A DNA stretch of 63,633 nt, filler included, from Globobulimina sp. (GCA_003354225.1; 22 parts of 22 records of this genome joined end to end with filler, not necessarily neighbours in it); one strand, 5' to 3'; numbered from the whole stretch's first letter, positions 1 to 63,633 are shown. Notes: generated by a model from the letters alone, not told the origin. Numbers and translations are program-made.

Positions 1-19
1 AGAAAAACAGGAAAAGAAA

Positions 20-1333
20 TTGAAAATGAAGGCAGAGCGGAATAATTTCAATGCGATGTTGGATGAGCTAATCGGCCAAAGATTGTTGCATTGCAAATGT
101 AAATATGAGGACAAAAAGGTAACGGCGTTGTTGTGCAATGACGAGCGATATCAAACGATCAAAAACGGCGCGCAGAGTCATCGAATGTGCGCTATATTCA
201 GTGAGAAGATGGACAGTTTAAAATATGCGTTGAGTAAAGACAAAAAACTGTTTAAATCCTTTGTTAAATTGCATGAGAATGAGCTGAGTATCGAAGCAAG
301 CGATGATTTGCAGTCTGTTTTGCCCAAATTCAAGGCGATAATGCACGGGAAAGAAGGCGAGATATTGAATGTAAGTATGGATCACATCGAGTTATTATTG
401 CTGGAATATATAAGTAAGAGACAGAGAGTGCATAATAAGGAAAAGGAAGTGGATCATAATTTGATAAACGTAAATCGACGCAATTCGCAGGAAAAAAAGG
501 AGCGGAAAGACATCAAATTTAACATCAAATGTAACGGGAATAGTGGCAAAAAGAGGACTTGTTCGGCTGTGATGGAGCAAGAGGGCCATAACGAAGAGCC
601 GCAGCGGAAGCGGCAGAAAATAGACAAATGCGAGTATGTGGAGGTGACCATCCATGATCCAAACGAGAATGTGGCGAAAGGGGAGGCCGAGGAGTTGGAG
701 GAAGGGGAGTTGTCGGACGGGGACAATGATAAGAAGGACGATGGCCAGATAATGGAGGAGAAGGTGGGCGCTATGGACGCGGGTCTGAGCGGCGACAGTG
801 AGCGCAGTCGCAGTGATAGCGAATGTTCGTACGATTCTGGCGGCGATGGGCGAGGGAGGAAAGGCAAGAGAAGGAGTAAGAAAGCAGGCGGTAAGAAGTC
901 GCATCATCGCAACCATCATTCGAGGCATCGGAAACATAGAAGCTATAAAGTTAAAGAGAAAAGGGACGAGAGTGGCGTTGGTGGCACAAGTATAGGATTA
1001 TTGTATGGGATGACCTCGGACTTTGATGAGGACGATTTGTATTATCGGGGAGATGTGAAACGAGGACATGACGACGATGATGGGCATATGCATGCGGATG
1101 GAGAGGAGGCGCATAATATAAAAAGGCGGCGGAATCACAGAGGGCATAGTCATAGGAGTGGCGGCGGCGGACATTGGAGAAATAGTAATAATAATAGATC
1201 TCGTCGAGGCCATGGACATTATAGTCATCATGATTTGGATTATAATTACAATCAGTTGGATGAGAATGAAATTAATGCAGATTCTTATAACTTAGATAAT
1301 CATCAAATGGCAAGATGGAACACCGGACATTGA
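20..1333 (+). CDS. Hypothetical protein, 5'-truncated, with acidic and Arg/His/Gly low-complexity C-terminus
   Basis: 437-codon open frame with coding-like GC elevation and NLS-like basic clusters (RKRQK, KGKRRSKK); no family recognised. Confidence 0.7.
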   Translation: MKMKAERNNFNAMLDELIGQRLLHCKCKYEDKKVTALLCNDERYQTIKNGAQSHRMCAIFSEKMDSLKYALSKDKKLFKSFVKLHENELSIEASDDLQSVLPKFKAIMHGKEGEILNVSMDHIELLLLEYISKRQRVHNKEKEVDHNLINVNRRNSQEKKERKDIKFNIKCNGNSGKKRTCSAVMEQEGHNEEPQRKRQKIDKCEYVEVTIHDPNENVAKGEAEELEEGELSDGDNDKKDDGQIMEEKVGAMDAGLSGDSERSRSDSECSYDSGGDGRGRKGKRRSKKAGGKKSHHRNHHSRHRKHRSYKVKEKRDESGVGGTSIGLLYGMTSDFDEDDLYYRGDVKRGHDDDDGHMHADGEEAHNIKRRRNHRGHSHRSGGGGHWRNSNNNRSRRGHGHYSHHDLDYNYNQLDENEINADSYNLDNHQMARWNTGH

Positions 1334-1526
1334 TATATATATTTGATATTGATATGTATTAGTTTTTTGTTTGTGTTAATTGTGTTAAAATATACGATTG
1401 TTCAATAACAAACTCACTTGTAATGTTCTGCTTTTTTGTTTTATAATGAAGTGTCAGCAATGCGTTGTAAATGAATGTGTTTAAAAACGAAAAACGATTG
1501 TTTTTGTCATTATAATTCATACTTTG

Positions 1527-2800
1527 TTATTTTTTATATTTTGTTCCGATTTGTGCCTGATATAATATCCATAGTTTAATATCAGCGGCTTTAATCACAA
1601 AGGTATCATCACTGTTGTCATACATTACATTTTTAGTGATCAGTGGAACAAAAGATTCATCCAAATGCTTTACAATGTCTTTAAAATTCTGTTTTGATGC
1701 TACTTTAACACACAAATCCTTTCCAAAATCTCTCCATTCCATACTTAAAACATATTTAATTGCCACACTGGCAATAACTGCATCAAATGTTTGCAAATCC
1801 ATTAAATTGCCATTATTCCAATGCTGAATTAATCCCAATTCTCGATGACAAAAATCATAAACTTGGTTGGCATTTTGATACAATTTATATTTAAACAACA
1901 ACTTTATCATTAAACACAATATGTCAAAACAATGTTCAATCTGCATTTTATTCATATTTTTCAATACTAACTGACATAATTTCTTTACCTCCGTTTCTTG
2001 ACAAACATTGTCTGCGATTTTTAATAATTTATTATAAAAAAACACATTAGGTTTAATGTTATATTTCTTCATTTGAGACTGAATAAATATTATATTGGAT
2101 GAATAAATCCCTTTTTTATTCTCATTACAATCTAATAAATGTATAAATACATTTATATTTGGTGTAGAATGTCTTGTGAATAAATTTAATTCACTCAATT
2201 CCCATTTATTATTCATGTCAATTTTATTTTTATTTTTATTCATTTGGTAATTGTCACCAAATAGAAACATATCTTCATACAGTCTCATTCCTAATTTTTT
2301 TTCATTACATTGGACACAACACTCAATAAAGGCAGATATGAAATTATTTGACAACTCAACTGTTTCCACACAGTATTTTATCATAAATCGGAATAAATTC
2401 AATGCAATTTCCATATTTTTATAAATTGCACATAAATTAAATAAAACAGCAAAAGTATCTCCATTTGGATTTATTTCATAATCTTTTATCATGGAATAAA
2501 ATAATTTTATTCCATTATCCAGATTATTTTCTATCTCTTTTTGGTAGTTCTTTGCAACACACATTTTATAATAAATACCAATCAAAGAATTAAATACTTC
2601 CACATTTAGTTGAATATCGTCTGCATTGTTTTTTATTTCATTAAATATATTCATTCCATCGTCAATATTTAAACATGATTTAATTAAGAAATTATAACTC
2701 ATAATATCTGGTTTAATATTAAATGAATGTTTCATCATTTCCATTGTCCTTAAACTAAACGATAAATCATTTAAATTTGAAAAACAATCCAATGCACAGT
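1527..2800 (-). CDS. Pentatricopeptide-repeat (PPR) protein with degenerate C-terminal Smr-like domain, 5'-truncated
   Basis: PPR-type motifs NIKPDIMSYNFLIKSC, QLNVEVFNSLIGIY, EINPNGDTFAVLFNLC and NIKPNVFFYNKLLKI. The C-terminal HW..LMDLQTFDAVIASVAIKYVL resembles the Smr LDLHG..A..A helix. Confidence 0.85.
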
Positions 2801-2900
2801 NNNNNNNNNNNNNNNNNNNNNNNNNNNNNNNNNNNNNNNNNNNNTTAATTAATTAANNNNNNNNNNNNNNNNNNNNNNNNNNNNNNNNNNNNNNNNNNNN
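2801..2900. other. Artificial contig-joining spacer (N44-TTAATTAATTAA-N44); first of 21 in the window
   Basis: Identical 100-bp spacers start at about 2801, 5701, 8601, 11501, 14400, 17299, 20198, 23097, 25996, 28894, 31791, 34688, 37584, 40480, 43376, 46271, 49166, 52061, 54955, 57848 and 60741. TTAATTAATTAA puts stops in all six frames. Flanking contigs shrink steadily from 2800 to 2793 bp. Confidence 0.99.
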
Positions 2901-3216
2901 GAATAAGTTTTTCAGTAAAGATCAAAACATTTAAACAATGTGTTCTGAGTTGGAAAAGTAAATCAATGTATTACACTACAAATCCTTTCTTTCCAAATTC
3001 CTTTTTTCTTTTTTTCTTTTTTCAATTTTTCTATTCAAGCCGTGGTGGCTTTTAGCTTTTTTTTCCAATTTTTTCTTTCTTTTCTTTCAGTTCGTGGTGA
3101 CCACATACCACCAGCTTTTTTTTCGATTTTTTCATTCATTTAATTCAACATTTAACTTTTTACAGTACTCTGCTGATCATGTCTTCTTTGTAGCAAAAGA
3201 AATATCAAATACTAGT

Positions 3217-5700
3217 ATGGGTCACTGGTTCTCAGCAAATATTGCTTCACTTTGTGTGACTTGCTCCGCTCTCGCAAGTATGAAGTGCATTCTATTGATG
3301 CCAGTACTATTCATCTTATATATATTCATCTTTATAACTATTAGCATTAACATTGGCTGCTAATTACACTGCAAACTCATCTCTTGCTCAATTTGCATGT
3401 CCTGAAGCAACTATACATGATCATTGTTTATTGCATTGCGATGAAGAAAATAAACAAAATTATGTTTTTGATTGTGGCAATAGTGGTTGGTGTACGTTTG
3501 TATGTGGAAAGAAAAAATGTTTTGAATCGGGCAAATTAGACGCAAGCAATGCAATGTATGACTTAAGAGTACTGTCCTCAGCACAAGAATGCCTTAAGTC
3601 CGCCACTGTAAATGTTACAAATACTGGCAACGCCACATTTGAAATGACAGAACAAAAATCATTCCAACAATTAACTGTCAACGATGGCGCAAACACACAA
3701 AATATTAAAATTAATTGCACCTTCGGATCAGGTTTATATTTTCATATTTTTCCGTTTTAAAATCATCTTAATACACACTACAAATATAACAGGCGATGAA
3801 TGTAAACTTATGACAGGTTTATTATTTACATATTTGTCCATCTTAATAACACTACAAATATATATATATACATCACAGTCAATGCAGAAGACACACAATA
3901 TTTGGAAATCATAGTTGGTGCTGGCTCAGATTTAAAAGGTGTATAATATGCAGTACATATAATATGAGATATATACAAATATTTGTTGTCAGGGGATAAG
4001 AATGGCAGAGCACAAATAAACTGTCCACGGAATAGCTCCTACACTGGACCGGAAACAGCGCCGTGTATTATTGATCTGTCTGAGGGAGGAACACTATCAA
4101 CGACAGATATCAATACAGTACACGGCATTGGCACTGATGTGTGGATCAAAACAGGGCCCGCTACAATTATCAGTGATGTAGAAGTTACATGCAATGCCGG
4201 CACCACTCTCAATGACGGAAATGCATTCCCTCAATCCACCGCGTGTTGGACCACCACGACCGCACAACCCACCACTTCCACGCCATCAAAACCTCCCACA
4301 TCAATCACCACGTCGCCAACGGCTATGACTAGTGCTCCCACCACGACCTCGCCCACCACCGCAACTCCAACAACGTCAGTGCCCACCACCTCAACCCCCA
4401 CCACCACGGCGCCAACAAACTTTAGTCCATCGACGTCGTCCATTACAGCATCGCCCACAACAAAAGTACCCACAACCTCTGCTCCCACGGCGCCAACAAC
4501 CTTTATTCCATCCACCTCTCCGATTATTGTAGGTTCGGCAACAGCATCACCGATCAGTTCCAGTCCATCGACGTCGTCCATTACAGCATCGCCCACAACA
4601 AAAGCACCCACTACCTCTGCTCCCACCGCTGCTCCAACCACTGCGGCATTCGACGCCTGCGTAGATTTGTGCGCTGTTGATGGGACGCGTCAGAATTGCC
4701 AGGTAAATATGGATCCCATCATAACCATTCCATGCACAGATGCGAGGAATGAGTGTGCTGCGAAATGTATCATTGAGGCAGGACTTATTGCGGCAAAAGC
4801 AAACAATCCGAGCTATGCTCCAATCATTGATGCTATTGATATTAATGATGCGTTTCTTGATTACTGCCAAAGTGGATCGTGTATTGATTATATCCCAACC
4901 TCTACGCCATCGCTTGCGCCAATCACAGCTGCACCGACAACCAGAAAACCGACAGAAGCTCCACTCAGACCAGGTATTGCTATATATATTTATCTACAAA
5001 ACAGCAAACTAAATAAATACATGGATAGGTGACCCAAGTAAAGCGCCCACAGATCCTACCAAACCACCGACAAATATGCCATCTATGTCGCCTTCCAAAT
5101 CACCTTCAAAATGGCCTACGACAGCAACGCCATCAAACTCGCCGTCAGTATACAATGAATGTAGTAATCAATGCGGCGATGATGAGCAGCCACAAAAATG
5201 CGAAGTGAATATGGAACCAATTGTTTTTATTCCATGCACAGATGCGAGGAATGAATGCTTCGCGAAATGTCTGATCGAAGCCACATTGAACGAGGCACAA
5301 ATAACTCAGCCACATTATGCTGCGGTGATAAGTAATATTAATATTGATAATGCATTCATTGATTATTGCGAAACGGGCACATGTTTGGTTGAAGAAACGA
5401 CCTCCACTCCATATATGGGCAATGCTTCGACATTAAATACTGATTTTACTCCATCGACCACTGACTCGTACAATCGGTCAAAAGCAGATTCAAAGTCCAA
5501 TCCATTAGCATTGATAGCATTGGTTATGGCATTTGTTTCTGTTTTATTGCTAATAGCAGCATTTGTTATTTTTGTCCGAAAAAAATATGCTTCGGCGGCA
5601 ATAGCGGGGGAAAAGAAGGAAAATGATGACTATTACAATACGAATGGGATAGCGGCAGCAGACTTTTCTGACGATACACCATCAGAGCCAGAGCAAAACG
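3217..5700 (+). CDS. Multi-exon type I membrane mucin-like protein (signal peptide, Cys-rich domains, Pro/Thr repeats, TM helix), 3'-truncated
   Basis: ATG at 3217 (MGHWFSANIASLCVTCSALA); the GT-AG intron at about 3278-3344 restores the frame into TLTLAANY. Further short introns, PTT repeats and TM segment LALIALVMAFVSVLLLIAAFVIFV followed by RKK. Confidence 0.85.
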
Positions 5701-5800
5701 NNNNNNNNNNNNNNNNNNNNNNNNNNNNNNNNNNNNNNNNNNNNTTAATTAATTAANNNNNNNNNNNNNNNNNNNNNNNNNNNNNNNNNNNNNNNNNNNN

Positions 5801-6000
5801 ATCAAGTTTGGCGTCTGTTGAAAACGGGTAATTTCTAACTTCGGTTCGGCATCATCATTTACTATATTTACCACACAGTAGGCATTTGTCCTGACTCCGC
5901 CCATCATGTAGTGGGATGCAGGTGCTACTGGAATTAATCCTTTAGAGATATCCAATCCGCGATCCAGACAGAACCGATAAATGGTTGGGAACCGATTGGT
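5801..6000 (-). pseudogene. nadB: L-aspartate oxidase (NadB)-like flavoprotein fragment
   Basis: RFPTIYRFCLDRGLDISKGLIPVAPASHYMMGGVRT matches the NadB signature RFPxIxxxCxxxGxD...IPVxPAxHYxMGG. Only about 50-65 codons are present; may be a chimeric fragment. Confidence 0.7.
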
Positions 6001-6549
6001 TATGGTTTTGATCCGATAGAAAAGAAAGTCACAGACATAGGGGCTTATCAGGTTTTTTATAATGAGAATGGAGGTGATTTTATTGCGTGTAAATGGTTAA
6101 TCGATGCGAATTACGAGACACAAAAAACAATTTATTGTGCATTATGGGAGTTAGGTAAAGATTTAATAAAATCGATTGAAATAAAAAAAATAAAAAAAAA
6201 GAAACAATTCAGTACAATACTAAATATGATGCATATCCATGACAAAGACAACAACGACAAGGAAGTGGAGGGTGGCTGGACTGTGGTTGATGCCAAACAC
6301 AACATTTAATAACTTAAAATATGTAACATTATTTTTGCATTTTTGTACTTATATTAAAATTGATTTATTTGATCATTTATTTTGTGGAAGCACTAGAAAT
6401 ATATTATTGTTTCGGAGAAACGAAAGCAAACCTATATAATTTTTACCTTTGTCTATTGTCAGTCACCAGAAACAGTTTGCTCTTTAGTTTTACCATACTA
6501 CCACGGTCCACACCCCTTTCTTAGTGTTTTGAAGATTTAAAAACAAGCC

Positions 6550-8459
6550 ATGTCAGAGTTACTTGAAAGAGAACAACAGAATGAAGACCAGGATGAAGAT
6601 GAAGACCTATTGGTGGAGAATTTATTAGACGCCATGGACGAGATTGAACCCAATCAACCAGAACCAGAACAAGACGATATTGAGCTAATGGAAGATTTAT
6701 TAGATGTCATGGATGAAACCGATGAAAAAAAAGCTGCAGAAGAGCAAAAAAATCGGGAAGTACAACGTAAATATTTTCAAGGTTTACATGATATTTTCAC
6801 CAACCTCGACCTCACCAAAGTCGATGAAAACGATGACAACCACATTGAATTGGATGAATTGAAAAATTACATCAAAGCCAACCAATTATCCGTTCCAATG
6901 TATCTCGCTGAAAATATATTTTACAGCATCGATACCGACAGAAATGGTTTTATTTCGCCCATTGAATATTTAAAATGGAAAACGCGTGTCACCGTGGACC
7001 AAATTGGTGTGTTAACCGAAGTCATTGTCCCTAAGCAGCCCGAGGAAGAGCTTAAAAGTGACTTTGACATCGAACTGGATGCAAACGACATGGACGAGAT
7101 CAGCATCGATGGCTTATTGGATGACGATGACTTATTCGATGTGGTGAAGATCATGGATGAAGCGGAGGAGAAGCAGGAAATGGACGACATGTTGAAAGAA
7201 ATGGAGGCTGCGGCGGAGGAAAAGCGTATAATGCTCAAACAGAAAAAAAAAGAAATGGAGCTCGAAGAGCTGGAACGTAAGAAATATGCCGAGGAGCAAC
7301 GGCGTAAAAAGGAAGAAGAAGAGGACGCTCTTCGTAAACAAGAGCAGGAAATCAAAAAACAAAGACGTGCCTTGGAGGACGAGAAGAATTTAATGGAGCG
7401 ACAGAAAAAAATAGAAAAAATCAAGCAGTTGGAAGCCTATATCAAACACGATGGAAAATCAGGTTTCTTGCTATATATACTCTGAAAACAACATATAATA
7501 CGAAAATAACATGTATACAAACCATGTTATTCTCAGATTGGATATTGAATATTGACATATTATGTTTCATATAACAAGGTCCGGCAACGCAAGCTGTAGC
7601 ACATGAAGACGACGAGGATTATGAGAGCAGCGATGATTTCGACGAGAGCACAGATTCGGACTGGACCACTGATGACTATTCAGACGACGACGGCGACGGA
7701 CGCAAAACCACCATGGTCGAAGCGGACAATACGTGCACCAAATTCTTCCCATGTTTCAGGGTCTTGCCCTGCTGCAATAAGCCACAAATGCTCCGTCCAA
7801 CCACCGCAGCGCGTGCTGGCGATAACGGGGAGAAGGATATCATTAAAGTGATCGCCGCGGCCAAGCGGAGGCTGAGCAAATTCATATATAAGTATGGCGA
7901 CGACTACGTGGACGATGACACCATGGTATTGTCGCAGGAGCGGTTGCAGCGGTTGGCAAAGGACGTCAATATGGAGGGGAGAATGGGTATTTATTTCTGG
8001 AGCTTGGTACTGGACAAACAGTCGCAGAAAGCCTATGATTGCTTGTGGCCAGTTTTGCGATATTTGGGCGCCGAGTTACCTACGCCGGTGGCGGTGGAAT
8101 TGATGAAGTTATACAGGGTGGAATTGAGTCGCTATCCGCCTGCCAAGATCGAGGGAATTACGCGGGTCATTGTGCAAAGCAGCAAGTTTAGTATCGCGAC
8201 GGCGTTGGAGTTTGCAGCGTTTTTCAATGAACGGGCGCACTCTGACTTGGCCAATACGCGCTTGCTACGGAAGTACAGTGAGAATTATCAGAACATTGCT
8301 GCGGAGGAGTTGCGGCAGATTGAGTCGGATTATTTGGCGTCGATGACTATGATGACGAAGAGCTTCCATTCGTATAAGACGCCGTTCGACATTGCTGTGC
8401 AGAACGAGTTGATTGAGTTTTTGTCTTCGGACAGAATGGGCCGAATAGGTAGCTTATAA
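6550..8459 (+). CDS. EF-hand plus coiled-coil protein continuing into a TRP-channel-like N-terminal region (multi-exon, 3'-truncated)
   Basis: EF loops DENDDNHIELDE and DTDRNGFISPIE; intron at about 7463-7579. Downstream ALEFAAFF...YQNIAAEEL...KTPFDIAVQNELIEFLSSDRMGRI resembles the pre-S1 helical region of TRPM/TRPC channels. Confidence 0.6.
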
Positions 8460-8700
8460 TAGATACTTTTGCAATGCATACAAATGGAATGATTCCTCTG
8501 TATGCATTGCAAAACGTGTTGTAAATGTAGCCAATACACTCATTTTCTTGCTTTTGTGAAGAAAAAGGTCATGCGATCTGGGTGAAACGTGATTTGTTAC
8601 NNNNNNNNNNNNNNNNNNNNNNNNNNNNNNNNNNNNNNNNNNNNTTAATTAATTAANNNNNNNNNNNNNNNNNNNNNNNNNNNNNNNNNNNNNNNNNNNN

Positions 8701-8873
8701 GTATCATGATAACCACAGAAATATAATGCAGAGGCATACGGACAATAAAATGTATAAGATGATGTTTTGTATTTTGCTATAGTTTCATACCGTTTTAATG
8801 TATAAACATCTTTTAATGCACTGACATCTTTTGTTAATTCTAAATCAACCATTTGCCCAAACTCTGTTTCCAA
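8701..8873 (-). CDS. FDPS: Farnesyl pyrophosphate synthase internal exon/fragment
   Basis: TEFGQMVDL...YETIAKYKTSSYTFYCP matches FPPS TExGQxxDL and YKTxxYSFYLP motifs. Confidence 0.8.
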
Positions 8874-9610
8874 AAAGTGAAAATTTGGTAATTTTTAACT
8901 TTGTCAATTCGAAGAATTGAAGTCAACAACGCACAATTAAGTCAAGCAAAATGATAAGAGTCATAAATTAAATTATTTCAATAACAATGAACAATATACA
9001 ATACAACAAATTTTTGAATAAAACGGATAATGTCAAATATACGATAAATAAATGTAACAATATGCAACAAATTTAAATTAAATGAGATGTTTATTTAAAT
9101 TTCATTCTTCCAATCTTCGTTGAGTTTGTCTTCATTCATATTAATATATATTCAAATCATATTTGTTTTGCAGATTATATCAAAAAATTATACGTTTTAT
9201 AAAAATTAATCAAAACAAAGTGTATACAAAATCTAATCATATTTTTCATAAAAACTAATTAATACAAAATCTAAAATTCTTCATACATACAAAAACTAAA
9301 TGCTTCCAACTAATGACGTAACTCTCGGCCTTAATGTTTTAATTAAGCCAAAGTTAAATATAAAAATCAGAATTAAAATTAAATATAATATAAATCAGAT
9401 AAACCATAAGAACCGTGATAATGAAGAAGCGGTACAAAATAACAGCATTCGTGCTATTATACGGCTGCTGCACACCACACGAAATAGGAAATTGTAAATA
9501 AAAGCTTGTCGATAATCATTGTTGACCCAAAGAAAAGTTAATCATTATTAGTCCGGGGAGTCGTGGTGTAATGCAATATTATTACTTGTATTGTGTTCAA
9601 TTGCCATTTG

Positions 9611-10941
9611 TTAATGTTTCCTCTTGTTTGACAATATTCTAATGACGTTTTTGCGAGCCATGTTATCCTGGCTTAAATATAAAATATTACTATCGTTAAA
9701 TACCTGGTTAAATAACTGATTACGGAATTTTTTTATTTCCGATAAATTGGAGTACCATTGCTTTGGTTGGATTATGCTGCGAATCACAGCATTTCCAAAT
9801 TCATTCTGTGCTAAATAGATATGAGCATCATTTAAGAGTAATTTATTAACATCCAATTTATCTGCATAACAACGAACAAATGCCTGAACCGCACGAGATG
9901 CATAAACATGTACGGAATAACGAACTAAGTCATTGCCAAACAACCAATCAGTTAACAACCACAACCAAAGAGTTATAAAAACAAAAAGAGAAACATACGT
10001 AGATCACTTCCTAATGCCTTTCCTATAAATTCTATCGCCTGATATGGCAGTTTTAGTTCAATGATTGTCTCAATAGCATGGCTCGTATGGCCACAAAGTA
10101 AATATTCCTCAATAGAATTAGAAGCAACAGCCTGTTTCCTAAAACATTCCACTAATTGCGACAATTTAATACTATTCTTGACAGCGGATAATATGTTTTG
10201 TATCACACGACAGCCATATTTGCCTTTACATAATCGTAAAGTTGAAGGGTATACAAAGAAATTCAATAATATTTCATGGTGAAGATCGGTGCCATGAACA
10301 AAAAGTAATGAAATGAAGTGATTGGCATAAATGTGTTCGGACATTAACGTTAAATCAATATTTTGCGAAACCAAATGGTTGATCAATGCGGTCATAATGT
10401 CACTGCATTCGCGTGTTTGTGGCTCATATGATTTTAAAAGATTTTGTAAATATCGCGAACCGCATTCATCTGTCATGAGTTTGTGGATTAAGTTGAATTG
10501 AATCAATTCTTTTATTCCGAGTTGTGATTCTAAAATACTGCCAACCTCCACTGCTTTAAATTGTTCTTTTTCAAAGTTGGGTAAGATTGTATATTTTGGT
10601 GCTGATTGATTGGCAAAATATTCTTCACCGAACATCACATTTTGACTGAATGTATAATCAGAATCTGAATTAGAATCTGAATTCGAATCTGAATAATCAG
10701 AATAAGCATAATAGGTATCATCCGCGACAAAAGGAGTAATACATGATGCAGTCGGTGAGGGTGACACTGAATCTTCTTCTAAATCTATATCTATTACACT
10801 TTGATGACCATCTAACTCTATTATGTCTTCATTCAAATTGCAATCTGCTAAAAACGAATTATAAAACTCTGTTTTTAAAATGTCTTTATTGGCATTTGTA
10901 GGTGTCATCATTTCTGTCACTAATTGCGTGTTGGTAGTCAT
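9611..10941 (-). CDS. Divergent Pumilio/PUF-repeat RNA-binding protein (intron at about 9927-9998; C-terminus degenerate)
   Basis: Repeats GSRYLQ, ANHFIS, GCRVIQ, TSHAIE, ASRAVQ and GNAVIR at roughly repeat spacing, each preceded by L/M-S/C-x-D/H-type residues. Confidence 0.8.
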
Positions 10942-11360
10942 TGTCAATGAAAGAGTTTTGGTAATTAAAGTGTTACACTGAACTATATATTCCAAAAGAT
11001 AACCTCGTTTCACGTTTGTTGGGTTGATAACGCAAGGGAAATATTTGGAATATATGTAGAGCATCTACCGTGTGTGCGAGGATAATTTAAAAGTATTCGT
11101 GTTTCAAATTATTCAAGTTCTAAAATCTAAAGTATATTGTTGAAACCCAACTGCTGTGCATCTGATCTGTTCTCATAGCTTTAAACTAACATTCGACATA
11201 CATCGTCAGTTTGTGAGCGCATAAAGGTAGAACATCCAATTATTCTTCTTTTTAATTTCATGCTATTATTACTGAACTCACTTAAATTTGTAACAATAGC
11301 TTTGTTTTTTTCGAAATAACCACTTCATTTAGCCACACTAGCCACCACATTTAGCAAACA

Positions 11361-11500
11361 ATGCAAGACTCTGTTCCAAAGTTAGAACCAACAGACAACA
11401 ATTCTACCGCTAGCAACAACAATTCAAACGCATCTCATCGATTTTGGAATGGTACGGTGGCGTCAAAGCAATATGTACGACAACGATCTTATATCGGACC
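11361..11500 (+). CDS. 5' end of a hypothetical protein cut by the contig end
   Basis: ATG in aaacaATG context, open to the contig end. Confidence 0.4.
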
Positions 11501-11601
11501 NNNNNNNNNNNNNNNNNNNNNNNNNNNNNNNNNNNNNNNNNNNNTTAATTAATTAANNNNNNNNNNNNNNNNNNNNNNNNNNNNNNNNNNNNNNNNNNNN
11601 G

Positions 11602-12051
11602 GATTTTCAAACAAGTTTAAGTGATCAGGAATTACAAGAATTTAAAGAGGCATTTTCCATTTTAGACAAAAGTGGAAAAGGAAGAATCGCTATTTCGGAA
11701 TTAGGCGATTTTCTTCGGTCTTTAGGACAAATTGATCCGACAGATGACGAAATTAAGGAATTAATTAAAAACGTTGATGTGCAGAGAAAGGGAGCAATTG
11801 ACTTTCCACAATTTCTTAAATTGATGGAATTAAACAAAATGGATTCAAACAAAGAGACCAACGCAGCATTTAAATTATTTAACTCGACAAATAATACGAT
11901 CTCTGCTGAAAATATGCAGAAAGTAATGCAAGATTTAGGTGAAAATTTAAGCAAAGATGAAATACGTGATATGATTAATGAAATTGAACCAAATAATTCT
12001 GGTGTTTTGTCCTTGGAAGGATTTCGTAAAATGATGCAAGGTGGAATTTAA
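11602..12051 (+). CDS. Calmodulin/centrin-like four-EF-hand protein with degenerate loops
   Basis: Open frame DFQTSLSDQELQEFKEAFSILDKSGKGRI...IDFPQFLKLM...LGENLSKDEIRDMINEIE...FRKMM aligns with calmodulin along its length. Confidence 0.9.
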   Translation, partial: DFQTSLSDQELQEFKEAFSILDKSGKGRIAISELGDFLRSLGQIDPTDDEIKELIKNVDVQRKGAIDFPQFLKLMELNKMDSNKETNAAFKLFNSTNNTISAENMQKVMQDLGENLSKDEIRDMINEIEPNNSGVLSLEGFRKMMQGGI

Positions 12052-12532
12052 ATGTAATTTCTTGTTTTTATAACTCTTTATTTAAATTTATCTTTTGATC
12101 ATCTTTTCCAACACTCAAGTTTTTCAAAGTAAGTAACAGCTTCACTTTAAACCAAAGGGTCCTTCTGTAGTTTGTAAAATCAATGGCGGAATCCATTCAA
12201 CCACTTTTAGGGAGATTGGCATCGAAAAATAAATGGAACTTCACCGGTGATTATTTGAGTAATTTTGAAAAGCATTTGATTCCCAAAAATGCGAAAATGC
12301 AGCAGTTATTTAAAAGATGTGTGCTGGTCACATTTTTTTGGTTTAGGAAGGAATGCAACGAGTTGACATTTTTTTGGTTTAGGAAAGACCACACTATGCA
12401 ATATGCATTGAAGAATTAGAGCCATTGTTAGCTCATTTAGGGATTCAGATGGGTTCCATGTATAAATTTGATAAAACAATGGAAGAAGTCGAAATTGAGA
12501 ACAACACAAACTTTACGTTGTTTTAGTGCATG

Positions 12533-14345
12533 TTACTTAAGCTTTGCTTTTTTAACTCTCTTTTCCTTTTTTATCGTTTGAGGAATAATCGTATCATCCA
12601 CAATATCAAAATATTTCATATCTACCGGCCTCATCATCAAATTCGCGATCAATCCGATACTTAACATCCCCGCCATTGAATACATTGGATAATCGTATAA
12701 ATACGGAGTTGGATCTGTTGCCTCATCACTGCATATTTCCAATAACTTATTTATTGTCACAATTTTCGCATCAATCAAGCTATCCAAATGTATAAGTTGA
12801 TCACCAAACGTTTTTTCAAACGTAACCGGATCACAATAATTATGCGCCAAGTCATAAATCGCAGTATATACGGAATTATTCCTTAAATAGCCCAACAATG
12901 ACGGTCCAACCAGTCCAGCGGCGGACCACGCCGTCAATAAACAGCCGTGGATCCCACCCACCTCCGCTTTGCCATAATTATCTGCCAAGTACGCGGGAAT
13001 GGTCGCAAATCCGCCGCCGTACATTGTGAATATTACCATGGTCGCACCATAAAACATGACCAGATATTTAACCATCGGGTCGACGCCAACCAAATGAGCC
13101 AAATACGGTATCGACAGATACAAAGGAATGCCCAATGAGAAAAACACAGTGTACGTAAACTTCCTTCCTCGAAAGTCGTCTTTTCCAAAAATTTTGTCGC
13201 CAAAATGGTCGCTCAGCGAGGCCCACAAAAACCGGCCCAGCATATTGAACAAACTGATCATTGAAACATAGGTTGCGGCAAACGCAGCATCCACGATATC
13301 CGGCATGGCGCCTCCAAATATATCATTCATCATTGTTTTGGCAATGCCAATCACGCCAATCCCTGCAGTCACATTGCAAAACAAAACGGTCCATAACTGG
13401 TAGAATTGAACCGTGCTCAATGCGCTTTTTATCGACACACTGCCTCTCTGATGATACGCGCTCACATTTGCGGGCATTCCCTGCCGTTTCTGCGAAGGCG
13501 CCACAGTGTTTTTTTTCATTATGTAAGCTTCGTAATCTTTGGGTGGTAACCTATAGCCAAAAGCGCCCAAATTCATAGTACAGAAATACAGCACTCCCAA
13601 TGTGGCAAAGGTGGCCATAGTGCCGGTATTCCCACTGCCGACTAAGTATAATCCGTCCAACAAATCCGTCGATTTGGCGCCTACATTCCGCGCCAAATCA
13701 GCCGCGTTCGCATACACAACCTCTTGCAGTCCGAGTGTCGCATTTTCAACGTACTGTTTGCCGTCTTTTATGATAACAGTTAGTTCTTCCTTCGAGCCTA
13801 AGAATTGCGGCGGTTCAAAATAGAAATTCAGCAACATTTCTTTCAACGGCGTGGCAATCATAGCGCCTCCACCAAAGCCCATGATGGCTAAGCCAGTGGC
13901 CATGCCCTTTCGGTCCGGGAACCATTTAATCAGTGTGCTGACCGGCGATATATATCCCAAACCCAAACCGCATCCGCCCAGCACACCATATCCGCAGTAT
14001 AAAAGTGGCCAGGAATGCATGTAAATGCCCACACTGCCAACGAGGAAGCCGCCGCCCCAACAGGCCGCAGCAAGGGAGCCGACCATCCGTGGACCCACTT
14101 TTTCCATCCATCGGCCCGACATTGCGGCGGATAAACCCAGACAGACAATGCTCACTGAAAATATCCGCATCGCAGTTTGCAAATCGAAATCATCTACAAA
14201 CACAATTTAATGTAGTTTGCAACATTAGATTACAGATAATTGTATACTGTGGACCTGGCGCAGCAGCCACGACGCCCAGTTCTCTCGTCAATGGGGAGTT
14301 GAATATGCTCCATGCATACACTGATCCGATGGACATATGGACCGC
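12533..14345 (-). CDS. MFS transporter, oxalate:formate antiporter (OFA)/monocarboxylate-like family
   Basis: HMSIGSVYAWSIFN (upstream exon), GLGLGYISPVSTLIKWFPDRKGMATGLAIMGFGGGAMIA and MYGGGFATIPAYLAD are OFA-family motifs; intron near 14197-14247. Confidence 0.9.
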
Positions 14346-14499
14346 TTTTAATTAAATAAGTTAACAGGTAAAAAGCTGCTGCAGTACAATAATATATATN
14401 NNNNNNNNNNNNNNNNNNNNNNNNNNNNNNNNNNNNNNNNNNNTTAATTAATTAANNNNNNNNNNNNNNNNNNNNNNNNNNNNNNNNNNNNNNNNNNNN

Positions 14500-14617
14500 A
14501 GAAGGCGAAGGAGGAGGATAAGGATAATAATAAATGTTGTATTTGTTTGGAGCAGTTCAAGAATGGCGATAAAATTCGGAGGTTGCCTTGTTTACATATT
14601 TTTCATTTGGATGAAAT
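14500..14617 (+). other. RING-H2 coding segment in inverted orientation relative to its parent gene
   Basis: KCCICLEQFKNGDKIRRLPCLHIFHLDEI on the + strand abuts the minus-strand ORF ending LSYEELNNLFPNIPRGANE. Confidence 0.85.
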
Positions 14618-15691
14618 TCATTGGCTCCGCGTGGAATATTTGGAAACAAATTATTTAACTCTTCATACGACAGAGCATCAAACCCATCCTCCATTAATCC
14701 AAAACGCATTCTATTTATATCCTGCATATTATTCATAATCCGGTGTCTATGTATTTCATTAAATCCAGATCTATCGAATGAGTCTCCATCGCCGGAGCTA
14801 AATGACGATGAATTCAATATAAATTCAAATGGATTCCGTGGATGAATCTGGTGCAATGTGCAAGGATATATTTTATAATTATCCATCAATCAAAATATTA
14901 TATATATTACATACATTTATAATATTATTATTATTTATCCTCGGTCGAATAGCCATAAAATTGAGCTCTTGATCAAATTCGTCGTCTTCGTCGCCGTCAT
15001 CTTCAATGTCAAATTCGTCATCTTCATCATATTCATTTTGTAAATTTCGATTTCTATGTTGATATCTATGCTGATTAATATTTCGGTTTCGATTTCTTTC
15101 TATTTCTTGTTGATATGCATTTTGTTCCCGATCTAATTGTCGTTGTAATTGTAGTGCGACTTCGCGATCATTTTCTTCTTGGTTTACCACTCGACGCTGT
15201 TCCTCGCGAATTAATTGTGGCGTTACTTGGTTGTTATTATGGTTATGGTTTTGATGCCGATTATTGTGCCGTTTGCGGTGTTTTTTATGGCTATGGCTAT
15301 GGCTATGATTATCGTTATGATTATGGTTATTGTTATGAGTGGCTGTGAATGTATGGGGTTGCTGTTGTATTTGTGGTGGTATTTTTGATTCATTTTGAGT
15401 TTGTTGTAGATGTTTTAAATGAGATAATTTATGCTGTAATTTAGATAATTTATTCGTTTCTTTGCTGATGTTATCATGTGACTGTTTAATTTGTTTTTGT
15501 AATGAAATAATTTGTGATGATATAAAATCCGGTGATTCATTTATTTGATTTGAATAATTTGGGTTTTCCATTTTAATATCGATGTCGTACGCTTCATCAT
15601 AGTCAGTGCTGTTTTCCTGTTTGTTGTTCCTTTTCAATTTTATGTTCGCATTCCGTGCATAGAGCTGCTCTTCAATTGTTAAAGCGGACAT
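14615..15691 (-). CDS. RING-H2 E3 ubiquitin ligase N-terminal part (ubiquitin-binding-like DREVALQLQ motif and SYEEL motif)
   Basis: QEENDREVALQLQRQLD and LSYEELxxL...PRG, which normally precedes a RING-H2 domain; intron near 14850-14915. Confidence 0.75.
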
Positions 15692-15742
15692 GATCAGGAA
15701 AAAAAAGATAGGGGAATATGCAAAATGTTTACTGTTAAAACA

Positions 15743-16462
15743 TCATGAAAACCCGTTAGTCTTTGCATTCATCCATTGGTCATATGACACAAATTTAGCA
15801 TAATCATTTGCTGGATGAAAATGAGGAGAAGTCAATATTGCCTTCAATCCACAAAATGATTTCGTTTCATCCAAATTATGATCATCCCATTTCACCCATT
15901 TCCAACCTTCGCATTTATGCGGTTCTGCATTGATTGCTGGCTTCTCCCCGTCATACATCGCAGACATAATGATATCAATATAATGTAAGTTATCTTCTTT
16001 TCCGTTGTTTGCCGGTGCGACGCTATTGTTTACAAATGCAAACTTCCATTGCTCTGCCGGTATATTTAAACTTGTCTCTTCCAATACTTCTTGAAATGCG
16101 CATTGTTGCCACGACTCACTGTATTCCAAATGTCCCCCAGGCAATGCATACAAACCCGCGCCATGACTTGATTTCCGAATTCCCACTAAAAATTCCAAAT
16201 CATTGTCTTTGTTTCTACGTAGTATCAAGCAGCCCAATCCTACCTTCGGTCTTTTAGATTTATCCTCAATTCGTTGTACTGGATGTAGTCTTGTCTTTGA
16301 ATGCATCTTTTTTATTGCATACATATTGGATGTTAACATGTACGATTGAAGAAAAGTTCGTGCTCGTTTGGAATTAAATTGTGTGTCCACAGTAAATGCA
16401 CCGATTCCAAGTAATGACGAATATAAAGCAAACCGACGAAACGGTGATTGAAGCAACGACAT
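15743..16462 (-). CDS. NUDT15: Nudix hydrolase, NUDT15/AtNUDX1-like, with N-terminal targeting-like extension
   Basis: RPKVGLG...RKSSHGAGLYALPGGHLEYSESWQQCAFQEVLEET (Nudix box) and EPHKCEGWKW. Confidence 0.9.
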   Translation of the reverse strand: MSLLQSPFRRFALYSSLLGIGAFTVDTQFNSKRARTFLQSYMLTSNMYAIKKMHSKTRLHPVQRIEDKSKRPKVGLGCLILRRNKDNDLEFLVGIRKSSHGAGLYALPGGHLEYSESWQQCAFQEVLEETSLNIPAEQWKFAFVNNSVAPANNGKEDNLHYIDIIMSAMYDGEKPAINAEPHKCEGWKWVKWDDHNLDETKSFCGLKAILTSPHFHPANDYAKFVSYDQWMNAKTNGFS

Positions 16463-16537
16463 ATTCTGTAAGATTAAAATAGAAGAATATGTAAGCAAGT
16501 ACTAGTAAAAAAACTAGGTTCTACTTTTTACGGAAAA

Positions 16538-17298
16538 ATGAACAATGTTACCAAGAAAAGAAAGTCACAATTATTGGTAAGTGGATACGTCAGAAAATGC
16601 AGGACTCAGTACATCCACGGCCATACGGATATTATTAGTATCATTCATGCATTTCATTATTACATTCTATTGATATTATATTCTATTGGCGGGAATGGGA
16701 GTGGACAGCAAGGAAATGGAGGAAATGAAGATATTGGAAAAATAACAAAAATAAAAACATTTAAAAAAGAAATAAAGAATATTGTTACTTGTGGTGGGAG
16801 CTGGAGCCTTTATGATGAGGCAGCAACATTCATTTTATTTGATGATGGAACATATCAATGTTGCGGTTATAATAAAAATGGTGTTTTGGGTGTTGGGCAT
16901 TATAATAATATTAAGATATGGCATCAAACAAAGGATATGAAAATAAAAAATATATTCGCTGCACCAAATGGATCAGAACATGCATTTTGTATTTCAAATG
17001 AGAATAAATTGTATGCGGTCGGATTGAATAATAATAATAAATTTGGTGTAAAAACAAATGAAGAAAATAATAATCAGTGGACACCAATTAATACAACATT
17101 ATCGATTCAAAAAGTAGAAACAGCAGGGTGTTATACAACATTTTTAAGTACAAATGGGAAAATATATGTTGCTGGTTTTGATTATTATGGTCATGGTGGT
17201 TTAGGATTAGGTAAATATACCTTCTCATCACCAAATATTCAAGAAATGAAAATAAAAATTAAATTTAAGGATGTATCTTGTGGACGTGCTCATACCTT
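16538..17298 (+). CDS. RCC1/BLIP-II-like repeat protein, 3'-truncated
   Basis: YSIGGNGSGQQGNG, CCGYNKNGVLGVG, IYVAG...GGLGLG and DVSCGRAHT RCC1 repeats. Confidence 0.9.
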
Positions 17299-17489
17299 NN
17301 NNNNNNNNNNNNNNNNNNNNNNNNNNNNNNNNNNNNNNNNNNTTAATTAATTAANNNNNNNNNNNNNNNNNNNNNNNNNNNNNNNNNNNNNNNNNNNNTG
17401 GTTTGAGTGATGGACACTGGTCAGTGACTATATGAGTAACACGAACAAAACATTACACATTTAATTCAAAGTTTACATTACAAGGTCGA

Positions 17490-18488
17490 TCAAAATTCTT
17501 TTGCATGATCTTGGTCGCTATGTATCATATCTTGCTTATCATCCTTCTGATTTTGAGTTGGAGTCTCTGCTTTTACCCCATTGCCAGCCTCACATTGTAC
17601 ATTTCGAGTAAGATTATGATCATTTTGAATATGCTCCTTTCTTTGTGTCAAATGATTGACATGATTTTGAATTTGAATATGATTCCCATTATGTTTACCA
17701 ATATGATTTAATAAATTTGAATTTGATGAATTTCGTAGTAGGTTTGGATTATTATTGTTATTGTTATTATTTCTATTAAATAAATAGCTTTGCTGTGCCC
17801 ATGTATCCAAATCGTTTAATCCGTTCGATTGATAGTAATAATTAAATATTTGTTGTTGTAATTGTTGCCGTGTCAAATTCATGGCATTCATATTCGGCAT
17901 GGTTGGCATTGTAGGCATTGTTGGCATGGTAGGCATTGTAGGCATGTTTGGCATATTTGGCATTGGTGGCAATTGCGATGGATCTAAAGAAGCAATGGCA
18001 TCCATTGGATAATCCAGTGTTGATTCATAAGGAGTTAATAAGGGAGTTATTAATAATTGCAACACCTTTTCCGCTCCCTGTAATTTGTATTAATAAATGT
18101 ATAAAATGTGTGCAAGGATAATGAGAGTATGCCACTTAACGTTTGTTGAGGGCAGGAAACAATAAAATAAAAATATGACTTTGATGGATGAATACATCGG
18201 AATCCATTCTATCATGTCATACAACATAGATTCTATAATGTTATATGAGCCTAAAACGACCCAATAACTTAGATTTCGTTTCATTATGAGAGGATCGCAT
18301 GTTTTCAATGATTTATATGAATGATATACAGGACATACAAACATCACTAGATTAATTACAAAGGATTTGCCGAGTGATACGGACACAAAACAGACCAATG
18401 ACAATGTAAATATTAAAAGCAGGATGCGTTTGTTTAATGTCGTACGTTTTTCTAACCATTTCATAATAGCTGTGCACACAGATAACAT
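17490..18488 (-). CDS. REEP/DP1/HVA22-family ER-shaping protein with Met/Pro/Asn-rich tail (2 exons)
   Basis: FVCPVYHSYKSLKT...LSYWVVLG...WIPMYSSIKVIFLFYCFLP then GAEKVLQLLITPLL after a short intron. Confidence 0.85.
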
Positions 18489-18663
18489 ATTATGTACATA
18501 TAATCAAACATATAATGCATCATAAGTTAACTTGAACGCTCTAATCTGGCCTCTATCGTAGTCCACAAAGAACCACCTGCAACACCGTTCATGTTTAATA
18601 CGTTGTCGTTGTTAGCTGCTATAAATTATAAAAAGATTGTTATACTGATCCTTTATAAGCATC

Positions 18664-20197
18664 ATGTCGTTATCGCAAGCATGGATATTGTTGTTGATAA
18701 TTACAGGATCGCAGACGGACTCTACCCCACAAACCGATAAAGGCGAAGCAATACAGAATATAGAAGAACCAGTAAAAGACACACATGGCATTTGGCAATT
18801 GTCAGATCCTCAGTTTGATCCGTTTCTTGAATTACATGACAGTGTCACAGTATTATTTACCCGCGTCGATGATTTGTATAGTTATGCAGGAAAATATCAT
18901 TTTGATCGCGCCGCCCACATTTTACGTGATTTTCGGAATAGCAGCACGCAGTTTGCAGTGATTGAAGGTGACAGATCCTCCTCCAATATCCACGACGAAT
19001 TTGGCATTGACTATTATCCAACAGTCAAATATTGCCATCACGATTACTTATCGCCACAATTAACAAAGAATAACCAAAGTGGCTCTGACCATGACTGGGA
19101 AATACGTTGTCTTGATTACAATCATCACATTGTTGAATTGATGCTAGTTCGTTGGGTGGAAGGCCTAAACCATCAATGTTCGTTTACTATTAATGATGTC
19201 GGAGAGTTTGAAGCAGCAAAGAAGGCAAATGATATATTATTGATAGGTTTCTTTGACTCTTTTGACAGTTTAGAATTTCAATTATATGAAGACCTCTGTA
19301 AACAATACAAATGGGAACGTGATATTTGGGCATATGAGCCTTCATTTGCTGTGGTCAATACTGGCATAAATGGGCAATTTGCACATACACTCTCTGAGAA
19401 TGTGCCTGGTTTGATCGTATATTGTGAGTTTAAAGAACATGCATGGATTTATAATGGACCATTGGCAGATAGAGCTGCCATCCGATCCTTTATTGAAACG
19501 GAACGGTATCCCTATTTCACTCAGGTCACTGCTTTTAATTTCAAACAATACACGGAAGAGTTGGGTTTACCGTTGATTTGGGTGGCCATTGATGATGAAT
19601 ATGATGCCTATGTCAAAAGAGTGGGTAGATTCTATGAGCACTTTGGGATTGAATTCAAAGGTATTTATTGTTAATATTCAATAACACTTCGAATAATAAT
19701 CATAGTCAATGTTACTCTGAAAAGGCTATTTAGCGATCATATGGATATCGTCGCAGTCGTATATGGGCCATATAAGGAAGTTAGGCTTCCCCTTTGTGCC
19801 CGGCGTTATGTTTATTGATACAAAGAATAATTATAAGCAATTGTATGACCCACAAGCGAGCATATTGGATTTTGATAAAATAAAAATGTTCATACAGTCG
19901 TGTTTGGATGGTACTGGGACATTATTTATTAAGTCGCAGGATGGACATGATATGAATGCATTGCTGGAACAGGAAAAGAAGCAATTCAAGAAAGAAAATA
20001 TATTAATTAAGCATGTGAATGGCGATGAGTTACAAGCGATGTTGCAAGGCGATGAGGAGAAGTATGGGGAATATAATGTTGTTGTGTTTTATTATGCAGT
20101 TTGGGACGATAAATGTCAAAGATTCCAATGGGTTTATGAACGGATTGCTGAGTTGTTGTTGGATGGGGATGGTGCTCCGATGTATGATGATTTATTA
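18664..20197 (+). CDS. Protein disulfide isomerase-like multi-thioredoxin-domain protein without intact CxxC
   Basis: Signal peptide; FGIDYYPTVKY; b-domain LLIGFFDS; YNGPLADRAAIRSFI; FIKSQ linker; a'-domain FYYAVWDDKCQRF. Confidence 0.8.
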
Positions 20198-20297
20198 NNN
20201 NNNNNNNNNNNNNNNNNNNNNNNNNNNNNNNNNNNNNNNNNTTAATTAATTAANNNNNNNNNNNNNNNNNNNNNNNNNNNNNNNNNNNNNNNNNNNN

Positions 20298-22695
20298 GCA
20301 TCGTATCACAATGTAGTACAGGAACTATAAAATCAGATCCATTAGAATTAGCACAAATGTTTTATGATATTAATGATGAATTTGGTGAGTTGGTATTAAG
20401 CAATAATTTAAATAATATAATTGTTGGTGAAACTGTGTATATTTATATCATAAATCAATATGATATATTTGACATTGATATTTTAATAAGTAATGCTTTA
20501 TATGAATGGATTAACGACTGTCAATATTATAATGCACAAACAAATCAATGTGACACTAATCAGGATTGTTCGAACTGTTTGCAAATGTTATGGGGAGAAA
20601 CCAGATATATTGGCTGTTCATATGAACAATGCTCGACAACACAAATAAATGTTGTATGCCATTATTATTACGGTGCAACATATATTGGTATGCCATTCTT
20701 TTATGGGATGGTATGTGATGGCTGTAAATATAAAATTGACAGAAATAAATGCGATAAATTAGAAAATTTATGTTATGGATGCCCGTCAAATAATTATGAA
20801 TTATGTTACAATTCAGGGAATAAGAAATGTTACAATTCACCACCAAACACATGCATTGAAAGCGGTGTTGAGCACGATCTCCAATCACAAAGTTATATAT
20901 CTCTATATATTCACATATATGTGGTTCGGTCAAATATACATTTGATATACAATAGTATGTCCAATCAGAAATCCAACATTTGAGCCAACAGAATTCCCTA
21001 CAATATATCCGACATATTATCCAAGCAAATCTCACACTTTAAATCCAACTAAGAATCCTACAAATTATCTTTCGCAGCACCCAACACCATCACCGAGTAA
21101 ACATCCAACATTGTTACCAACTACATTCCCAAGCATAATTCCAACAGAATTTCCTACATTTAAACCAAGCATAAATCCGACATTACATCCAACATATAAA
21201 CCAACAGTCGACCCAACAGATTTTCCAACTGTAAATCCAACAATACAGCCTTCATATTATCCAAGCAATGTCCCAACTAAATATCCAAGTAAAATTCCAA
21301 CTCAATCACCTTCATATTTACCTACTGATACTCCATCCACAGTGCACCCATCAATATCCCCATCAATTCATCCAATAATTCTGATAAAAACACAAAATCC
21401 AACCATACTCCCTACGATAACACCTACATTGTATCCGACACATAAAACCACGCTTGTACCAACAAAACATCCTACAAAATATCCCATAATATACCAAACC
21501 ATAAATCCGACATTGTATCCAAGTATAATACCGACTACATTACCATCATATTCCCCCAGTACTATTCCGTCTACTTCTCCAACCAAAGCATATATTTCTT
21601 CAACCATATCACCGACATTTATTCAAACATCATATCCAACAAACCAACCAACACAAAATCCAACATCAACTCCAATAACAACTGTAATTCCCACATCTCA
21701 TCCAACATCGGCATCCATTAAATGTTATATTGTGCTAACAATCATACAAATCACGCGAGGATCAACGAATGAAATATGGATCATAATTGAAGGTAAATCA
21801 GGCAAAAAAATCAGTCCATTTGGATTACAATTATTAGTAAATGATAAAAATAATAAATACAATTTCACAATATGTGATATTAATGTCGGTGAGATCATAT
21901 CAGCCAAATTAGTCACATTTAGTAAATCCATTGCCCAAATTAAATTGATTCAAATTAATGCTTTGACTGCAAATATCGCACAAAATGGTGTAGCATTAAA
22001 ATATTCAGGCTCTGCAAACAATGGATGCTCTGTCTTATCTGTTGATTTTCACAATGACATATTATTACAAACTCAACAAATTCCCTGCCAAACAGTCATA
22101 ATTGAGGCAAATCCTACAAATGCCAACACAAACCAACCATCGATATCATTTGCACCAACAAAATATCCATCAAAATTCCCTCCTCAACATGCAACCAGCA
22201 CACCAAGTATAAATCCGACATTATACCCAACAGCACATCAATCTATAAATCCTTCAGATTCACATTCACATTCACCAACAAAGTAACCTATTTTAGCAAC
22301 AAGTGTCACAACACATTAACCTTAAACATTAGCTCCCAAACAAAAAACTGAAATTCCAACACTATCACCAACAAAGTCACTGCTTAAACCGACTCACTTT
22401 CCACCAATGAGAGGTATGTTAATGTTAACTATGTTTTGTTTTTTATCGATTATAATTATAAATGTATCTAAAAACAGTTTGGTGGAAACGGACATTTAAA
22501 TGGAGATTTGAGGATTCTTCTTCATCATTTTTCTATGATAAATCGAGTAGTTCCAGTTCGAGCAGTTCAAGTAGTTCCTCTTCATCTTTTTCCTCTTCTT
22601 CATCCTGGGATTTTTCTGGTACCGGTGTAGGATATGCATATAGATATCATTATGGCCGGGAATATATTCATCGTAATGACCAGAATGATGACTGA
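20298..22695 (+). CDS. Secreted CAP (SCP/PR-1) domain plus PT-rich mucin plus PLAT-like protein (multi-exon, partly disrupted)
   Basis: QMLWGETRYIGC...VVCHY (CAP motifs), Cys-rich hinge, PTxxP tandem repeats and GSTNEIWIIIEG...VGEIISAKL (PLAT-like). Confidence 0.75.
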
Positions 22696-22815
22696 CGTTG
22701 ATTGCAATTTGTTTTTTTTTGTGACCTATATATTTTTTATTGTTCACACGATGAATAATATAACTATTCATATTCAATCTTTATTTTTATTTTTCTATAT
22801 CTGTTGAAACATTGA

Positions 22816-23096
22816 TCAACTTGTTGTTTTTTTCAGACTTTTTAATACATATTGACTTGCGACAGCATCCCAGCTCATGTGTTTGGCGAGGTCATAGCCG
22901 TCCTGGATCATTGCCTCGATCTCGGTGTCGTTCTTTGCCAATCTTGAGCAGATCTGTCAAGGACTGCTTCTTCGAGGGCATCTGCCTAATCTCGCCCTTC
23001 TCCTCGGAGTATGGCCGCAGAGCCCTCATGGCGACCATCTCGTACGACTCTTAGCTGATGTTGCGAATGCGCTCGATCGATTTGTTGATTCTCTCG
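22816..23096 (-). other. GC-rich foreign-looking coding fragments at contig end (glycosyltransferase-like C-terminus plus an unrelated frame)
   Basis: Abrupt GC increase. QICSRLAKNDTEIEAMIQDGYDLAKHMSWDAVASQY resembles the C-terminal helix of GT-B/GT4 enzymes (xSWxxxxxxY). Confidence 0.45.
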
Positions 23097-23196
23097 NNNN
23101 NNNNNNNNNNNNNNNNNNNNNNNNNNNNNNNNNNNNNNNNTTAATTAATTAANNNNNNNNNNNNNNNNNNNNNNNNNNNNNNNNNNNNNNNNNNNN

Positions 23197-23798
23197 TAAT
23201 ATCGCTGCAATTTATTGAATATTGAATATAATTCATTTTTTCGCACTGTATTTTGGTTATTTTGTTCATGGTCAGACTTGGACTCAGGCTCAGCCTCAGG
23301 TCGATTCTTATTTTTTGTATTATTATCGTTTTTTGCATGATTTATAATATTATTTTTTGTTTTGTTGGTTTGTTCGTTTTTTTGTTTAGCTATATTTCGA
23401 AGACGTGTTCTTATGGCACCAGCACTGCGACTAAATGTAATCACAAGTTTATTGATAATGTTATCCTTCAAATATGATGATGGGAAATCATTGATATATT
23501 GGACTAACACTCTATCTTCCTTTGCGCACCATTTTTTATTATGATTTTTTGCTTTGGTGTGTAGTTTTTGTAATACATTTGCATTTGTATTTGAGTTTGA
23601 GTTTGTGTTTCTCGTGGTTTTGAAATGCTCACTTGGATGATAATATGAACATATACGTTTGGTTAATTTCCAACACTTTCTACCGTATTTACAAGGTGTA
23701 TGCTGAAAGCTACACTGTCCAGTTTTGACATCTTCACAACGAAATGTCAGAGGACATGCTGGTACAAACACTGGGTTTACAAAAGACGACGTGTACAT
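23197..23798 (-). CDS. Tandem CCCH zinc-finger plus Myb/HTH-like protein, 3'-truncated
   Basis: CPLTFRCEDVKTGQCSFQH, CKYGRKCWKLTKRICSYYH and KWCAKEDRVL...FSRSAGAIRTRL. Confidence 0.7.
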
Positions 23799-23922
23799 TA
23801 TTATTATTAGTAAGTATAAGTATCTGTGAAAAAAGTCCTTGCACTTTGCACATTGCAGCAATCAAAAAATAAAATCAAACCCAAAAATGAAAGCAAAAAC
23901 AAATATTTTACGGTATACACAA

Positions 23923-25967
23923 CTATGATATTTTAATGGAAGCACCAATACTTTTCCTAACAACATTTGCATTCCACACAGCCGATGACTTAACAAGTTT
24001 GAATGGATTATGTGCCATAAATTGATTGTTACCCTCACTTAATTTAATAATTCTCCATTTATTATTTGGATGGTCTAACATCTCCACTCTGTATTGAATT
24101 TGTGTATTTTCTTTATTTTTGTTATCAACCACAAATTGAGAAGCCACATAAATACAATTATCGTCAGAATCACACCACACTGCCGGGAATAGGCCATGCT
24201 CATAATTTAAATCTTTAATCTGTATATGACTCCATGTGCTTGTACTGATATTATACAATTCATTATGTTTACTGCTCTGATCCCCTTCACATTGTCCTCC
24301 AACCACAATGACACCAAACCCTTTCCAAATACAACACGCTGCTCCATATCGATTATACTTTGACCCACCACTTTGTTTCCATTCCCTTTTCTGTGGATTA
24401 TACATTTCCACCGAATTTGTCCAATCTCCATTAACAACCTCGCCACCATACACAAATAATTTCGTTGGTTTGGTGTCAAAGGTACACATACAATGTCCAA
24501 ACCTATAAAAGATTTTTTTTGTACATGTAACTAAAGCTTGAAAGTTTTTTGTCACTTCGTACTTATATATACCATGTCGACGCGTGTCAATGGTATAAAG
24601 TATCAAGTGACAAAACATATAATTTACACTTCAAACCTGGCCTTATTCATAGATTTCAAAGGTTTCCATTTACGTTCACTAAATGAGAATTCTTGACAGA
24701 TATTGGTCGGTTCGAAGTTGTTATTTTTTATATTCCCGCCAGTGACACACACTCGACCATAAAACATGGTGCATGACATATTCTCTCTGTAAGGCAATAA
24801 CTCACCAATCATAATCCACGAATTACTAAACAAATTATAAATATCTAATCGGCCACATAATATGTTCTCATTCGTACGACCAGCAATACGAATAATGGAT
24901 AATTTCTTGTTGACATTGCGCAATTTATGCGTTAATAGTTCATCATTATTCATATTATTAATTGCATTTATATCATCATTGGAATTATGCATACCGTTAT
25001 TGTCATTTGTAGGGTGTTTAAATCGTATAAAATCAATGATTAATCCACAAGATTCTGAATCTGGCGGCAAGGATTGCGATAATATCGCTTTTGAGCCACT
25101 AATGGGATCAATAAATTGCAAGGATTCATTGCCCACAATACTCACAAATCCGTTTACAAATTTTGAATCTAATTTGTTTTTTCGCTCTTTTAACACCACA
25201 ATGACCGCGCGCAATAAACTAAAACTCACTAAGTGGAAGTCACTGAATGTGGATTGAAACACAATCAAATTACATTCACGCAATCCATTTCCTTCATTAA
25301 TATTCATTTCGTCACTAATTTCGTCAGTTTTAGACTCGTTTTGTTTTGCTTTCAATGGCAATAAAATATCTTTATTTTTATTCACAATGTCAGGCGGCTT
25401 TGTCGGTAGATTCATATTCGTCATCTTTATATTAATTCGATCCCGACATCGCGTACGGACACAAATTATAAATTTCTTCTCAAATTCATTGACATTCCGG
25501 GAATTAAATTCAAATAACTCATCATTTGCTAATTGTTGAATTACAAGTTTTTCCATCTCTTGTTTTGATATTTTCTCATCGATATCGGTCATCATTTCCA
25601 GCTCCAAACTCGCTAAAAAAGTCTGTGTCATCAACTCTTGAAAATGTCTTTTCAATGCAAACGGTATCGACAATAATTTCGCATTTTTATTTTCTTCATT
25701 CTCGACTTTCTGCTCATCCTCAAACAATTCTTTTTTATATTGCTCCGGGATTTGCTCCTTTTCTTCTTTCAATTTTGCAATCTCAGATTCCTTTTCTTCA
25801 TCTTTTACAGCAACGCTTTGTACATCAATCCAACCCAAAGAGATCCAGGCCATATTCATACAAATATCCTCATTCGAATCCATCTTCGATTTGCGTTTCA
25901 TCCCAATTTGCAGCTCAATCTCTTTCACTCTCTGTGTACGCACCACATCCTTCCGTTCATTGGCCAC
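23923..25967 (-). CDS. Kelch-repeat protein (2 or more exons)
   Basis: VCVTGG...QEFSFSERKWKPLKSMNKAR, LFVYGG...VEMYNPQKREWK and VIVVGG...ELYNISTSTW. Confidence 0.85.
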
Positions 25968-26109
25968 AATATTCGCGAAAAACTTATCTAATTTANNNNN
26001 NNNNNNNNNNNNNNNNNNNNNNNNNNNNNNNNNNNNNNNTTAATTAATTAANNNNNNNNNNNNNNNNNNNNNNNNNNNNNNNNNNNNNNNNNNNNATTCG
26101 TTGTGGTGG

Positions 26110-26410
26110 TTATTCGTCAGACCATCCGCTAAGCGGCCAAAGCGTTTCTAAACTGCACCATCTTGCAACGCGACATCGAATTAGAGATCACGAGTACGGT
26201 CAGCACGCAAGCGCCCAATCGTAAGTTTAACCGTGGCAACAAAAAGCAGCAAGGCCAACGCATTCTGAATTTGGATGGACATATCTATTTATTCGATTTG
26301 GGTATGGCTGTGCCTCTCTGAGTAGGTCGAGCGTGCCTGCCACCTTTGAGAAGATCGCCAGAGATGCAAAATTGGGCATTTGGCACAGCTTCCTCAAAGG
26401 TGATGATGAC
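26110..26410 (+). pseudogene. Degraded staphylococcal-nuclease-domain fragment, Tudor-SN/SND1-like
   Basis: AAKAFLNCTILQRDIELEITS and FIRFGYG...FEKIARDAKLGIW match SN-domain motifs (LQRxVxI; AxxxKxGIW) but are separated by stops. Confidence 0.55.
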
Positions 26411-26779
26411 CCCCAAACGCAACGAGTGCAATGTGTAGAGTGCAACGTGTGGAGTGCAACGTGTGGAGAGTGTGTAGCAGTATTTTGCTAAAGATGCGCA
26501 TAATATGAAATGCAGCTACATGACATGACATTTTGCACACAATGTCATGTCTAAACTCATAATTCGCTTAAATTATGAGATATAATTAGAAAACACCGCC
26601 GCAAATAGCATTGAAATATAGTCATTATTACAAATTAATAATTACTCATAAACAAAGAATTGAATCAACAATTGTGGCTCATTTAGGGGATCATTGAAGA
26701 TTAGGGGAGTGACATACGTTTAGATGCCACGCCAAGCATAACCTCCTCACTGTCTACGTTATCAATCTCTGAACAACGT

Positions 26780-28800
26780 TTGTCTGCCCATTCAAAGCTA
26801 ATTGGCGGGGCATCAGACACACTCAATGCTAATAATACGAATAATACGAATAATATGCAAGTAATCACAGCTGTAAATACAAGTATAGTTATAGTATTAC
26901 ATCGAGACAGTTATAGTGTATTTAGGCAACATTGTATTACAAAAATGTATATTATTTACAATAATGGCTTACAATTTAATTCAAATGCATCCATAGCAAA
27001 GAAGTTATATAGTACTGGCAATGAAATTAATATTATCTATGGTTCATCAATATTTTATGATTTAAATGTAAATTTAATGCGTCGATATTATTAAATGCAA
27101 TATAATGATAATAACAGTACATTGTGGATAGGTTCTCGTTGTAATATACAAACAAATCAGGGTGCTATATTTGAATATTATGGCGGTGACATATCCGTAG
27201 CGAATACTGCATATATAAATGCAGCCGATTCAACAATTGTAATTTCAGAAAGATGTTCATCGTAGTATTCATATAATATCTATTCATTAAATCTATTACA
27301 ATTTAAAGCGAATTATCATTATTATTTAGTACAAATTTAATATTTGATTCACACAATGGCTCAATTTTTATATCGGGTTTTGATCAATCACGCGATATGA
27401 ATGGTATTTCAGGCAGACAAAACAAATTTATTTCAGCCAAACAAAATGTTACATATCAATATATTCAATTTGATGATGATATAACTTCATTTACCTCAAA
27501 TACAAACGGCGGTGTTTCTGTAATCGGTTATAATGGCATTTATGTCATGCAAAATGTGTACAATTTGCATGATAAATTAATATTTAATTTTATAAATAAT
27601 GATATTACAATAAATAAAAATATATCTAGAGCGCAATATTGAATTTATAACATCTTCCAACTCCGCTTCAATTGTTATAAATTCATTACTAATCAAAATA
27701 TCCGCATTAGCACAAACCTTAAATATCACCATTTCCGTACTGATAATATTAAATCGATCGATGGAGCTCGCTCAAGCTCAAAACAATGATTTTCATTTAT
27801 TTTTGGCCATACATTAGAATTCACGGGCATTACATGGCAGGCGAATTATTGTATGGCAATAGGATTAATTTGAAAACCTCTTTATTTGTATGGGATGCGC
27901 CATTAACATTTTAAGCAATCCACTATTATTACAAAATGAGTCTGATATAATTTGGCTGCATCTGAGCTGCATACAAGCTGCAGCGGCAGCAATACGTCCA
28001 TCTGTACTATGTCGCTAGGTTCAGACACAAACACAAATAATAATAATTACTCGCTCACCGATACCGAATTGGATACAGTCAATACCAATGCATCATTGTC
28101 CGCTGCTGCAAATACTGTCGTATATTTAGGAGTTATTGATGGCGAAAGCAGTGATGTTTATCATTATCATCCTCCATAACCTCAAACCTATATAGATTTG
28201 CTTATAAAGGTATTGAAATCTATCAAAATATCACATCCTGCAGCTCTTTGCCATTATTATTTGCCTTTGACAATTCGGATATGATTATTGGCGTTGCATT
28301 CCGACCGCTCTCGAAGCTTTGCCGACCGCTCTATCTTAATAATCTGTCTTAATAAATTACTGTCAAGAAGCACCTACAGTATTACTGTCAATGTCACAAT
28401 TATTACAAAACGAGACTGTGACACCAATTCGGAGTTTACTATGTTTGTTGGCTACGCGTTTTGTTGTGTCTCTCCATCGACTGGTATCGAGTTGTACGGC
28501 TCCTCGTTTTTGGCGCAACCATTGATTTGGAATCAAAGAATATATTTTGGGACACCGCGAGCTGTGCGATTGATACGCATAATATTGATAAGAATGCATC
28601 TGCGGCCGATATAATATGGTTACACTGCAATTGTAACAAAGAGAGTTCGTCTGGATCCGCCTGCAATATGTACTTAGGGAATGAGAGCAAATCCGCCAGC
28701 TATTATTCATTGAGTAATGAAGAGATCTCGATCCACCGTACACCGCCACACTATAGTTAGACGATAGGTTTACGTATTCAAGCGATGTTTCATCCATTTT
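26780..28800 (+). pseudogene. Heavily degraded coding-like sequence, probably a pseudogene of an extracellular protein
   Basis: Chain of short same-strand ORF fragments with protein-like composition, broken by stops and frameshifts. Confidence 0.4.
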
Positions 28801-28993
28801 TATCTACGGTGGAGTTTTGCAAGCATCCGTTTTGTCCAATCTATATATTTTATCATGCATTAAATGGAAATGATAATTATGCAGCTACATGACNNNNNNN
28901 NNNNNNNNNNNNNNNNNNNNNNNNNNNNNNNNNNNNNTTAATTAATTAANNNNNNNNNNNNNNNNNNNNNNNNNNNNNNNNNNNNNNNNNNNN

Positions 28994-29779
28994 TCTACCA
29001 TATTTACCACATCCCCATGACCAAACACAATAATTATCATCAATTGCTAACGTATGATCACATCCACAATATATATCCTTAAATTTTATTTTTTTTATTT
29101 GAATTTCTTGAATGTTTGGTGATGATTCAATATTTTTACCTAATCCTAAACCACCATAAGCAACATCAGAACCAGCAACATATATTTTGCCATTTGCACT
29201 TAAAAATGTTGTATAATACCTTGACGTGGCTACTTTTTGAATCGCTAATGATGTATTAATTGGTGTCCACTTACTTTTTATACCAAATTGATTCTTATAA
29301 TTCCCTCCGACAGCATATAATTTATTCTCATTTGAAATACAAAATGACTGCCATGATCCATTTGGTGCTGAAAATATATTTTTTATTTTCATATCTTTTA
29401 TTTGATGCCATATATTAATATTATTATTATGTCCAAGACCTAATACACCACTTTTATTATAACCACAACATTCATATGTTTCATCATCAAATAAAATATA
29501 TGCTGCTACACCACCATAACCACCACAAGTAACAATATTTTTTATCTGTTTTTGAAATGTTTTTATTTTTGTTATTTCTTTAACATCTTCATTTCCTCCG
29601 TTTCCTTGTTGTCCATATTTGTTTCTACCAATAGAATATAATTCCAATATTTTATATGTTGTATAATGGAATGAATGAATGATACTAATAATATCTCTAT
29701 GGATGTACTGATGCGTGGCGTTTCTAACGTATCCACTTATTAATAATTGTGAGAGTCTTTTTCTGAGAGCATGGTTCAT
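28994..29779 (-). CDS. RCC1-like repeat protein, close paralog of 16538-17298, 3'-truncated
   Basis: Near-collinear identity with the 16538 ORF (e.g. QQGNGGNED, ILFDDxTYxCCGYNKxGVLG, FCISNENKLYAVG); DIYCGCDHTLAIDD..VWSWGCG. Confidence 0.9.
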
Positions 29780-29816
29780 TTTTGGAAACAGCTTATAAAT
29801 AAAAATTAAACATACA

Positions 29817-31700
29817 ATGGCTTTGGTAGAAGGCACAAACGATGTGGAAGGTGAAGATGAAATCACCATTTGGCTGAAACATAGTCGCTTATCGTCATTA
29901 TGTCCAACAATGAAAAAAGCAGGATATATTATGGATGATATGCATGCAATATCCTATGATGTTGATGATAAAGAAACTATGCAGTTGCGTTAACCAATTC
30001 GTTCAAATATTATATGTATATGTAACAGTATTAAATAAATAATAAATATCTATAGGGCATTTATGGCAGAATTACATGTAACAAAAGCAATGGATAAGTC
30101 TCGGTTGAAACAAGCATTGAGAAAACTTCGTGAGAAAACCCAGCCGTCGCAAATTGTAAAAATCATAGTGACGGAATATGAAATGGCTGCAATGCAACGC
30201 TTATCTGATCAACATAAAAATATATCAGATGCAATGAACGATATACAATCAAATATCAATAAATTGGATGAAAAGCATAACGCAACAAAAGGTAAAATAA
30301 ATGATACCTTCAAACGATTAGCAGTAGAAATTGATAAACAGCATCAAAAATTACAAACTGATTTGCATTCTGCAGTGTCAAATAAGAAAAATATTTTATT
30401 GTCGCAATTAGAAAAGCTTACATCACACAGACAGCAATTATCAAAAGTTATGTGCTATGTTTATACACTGTATGTTATCAAAAAGTTATGTGCTAAACAA
30501 ACAGGCAAAAATTGAGTATGAGACAAATATTGGAAATACGAATTTGGAGATTGAAGACCGAAAAAAACAAAATTTATCATTGATAGAAAGTGTGTTAAAT
30601 TCAAATGAAAAGTATAATACAAAGATAGCACCTTTATTATCTTCAACCATTGTGCTCAAATTTGATGAAAATGAGATTATAGAAACAATTCAAAGCTGGG
30701 GTGACATTGTAAGTGCTGGAGCTCCAACAACACCAATTATCAAAGCTGCCAATGATGGGTCAAATGGTGTAAAAGTTGAGTTGTGTTGGTAATAAATTAT
30801 TTTATAAGCTTTGTTATTTTATTTTATTTTGCAAGATATCACTTTTTACACAAAATGACGATGAGAAGAAACAAGCTGAAAACGAGAAGATAAAAGTTGC
30901 AAAATATGAAATTGAGTATGTATCAGTGTCCGAGGAAGACAATAATGTAAATAAAATGCGATTATTTGAGGAGAAAAAGGAATGTATAAAATTGAGTATT
31001 GATAAAATAAATGATGATAATTCTGCTGAACAAATAATTAACGATTTACAATCAGGTGAAACATATTTATTTCGTGCATGTGGTCAAAATGTTTATGGTT
31101 TAAGCTCATGGAGTTCTCCAATTTCTCTTTTGATTGAGACAGGTATTTATGTTGTAACTCTTTTTGTATTCATGTTGTGAAATATATGACATCTACTTTT
31201 ATCGTATATATTTAGAGATATATTGGGGGTTTGATTGGATTGATTTATCCGATAATTTGTCCAAAAACGGGAAATCTATACAAAAAAATGGCACTGGCAA
31301 TGGTTGGAATACTGTTGCAAGAGGTCCGACATTTCCAACTGATTTTATAAACAAAAAAAGAGTCATTACGTGGAATGTAAGGATTGATAAAATATGCGGT
31401 CATCCAAACGGTCTTCATTTTGGAATTGCACATAAAGATATTCCTGCAAATCATCAGGCATACTCGCAAAATATTGGATTTTGGTATTATGGGAAAATGA
31501 TGAATTATAAGAAAAGTCCATCATTTGCAGAGAACAGTGTTGTAAACATTGTTGTTGATTTTGAACAATCGGTTGTTGAATTTCGAGAAAATGATGAATT
31601 ATTAGGTACACAAAAATTGAATGTGTTGGCTAAACCACTGAATGAGTTGTGTTTTACTGCTGCATTATGGCATGCAAATAGTAAAATAACTTTAGTTTAA
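29817..31700 (+). CDS. SAM - coiled-coil - FN3 - SPRY/B30.2-like protein (about 5 exons)
   Basis: Spliced N-terminus EITIWLKHSRLSSL...ELHVTKAMDKSRLKQALRKL (SAM-like); LQSGETYLFRACGQNVYGLSSWS (FN3); WNVRIDK...LHFGIA...VNIVVDFEQSVVEF (SPRY-like). Confidence 0.75.
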
Positions 31701-31890
31701 TATAAGAACTATATCGCTATGCAAATAAAAAAATATATACAAACGAGAATTAATATTCAAAACTACGTTTGCTTTTTTTTATGATTATCANNNNNNNNNN
31801 NNNNNNNNNNNNNNNNNNNNNNNNNNNNNNNNNNTTAATTAATTAANNNNNNNNNNNNNNNNNNNNNNNNNNNNNNNNNNNNNNNNNNNN

Positions 31891-33689
31891 AAATTTGGTA
31901 TTTCATGTATCGGCATTGACGAATCGCACTGTGTCGTTGAATGGGGACACGATTTTCGTCCCTCATATCAACGCTTATTTCGCCTAAAGGACAACTTACC
32001 ATTTCCGTAATCTCTGACTTATCTCGCTCTGAATACTACAGCTCCGGTTCGACCATAATTTATTGTTCGACCAGAAAAGAATGCGATAAGATTTCAAACA
32101 TTTTATGTGGAAACGGCATAAATGCAGCAGCGTATCATGCCGGTTTGGAGTGGCAGAGAAGAGCTGAAATACAAAGCAAATGGGAACAGAATAGTTATCA
32201 ATGTATTGTAGCCACCGTTGCTTTTGGAATGGGCATTGACAAAGGCGATATTCGCCATGTTATACATTACGGCATACCCAAATCCATTGAGTGCTACTAC
32301 CAACAGACTGGCAGAGCGGGCAGAGACGGCATGCTCTCACAATGTATATTATATTTCAATGACGCGGACTTTGTGCACTGTGAATGGATTATTAACCAAT
32401 CACAAACTGATAAAGGAAGACAAATTGCACTGAAAGGTGTGCAGAAAATTAAATCATTCATCTATTCCTCGCAATGTCGGATAAATATAATTTTAAATCA
32501 TTTTGGTGAGGTGTTGGATGGGGGAATGTGCAGTGATCGGTGTGATAATTGTATTGCAAACGGCGATGGCAATGGATGTGGAGTGGAGAGGGACTTTAGT
32601 GTGGAAGCAAAAAAAATGATTGAATGTGTACTTGAAGTAGGCCCACATTGGACTATGAACCAAATTATTGGTGTTTGTAAAGGAAGTGATAACAGTTCGA
32701 CACGGAAAGTATGGAACTTGCAAAGGAAAAAAACGTTTGCTGCGTTGTCCAATTATACCATTGGATGGCTCAAAGGCTTAGGACGGAATTTAGTGCATAA
32801 AGATGTTTTGTGTGAGATTATTGCCAGTGTTGAGACTCAGAACAAAAGTTTTAAGTATAAAAAGATTGGAGTTACTGATAAAGCGAGGAATATCTTGTGT
32901 GGCAAAGTTAAATTGAAAGCATGGGTGCCTGATATTGATATGCTTGATAATGCTATTTATAGCAATAAGCATATACAAAAAAATGAGCAAAAGGGTGGTC
33001 GTCCTGTCCGTTTTGAGCAAGCACGGAAGAAAAGTACTGGGAAGAGATGGACGGAGGAGGACGATAATTATATATGGCAGCATAGAGATGATAGCAAGAA
33101 AGTGTTGGCTCAATATTTTGATAAGACGGTGGGTGCCATACGTGCGAGATTAAAACATTTGGAAGATCCGGAACATAGCGCATATATACGATTGTTTGGT
33201 GGAAATAATTCAAATAATTCAAATAATAATGGTTTACAATTTAATAATACACCAAATTGGAATAATAATAATAATAATAATATGATGAGGTATGTAACTC
33301 CAAACAGTGATAATAATAATAAGACGAATACGGGAAAAAGAGGTTTTTGTCAATTTGCGAGCGATAATAATTCATCGCCAATGAAAAAACGGAAACTGGA
33401 GTTTTATGATATTAATACTAACGAAGAGAATGAGGATAAACATCAAATTCAACTCAGTAATCCGTGGGTTAATAATAATAATAATTCAATGATTATGAAT
33501 AATAATAATATTCCGATGAATCAGAATTCAATATTACAGATTGTAAAATGTTCGAATGGAGCGTCAATACATGACTTGTCTCAAAAATTGAATATATCTT
33601 CAAACGACCCAAAATTACACAATGTTTTGGATCAAATGACGGGAACATGGCAAATATATCAGAAAAATGACACGTATTTTTTGTTTTAA
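31891..33689 (+). CDS. recQ: RecQ-family DNA helicase, 5'-truncated, with internal deletion/frameshift near 32005
   Basis: IDESHCVVEWGHDFRPSY (motif II, different frame), IIYCSTRKEC, YHAGL, VATVAFGMGIDKGDIR, YYQQTGRAGRDG, Zn domain CR...CSDRCDNC and RQC. Confidence 0.92.
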
Positions 33690-34049
33690 TAATCTTTAAT
33701 GTCACATAGCTTTAATTGACAATGAAAACAACAATGAGAACAAAATTGACAATGAAATTGACAATGGAAATAATTGTTTGAACTGCATAAATGTGACTGA
33801 CAACGAAATAACCAGCGCTGACAATAATAGCTACATTTGTAATAATTGTAAACTAAATTGTAACTCTGTACTCTGTAAAAACCTCAACGGAACAAATAAA
33901 ATTTACACACACAAAAATAAAAATAAAAATAATAATATTTTTAATGAAAGTTATGATAACTACCATGTACATTGATGGAGATGTCATAATTTCACAATTT
34001 TACTACATTATAAAAATATTAATTATAATTACGTTGTTGAAGAAGCAAT

Positions 34050-34613
34050 TAACAGTCAAAATAGTAACGGAGCAACCGGGTATGATGGTTTAAGCACAAC
34101 ACATTTAAAAACAAATAAAGAAACATTCGAATTAATGGAACAAAACAAAACAGTATGGAGAAAAGGTATGTTTTTTAAATTATTAAAAAATAAAAATATC
34201 TCCCCTAACCTATGCAAAATTTTATGTGCAATATACGATAATTCCAAAAGTGCAATTAAAAATAAATCTTTCATTGACATACCCTATGATTTAATAAATG
34301 GTGTACTACAAGGATCAGTGCTCAGCCCAATACTTTTTGCAGTTTATATGGACGACCTTTTAAAAGAGTTAACTGACACTGAACTATGTTTTCTTTCTGC
34401 GATGATCTTGCAGTAACTCCCAACCGAATTGATCACCTCAAAATATTAATTAAAATCTGCGAAGACCACAGCAAGAATTGGGAGTATAGCTTTAATGCTG
34501 ACAAATGCAAAGTCATGATTTACAATAATAATATAAGCAGATTTGACACAGAGATAACAAAAATGCACATTAATGAAAGGAATATTATAACAAAGAGTAC
34601 GAAAATAAACTAG
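34050..34613 (+). mobile_element. Degraded non-LTR (LINE) reverse transcriptase fragment
   Basis: ATGYDGL (domain-0-like), GVLQGSVLSPILFAVYMDDL, frameshifted FCDDL (YADD equivalent) and FNADKCKVM. Confidence 0.88.
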
Positions 34614-34787
34614 GAAGAAGAAGAAGAACAAAATTCGTTTTTCTCAAAATAAAAAATAATATAATTGAAGGTTTCTCTGTCAATGGTNNNNNNNNNNNNN
34701 NNNNNNNNNNNNNNNNNNNNNNNNNNNNNNNTTAATTAATTAANNNNNNNNNNNNNNNNNNNNNNNNNNNNNNNNNNNNNNNNNNNN

Positions 34788-35800
34788 CAATTTGATCGTT
34801 GCCACTATCCGGACAAATACAATGCGGACAAATGGCTTCGTGTTGGATAATTTGCTGACAAATTGGGCAATGTCGCCCGCTCTCAACTTGATTGTTAATA
34901 ATTTGTACAGCGTGTAAATCGTTTGATGGTTGTCGTACATATAATTGATTTGGAGATATTTGGTTTGAATATGTCTCGTTTGTCGATGATTGATCTGAAA
35001 ATGTCGATGGTTGCTGTATTGATTCATTTGTCGATGGCTGAATTGGCTGTGGCTGAATTTGCTGTTGAACCGATATATTGGTAATATCGCATGGCGATTT
35101 CGGCTGTCCAGCATTTGGATTATTGATATTAATATTAATATCGACATTTGCATTATTGTCACCATAAACGTTGTTAACAATAGGACGAAGAAAGTTGGTG
35201 TTACTTAAGTTTAACTCAAAAGTTTTTTCAACTTCTTCATTTTTATTAGACTTGTTTTCGTTTCCTAAAGAAACGTTATCCAAACTATTATTCTGATGAT
35301 CAATATTATGATGAGACTCAACGTCTCGATCAGAATCTTCGTCAGACTCGAGATCGAACGGTAAACTTAATGTATTTCTAGGGATATTCTGATGATTTGG
35401 AAATAATGTTACTAATATATCCGATGGATTAATTATAGTAAATCTATTAATATGCATAAAAATATCCATCTCCATATCAGTATAATATATTTTTTCGCCC
35501 TTACATTTGGAATGGGAACGTTTAAAATGTTTACCACACTTAACACAAAAAAATCCCTCGTAAGCAGTGAAAAACGATTTTGGAATTTGCTGACACTCTT
35601 TGACGTGTTTATGTAAATGTGATTTTAATTGTGATGCATTACCAAATCGAGCATACACATCATAACTGCAATCCATCCCAAATGGACAATTTAAATCGTC
35701 AAATAAAGTTGGATCGATATTACCAATATTAGAATGGATATTGGTTGATGTATTTCTCGTTTTTGGATGGTTTTTATGGAAATTACTAGGTGTTTTTTGA
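34788..35800 (-). mobile_element. Zinc-finger ORF resembling the N-terminus of CRE/R2-type non-LTR retroelements, joined into an F-box gene
   Basis: CPFGMDC...F...QLKSHLHKH...P...CVKC...HSKC followed by a low-complexity linker and a further Cys cluster; no RT visible before the contig end. Confidence 0.4.
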
Positions 35801-36322
35801 TGTATAAGTTTAATTCTTGTATTGCTGGAAATGCATTGCATGCAATATATGTTTGTCTGTTGCATTTAGCAAATCGAAAATATTGTTTATAATTTAAAAA
35901 TGAGGCACATTCACTAAGTAATTCCGATGGCAATGTATCAACACAATCATGTGATAATATTTCTTGTTGGTTCTCTTCTCTTTTATTAATAATATTTGAT
36001 TGAATGCTTGTAACTGTTATATAATTGGAGTCAGTATGTTGGTCATAACAAAACACGTCAGTAATTTACAAAATATGCGTAATATTTACACGGTCAAAAT
36101 ATACAGCAGGCGCTACAAACCGACTACGAAAGACAGCTAAATGTAATTATAACGATCTAGCTACTTACCTGTTGATAATTGATTGAGATTCTTTTCAAAA
36201 TGATTGAATAATAATGTTGTGATTAAATCTCTTCCAACAGATCTAGTAAATTGATTAAAAAATTCGTTATCAGTTAATTGAGCGTCAAAATTTCTAAATC
36301 TGATCAAGGGAAGTAGCGACAT
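35800..36322 (-). pseudogene. F-box protein gene, interrupted after the F-box
   Basis: ATG 36322, canonical G|GTAAGT intron to ...AACAG, then VDTLPSELLSECASFLNYKQYFRFAKCNR (F-box); the sequence switches to unrelated content at about 35800. Confidence 0.7.
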
Positions 36323-36615
36323 GCTCTAGATCTGTTAAGTTGACTCTGTTTATTTATAATCACACCAAATTGAAAAACGAGATTGATGTGACGCAAAGTG
36401 ATACTACTGCAGTCTGCAAGATTGGATTACTATGATATGCATCAAATGTATCATCATTCACTATCATTGGTTTTAAAGTCAATAAAATGTGGATCCTTTA
36501 AAAATATTTCCCATTCCATTTCATATAATTTGTTTAAATCAAATTGAGTTCTATTAAAATACCAACATGTTTTATCCTTTCTGTGTGTCTCATAGTTCAT
36601 TTGTATAAATGTCGA

Positions 36616-37416
36616 TCATCTTTCCGTGTGGTGACATTCTCTATTTTGACCCCAAACATGTCCTTGCGTCGACACAGTATCACTTGGATGGAATACTAAG
36701 TTATGTGTACATCCATAAACACCATCGTTTTTGTATCCTTTTTTCATAACATAAATATCAATCGTCGTATCATTGTATAGTCTCTTATTTAACCATTGTA
36801 TATATTGCGGAATGAATGCTTTTCTGACAATCAGTCCGCTTTGACCTCTGCTTAGGAACACAACATTGATATTATGCTTGTTTGCGAATTGGCTCTCTGT
36901 GACATTGTAGACAAATTGCGGCAATTTGCTGCAAAGAGAAATGTCATCTTCAAATATCAATACAAACTCACTATCACTCTCATCATGATCAGTTGCCACA
37001 ATATATTGCAATAAAAATAGGAAATCATGTGCTTGACAATTAGGCCCAAATGCTTTGTTCAACGTTAATCCGCAATCATTGTAATTATGTTCACGATTAA
37101 AGCATTGCGAGTTTATGTCATAATATGTTTCATGAATGCGCAGTTTTTTAATTGGTAAACCACATTTTAATGAATCAAATGCATATTCGCGCCGTATGGT
37201 TCCTATGACATAAATTGTAATACCTCTAACATATAATAGGTGATATAAATAATACCCATCACTGTTACTGGAATAATTCAAAAATGCATTCGCATTAAAA
37301 CATAGGTTCCAACGGGGATTGTATTGTAATTCTGTTAGGTTTGCTTCCATAGCAATTATAAGCAACATATACATCCATAGCAACGCTTGCAGCGGATGAT
37401 GATGGCTTAATTTCAT
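36616..37416 (-). CDS. Golgi-type GT-A glycosyltransferase-like protein
   Basis: N-terminal signal anchor, FVLIFEDDISLC (DxD-type motif), ID..V and LVFH C-terminal motifs. Confidence 0.6.
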   Translation of the reverse strand: MKLSHHHPLQALLWMYMLLIIAMEANLTELQYNPRWNLCFNANAFLNYSSNSDGYYLYHLLYVRGITIYVIGTIRREYAFDSLKCGLPIKKLRIHETYYDINSQCFNREHNYNDCGLTLNKAFGPNCQAHDFLFLLQYIVATDHDESDSEFVLIFEDDISLCSKLPQFVYNVTESQFANKHNINVVFLSRGQSGLIVRKAFIPQYIQWLNKRLYNDTTIDIYVMKKGYKNDGVYGCTHNLVFHPSDTVSTQGHVWGQNRECHHTER

Positions 37417-37683
37417 TAGTCACTTTAGGTTTTTAAACTGGCGTTTTCAAACAGGCGTTTTTTGTTTTTCAAGTTACCATCTGCTGAGTGCTGATCTGCA
37501 TGCAATGGGAAAGTTGATGGTAAATGTTATAATAAAAACAGAAACTACAAAAAGGTGCAAATTATGTTTTTTTCATTACTGTGNNNNNNNNNNNNNNNNN
37601 NNNNNNNNNNNNNNNNNNNNNNNNNNNTTAATTAATTAANNNNNNNNNNNNNNNNNNNNNNNNNNNNNNNNNNNNNNNNNNNN

Positions 37684-40134
37684 TATTGTCGCGCATATTG
37701 GCCAATACTGGCACCTGTGCTGCCTTAGGGTTAGCCGGCTGTGGCTTGGCAGGCCAGACCATCACGGCCTGTCTAGCCGCGTTGCTAAGCAATGAAGATT
37801 TACAATTTTATTCTCGGATTGATGTGTCTGAGAATAATATCGGCTGTGAAGCTGCCATTATGCTGGCGTCCATCTTTGTATTCACGGATCGTATCATGAG
37901 TTTGAAGCTAAATAGTTGCAATTTGACGCATGAAGGCATGGGCTATATCTTAATGTCGTTATTGACGCAGCCACGGCTCAAATTATTGGAGGTGGATTTC
38001 AATTGCAAGCGGTCAGAGTGGAACAGCGGGCGCTGGCATGTGAATGATATGTTGCGTAAATTGATTGAAAAGTGCTTAAATCTGCAATCGCTGTCTATCA
38101 AAAATGACCCCGAGCGGGGCTATCAAGTGGACTTAGACCATTTCTTGCATGCCTTGAAAACCAACGATTCGGTTATTTGTCTTGACATTTCCGGCAATTC
38201 CATGACCTCAGACAACTTAGCGGCGCTCAAAGATGTTGTGCTACGCAATGGAGTGTTGCGAGAGTTGCATTGGGATGAAAACAACATAACATCCAAACAT
38301 ATCTTAGGCATAACTCATGCGCTCAAACAAAACAAAGGTACGGCATTGCGTCATTTGCTTAAGCGGTTTTTTTTTTACTCAAAAATGTTTTTCACTTTGA
38401 GCTCTTCAAATGGTCCAGTTCCCGGATAAAGATTTCGAGAAGGAATTGAATCGCGAAAAGTCGTCTGCGAAGAAGATGGAGTTACAAATGATAAAGAAAA
38501 GCTTTTATCGCGCCGTGTTTGAGAATGCGACCCAACAAGGTTTCCAGCAAAGTACCACGGTTTATAAGCGTAATGAGGGCAAACGGGGCTCCATTTTGCA
38601 GCAAAGGCCCGCCAAGAATGAGGTGTACCAACCACAATTAGGCGGCAGTGACTTGGGGCTGCCACAGTTTGGAGCGAAACCAATGATGGATATGCCGGAT
38701 CCCATTATGGGCGGCGGTATGGATGCTTTGACCCGGCCTCCACCACGAAAAGCAAAGGCGAAGGCTAAAGCGAACAGTGGTAACCGGCCACCGCCAAATC
38801 CAATGATGAATAATGCGAACGGGCCGCCAAACCATATGGGTGGCGGTATTGTGGGCGGTATGCATATGGGAATGAGTGGGCGCCCACCGCCTAATCAGCA
38901 GAAAGGACCGCCGCCGAACCCCATGATGGGTGGTGGTGGAGCTATGGTGGGCGGAATGCATATGGGAATGGCGGGACCTCCGCCAAACCCCATGATGCAG
39001 CAAAATAACGGCAATAAGTTTGGCAAACGAGACTCTGGGAAAAGTAAGAAAAAGCAAGCCGGACAGAAGAAGAATAAATGGGGCGGTTTGTTTGACAAAA
39101 ACTCGAATGATAAGAAAAGTAAAAGTAAAAACAAAAATAAAGCAGCTGAACAAGTTAAATTTATATTGTATACAGATCGCAGTATTTCTATTTTTATTTT
39201 CGTGTTTTCGCAGCAAAAGCAGCCACCGCCGGTACCGAAGAAAGCAGTGAAGAAAGAGAAGAAGCAGAAGAAAGATAAGAAGAAGAAGAACAAAAATAAA
39301 AATAAAGGAGGACCGCCGCCAAACCCTATGATGGGCGGACCGCCACAGAATGCAATGCAAAACAAACAAAAAGGACCGCCGCAAAATCCAATGATGGGAG
39401 GGCCTGGTCCAGGTTTGTACGGATAATAAGTAGCATGTTTTTGAATATCTAATATATAAAACAAAAGGAAATGGACCGCCAAATGGTATGGGTGGACCGC
39501 CACAAAATGCAATGATGGGAGGACCAGGTAACGAATATTTTGCACAGCAAATTAAAACATATACATTGCAAATCTATGCACAGGCAATGGGCCTCGGAAT
39601 GGCATGGGAGGACCACCACAAAATCCAATGATGGGACCGCCAAACGGCATGATGGGACCTCCGAATATGGGTGGCATGGCTCCACCAAATATGGGCGGCA
39701 ATATGGGGATGGGACCGCCTGATATGATGATGGGCGGTATGGGCGGAATGGGTGGTATGCCGCCATGGATGATGCAAGGGGGCAATATGGGGATGCCACC
39801 ACCGGACATGATGATGGGTGGTAATATGGGTGGCAATATGGGCGGCAATATGGGCGGTAATATGGGCGGTAATATGGGTGGAATGCCTCCCAATATGATG
39901 ATGGGACCACCGCCGGATATGATGATGGGTGGAATGGGCGGAATGCCGCCGTGGATGATGCAAGGTGGCAATATGGGTGGAATGCCGCCAAATATGGGGG
40001 GTATGCCTCCGAATTTTGGCGGAATGCCTCCGAATAATATGGGTGGAATGCCACCGAATATGGGTGGTATGCCTCCGAATATGGGCGGGAAAATGGGAGG
40101 GAAAATGGGACAGCCCGGCGTAAATTACCAGTAA
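37684..40134 (+). CDS. CARMIL/RNI-like leucine-rich-repeat protein with Pro/Met/Gly/Asn low-complexity tail (multi-exon, 5'-truncated)
   Basis: ALKTNDSVICLDISGNSM...LRELHWDENNIT...ALKQNK, spliced to LQMVQFPDKD, resembles the C-terminal LRRs of CARMIL; PPPNPMMGG and NMGG repeats follow. Confidence 0.7.
39604..40110 (+). repeat. Coding tandem repeats (NMGG, MPPNMGG, PPDMMMGG)
   Basis: Repeated ggcggtaatatg / ccgaatatgggtgg units. Confidence 0.9.
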
Positions 40135-40579
40135 AAAATTGTATTTTTATAGATTTGCGTCTATATTTTACATTATATTTATACATTGTTTTATGTTTCA
40201 ATTTATAATTACTAGTATTTCATTCATCGCTTATTGTTATAATTATTTTTTTTATTGAATCATTTTTTGTTTGATATATTTGTCGATTCGCGTTTTTGAA
40301 TGTGCTGCAATATTGATTTTATATAATTGTTTGTAAATTCTTTTTTCTTACCTCTCGTTTTTTCTTCTTTGATATTGTAAATTGTATTGCTTAATTTTTT
40401 TTTTTTTTTTTTTGTATTTTATTTTATAAAAAATTAACAAATTTTTTTTTTTTTTGTTTTTTTTTTATTTTTGGTTCTTNNNNNNNNNNNNNNNNNNNNN
40501 NNNNNNNNNNNNNNNNNNNNNNNTTAATTAATTAANNNNNNNNNNNNNNNNNNNNNNNNNNNNNNNNNNNNNNNNNNNN

Positions 40580-41107
40580 TGCAGTTTTAACTTGATTCCA
40601 TGCGGAACCTGCGATAGAACCCGATTTATCGACAACAATAATGAATAAACTTGGCACCAAATTGAACACTGAATGGGTTAAACTAATTTGTAATTCTGCA
40701 ATGTTGCTTCTTTTTTTTTCATTCAAGTCGTACATTTTTTTAATACAAGCACTCCATTCCTGTTTCATTTCTTTTTGTTCTTTTTCTTCGACTTTGGGTT
40801 GTTGTGGTTGTTGTTGTTGGTATTTTTTCTCTGTCATTATATCCAATTGTTGTTTCATGAGTTGTTGGTTTTTAATTAATTCCACAAAACTTAATATATT
40901 TTTGTTTGATGGCGCTGTTTTGGGATCAAATCGACTTAAATTACCATTACATAGTGGACATGTGTTGATATTATTTATTTGATTCACAAATGCATCGCAT
41001 AATGCTTTTCGACTGAATGTCTTACCGCAGCAAGGTACGGATATTGGATCTTCAAATAACTCAAAAGTAATCGGACAAGTTAATTCCTCCACAAATTTGT
41101 CTTGCAT
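40580..41107 (-). CDS. RING/U-box plus von Willebrand A domain protein, 3'-truncated
   Basis: ELTCPITFELFEDPISVPCCGKTFSR...CPLC; IIVVDKSGS (MIDAS DxSxS). Confidence 0.85.
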
Positions 41108-41237
41108 TTTGCAAATGTGAGTGTTGAGTAACTTGAGTTAGAGTGATAAAAGAAATGAAAAATTAAAATATTAAAAACAAAAAGTGTAAACTATAGTTTG
41201 ATTAAAAATAATGTAGTTTGAAAGTACAATAATAAGG

Positions 41238-41864
41238 TTATTTTGGTGCCGTGGCAACAAAAATTTCAATTTCATTTAATGCGCAATAAGTACTTGCTTT
41301 CAAAATATAAAACACCAACACTTCATATTCCCCTTTAACTGAATGTGCATGAACTTGACCAAAATGATCATTATCCGTATCAACCATCTGTGTGATATGA
41401 ACCGCCTCAACAACATCGCCACTCACAAGATCTGCCGCGTCTTCATAGCCATCAATTGCATACCAACTCCATCTCTCTTTCCAAATTGTACGTGCTTCCA
41501 CAACAATATGTGATATATTCTGTGGTTGGTCAAATGTTATGGTTATTGTTGCAGTTTGAGTGGAATCACATTGACCTAACCAATAACTATGCGCATGCGC
41601 GCTACCGTGTGTTCTGTAATATAATGAACCATCAAATAAATTACTTAAATAATAATAATCACTATTTTGCCATCTCGCGACACTTGATTCAATAACGGCA
41701 ATTCCATTTGGTGCAGTATATTTATATTGATTTGAGTTTATACCGCCTGACAAATCTAATTTATGATTCGATGGATATCCAATATCATCAAATTCTAACC
41801 ATCTGGAACCAGCTTCAGATATTGACGTTAATATGAACACCGCTGTAACTACACTAAATATCAT
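41238..41864 (-). CDS. Secreted protein with discoidin/galactose-binding-like jelly-roll domain
   Basis: Signal peptide MIFSVVTAVFILTSISEA; NLFDG...SYW...ITITFDQPQNISHI...ALNEIEIF. Confidence 0.65.
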   Translation of the reverse strand: MIFSVVTAVFILTSISEAGSRWLEFDDIGYPSNHKLDLSGGINSNQYKYTAPNGIAVIESSVARWQNSDYYYLSNLFDGSLYYRTHGSAHAHSYWLGQCDSTQTATITITFDQPQNISHIVVEARTIWKERWSWYAIDGYEDAADLVSGDVVEAVHITQMVDTDNDHFGQVHAHSVKGEYEVLVFYILKASTYCALNEIEIFVATAPK

Positions 41865-42113
41865 ATTTTTATTGTGCTCTTGAAACCACTTTAAGTATGT
41901 TTGAGAAGTTGGTTGTTGATGAAAAGTGAGAAAACAAAGCTTAAAAAGATTATTATTCATCTTAAAAAGTAACGTGAAGCAAAATCGTTAGTTGTGGAAA
42001 TAAAAGTGTTTTTAAAAGAAAATGAATGTAATATTTATTCCAGTCCCTGGCCTGACCGCTGCCAATTTGATTAGTTGTGATGTTATTATAAATCTATCAT
42101 TGTTTGAGGTGAT

Positions 42114-42774
42114 TCATTGCGTAGTGATATTGGGGGGAATTAAATTCAATGAATTAAATTTATTCAATGTCTCTTCATCATTCAAAGCTTTTATCGCTTC
42201 ACGTAATCTATAAATGCTATGTCTATAAATTATTTTGTTTTGAAAATTTTCTAACAAAATTAACCGCTGTGATGTATTCGAGTGCGGTATATTCATATTC
42301 ATCCTTTTCTGTTAAAATAGTCATCAAATCGTGTCCCAATACCTGATCAATATGCTTTTCTGCACATGATCGCACAAAATGCGTCAATACATTTTTATAG
42401 CAAATAAATCCTATTCCATCGGTGAGACATAGCGAGTGTGCATTCTCATTGCATTTATATTCAGTATCTGTACATATGTTATCACTCAACAATTGATATA
42501 ATTTGTGATGCCTTTCAATGGATAATGTATGCAATGAATGTAACAATAACGGCAGAATTCCACCAAACACATCATGGATAACATCATTTTGTATTAATCG
42601 CAATTTGTTTGAATCGAATTGCTCCAACAATTGATTATTTCCAATCAACATTGTTAATCTATCCACACTCAAATTTCTCACATGTGCTGACTTGGTATAA
42701 ACTGAAGGTGATTCCATTCTATTTTTAAAATCAATATCTGATAATAAAACATTTATCATTTCCAAACAAGCCAT
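42114..42774 (-). CDS. Hypothetical protein (possible frameshift or intron near 42225)
   Basis: Protein-like open frame from MACLEMINV; no family recognised. Confidence 0.45.
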
Positions 42775-42826
42775 TGCCTTCACAGCGCAGTTAAAGTTGA
42801 TTTGGAGTAAAAGTAGTATATAAACC

Positions 42827-43195
42827 ATGAGCAAAGCAGTAAAAGTGACATTATTTGCAGATGCAATCAAATACAACGAAAGCACAAATACATATTCTTT
42901 ATTATTCAACAATATCAATTTATTACAATATACCAACAATAAAACCGACAACACATCATTCAGCAAAATTATCTTTGAAATTGCAGCCGAAAAAATCGAT
43001 TCAATGCCAAACTTATCCGAAATAGATAGTATTTTGGACGAAGTCGATTCAAAATCCAACGTTAATAAACAACAACAATCTCGACCAAGCCCTAAACGAC
43101 TCGATCTCCACAAACTGCATATTGCATTACAAAAAGGCGACACCCAATTTGTCAAAGATTGCATCGTAAATGCGGTGCGACACGAGGTAGGATAA
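42827..43195 (+). CDS. Hypothetical protein, first exon or fragment
   Basis: ATG in aaaccATG context and 122 open codons; LHIALQKGDTQFV is weakly ankyrin-like. Confidence 0.4.
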   Translation: MSKAVKVTLFADAIKYNESTNTYSLLFNNINLLQYTNNKTDNTSFSKIIFEIAAEKIDSMPNLSEIDSILDEVDSKSNVNKQQQSRPSPKRLDLHKLHIALQKGDTQFVKDCIVNAVRHEVG

Positions 43196-43475
43196 AAAGG
43201 TGGTGCGTCAGGATGAGATTGCAATTGCACATGGCATTCAAGCGATAAAACGCAAACAAGAATTGATCAGTTGTTATTATCTGCTGTCATCTGCAAAACA
43301 TCCCGTTTCTAACCAAAAAATTTCATCATCTGTCAAATACCGTTTTGCTAAGCTTCTATACTTGTCATTATCTTCNNNNNNNNNNNNNNNNNNNNNNNNN
43401 NNNNNNNNNNNNNNNNNNNTTAATTAATTAANNNNNNNNNNNNNNNNNNNNNNNNNNNNNNNNNNNNNNNNNNNN

Positions 43476-45117
43476 TTTGCAGATTTAGTGCAGCTATTTT
43501 CTTTTCGATTATATAATATCTCGACAGTGGATGATCCTCGATATGCGATGTGGCAGTTCCCCAGTACACTGAAAACAATGACGGTAAAAGCAGCATTTAG
43601 CGATCTATCATCAATATTTGAATCAAATGAAGTTTAGTGTTTATATAAATATTATGTATGTGTATTTGAATATAAATGATTGTATAAACACAAACACAAA
43701 AACAGATACTTGATTATAGTCAACTTGTGTATGATGCATATGGTGTATCCGCATCAGATAGCGAGTTATCGTATTTTCAATATTATGAAGCCGGGTTATC
43801 GTATTTTCAACGATTAGGTTCGTTAATTCAAGCGGAAGACCCTGACGTTGTTCAATTTTACATCTGGACCAGTATTTTCTATTATTATTTGGATTTTGAT
43901 CAAATATTTAGTCAAACTCGATATGAAACACGCTCAGATTTTTGTTTTGATCGAACAAAAAGCAAATTTCCATTTGTTTATGGTTATATACTATTCAATA
44001 CATTGTATAACACCGAAACTCATAACCTTGCCTCGAGTCTCGCCAATTTCATAAAAACAGCAGGAACGCAAGCACTCATTCAAAACGCAACATGGTATAC
44101 AAAATATACTTCAATTTGCACAATAATTGCGTTATATTTTCAGGTTAGATGAGGTTTCCAAGGCTGCAGCGATAAAGAAAATTGAAAATATGGATTTGTA
44201 CATTGGCTTTCCGCCGAGAATAAAGTTTGGTGATAATATTGATGAATATTATAAAGCTGCACAACAATCAATGACAGCGTCGTGGATCGACAATGTTGAA
44301 TCTTTAACAAGCTTTGAATTTGAACAGTTGAATGATACATTTTGGGAGGGACATGCATATAATTTGAGCAGTGGTTGGCCAGAGATATTTATGGTGCCAG
44401 AAGTATATGATTCATGGTTGACGGGCATAAACGCGTTTTATTTGCCATTTGAGAATTGGTTTACAATCCCAGTCAGTATTTCGCAACCGCCAGTGTTTGA
44501 TTCTTCTGCCGGTTATCCATCGGCGATGATGTTCGGCGGTTTAGGAGCAGTGACAGGGCACGAAATGAGTCATGGTATGTTGATATATATTTGTATTGCT
44601 GCAATTTTTATAATATTTGATTGCAGGCTTTGATCCAAGCGGAAGTATGTATAATTATAATGGAACTATGGTGGGTTCAATCTTTACGGATTACAGTCAG
44701 TCGAAATATAGTGAGAAAATGGAATGCTTTGTGGAGCAGTATGATGACATTGTTGTGGATGCTGTTAATGGGACGGCAATAAATGTAAATGGGACCTTGA
44801 CGATCACAGAAAATGTTGCGGATAATGCTGGAGTTTGGTCGAGTTGGACAGCTTGGAAAAAATATATTGCACAGAATGGAAATGATAAATCATTGTATGG
44901 ATTATCTTTGAGTCAGGAACAGTTATTTTTTGTGGGTTGGGCGTCTCTTTGGTGTGAATCAGCAGTGAGTGGATCGGTTGTTGTTGCGGATGATGTACAT
45001 AGTCCAAATTACGCTCGTGTTATTGGTCCACTTCAAAACAATCCGCATTTTGCAAAGGCATTTAGCTGTGGTTCAGGAGCTAGAATGAATCCGAAGGATA
45101 AATGTATTGTGTGGTAG
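43476..45117 (+). CDS. M13 family (neprilysin/ECE-like) zinc metallopeptidase, 5'-truncated, multi-exon
   Basis: INAFY, GAVTGHEMSHG|FD (HExxH followed by an intron), ENVADNAG, DVHSP..RV and MNPKDKCIVW. Confidence 0.95.
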
Positions 45118-45178
45118 TCAGATTGTTTGTACACAGTTGTTTCTAATTTTTTGAATCAAGTTTAAGTTTTTCTTAAAA

Positions 45179-46159
45179 ATGAAAGTTTTTTCTAGACAAT
45201 GTCCAAAGCAAACTGCGTCCCGGCCTAGGTTCTCTCGTGCAATTACCAATATATTCCAAGCAAAACAAGAAGAATTTCACAATGCAATATCTGAAAAATT
45301 GAGTGACTTCCGACCACCTAAAATTACAATGGATCATAAGGCAGAAATTGTATCATACGTTCAAAGAAATTGTATGGACCTACATTCATCAAACATTATT
45401 GAAAAATTATCAATGGATTTTATCAATGCGGCATCACAAAACGGGACATATGATGCGTTGTCAAATCCGCATAGTCGTAAATTGAACTTAATTGAGTGGT
45501 ATGTTGATAAGTACATTGATTTTGATTGGTTGCCTCAACCATTGTCATCTGAACACGCATTGGAATATTCCCAGCTGGCATCAATTGAATATGATGAACA
45601 GTTAAGATTTATTCCATTGGGGTTTGACATTAAATATTATGGAAATCATTCATTTATTAAAATTGAAAATAATTTGGGTGGCTGTTATGCAATTTTACCA
45701 AATCAAAACAAAGAGAAAAAAGGTAAAAAATTATTATTATTAGATTTGGATGGAAGTTTAATAGATTTTAATGTGGAAAGACCATATTTGAAGGAATATT
45801 TGCAATTTTTATCCACAAGATTTGAAATTGGTATACATTCGGCAGGATATGATATGGATGAATTGGTTGATAAATGGAACAGAAAATATTGCAATGGAAA
45901 CATTACGTTTTATATTTGCAAATCACATAAGTTTTTAAGCTCCTTTGCTATGAATAGAGCACATTTCTTGCACCTTGATGATGGTGAAGGTGGTAATCAA
46001 TATCGATGGATACAAATTAAACAATTCGATAGATATAAACGGGAAGATAATGAGTTACAGAAATTTATGGAATGGTTGCAAATTTATCATGATTTTGATG
46101 GCAACGACTATGACTTTGTTGAAATGTTCCCACCGACCGCATTTTTTCAAAAAGAGTGA
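45179..46159 (+). CDS. HAD-superfamily NIF/FCP1-like phosphatase domain protein
   Basis: KKLLLLDLDGSLI, RPYLKEYLQFL...FEIGIHSAG, LHLDD and DNELQK. Confidence 0.75.
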   Translation: MKVFSRQCPKQTASRPRFSRAITNIFQAKQEEFHNAISEKLSDFRPPKITMDHKAEIVSYVQRNCMDLHSSNIIEKLSMDFINAASQNGTYDALSNPHSRKLNLIEWYVDKYIDFDWLPQPLSSEHALEYSQLASIEYDEQLRFIPLGFDIKYYGNHSFIKIENNLGGCYAILPNQNKEKKGKKLLLLDLDGSLIDFNVERPYLKEYLQFLSTRFEIGIHSAGYDMDELVDKWNRKYCNGNITFYICKSHKFLSSFAMNRAHFLHLDDGEGGNQYRWIQIKQFDRYKREDNELQKFMEWLQIYHDFDGNDYDFVEMFPPTAFFQKE

Positions 46160-46526
46160 ACAATAAACTTTTTATGGCTTCGTTAATACGGACGAAAGTT
46201 TGTTGTAGATACAGTTGAATGATTGCTATGATGAGTCATTCCGTTTATGTGTGTTGTGGAGGTATAACTGNNNNNNNNNNNNNNNNNNNNNNNNNNNNNN
46301 NNNNNNNNNNNNNNTTAATTAATTAANNNNNNNNNNNNNNNNNNNNNNNNNNNNNNNNNNNNNNNNNNNNCTCAAAGATATTTACAATTTATATAATATC
46401 CAAGGACACATTCAAATGAATTAAAAATGCAAAAACCAACGAGAAAGCGCTATACATAGACATATAAAAAACATACCCACACAATTAATATATATAAACA
46501 AAAAGAGATAAAAAAATCAAATATAC

Positions 46527-47877
46527 TTAAAAACATTTCCTGTGAACCAATCCCGGACCGTACTCATCATACTCATCTTTACACATCAACAACTCTTCAA
46601 ACGTCGATAACGCGCTCAAAATAGACCCACCAATCCACGCATTATATTTCCTGCAAACCAAACCCCTGCTAAATACACCACCATTTGACGCATCCTTAAA
46701 TTTGCCATGAATCAGACCTGCAATATCTCGACAAATATAGCCCTCACATTCACGCAAATACCCATCCACCACCTTATATGTATCCATATTTCTTTCCACA
46801 TTTACCTTTATTCCACGAATCCCGCCGGATACTAATAACCCCTTCATCTCCTTCATCAACCTATCATCCATTCCTTTAAACGCCATACTCCCTCCACTTA
46901 ATACAATATTTCCCAACAAAACACCTTTCAAATCTGCACCACATTTCATAACAGAATCATACACCATTTCGTGCACTCCCTCACACGTTTTATATTCATC
47001 CCTATCCATCATAGCTGGCGCAAATAATGCCTCTGAACATTTAAATCGCTCCTTATTGATCTCAACCATTTGTCCATCTGGCAACTCATACTCGCGCTGG
47101 ATACTTTTCTCGCGTTGGCATTCTACGCATTCATCCTCATAATTCAGCGCCGTGTAACACAATTTCTCCTTAATATCCCTCACCTATATCATCCACAGCA
47201 TGTATAGCGCAAAAAAAACAGAAACGAAAACATACAATTTCTCTCTCGGCAGTTGTAGTGAATGAATATCCTTTTTCTGTCAATATTTTCATAAGATATT
47301 GAGTTAAATCCTTGCCACTCAAATCAAGCTTGTTTACAGCATATCGAATGGCATATCCTTCATAGATTGGGACCGTTGTTGTGGAGCCATAGCCAGAATC
47401 TAATACCACTCCGCTGGTTTTGCCCGAGGCGTATAATGATAATACAGACTGAATGCAGGCATAATAAGCGGGAACGTTGAAGGTTTCAAACATAATTTGG
47501 GTCATTTTTTCTCTGTTTGGCTTGGGGTTTAAGGGTGCTTCAGTCAGCAATACACTATGTTCTTCCGGTTGTATTCGTAACTCATTATAAAATGTATGAT
47601 GCCATATTTTTTCCATATCATCCCAGGATGTTACGATACCGTGTTCTATGGGATAGCGTAATGCTAAAATGCCTCTTCTTGACTGTGCTTCATCACCAAC
47701 ATAAGAATTCCTTTGATGCATTCCAACCATAACGCCCTGATGTCGTGGTCTGCCAACGATGGATGGAAATACAGCTCTTGGCGCGTCATCTCCGCCGAAG
47801 CCTGCTTTCATTATTCCTGATCCGTTATCAATCACTAGACTTTGAGCTTCTTCGTCGTATTCTTCTGAATCTGTCAT
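46527..47877 (-). CDS. ACT: Divergent actin with an approximately 40-aa insertion near the C-terminus (intron 47184-47235)
   Basis: [49 protein letters not shown] and [22 protein letters not shown] across a 52-nt GT-AG intron; WIGGSIL...HRKCF. Confidence 0.97.
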
Positions 47878-48008
47878 TTTGATTATACTATTTAAATTTC
47901 AAAGAGACAAAGTTTAAGCAAGTTTTTTTGTGATTAATATTCGGAATAAGTCAGATTGCCTTGCCATGGATGATTCGTTTATAATTATGTCAATGACCAC
48001 TTTAAATT

Positions 48009-49080
48009 TCATGCATATTTATGAACATCACCAATAATATGTACTACATCATGAATTAAATCAATTTCGATAGCACCAGTATGTCCACCATACGCCTTAC
48101 TAATCCCTACGTCAATAATAAACAATCTGCCATTACAATGATCAGCAATTTTGCCATCGCCCTGCGGATCATGTCCCTTTACCATGCGACTAACATTTAA
48201 TATGTCAAACGTTTCCTGTAAATGCTTACACATATACAGCTCAATTATTTTTTTCAATCCATTCTCTTTGACCTCCTCATCTTTCATAGCAAATTCCACC
48301 AATTTCCCGGTATATTCCTCCTTTATCTCATCGAATAAACCACTTTCTATTAAATATAATCGTGGTTCAAACGCACGAGTCCATAAAGGTCCATTTGTAT
48401 GTATAACCATCATTTTTTTGATCCATTCATCATAATCTTTTGTTTTCTCCTCAAAAGCTTCATTTTGGGTCAACCATAACCGTGCATATTCATTCATTAT
48501 TTCAATGTCATTATTTAATGCTTTTAAAGCGATGGACCGTAAGCCAGCGTGGCAAAATACGGTATTTCCGATGACCAATACAGTTGGCATATTCCTTAAG
48601 AAATAGCCAATCTCCGTATTCCCTAAACTCCATAACTGTTTCCAGGCTGTTGCACCGCCATAATTGTCAATTTCTTCTTTGTTGGTATACGTAAAATCAT
48701 CCATTATGTCCAATGTTTCATGGTTACCCAATAGATTTAAGACCAAACTGTTATGTTTGACAGCTTCTGACCGTAATCGCAAAAACAGTTTGTAGATTTT
48801 AATGGATTCCGGTCCACGGTCTGCAATATCACCGGTTTGGATCAACACTGTATTTTTGGTGTTCCATTTTAATGTTTTATTGTCAATGCAATTCGTTACA
48901 GATAGGATTTTAAGCGTTGCTGCAAGGTCGCCATGCAAGTCTCCAATCGCTACCAGTCGAGTTACTCCATATTTTGTAATGTTTCGAATAATGTGAAAAG
49001 GTAATGGATGTGTGATAAACTGAGAAAAAAATTCTTCATTGTTTATTGCGGATTTTCTCTCAATATTATGATTTATGTTA
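48009..49080 (-). CDS. Shewanella-like (Shelph/SLP) metallophosphoesterase of the PPP superfamily
   Basis: VAIGDLHGD, GDIADRG, LGNHE, FCHAG, GPLWTR, MVKGHDPQ and IIDVGIS. Confidence 0.9.
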
Positions 49081-49368
49081 GTGTCTCTTTATTGACCGAG
49101 CATCAAACCCGCGATGAAGAAGAACAAGCGAACTTTTTTGTCGACGTATTCAACAAGGGTAGTGCNNNNNNNNNNNNNNNNNNNNNNNNNNNNNNNNNNN
49201 NNNNNNNNNTTAATTAATTAANNNNNNNNNNNNNNNNNNNNNNNNNNNNNNNNNNNNNNNNNNNNTTAAACCCATTTTTCTGACCCTTTGAATTGTGGAA
49301 ATAGAGCTGGACGAATCAATGTTTTTTTTTGTTGAGTTTTGTGTAATCAACTTCCTCTACAACTGAAC

Positions 49369-49745
49369 ATGGCAACTCCTAAGTTTAATTTATACATTTT
49401 TGAATATCTATCAAACAACAAAAAATCAGAGATAATGTAAAACATAGACAACAGAGACAGCAACAGGTATCATTGGAGAGTTCTGTACAAGATGAGAAAT
49501 ATCCGGTGAGATTTCATTGGAGTCATGGTGGTCGTGATGTATATGTAGCATATTCAGGTGATAATTGGTCACAACAATATCGAATGCATCGTAGTCATAA
49601 TGATTTTAGTTTAACAATGGGGATTGGCGCAGGTGTATATCATTATAAGTTTATAGTTGATAATCAATGGCGATGTGCACCTGATCAGAAACACGTACGT
49701 AATGCCAATGGTGCTTATAGCAATGTGTTAGATGTTCGGAGTTAG
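49369..49745 (+). CDS. Stand-alone AMPK-beta-type glycogen-binding (CBM48) protein; truncated tandem paralog
   Basis: ATG 49369, intron at about 49383-49428, in-frame MATPKDNVKHRQQRQQQVSLESSVQDEKYPVRFHWSHGGRDVYVAYSGDNW...YHYKFIVDNQW...DVRS then stop. Confidence 0.8.
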
Positions 49746-49873
49746 ATGTTTTTGCAAGAATAAATAACAGTTATTTGATCGTTATTCAGTGCTTCAGTTA
49801 TCTTGTTTTTTTTAGTGTCATTATATTTTTGTTAAAAAAAATGTTTTCCAGTGTAATCAACTTCATCAACAAC

Positions 49874-51416
49874 ATGGGAAATACGTCCAATCCAAACCCT
49901 CCACCAACTCCCCAGTTAATCCATTTTTTTAATATCACCACAACATAAAAAATCATGTACCAAACAACACAAAATCAGAGAGAATGTAACCACATTAGAA
50001 ACAAGATTAAAAAAAATCCTCCATGATCCCACAACCCCTACACCCAAACAAGACATAAACACATTTGGAAATTTTCAATCACAACAAAGGCCCAACAATC
50101 AATACACCCAACAACAATCATATCAATTTGCCCAACAAACACGCGCAAACAACCAACAATACGTTAACATACAAATATATGTTGTTTAATATCCTCGCAC
50201 TCAAAACAAAAAACAGAAAGCAAACCCGTACGGATATCAGTCAACGCAAGCCACAGTCCCGATGGCGCCGCCAATCCAATCCAACCCCTCGCCCGACCAA
50301 TTACAGATGCAGTTAGAGGCACAAATGCAGCAATTACGTCTGTTGCAACAAGCACAGCAGTTAGAACGCCAACGCTTAGATTTAGCGCGGCAACAAAGAG
50401 ACTTAGAGGCCCAAGCTGCCTCTCAACAATTGCAACAACACGAAATCATACGCTTACAACAAAAGCAAGCACAGAGACTACACATTCAACAACAGCAACA
50501 ACAGCAGTTACAGCAAGCCGCCCAAGCTGCAGCACAACAACAACAACTACACCATCAACAGACACAGGCACAAGCCCAAGCACGCTCAGCTGCCGAGGCA
50601 CAGTTACAAGCACAATTAGAGGCAAAACAAAGACTACAAAGGCCGCAAGCACACAGCACACAGACCCAACAGCAACCGCTCCAACAACAGGCAGCAGTGG
50701 AGAGTCCCGTACAAGATGAGAAATATCCGGTGATCTTCCATTGGAGTCATGGTGGTCGGGATGTGTATGTGGCATATTCCGGCGATAACTGGTCGCAAAA
50801 ATATCGAATGCATCGCAGTCATACTGATTTTAGCCTGATTATGGAGATTATCCCCGGTGTGTATCATTATAAGTTCATAGTGGATAATCAGTGGCGGTGT
50901 GCTCCGGACCAGAAGCATGTGCGTGATGTGAAGGGAGCGTATAGCAATGTGTTGGATGTTCGGAGTCATTCCTATCAACAAGTCATTGACGAACAAAAGC
51001 GTGAAAGGAAAAGAAAGAAACAGAAAGCACAATATGAGTATACACAGAATTTGCCCAAATCTGACCATTACGTACAGGATCCACCCATATGCCCCATACA
51101 TTTGCATAAGGTTATATTGAATAATAATAGCGAGGATGGCACGGATAGCATCAGCATCGATGATGGGGTGGAGGAAGAGAGTGATTATAATAATAAAAAA
51201 AAAAAGAATGGCAAAGTGCATACGATGGAATTGCCGACGCCGTTGCGAGTGAGTTTAAATCATTTGTATGTCAGTGATAAGAGAGAAGAGGAGGTGGTGA
51301 CATTGGGAATGACTGAGAGATATAAGGATAAATTCTTCACCACTGTTTATTATACACCTATTGATTCGAGAGGACAAATGGAATCTACGTTTGAAGTGTC
51401 TAATAATTATTACTGA
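49874..51416 (+). CDS. PRKAB: AMP-activated protein kinase/SNF1 beta subunit (3 exons)
   Basis: MGNTS myristoylation-type start, Q-rich linker, CBM48 (YHYKFIVDNQW) and ASC/AMPKBI domain (PPICPIHL, LPTPLRVSLNHLY, RYKDKFFTTVYYTP). Confidence 0.93.
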
Positions 51417-52162
51417 GGTTGGTGTAGTTGCCATGGTAATGTTATAAATAGTAATTTTGATAATTTTCAGTATCAAAAAATGATTTTGAAAAACAAAATT
51501 AGCCATTGATGATTATACATACTAAAAAAATCTTTTTGTGTGTGTTTGTGTGTTCTAATTTTCTTTTTCGTTTTTTTTTTAAGTTTGGTGTCTTTTTCTG
51601 ATTGGTTCATCTCATCATTATGCTAGTCTTGGATTGCATTTGTAGAGCAGTTGGTTAGCTAAAATTCAAAAACGCTTTAAATGCGTCTAGCTAATGGCAG
51701 TTAGAACAAGAACAAAATTTGCAAATAATGAGTTACATTTCCTGTGTTGATTAATTTATGGGATACTTTAGAATAGGACGTGTTTAGAATATTGCCTTTT
51801 GGAAATTTTTGATTTAAAGAGCTTATTTTAAACTCCCCATGTTTTAAATTCGTGATGTATAGAATATTACATTCATTCGCCCATAGGCTATAAACAGGCA
51901 GTGTTTCAAAAACGAAATGTTTTGAATTCAAAACTGTAATTTTAAAAACAATGTGTTTCAAACAGGTCATATTCTAAAGTATTGAATAATATCAACCTGG
52001 ATAAGTTAGCTATTCTCATTGGAGATTTAATAGGTTACTTTCTCTGTAGGTTACTTTCCCNNNNNNNNNNNNNNNNNNNNNNNNNNNNNNNNNNNNNNNN
52101 NNNNTTAATTAATTAANNNNNNNNNNNNNNNNNNNNNNNNNNNNNNNNNNNNNNNNNNNNGT

Positions 52163-53467
52163 GAGGAGGGCAATGAATTAATCTACGGAGTGAGCAAATT
52201 CCCGCATATTTCTGGCTTGCGATTGGTGTATGACCCCATCGCGGACAATTGACATAAAATAAAATCTATTTGGATTCATAAATGTAAAGCAAATAAGTAT
52301 TTTGAATTAATGGATGAGGAAATATACTCAGTAGCGAGCAGCGAGAGTTTGTATCTCGGCGGTGATGGATATAAAATATTGATGGACCCAGTGGCTGTTA
52401 TCCGTGACGACAAAGAAAGTATCAATGCACACATGATATTGATTGGTTTTTTCCGCAAAATTAATGAGTTGAATAACTTGAAATTGTTAATTAAAGGAAA
52501 TAAAATCAAAAATAAGCGGAAAAGTAATAATAAAATTAAGCGGTTGTCGTTAAAGTATGAGAAGTTGCAGTTTGTTGAAACGAAATGGGTCTCTTCGTTC
52601 CAATTGTTGTCGAAGAGAAAGGATGGACAGTTATCGCCGACCAATGATGAGGAGGTCGAGTTAGAATTTCATAAATCGGAGAATGAAATGAATGAAAACG
52701 AAACTAAAACATTGTTGAATGATGTGGTGGATGACAGCGATGATGGCAGTGATATTGAGTTAGGAGCAGAGCACGAAGAGGAACGGGTTGATGAAGAGGA
52801 GGAGGAGGAGGTGGAGGACGATGGCGATGTGGATGATGGCAATAAAGTGTTGGAGAAACCTGCAAAGCAAGAAAACAAATTGAAATTGAATATGGACAAA
52901 GAAATAATGAGAGAGAAATTGCAGAATATTAAGAAGAGCGGGCAGATTAAATTGAATTTAATGGGTAAAAAATTAAGGAAATTAGCGATTGAGTCTGGGA
53001 ACGAAATGGAGAAATTGAGTGAAAAAACGAAACATTTTATAAATGCGAACATTAAGAATGAAAATAAGGAAATAAAGTATGACGCGGATGGGAATATTTT
53101 GGATGTGGAGATATTTATAATTAAACCAAAAATTGATAGTCGGATTATGACGGTTCAACAATCAGAGTCAGAGTGTAATAATGCGGTGGTTAATAATTAT
53201 GGCAATATCGAGGATGAAGATAAAAGACAGAAAATATCGGAAGAAAGTAATGAAAATAACCCACCAGAACGAAGGAGGCAGAGCAAAGCAAAATTGTTAG
53301 TTTCCAGATCTAGTCAAATATTTAAAAACATTGAATTTAAAAAACCCAAATTTAATAAAAAAAAATCAAGAACGTTGATTGAGAATAATGATACGGACAA
53401 TGATAATGATGATAATAATATAAACAAAAAAAAGAAACGATTTAAATTTAAAGGATTTCGAAAATAA
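52163..53467 (+). CDS. 5'-nucleotidase C-terminal domain plus long charged tail; one in-frame TGA at 52250
   Basis: KFPHISGLRLVYDP...[TGA]...YSVASSESLYLGGDGY matches 5'-nucleotidase C-domain motifs FPQVSG and GGDGY. Confidence 0.7.
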
Positions 53468-55054
53468 ACTGACTTCTTTTTTTTTTAATAGTATAGTTAT
53501 AATTGTGTTTGGTGTGAAATTACAACGTAATATAATATTAGAAAAAGCAAAAAAACAATATTACGAAGTATAGTTTTAGACATCATTTAATTTTTCACTT
53601 CAACTTAAGACAAAAGGAAAAGTGAACATGTCACTCTGCAAAGCGGTCAAGTTTCGTTTTTTAGCGGCCCAATTAACACCAACAGAAACACTTGGATGTG
53701 ATGCTGATAATATATTAATAATATGGTCATCAGTATTGAATGGATTAGAAGCAATTGAATTAAATGGAGAAGAAAACGATGATATTGATATTGCTAATTT
53801 TCTGCAGTCTGCTCATTTAAATGTTGATAATATCACAAAATTAAGATGCTCAAATTTTGGAGTCTCCAATGATTTTCCAGCTGATAATAGTATAATATTC
53901 AAATTGTTTTTTCGAGAAAGACCTTGGAACCCAAAGCGATGAAAATACGGCAGGTGGTGGAGAGTAAAAAGAGGAATAATAAAAAATAATATGTCATCGA
54001 TCAAATGGTACCGTATTATCCGGGGACCCCTCGCGCTGCCATCGGTTGCATGCTTTGCCGACGTACATAACTTTGATGCGGTGATATTTGCACATGTTTG
54101 CCATTCAAACTGCGTTTGGAGGCAACTGAGTTAAAATCAAGTCTCCGTATTCTCCACCGCTGTGTCCTCATTGTTGAAGGCTGGGATCTGTCCACTTATA
54201 TCATGATCAGGCACAGCCACATAATTATAATTATAATTATTATAGTTTCTGTTTGGTTGCTTATATGGCAGCGACTGTGACTTTGGATGTGTTGCTTGTA
54301 AACCAAAATTAATAAAATCATGTCGCAACTCAGCATAATTAACATTTAATAATTACAGTGGCCAAAGTCTCGAGAATGGCCTGTCTGAAAGGCGTATATC
54401 CATAGATCCATAATTGTAACCACTCCGATTGTAATAATATATATTTTGCAAATTTGAGGAGTACTTTGTCCGAAGTATCGTTTGACTGATTTAATATTTG
54501 CATCATTGAAATGTATCTGGAAATCCTCTAAAATATCTTGTCTTAGTTGCCTTTGTGAAACATTCATGTTTAAGTGAAAAAAAGTTCAGTAAAAGAGAAA
54601 AGTTAAGTATATATACATGGCACACTGCCAGTCACTGTAATTATATAATCTCGATCCAAAATTACAACGCAGTAATAATCCAACCATTCCCTTTCCACAA
54701 TGGCAACAATATAAAATACGGCATATTAACGATAGTAACATCAAAATGATTTATCGCTATGGCTGTAATTTACCTAAAAAAAAACATAATATTCGGAGTT
54801 TCGTTAAACAAATACGTGTTATTATTGCCAGTGTGGAAACATAATCTTTTTTGTATTGTTATGGCGCCAGTTATCAACATAAGAAACCACACAGATTGAG
54901 ATTCAGCACTGGTTTTGGATGGAAACAGTTTGATTATAATTATTACAGTGACTGNNNNNNNNNNNNNNNNNNNNNNNNNNNNNNNNNNNNNNNNNNNNTT
55001 AATTAATTAANNNNNNNNNNNNNNNNNNNNNNNNNNNNNNNNNNNNNNNNNNNN

Positions 55055-57642
55055 TAAACCAAACTGAGTGCACGAGCCATGATAACCAGTCCACGAACAT
55101 ACATTATCCAAACTATTTGGCATAAAACGCGAATAATACCAATTGTTATGAATAGATTTAAACATAAACTCATTATTAAATTCATAAATATCACTGTTAT
55201 CTAAAATGGATGAAGTGTGAAACCATTTCTTTGTTTCAAAATAACTTTCATTAAATGTATTTTGTATGGATAATAAATCAAAACATGGATAATAATCGCA
55301 AATCAGTCTGCAAACAGCTATGGGAATTATAAGATTCAGAGACTGACAATGCTTGCAAATGAAACCAAATACTAATATTTCATCATCAATCGATACTAAA
55401 TTATCCCATTTTGCTTTGTTGTATCGGGCTACATTATTTACTGAAAATATTGCATATTTTGCTGGCGATTGTATATCATTATAAATGTACATATTTATAT
55501 CTCCATCCATTGCAATCATATTCTTTATATCCTTCAATTTATGCTCAATGCAACGATATTGTCCCATTGCAAATGTTTTTAAAAGATGGTCAATCTCAAA
55601 TGAATATATATTTTTATTAATTGGCTGCTTCGAATGTATATTTACGTGGTATTTTTCCAATTGACAATATTCAAAAATAATATTTTTTGTGGCATTGTTC
55701 AATGTCTTCAACTCACAGTCTGTACATGTCAGCAAATAATGTTTCAATACTTTGTAATATCCATACCATCGTTGAATAAAGTCACAAAAAGCTTCAATCA
55801 ATGCCAATAATTGCATCATACTTAAACAATCAAACCCTAATTCTATGCATTTTACTTGATTTTGGTTTCGAATCAATTCACAAAATGTCACTAAATGTGT
55901 CTGCAGATAATGTTGCTCAAATTCCCTCAATGCAATACAGTCCATATTTACATCCGCGTTGCTACGAACAGTGTTTATTATTTCCTTGATTCCTTTCGCA
56001 TTTTTGTCATTTTTGTTAAACAATCCATTGATTTTAAGTTGTTTTAACTGTTTGCTGTGTTTTAAAACAGCACAAATGTTTGACATATTATCATTATCCC
56101 AATGTGTGTCTGGAATATCAAATATTAATCGCTTTAGTTTGGGGAAAGTAGCGCAATCTGAAAATAACTTGTTGCAAAATTCAGCATTCAATACGTTTTC
56201 CACATTTGCAGTCAATGAAAGAGTCTCTAACTGTTTCCGTTTAGAGACAATGCATTGTATCAGAAACGAATGTAATTCGTTCAAATCTTTTATATGAATA
56301 TTACTCTCAAATAACAATACTAAATGATTCAAATTGTGTACCTTTTCCTGAATACACCAAAACAAATCACATAATTTACGTTGGCAATCATTGGATACAT
56401 TGGCAATACAAAATTGAAGCGATTTCAACTTACGATTAAAGTCCATCGCTTTCACAAATAAATCCCACGCATTTTGATGATTATTCATCCATGTTCGCAG
56501 CAACAAATCATCGACATAACAGTCAAATTCTTGCACAAAGTTCAAAGCGACAGCATGCAGCATATAATTATTACAATCGTCCATGCTACGAAATGGCGAC
56601 TTAGTAATTACACATTTCCTCAGCTTTGGACACAATATATCTTTAATCACATCATATATTGGTTTAACAGCAAAATTCTCCATATACAATTCTGCAACGT
56701 TGGTCTTAGCAAAATATCGGATAATATCGCAAATTCGAGTGACAGACACATCATTTCTTACCATATCATACATTAACTGCATATCTAAACATAATGGATT
56801 ATCCAAAGCATATCCACCAAATAGGTCTAGAAATGGAGCATTAATGATGCCTGTGATCACATTATGCATTGCCAGTATATTGCTATCCATATTTAAATAT
56901 AACATATTTTGTCCAGGAATAACGCTTAAATCTTGTTTAGCTATGGATTGCTTAACTGTGTCAATCAACAATTTATTGATGTTAACGTTGTTCTTGGCTG
57001 AGGTTTCCATGAATAACATCCCCATTTTATGTGCCCATTGCTGTTTATATATAAGTTATAAAAAGAATGTGCGAGGATATAAATGCATTATATTTGCTAT
57101 ATAGAATGGATAACTTTTGCTTTGTTGCATTTGACCGCTCGATATTGATTCTTATCACATTGATTACCAACTAACACTAAAAGACACTCTGATGATATAA
57201 TATCAGTGAGTAATGGCAACCATTTTATTTTGATATTCTGGAACGTCACAACATTGGTTATATCATAAACGAATAAGACTACATTGGCAGACTTTGCATG
57301 CGTCGATAATAAATACGCAAACCTTTGCTGCCCGGAAGTGTCTATTATCTTACATTGGATGGCAGTGTCAAATACATTGATGGTTATATTTTCAAAGTCT
57401 ATGCCCAAAGTTTTCATATAAAAATCCAAATAACCATCGTTGCCAATTTGTCGGGTTATTTTTGTTTTACCCACACCACAATCACCAATTATCACAATTT
57501 TACATTCCTCCTCAGCTTCAACCTCAAGCTCTTCTTGCATATCAAAACCTTGTCTTTCTACTATGTTTCTATTGCTGTCGGTGGTGCTGTCATCATCCAG
57601 GTTGAGAATATATGTTCGAGAGGGTGCTTGAGCTGTGATCAT
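55055..57642 (-). CDS. Rab-like small GTPase fused to a large LRR-like region (intron at about 57042-57114), 3'-truncated
   Basis: GDCGVGKT, TLGIDF, DTSGQQRF, LVGNQCD, and after the intron FMETSAK, then over 600 aa with LxxLxL repeats (LKSLQF, LNHLVL, LETLSL, LKRLIF, LKQLKI). Confidence 0.85.
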
Positions 57643-57968
57643 GAGTCAAGTTTATAGTGGTACTCAGCTAAAACTTTCAATTATGCCTTTGCCTAAAAGT
57701 AAACAGAAACATTTGTGTGGGGGTGTGCTCTGTCTGCTCTTTTGTGTGGGGTGGGCTCTGTCTGCTTTTGTGTGTGTCGTCTAACCTAAACTCTAAAAAT
57801 AATTTTTTTCTGATTGGTTGACTCGAACATATGTGTAATCACTTTATNNNNNNNNNNNNNNNNNNNNNNNNNNNNNNNNNNNNNNNNNNNNTTAATTAAT
57901 TAANNNNNNNNNNNNNNNNNNNNNNNNNNNNNNNNNNNNNNNNNNNNGCACTAATTATAACAATCCGT

Positions 57969-59153
57969 TTGACCCAGGGATGGTTGAATTTTTTTAAAGA
58001 ATATTCAAATGTAATCAAAAAGCAATTATACATAATATTATTATCATTTATTTTTTATCCGATAACTGTAACATTATATTGTTGTATTGGTTATTATTTA
58101 CACAATACAATATATTCGACAATCTTATGGCTATTTGTATTGTCCTCTTTTTTTGTTTTAAGAATTATTCGCTTATTGCAATCTGAACAAAAAAACAAAG
58201 CAAAAAAGAAAAAATATATCAAAGAATGTCTATTATTATTATTGATATTAAACTGTTTATGGACTGCCTTTCATTTAATATCAACAACAAAAAATAACGC
58301 CACGTATATAAAGTATATAAAAATAACATTATTCATAGCCATATTTCTGTCGCATGGCTTTTTATTTTTTTTATGTCAAAAAGGTTCAATTTCTGTCACT
58401 TTAAACCGCGATCCGTTAAAATATGTTTACATTGAACGGGAACCATTGTATGCGTCATTATTATCGCATATACAATGCAAGAAATTGGTATTTCGATGGA
58501 TTCAATACAACGCATTTAATCTTAACCCCAATCTTAATCTCAATTCAATTATTCCAAAAGTTGTGAAACAACTTTGTTTCCGATATACATTCATCGATCA
58601 TCAGGATACGGCGTGGAAATTATTACATGGACGAAAATTAAAGAAGGATAAAGTGGATTGTTTGGAATCAATCTCAAAGTTATTATTTATTCAAATTGCA
58701 ACTGGGATTGGAATGTATTTATGTTCGCTTCTATATGGTTTACAAGTATTCTTTATGCAAAATGATTTGGTAACATTTGTATGTCAAATATTATTATATT
58801 TTGTATTAATTACAACGTTAATAACCTTTGCTATGATGCCTACGTTTAATGCCACATTTTATAATAAATTGTGTTGTAAATTCCATAATTTTGTTGAAAA
58901 GAAGGTATTGAGTTATTTGGATGATTCAAATCAAAATAATGATAGTTATCAAAGGAGATCGAGAATCAGCAGACATACATCACGGTCACGGCGGAATAAT
59001 ATACATAATGATTTTGTTGATGAAGGGACACTTTTAACAGAGCTGCCATCATTTATTGCTACAAGTAATATTGTCACTGAATTACATCTGGAGAGCAAAC
59101 AGAAAGAATCTACCATCGATGAGAATCACTCCCTTAAATTAGCTATATGTTAA
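57969..59153 (+). CDS. Multi-pass membrane protein of unknown function, 5'-truncated
   Basis: About six hydrophobic segments and a cytosolic tail beginning FYNKLCCKFH. Confidence 0.7.
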   Translation: MTQGWLNFFKEYSNVIKKQLYIILLSFIFYPITVTLYCCIGYYLHNTIYSTILWLFVLSSFFVLRIIRLLQSEQKNKAKKKKYIKECLLLLLILNCLWTAFHLISTTKNNATYIKYIKITLFIAIFLSHGFLFFLCQKGSISVTLNRDPLKYVYIEREPLYASLLSHIQCKKLVFRWIQYNAFNLNPNLNLNSIIPKVVKQLCFRYTFIDHQDTAWKLLHGRKLKKDKVDCLESISKLLFIQIATGIGMYLCSLLYGLQVFFMQNDLVTFVCQILLYFVLITTLITFAMMPTFNATFYNKLCCKFHNFVEKKVLSYLDDSNQNNDSYQRRSRISRHTSRSRRNNIHNDFVDEGTLLTELPSFIATSNIVTELHLESKQKESTIDENHSLKLAIC

Positions 59154-59382
59154 TTGTATTTTACTGGCGTTTTTGTTTGGTCAGACTCAGTTCAGATTAT
59201 AAATCATTTTTTTCCGTCAAAATTCTTTATCAGTTATCACAAACCATACTACACTGCTTTCGAAACGGTGCGCAAAACGTTTTTTCCAGCAAACCTGTCA
59301 AGTGTCAATTCCGTCAATTCCGCAGTTTTGTTAATCCAGCAATCCAGCAATCCAGCAAATCGTTTTCTCGAACAAAAAGACA

Positions 59383-60579
59383 ATGTTATACAAATCAGTT
59401 GGATTTGGCACCAAATCAGTTCATTCACACCAAAAACCAAACGTATTACATGGTGCAGTAATGCCAGGCATAGAAATATCAACTATATTTGCCCAACCAT
59501 CACCAGATAGGAAATTATCTGAGTTTTCATATGCTCGAATCAATAATCCAACTCGATCAACGATGGAAAAATTAATTGCTTCATTAGAATGTGGTAAACA
59601 CGGAATATCATTCAGTTCTGGATCGGCTGCAATAATTGCTGTATTATCAGCATTTGCATCCAATAAAAACATTATTTGCGGTCAGGATGTTTGGGGCGGT
59701 ACAAATAGAATAAATAAAACGGCAAACAACACCAATAATATAACAACAACATATATTGATTTAGTTGGTGAGAATGGTGTACAAAATTTAGATAATTTGT
59801 TATCAAGCAATGCCAATAAATATTCACTTATTTGGTTAGAAACACCCACAAATCCTGCACTTAAAATATCAGATATTGCATCACTGTGTCATATTGCTCG
59901 TAAATATAATATTATTTCAGTTATAGACAATACGTTTGCTACGCCATACAACACATTGCCACTACAACTTGGCTGTGATATTGTAATGCATTCAGTTACA
60001 AAATATCTAAATGGACATAGCGATGTTTGTATGGGCATTGCTGTGACAAACAATGATGATTTAAAGGACAAATTAAGAGATATTCAAGTTTGTTATGGTG
60101 CTGTTCCTGATGCGTTTCCATGTTATTTAGTTATACGAGGTTTAAAAACATTGCATGTCAGAATGAAAAGACATGCTTTCAATGCAATGAAAGTTGCTCA
60201 ATATTTAGATTCAAATCCGAAAGTTGACAAAGTATATTATCCATTTTTGAGTGGCAGTGCGGGTTATCATTTGGCAAAAAAACAAATGAAAAGTGGCGGA
60301 GGAATGGTTTCGTTTTTGTTGAAAGGTGGATTGAGTGAATCAAAACAATTCTTGCAGAATGTAAAGGTTTGGACGTTGACCGCATCATTAGGTTGTCCAG
60401 AATCGTTGGTGTGTCATCCAGCCATAATGACACATAATACTTTAACAGCAACGGAAAGGAAAGAACAAGGGATTTTAGATAATTTTCTTAGATTATCGGT
60501 TGGATTGGAAGATTATCAGGATTTAATTGATGGATTGCAAGATGGATTAAATGCAATCACAGTACAAAGTAAATTGTAA
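59383..60579 (+). CDS. CTH: Cystathionine gamma-lyase / Cys-Met metabolism PLP-dependent enzyme
   Basis: YARINNPTR, FSSGSAA, WLETPTNP, DNTFATP, SVTKYLNGHSDV (PLP lysine) and LRLSVGLED. Confidence 0.93.
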   Translation: MLYKSVGFGTKSVHSHQKPNVLHGAVMPGIEISTIFAQPSPDRKLSEFSYARINNPTRSTMEKLIASLECGKHGISFSSGSAAIIAVLSAFASNKNIICGQDVWGGTNRINKTANNTNNITTTYIDLVGENGVQNLDNLLSSNANKYSLIWLETPTNPALKISDIASLCHIARKYNIISVIDNTFATPYNTLPLQLGCDIVMHSVTKYLNGHSDVCMGIAVTNNDDLKDKLRDIQVCYGAVPDAFPCYLVIRGLKTLHVRMKRHAFNAMKVAQYLDSNPKVDKVYYPFLSGSAGYHLAKKQMKSGGGMVSFLLKGGLSESKQFLQNVKVWTLTASLGCPESLVCHPAIMTHNTLTATERKEQGILDNFLRLSVGLEDYQDLIDGLQDGLNAITVQSKL

Positions 60580-61106
60580 AATAATATAAATATTTTTTTA
60601 AAGTTTTAATTAATACGTTTTTATAATCATTGATTAGATTTTAATTAATAAAGTTTTAATTAATTATTGTTTAGATTGAGATTGTTTTTCATTTGTATAT
60701 GTATGTATAGTTTTAATTAATTATTGTTTCTACGGCGACTNNNNNNNNNNNNNNNNNNNNNNNNNNNNNNNNNNNNNNNNNNNNTTAATTAATTAANNNN
60801 NNNNNNNNNNNNNNNNNNNNNNNNNNNNNNNNNNNNNNNNCTTTCCAATAAACTATGTACGCCGTCACTTCTATACCGTGGAATAATGTACAGTTCTTAA
60901 AATATACACTTCGATTTATATAGACCGTGTTATTCCTTGGGCAAATGGTCTGGCTTTTAGACAGTTTTTATTACCTCTAAGGCAGTCATTTGTTCAGCGA
61001 ATGAAGGTTTTATACTTATATATGTATGTGTAGCACAAGGTAAGATAACATTTTTTATTTTATATATAAATAAATATATATGACATATATAGATTAAAAT
61101 AAATTT

Positions 61107-62210
61107 TCAGAAATCTGTCTGTCGTTTTTTGAAACGATCCACCTCTTCCGCGCTCAACCACCGTCTGTAGTTTGGGGAGTATCCGCGAAACGTGACCAGA
61201 TATTCTGCCTCTTCCGTATCCGAGTGTCGACGATCGATTATACGATCAATTACACGCCAGTTTTTATGATCGGGTTCTGCTAAGATCATATGGGTTTCAT
61301 TGAAATATCCTTCGATCCGATCTCCTCCACTATCTTCGACTATATAGGTGGGTGGGAATGTGTCTCTTATTTTTGCCACCCGAAAAACCTCCGCACTAAA
61401 CCCTGGGAGGGAAAGCTTCAGAAATTGATTTTTCTCCGGAATGGCCACTCATACAAAATCACCGATGGAAAATTTTGAACGTTTAATATTTTCCTTTTCT
61501 TCCAGATAATGGCCAAATTTCTTGAAGAATACCTTCGCCGCATTCTCGGGGTGGCTAGCTTCCAAAGGAGAAAGTCCGATTCGATGCACCGGTGTCATAT
61601 TTATACTATGCAATAATGTTGGCAGAATAGCCCCAATGTCTACAGTTTTGCCTTTATAAGTAGCAAAACGATTAAGTTTCGCACGAATGCTTTTGATAGC
61701 TTGTTCCGCCAAGAAAGCCTTTTGACCTCGGGCATGGGCTACTCGATGCTTGATTGGGAGTGTATGAAAAAGAGCGAATTCGTTGCCTTTATCTACAAAA
61801 GTTGTGCTAGGAAATCTAGAATTTGCTTGATTCTTCACCATTTCCTTGAAATTCTTCAGCGTTGTCAAACTTTTCAGATTTCGTTGGCTTTTGGCATAGG
61901 TATAGCCAGAGAAGTTGTCTTTGCATACGAGTAAATAGGGAAATTTGGAATGACGAAACACACCAGTGTCGCAGGACCAGTTTATTCCATGGCCGGTAGT
62001 GACAAATCGACCATAGCTCAATGCCGACCCCCTCGGTTTCCTTATTCTTCTGTGACGTAAATACACGTGTTGTCTGAGCAGAAAGTCTTTCACTTGTTTC
62101 CTATTTACCAAAGGGTTAACCTTTTTCGCAGCTTTATACAAGGAATCGATTCCTGAGAAGGAGGCTGGCTTTTCCAAATTGTAATAGAGGCCAGTTAGCA
62201 ACTTATCCAT
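61107..62210 (-). mobile_element. Maverick/Polinton (adintovirus)-type rve integrase with C-terminal chromodomain; one in-frame TGA at 61449-61451
   Basis: LYYNLEKPASFSGIDSLY...VKDFLLRQHVYLRHR N-terminus; DDE triad WSCD / FVDKGNEF / KAFLAE; KFSIGDFV; FSAEVFRV...PPTYIVEDSGGDRIEGYF; chromodomain VIDRIIDRR...YLVTFRGYSPNYRRW. Confidence 0.9.
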
Positions 62211-62694
62211 TGTTAGAAATATTTACTGATGAAGAAATGGCCCCCACCGCTCGATCAAGGAGGATGTTGAAATTATCAGCCAAAAAGAAAAAAATGAGGT
62301 CACGTTCGGAAAGTCCGTTCCACTACATACACCTGTTGATCGGTCTGCCGGCGATCGAGCCCCTTTATCAAGTCAGACTATTCAAAAACTCTAGCCCCTT
62401 GCTCTCTATACTGTTGATTAAGTAGGCTACTTATTAATAACAATAGAAAAATATCATTTATTTAGACTTTTGAAGAAATTTCTCACCGAGCCCGCTCAGT
62501 TGCAAAACAAACCGAAGTTGACAAAGTTGAAAAATTCTTGACAAGCTCATCCCTATTTCGACAAAATCAAAGACGATAAAATTTCTTGAGAGAAACAAGC
62601 ACCTCCCCAATCTGTTGGCCGACTGTCTCAGAGACATTCACAACGTAGAAGCTTTAATCGATACGGTCAGTGATATAATAAAGACAGAGAAACA

Positions 62695-63015
62695 ATGAAG
62701 AAGAAGAAGACTAATATGAACGGATATTATTTAGCATGTAGATTGATGTTTATTTTATTGTCTGAGAATTATCCTGCAGGTTTTCCCAGTTTATGCACAG
62801 ATTTTGGACAATATTGGGATTTAATGACTGATCAGGATAGGTTTTTGCTTAAAAAATTAGCTAATAGGTTTAAGAAATCAAATTTGTGGCGACTTGAGAA
62901 AAAACGCCGAGTACATTCGGAAAGTTCCTTGTTTATCGACAATGTGTTTAAGTCGGAATATGAGCGTGATTATTTCTATAATATTTTGAAACCTGCTTTT
63001 GATAGTTTGAAATAA
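62695..63015 (+). CDS. Hypothetical protein in putative Polinton-like element
   Basis: 106-aa intronless ORF, tightly packed and convergent with the next ORF. Confidence 0.5.
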   Translation: MKKKKTNMNGYYLACRLMFILLSENYPAGFPSLCTDFGQYWDLMTDQDRFLLKKLANRFKKSNLWRLEKKRRVHSESSLFIDNVFKSEYERDYFYNILKPAFDSLK

Positions 63016-63035
63016 ATAATAATATGTGCATATTT

Positions 63036-63584
63036 TTATTCGTTCATGACAAAAAATTTCATTTCATAAAAATCATTTACATCTATCACCTGCCCCCTAA
63101 TACCGACCTCAATATTTGTATCATTTTTTACAAAGACCAAGTCCGGTAGATAGTAAAATTTAAAACTTTCGCTATAGTCCAAAGACAGCAAATAATCTAT
63201 GATATTGGCGATATCTTCAATCTGGTCTTTATTCCATCGTACAGGGGGTATATGGGAGGCCTTCGGAAACTCTATTTTGACACGATCGGGATCATTTTCG
63301 CATACACTCGCAAAAATGCTACTCAATTTGGTCGATCTACACCGGAAGTCATTCTTACCATCTTTATGATTCTTCAGCAGACCGGTCCCTCCAAGTACGG
63401 TAGTGAGGAGTGTGAGAAAAATCAGACTAATCATTAATGAATCTCTGATCCTTTTCTTTGTACTTTTTTTCTCCAATAGACCTATATTAGGACTTTTGTA
63501 ATCTTCATCTTCTTCTTTTTCTTCCATTATCGGACTTAGTCTCCCATGGTGACGTGTTAATGACGTCATTTCCACCGTCATCAT
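63036..63584 (-). CDS. Hypothetical single-TM protein in putative Polinton-like element
   Basis: 182-aa ORF with TM segment LMISLIFLTLLTTVLGG after a basic cluster. Confidence 0.55.
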   Translation of the reverse strand: MMTVEMTSLTRHHGRLSPIMEEKEEDEDYKSPNIGLLEKKSTKKRIRDSLMISLIFLTLLTTVLGGTGLLKNHKDGKNDFRCRSTKLSSIFASVCENDPDRVKIEFPKASHIPPVRWNKDQIEDIANIIDYLLSLDYSESFKFYYLPDLVFVKNDTNIEVGIRGQVIDVNDFYEMKFFVMNE

Positions 63585-63633
63585 TCAAAACTGGTCTATA
63601 CAGCAAAAGTAGACACGTCCGGACACGACCGTC

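Follow-up and report, generated by a model that had tools for sequence, protein, structure and literature searches.

A module of about 40 residues stands at the head of RCC1-like propeller proteins of Globobulimina sp., the rotaliid foraminifer from which the contigs analyzed here derive, and it recurs on unrelated proteins. The initial annotation of this DNA had described such a spread, and that much stands for the RCC1-like propellers and for an insert in an actin, an NSF-like AAA ATPase of Bolivina argentea being a further carrier; it does not stand for three other copies (D, E and F below). I take the module, at roughly an even bet, to be a portable, lineage-specific docking tag through which RCC1-like, NSF-like ATPase and actin proteins may be brought to a putative common partner.

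The window (the whole stretch of DNA analyzed, 63,633 nt with filler included) is made up of 22 unrelated contigs of 2793-2800 bp each, joined by spacers (N/TTAATTAATTAA). Six peptide strings, here called A to F, had been put forward as copies of one motif, F as a weak one. All six are present at the places given, and they are spread over separate contigs. The pattern said to unite them, [LV][LVI]xG[YF]xR-x(5-15)-[IP]xxIxxL[IC]xx[FY], finds no match in the six-frame translation of the window (1379 ORFs with a minimum length of 25 aa, 77190 residues in all), A and B included. The profiles used were A1, built from A and B only, A2, seeded with A, B and the database relatives P0001 and P0002 and leaving out C, and the wider profile A4; A is a seed of all profiles from A1 to A4. 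When A2 is run against the 1379 ORFs, A and B (both seeds) come first and the actin ORF carrying C ranks third, while D, E and F are absent even at E<=100. Three of the five copies offered as firm therefore hold, two of them (A and B) being paralogues; D leans to chance, and both E and the weak copy F score at chance level.

The features surrounding A and B are as follows:

16553..16675, plus strand: module copy A (string at 16571-16657), residues 6-46 of an RCC1-like protein with its ATG at 16538 (KKRKSQLLVSGYVRKCRTQYIHGHTDIISIIHAFHYYILL)
16538..17298, plus strand: RCC1-like gene A, with Pfam RCC1, RCC1_2 and WD40_RLD, truncated by the contig end
29645..29764, minus strand: module copy B (string at 29666-29746), residues 6-45 of an RCC1-like protein with its ATG at 29779
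28994..29779, minus strand: RCC1-like gene B, with Pfam RCC1 (2e-13) and WD40_RLD (9.9e-29), truncated by the contig end

Copies A and B each form the N-terminus of an RCC1-like protein, and the two genes are paralogues. The ATG at 16538 is the first of its ORF, and in copy A the RCC1 body recognized by Pfam follows directly after the module; in the RCC1-like proteins the first propeller strand, LYSIG, abuts it. Both bodies belong to the RCC1-like domain, with RCC1 repeats and a seven-bladed propeller fold, and Pfam RCC1 scores them over its cut-off (2e-8 for A, 2e-13 for B). The module is as conserved as the propeller behind it: A and B are 75% identical over 32 codons of the module and 73% identical over 200 codons of the remainder, with dN/dS of 0.168/0.364 in the former and 0.149/0.277 in the latter.

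The module begins with a short basic patch; LLVSGY(V/I)R comes next, and beyond a loop there is a long helix of hydrophobic character. The end of the first helix can be written [LV][LF][VI]xGY[VIL]R, the loop is variable but often reads xxxYIHx, and the second helix, DIIxIIHxFHY..., is almost wholly hydrophobic. A zinc site was considered and rejected, the His and Cys positions not being conserved in the alignment.

Three database relatives, P0001, P0003 and P0004, start with the same module, and at least five RCC1-like paralogues in this genome carry it. The relative that extends the module beyond the propellers is P0002, a protein of Bolivina argentea found by profile A1 at E 6.8e-4 among 1,835,955,588 proteins. 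Residues 10-49 of this protein are 50% identical to residues 7-45 of P0001 (pairwise E 2e-10), and its body shows Pfam AAA at 307-432 and an NSF/Sec18 D2 match of 1.2e-9. P0002 is one transcriptome-derived record in a cluster of one, and a chimeric transcript assembly is possible.

The RCC1 orthologues of Bolivina (P0007 and P0008, 53% and 49% identical; P0009, 42%) have diverged N-terminal versions, RLFVDGYIRQ... and ELLVIAYLS...KPVEIIRLIVAFC, and the positional orthologues P0007 and P0009 reach only 3.9 and 0.3 bits. Among the non-foraminiferal RCC1 relatives P0010-P0015 there is no A2 match at the N-termini; three of them score internally only (E 0.48-2.2) and three nowhere. In the searches made here the module thus appears restricted to rotaliid foraminifera.

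The third copy, C, lies within an actin gene:

47234..47877, minus strand: actin exon 1, an ORF ending ...AEREIV, Pfam Actin 1.2e-72
47182..47233, minus strand: actin intron of 52 nt, GT..AG, with joint 47181>47234 in contigs of runs X1, X2 and X3
46527..47181, minus strand: actin exon 2, stop codon included, Pfam Actin 1.3e-44 in two stretches, PDB actins 1.9e-46
46650..46790, minus strand: insert in exon 2, net 47 residues, carrying module copy C (46698-46772)

That the body is actin is indicated by the Pfam profile on both exons and by alignment to solved actins. As compared to PDB chain 4ci6_A, the insert puts 59 residues in place of 12, between residues 323 and 336, which is the loop between subdomains 3 and 1 of this actin paralogue. 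The whole actin ORF matches A2 at E 3.1e-5 (best domain 13.8 bits, domain i-E 0.0032), and the insert alone scores 17.5 bits against this profile, from which C was left out. None of 3000 composition-matched shuffles of the insert reaches that score, the best attaining 9.2 bits. In phmmer comparisons within the window, paralogues aside, B finds C as its best match and C finds B (E 0.022 and 0.024). The significance of the actin match applies at the scale of this window only, and at that scale the profile results point to C as a real copy of the module. There is barely any likeness at the level of DNA between the insert and A or B, and a recent DNA transfer between them was rejected on account of this low similarity.

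Might the insert be an intron? No in-frame GT..AG pair within it gives a canonical actin, and no joint occurs there in four runs, so this candidate was rejected. Three joints are listed, none of them within the insert, and contig record 19 of X3 (46600-46912) runs across the insert from end to end and extends 50 nt or more beyond it both ways. The DNA run X4 shows no joint, and its contigs (46659-47192 and 47212-47422) extend into the 52-nt intron. None of the runs is on record as RNA; X1-X3 were guessed to be such ("RNA?"), and I read them as probable RNA because the 52-nt intron has been removed from their contigs and their cover is confined to the gene. The insert is retained in the contigs of these probable RNA runs, which have lost the adjoining intron. 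The relative found in X1-X3 differs from the window at the insert by two substitutions, A155G and a silent one at F162, and by no insertions or deletions. Full-text literature listings yielded no description of either the tag or a foraminiferal actin insert, and in PMC5455982 none of the "insertion" passages is about actin.

The remaining strings fare less well:

55289..55378, minus strand: claimed copy D, tail of a Ras/Roc-plus-repeat (Rab/Roc-LRR) protein, membership unsupported
58485..58586, plus strand: claimed copy E (58485-58508 and 58548-58586), within a membrane protein; a resemblance at chance level
45347..45421, plus strand: claimed copy F (45347-45370 and 45395-45421), within a NIF-like phosphatase; a resemblance at chance level

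String D is reported neither by A2 at E<=100 nor by A4 at E<=20. Its 2.1 bits on A2 are matched by 153 of 2000 shuffles and its 4.4 bits on A4 by 42 of 2000, and hhalign gives it a probability of 0.9-1.0%, with the alignment limited to DDEILVFGFICK. The Tyr that is invariant among the members is missing from it, and Cys stands at the position of the GYxR Arg, a residue found in eight of nine members (P0009 has Ser). Judged by these scores D is marginal as a member and leans to chance. Residues 520-667 of the D protein, compared with the ESM Atlas, reached at best 0.87, against LRR-like fragments and under lead level. E and F were rejected as copies of the module: hhalign gives each 0.1%, and their scores, equalled by 1117 and 1676 of 2000 shuffles for E and by 789 and 724 of 2000 for F, lie at about the median of their own shuffles.

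It had also been proposed that the motif represents a very large genome-wide family. The searches made here, which are of poor sensitivity, lend this no support, though they leave room for a larger, more diverged family. A seed of A and B brought 2 matches at E<=0.001 from 1.84 billion representatives; 4 of 809 word-sharing candidates matched at E<=10; and a word-index search among proteins of near length, queried with residues 1-45 of B, gave no candidate. The A2 pattern had 11 matches in a metagenome contig collection, of which two are true loci (L001 and L002, two contigs among those of P0001, P0003 and P0004). A third locus, L003, with QQLLVSGYIRW...HEYIH in a glycosyltransferase-like ORF, was judged a chance look-alike, its contig being prokaryote- or phage-like. 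Residues 8-52 of P0002 reached at best 0.76 in the ESM Atlas, under lead level. The family, as found, is small.

Structure models were obtained for the Bolivina propeller P0007 and for the module alone. AlphaFold2, given 16 sequences, models P0007 (pLDDT 85) as two helices, residues 2-13 and 18-39, followed by a confident propeller; the helices themselves are at pLDDT 45-60. Folded alone, the module becomes a single long helix (pLDDT 81.5, pTM 0.39). Since the helices of P0007 are of low confidence and the lone module is one long helix, a hairpin is not established by these models. Foldseek matches the P0007 model to the propellers of HERC2, HERC1, UVR8 and RCC1, with alignments of about 364-385 columns, gaps included, over a model of 419 residues; the best match is the HERC2 RLD 7q40_A (E 5.7e-32; TM 0.79-0.89). 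Co-folding the 48-residue N-terminus of B with a second copy of itself, with neither alignment nor controls, gave a score of 0.00 against a mark of 0.32, which speaks neither for nor against self-association.

How might a docking tag of this sort work? It would head the small family of RCC1-like propellers and one NSF/Sec18-like AAA ATPase of Bolivina. As a helical hairpin it would have its ends close together, and so could either cap an N-terminus or fit into a surface loop. The hydrophobic second helix would then be buried against a partner common to the otherwise unrelated carriers. All three of these points, a hairpin shape, a role in docking and a shared partner, I infer; an E3 ligase is one candidate for such a partner among others.

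A different reading, which I regard as unlikely, makes the module a cap peculiar to the N-terminus of this propeller family, with the AAA example a chimera and the actin likeness a matter of coincidence or convergence. Every strong-scoring genomic copy is indeed an RCC1 paralogue, and the contact with LYSIG suits a cap, but the N-terminal helices of P0007, at their low confidence, have no placement on the propeller. P0002, as a single transcriptome record, might be an artifact, yet it shares no more than 42-50% identity with the RCC1 modules, and in the alignment it is closer to the A/B type of the window than to the Bolivina RCC1 N-termini P0007-P0009, so that a donor for such a chimera is lacking among the sequences found. 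Likewise the actin match, at 13.8-17.5 bits and with little similarity in DNA, is a modest one, but the shuffles failed to reproduce the insert's score and the match is reciprocal.

The module could also be a self-association element like RIIa/DPY-30, two copies of which would form a four-helix bundle that may bind the amphipathic helix of an anchoring protein. This too is improbable, despite the agreement in size (about 40 residues), in the two predicted helices and in the placement at the N-terminus of diverse bodies, and despite a similar look, LLxGY ... D(I/L)xxF..Y. That resemblance is one of look and not of alignment, the loop is longer than that of RIIa, and a D/D domain lodged inside an actin would be out of the ordinary. 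On nine motif pieces no Pfam family matched at E<=10, with F-box, F-box-like, SOCS_box, LisH, RIIa and Dpy-30 among those looked for. Against PDB chains at E<=10, profile A4 had no match, and A2 had only a chance one to LuxS (E about 3).

More improbable still is the reading under which the module was first noticed, namely as an adaptor to cullin-RING ubiquitin ligases resembling the F-box, the SOCS/BC-box or the cullin box. Such an adaptor would be expected to look like this, with unrelated bodies bearing one short helical tag; E3 ligases are known to employ RCC1-like propellers; the P0007 propeller finds its best fold matches in the RLDs of HERC2 and HERC1; and a distant sequence relative is labelled RCBT1-like by its source. 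The module itself, however, gives none of the profile matches that the link calls for: besides the Pfam and PDB results just given, the six whole ORFs have no F-box, F-box-like or SOCS_box match at E<=0.1. The consensus cores of these boxes are absent from all nine members, both the F-box LPxE(I/L) (absent also from D and E) and the BC-box [APST]LxxxCxxx[AILV]. The proline of "IP" or "LP" on which the claimed resemblance depended is missing in seven of nine verified members. An NSF-like ATPase and an actin would moreover be odd substrate receptors. The conserved GYxR element is not known to have a counterpart in F-box, SOCS/BC or cullin boxes.

It is highly improbable that the second helix, as an anchor or a targeting signal, localizes its carriers to a membrane. 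A, P0002 and P0007 do have some (about) 20 residues, mostly hydrophobic, behind a basic patch, but this stretch contains Lys and Glu in B and continues straight into the first propeller strand, there is no long hydrophobic run in the actin copy, and a copy lying within actin, a cytosolic protein, misfits a signal-anchor.

The docking tag remains the reading I prefer, and with it goes a broader and more doubtful proposal: that foraminifera evolved a docking hairpin of their own and grafted it onto signalling and trafficking proteins, namely the RCC1-like propellers and an NSF-like ATPase, and into the hinge loop of one expressed form of actin, so that filaments built with this actin would display it and recruit the same putative partner. 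If true, this would amount to a lineage-specific wiring system of the foraminiferal cytoskeleton. Through short portable tags, of which the F-box, the SOCS box and the RIIa D/D domain are examples, cells connect many proteins to a single machine, and each new tag known has pointed to a new hub. For the present tag neither Pfam nor PDB yielded a relative, and its finds here are confined to foraminifera, organisms with an unusual cytoskeleton for which almost no experimental molecular biology is known. Most unexpected is the tag-bearing insert adjoining the nucleotide-binding hinge of actin, which counts among the known proteins least tolerant of insertions. The value of the finding is limited by the small family found and by the failure of half of the copies reported; the insert kept in intron-less contigs nonetheless offers a concrete experimental handle.

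The tag may finally be set beside the systems it most resembles. Like the F-box it is helical, of about 40-45 residues, and occurs on unrelated interaction domains, and its second helix has the rhythm xxIxxhIxxF; it differs in having two predicted helices rather than three and in giving no profile match. The SOCS box (with the BC box and VHL box) is likewise a short helical tag linking diverse domains to one partner, but is usually C-terminal, whereas the foraminiferal tag is N-terminal or internal. LisH shares the N-terminal position, the short helical form and a G-[YF] turn, but has ahead of its G-Y a long first helix that is missing in the tag.

The RIIa and DPY-30 domains offer another parallel, as helix-loop-helix elements of about 40 residues, N-terminal on many unrelated proteins and serving as docking handles, a role that is putative for the tag. 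RIIa domains have LLxGY and D(I/L)xxF..Y and a loop shorter than that of the tag, and the parallel does not extend to a Pfam or PDB profile match. D/D domains are described (PMC8339350) as an ancient four-helix-bundle module on many non-kinase proteins. The host body of A and B, for its part, is the same seven-bladed propeller as in the RCC1-like domains of HERC2 and HERC1, UVR8 and RCC1, a body whose sequence relatives retrieved here from outside the foraminifera (P0010-P0015) are without a tag-profile match at the N-terminus and which in these foraminifera carries the tag directly ahead of its first strand.

The window consists of 22 contigs of 2793-2800 bp each, in descending size, separated by spacers of the form N44-TTAATTAATTAA-N44 (window 1-63633); they are merely concatenated, so adjacency across spacers carries no meaning. 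The contigs carry ordinary eukaryotic genes (actin, EF-hand proteins, RecQ, AMPK-beta, Ras/Roc, Kelch, PPR). For the RCC1-like genes, the nearest relatives with a name come from two rotaliid foraminifera, Globobulimina turgida and Bolivina argentea. An AMPK-beta carbohydrate-binding module occurs in two ORFs of the same contig, 49404-49742 (+) with an E-value of 1.3e-26 and 50190-51413 (+) with 3.8e-27, the second carrying an AMPKBI domain as well; the pair arose by tandem duplication, or else the two ORFs are exons of a single gene that has two such modules. The ORF at 17490-18089 (-) contains PNMPNMPTMPTMPTMP repeats and an Asn run and therefore encodes a low-complexity protein.

Six peptides from different genes had been proposed in the initial annotation to share a motif, and all six strings lie where they were placed. 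The pattern offered to describe them, however, matches nothing in the six-frame translation of the window (1379 ORFs, 77190 residues), not even the two copies at the N-termini of the RCC1-like genes (A and B), so it reflected an impression and does not work as a rule. A profile, A2, was built from A and B together with two relatives from the databases (P0001 and P0002) and run against all ORFs of the window. By construction, A and B, which are real and paralogous to each other, rank at the top. The actin ORF, which contains copy C, ranks third (E 3.1e-5 among all window ORFs), with its stretch aligned to the consensus LvSGYvRnsttqYiHtDiIsIiha. By itself the actin insert scores 17.5 bits, a value reached by none of 3000 shuffles (top shuffle 9.2), and it and B are each other's best non-paralogue matches (E 0.022 and 0.024). 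The half-motif [LIVMF][LIVM]xG[YFW][LIVMC][RK] occurs three times, in A, B and C, against 0.73 expected. Copy C is thus a genuine member.

The other half of the claimed copies is not supported, none of the three being reported by A2 among the window ORFs even at E<=100. Copies E (membrane protein) and F (NIF phosphatase) score at the median of their own shuffles, which is chance level. Copy D, in the Ras/Roc protein, scores 2.1 bits on A2 and 4.4 on a wider profile, A4, values equalled in 2000 shuffles 153 and 42 times, respectively; hhalign gives it about 1%, with the alignment restricted to its first helix. The invariant Tyr is missing from D, and the position of the GYxR Arg, which is Arg in eight of nine verified members and Ser in P0009, is occupied by Cys. 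Since the module evolves fast, the failed match is no proof of unrelatedness, and D is a doubtful member, leaning to chance.

The genes around D and E have features of their own. In the Ras/Roc domain (57100-57645, -; E 1.8e-30), the last 30 residues lie across a gap of about 45 nt, probably a further very short intron, and begin the long ORF of copy D (55055-57055, -); the more than 640 residues that follow match no Pfam family. The membrane-protein gene of copy E adjoins a very well conserved, intronless Cys/Met-metabolism PLP enzyme, an unbroken ORF of 414 residues (59335-60576, +; E 4e-123).

The actin gene has two exons:

47877-47234, minus strand, actin exon 1
47181-46527, minus strand, actin exon 2

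Alignment to solved actins places 59 residues where there are normally 12, between 323 and 336 of PDB chain 4ci6_A, a net insert of 47 residues directly before the conserved RKY...WIGGS, in the linker that joins subdomains 3 and 1, adjoining the nucleotide site. An intron is unlikely here, as no in-frame GT..AG pair gives back normal actin. Its DNA has hardly any resemblance to that encoding the module in A and B. Contigs from three sequencing runs, X1-X3, which represent two coded organisms at about 96% identity and are guessed to be RNA, lack the 52-nt intron at 47182-47233; a DNA run (X4) has contigs that extend into it. One X3 contig (46600-46912) spans the entire insert, and contigs of X1 and X2 take in almost the whole of it, so that the module is retained in contigs from which the intron is gone. 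None of the three joints listed falls inside the insert; the run relatives have no insertions or deletions there, and among the 40 of 92 differences listed two substitutions fall inside the insert, the replacement A155G and a silent one. My conclusion is that the insert codes for protein in an actin paralogue that is expressed, with the caveat that X1-X3 are regarded as RNA because the intron is removed and cover is limited to the gene.

At 47405-47686, within exon 1, the summed depth of X1-X3 contigs reaches thousands, with many loose ends, probably because contigs from further actin genes, or from other organisms, stack up on a conserved region. Immediately upstream of the insert, actin's own segment 46808-46840 (-) weakly resembles the first helix of the module (SQLLVSGYVRK; 4.6 bits). 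It matches normal actin position by position, a run-contig relative has Gly for Arg, and the likeness is probably coincidence.

The module is about 40 residues long and ends just ahead of the first propeller strand, LYSIG, as delimited by BLASTP of P0002 against P0001 (50% identity, E 2e-10). Nine aligned members have a basic patch, a hydrophobic triplet with G-Y-h-R (its Tyr the sole invariant column), a variable loop in which YIH is frequent, and a long hydrophobic helix reading DIIxIIHxFHY.... In the model of P0007, a Bolivina orthologue of the RCC1-like proteins, the stretch corresponding to the module is predicted as two helices (residues 2-13 and 18-39) at a pLDDT of only 45-60, before a confident propeller, and the module folded by itself gives a single long helix; the predicted two-helix shape is therefore likely, short of established. 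Comparison of A with B shows the module to be as conserved as the propeller (75% and 73% identity; dN/dS 0.168/0.364 and 0.149/0.277).

Against all 1.84 billion representatives, a profile of A and B finds two matches at E<=0.001: P0001, a fragment of an RCC1-like paralogue, and P0002, a Bolivina argentea protein of 534 residues with the body of an AAA ATPase resembling NSF/Sec18-D2, so the module sits on unrelated bodies. A word-index search adds the paralogues P0003 and P0004, making four of 809 candidates at E<=10. The Bolivina orthologues P0007, P0008 and P0009, obtained through the propeller with P0003 as query, have RLFVDGYIRQ... and ELLVIAYLS...KPVEIIRLIVAFC at their N-termini, clearly the same element though strongly diverged; A2 gives P0007 and P0009, orthologues by position, only 3.9 and 0.3 bits. 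Six non-foraminiferal RCC1 relatives have no profile match at the N-terminus (three match internally, E 0.48-2.2, and three nowhere). A pattern scan of metagenome contigs yielded 11 stretches, three of them confirmed. Two are paralogue contigs; the third (L003, 1584-1652) is a chance look-alike in a glycosyltransferase-like ORF of an unrelated, prokaryote- or phage-like JGI contig. Its QQLLVSGYIRW...HEYIH resembles the first half of the module, a sign that the short core recurs easily by chance. The family as found here is small, all counts being lower bounds because the module evolves fast.

A helical hairpin with its ends close together could cap an N-terminus or enter a surface loop, and its second helix would be buried against a common partner or another copy of the module. 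That helix is too hydrophobic for exposure, which makes a docking tag the most economical reading. AAA proteins carry an adaptor-binding N-domain, and the module of P0002 occupies its place, which fits a docking role. An attractive analogy is the dimerisation-and-docking mode of RIIa/DPY-30 (described in PMC8339350), in which the module may work, although no profile supports the resemblance. The initial annotation's F-box- or SOCS-like E3 ubiquitin-ligase adaptor is not supported: its two favorable points are the general architecture and the occurrence of RCC1-like propellers in HERC and RCBTB ligases, but no Pfam family matches, either at E<=10 for nine pieces of the motif or at E<=0.1 for the ORFs as a whole, solved structures give only LuxS with A2 (E about 3) and none with A4, the BC-box and LPxE core consensus sequences used in the motif test are absent from all nine members, and the proline underlying the box resemblance is missing in seven of nine.

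Full-text literature searches for the tag and for an actin insert in foraminifera found no description of either, and the passages of PMC5455982 on insertions do not concern actin. The module is real and apparently undescribed, with one striking placement, in actin, and may be assigned by analogy to a kind already known, the portable helical docking tags.
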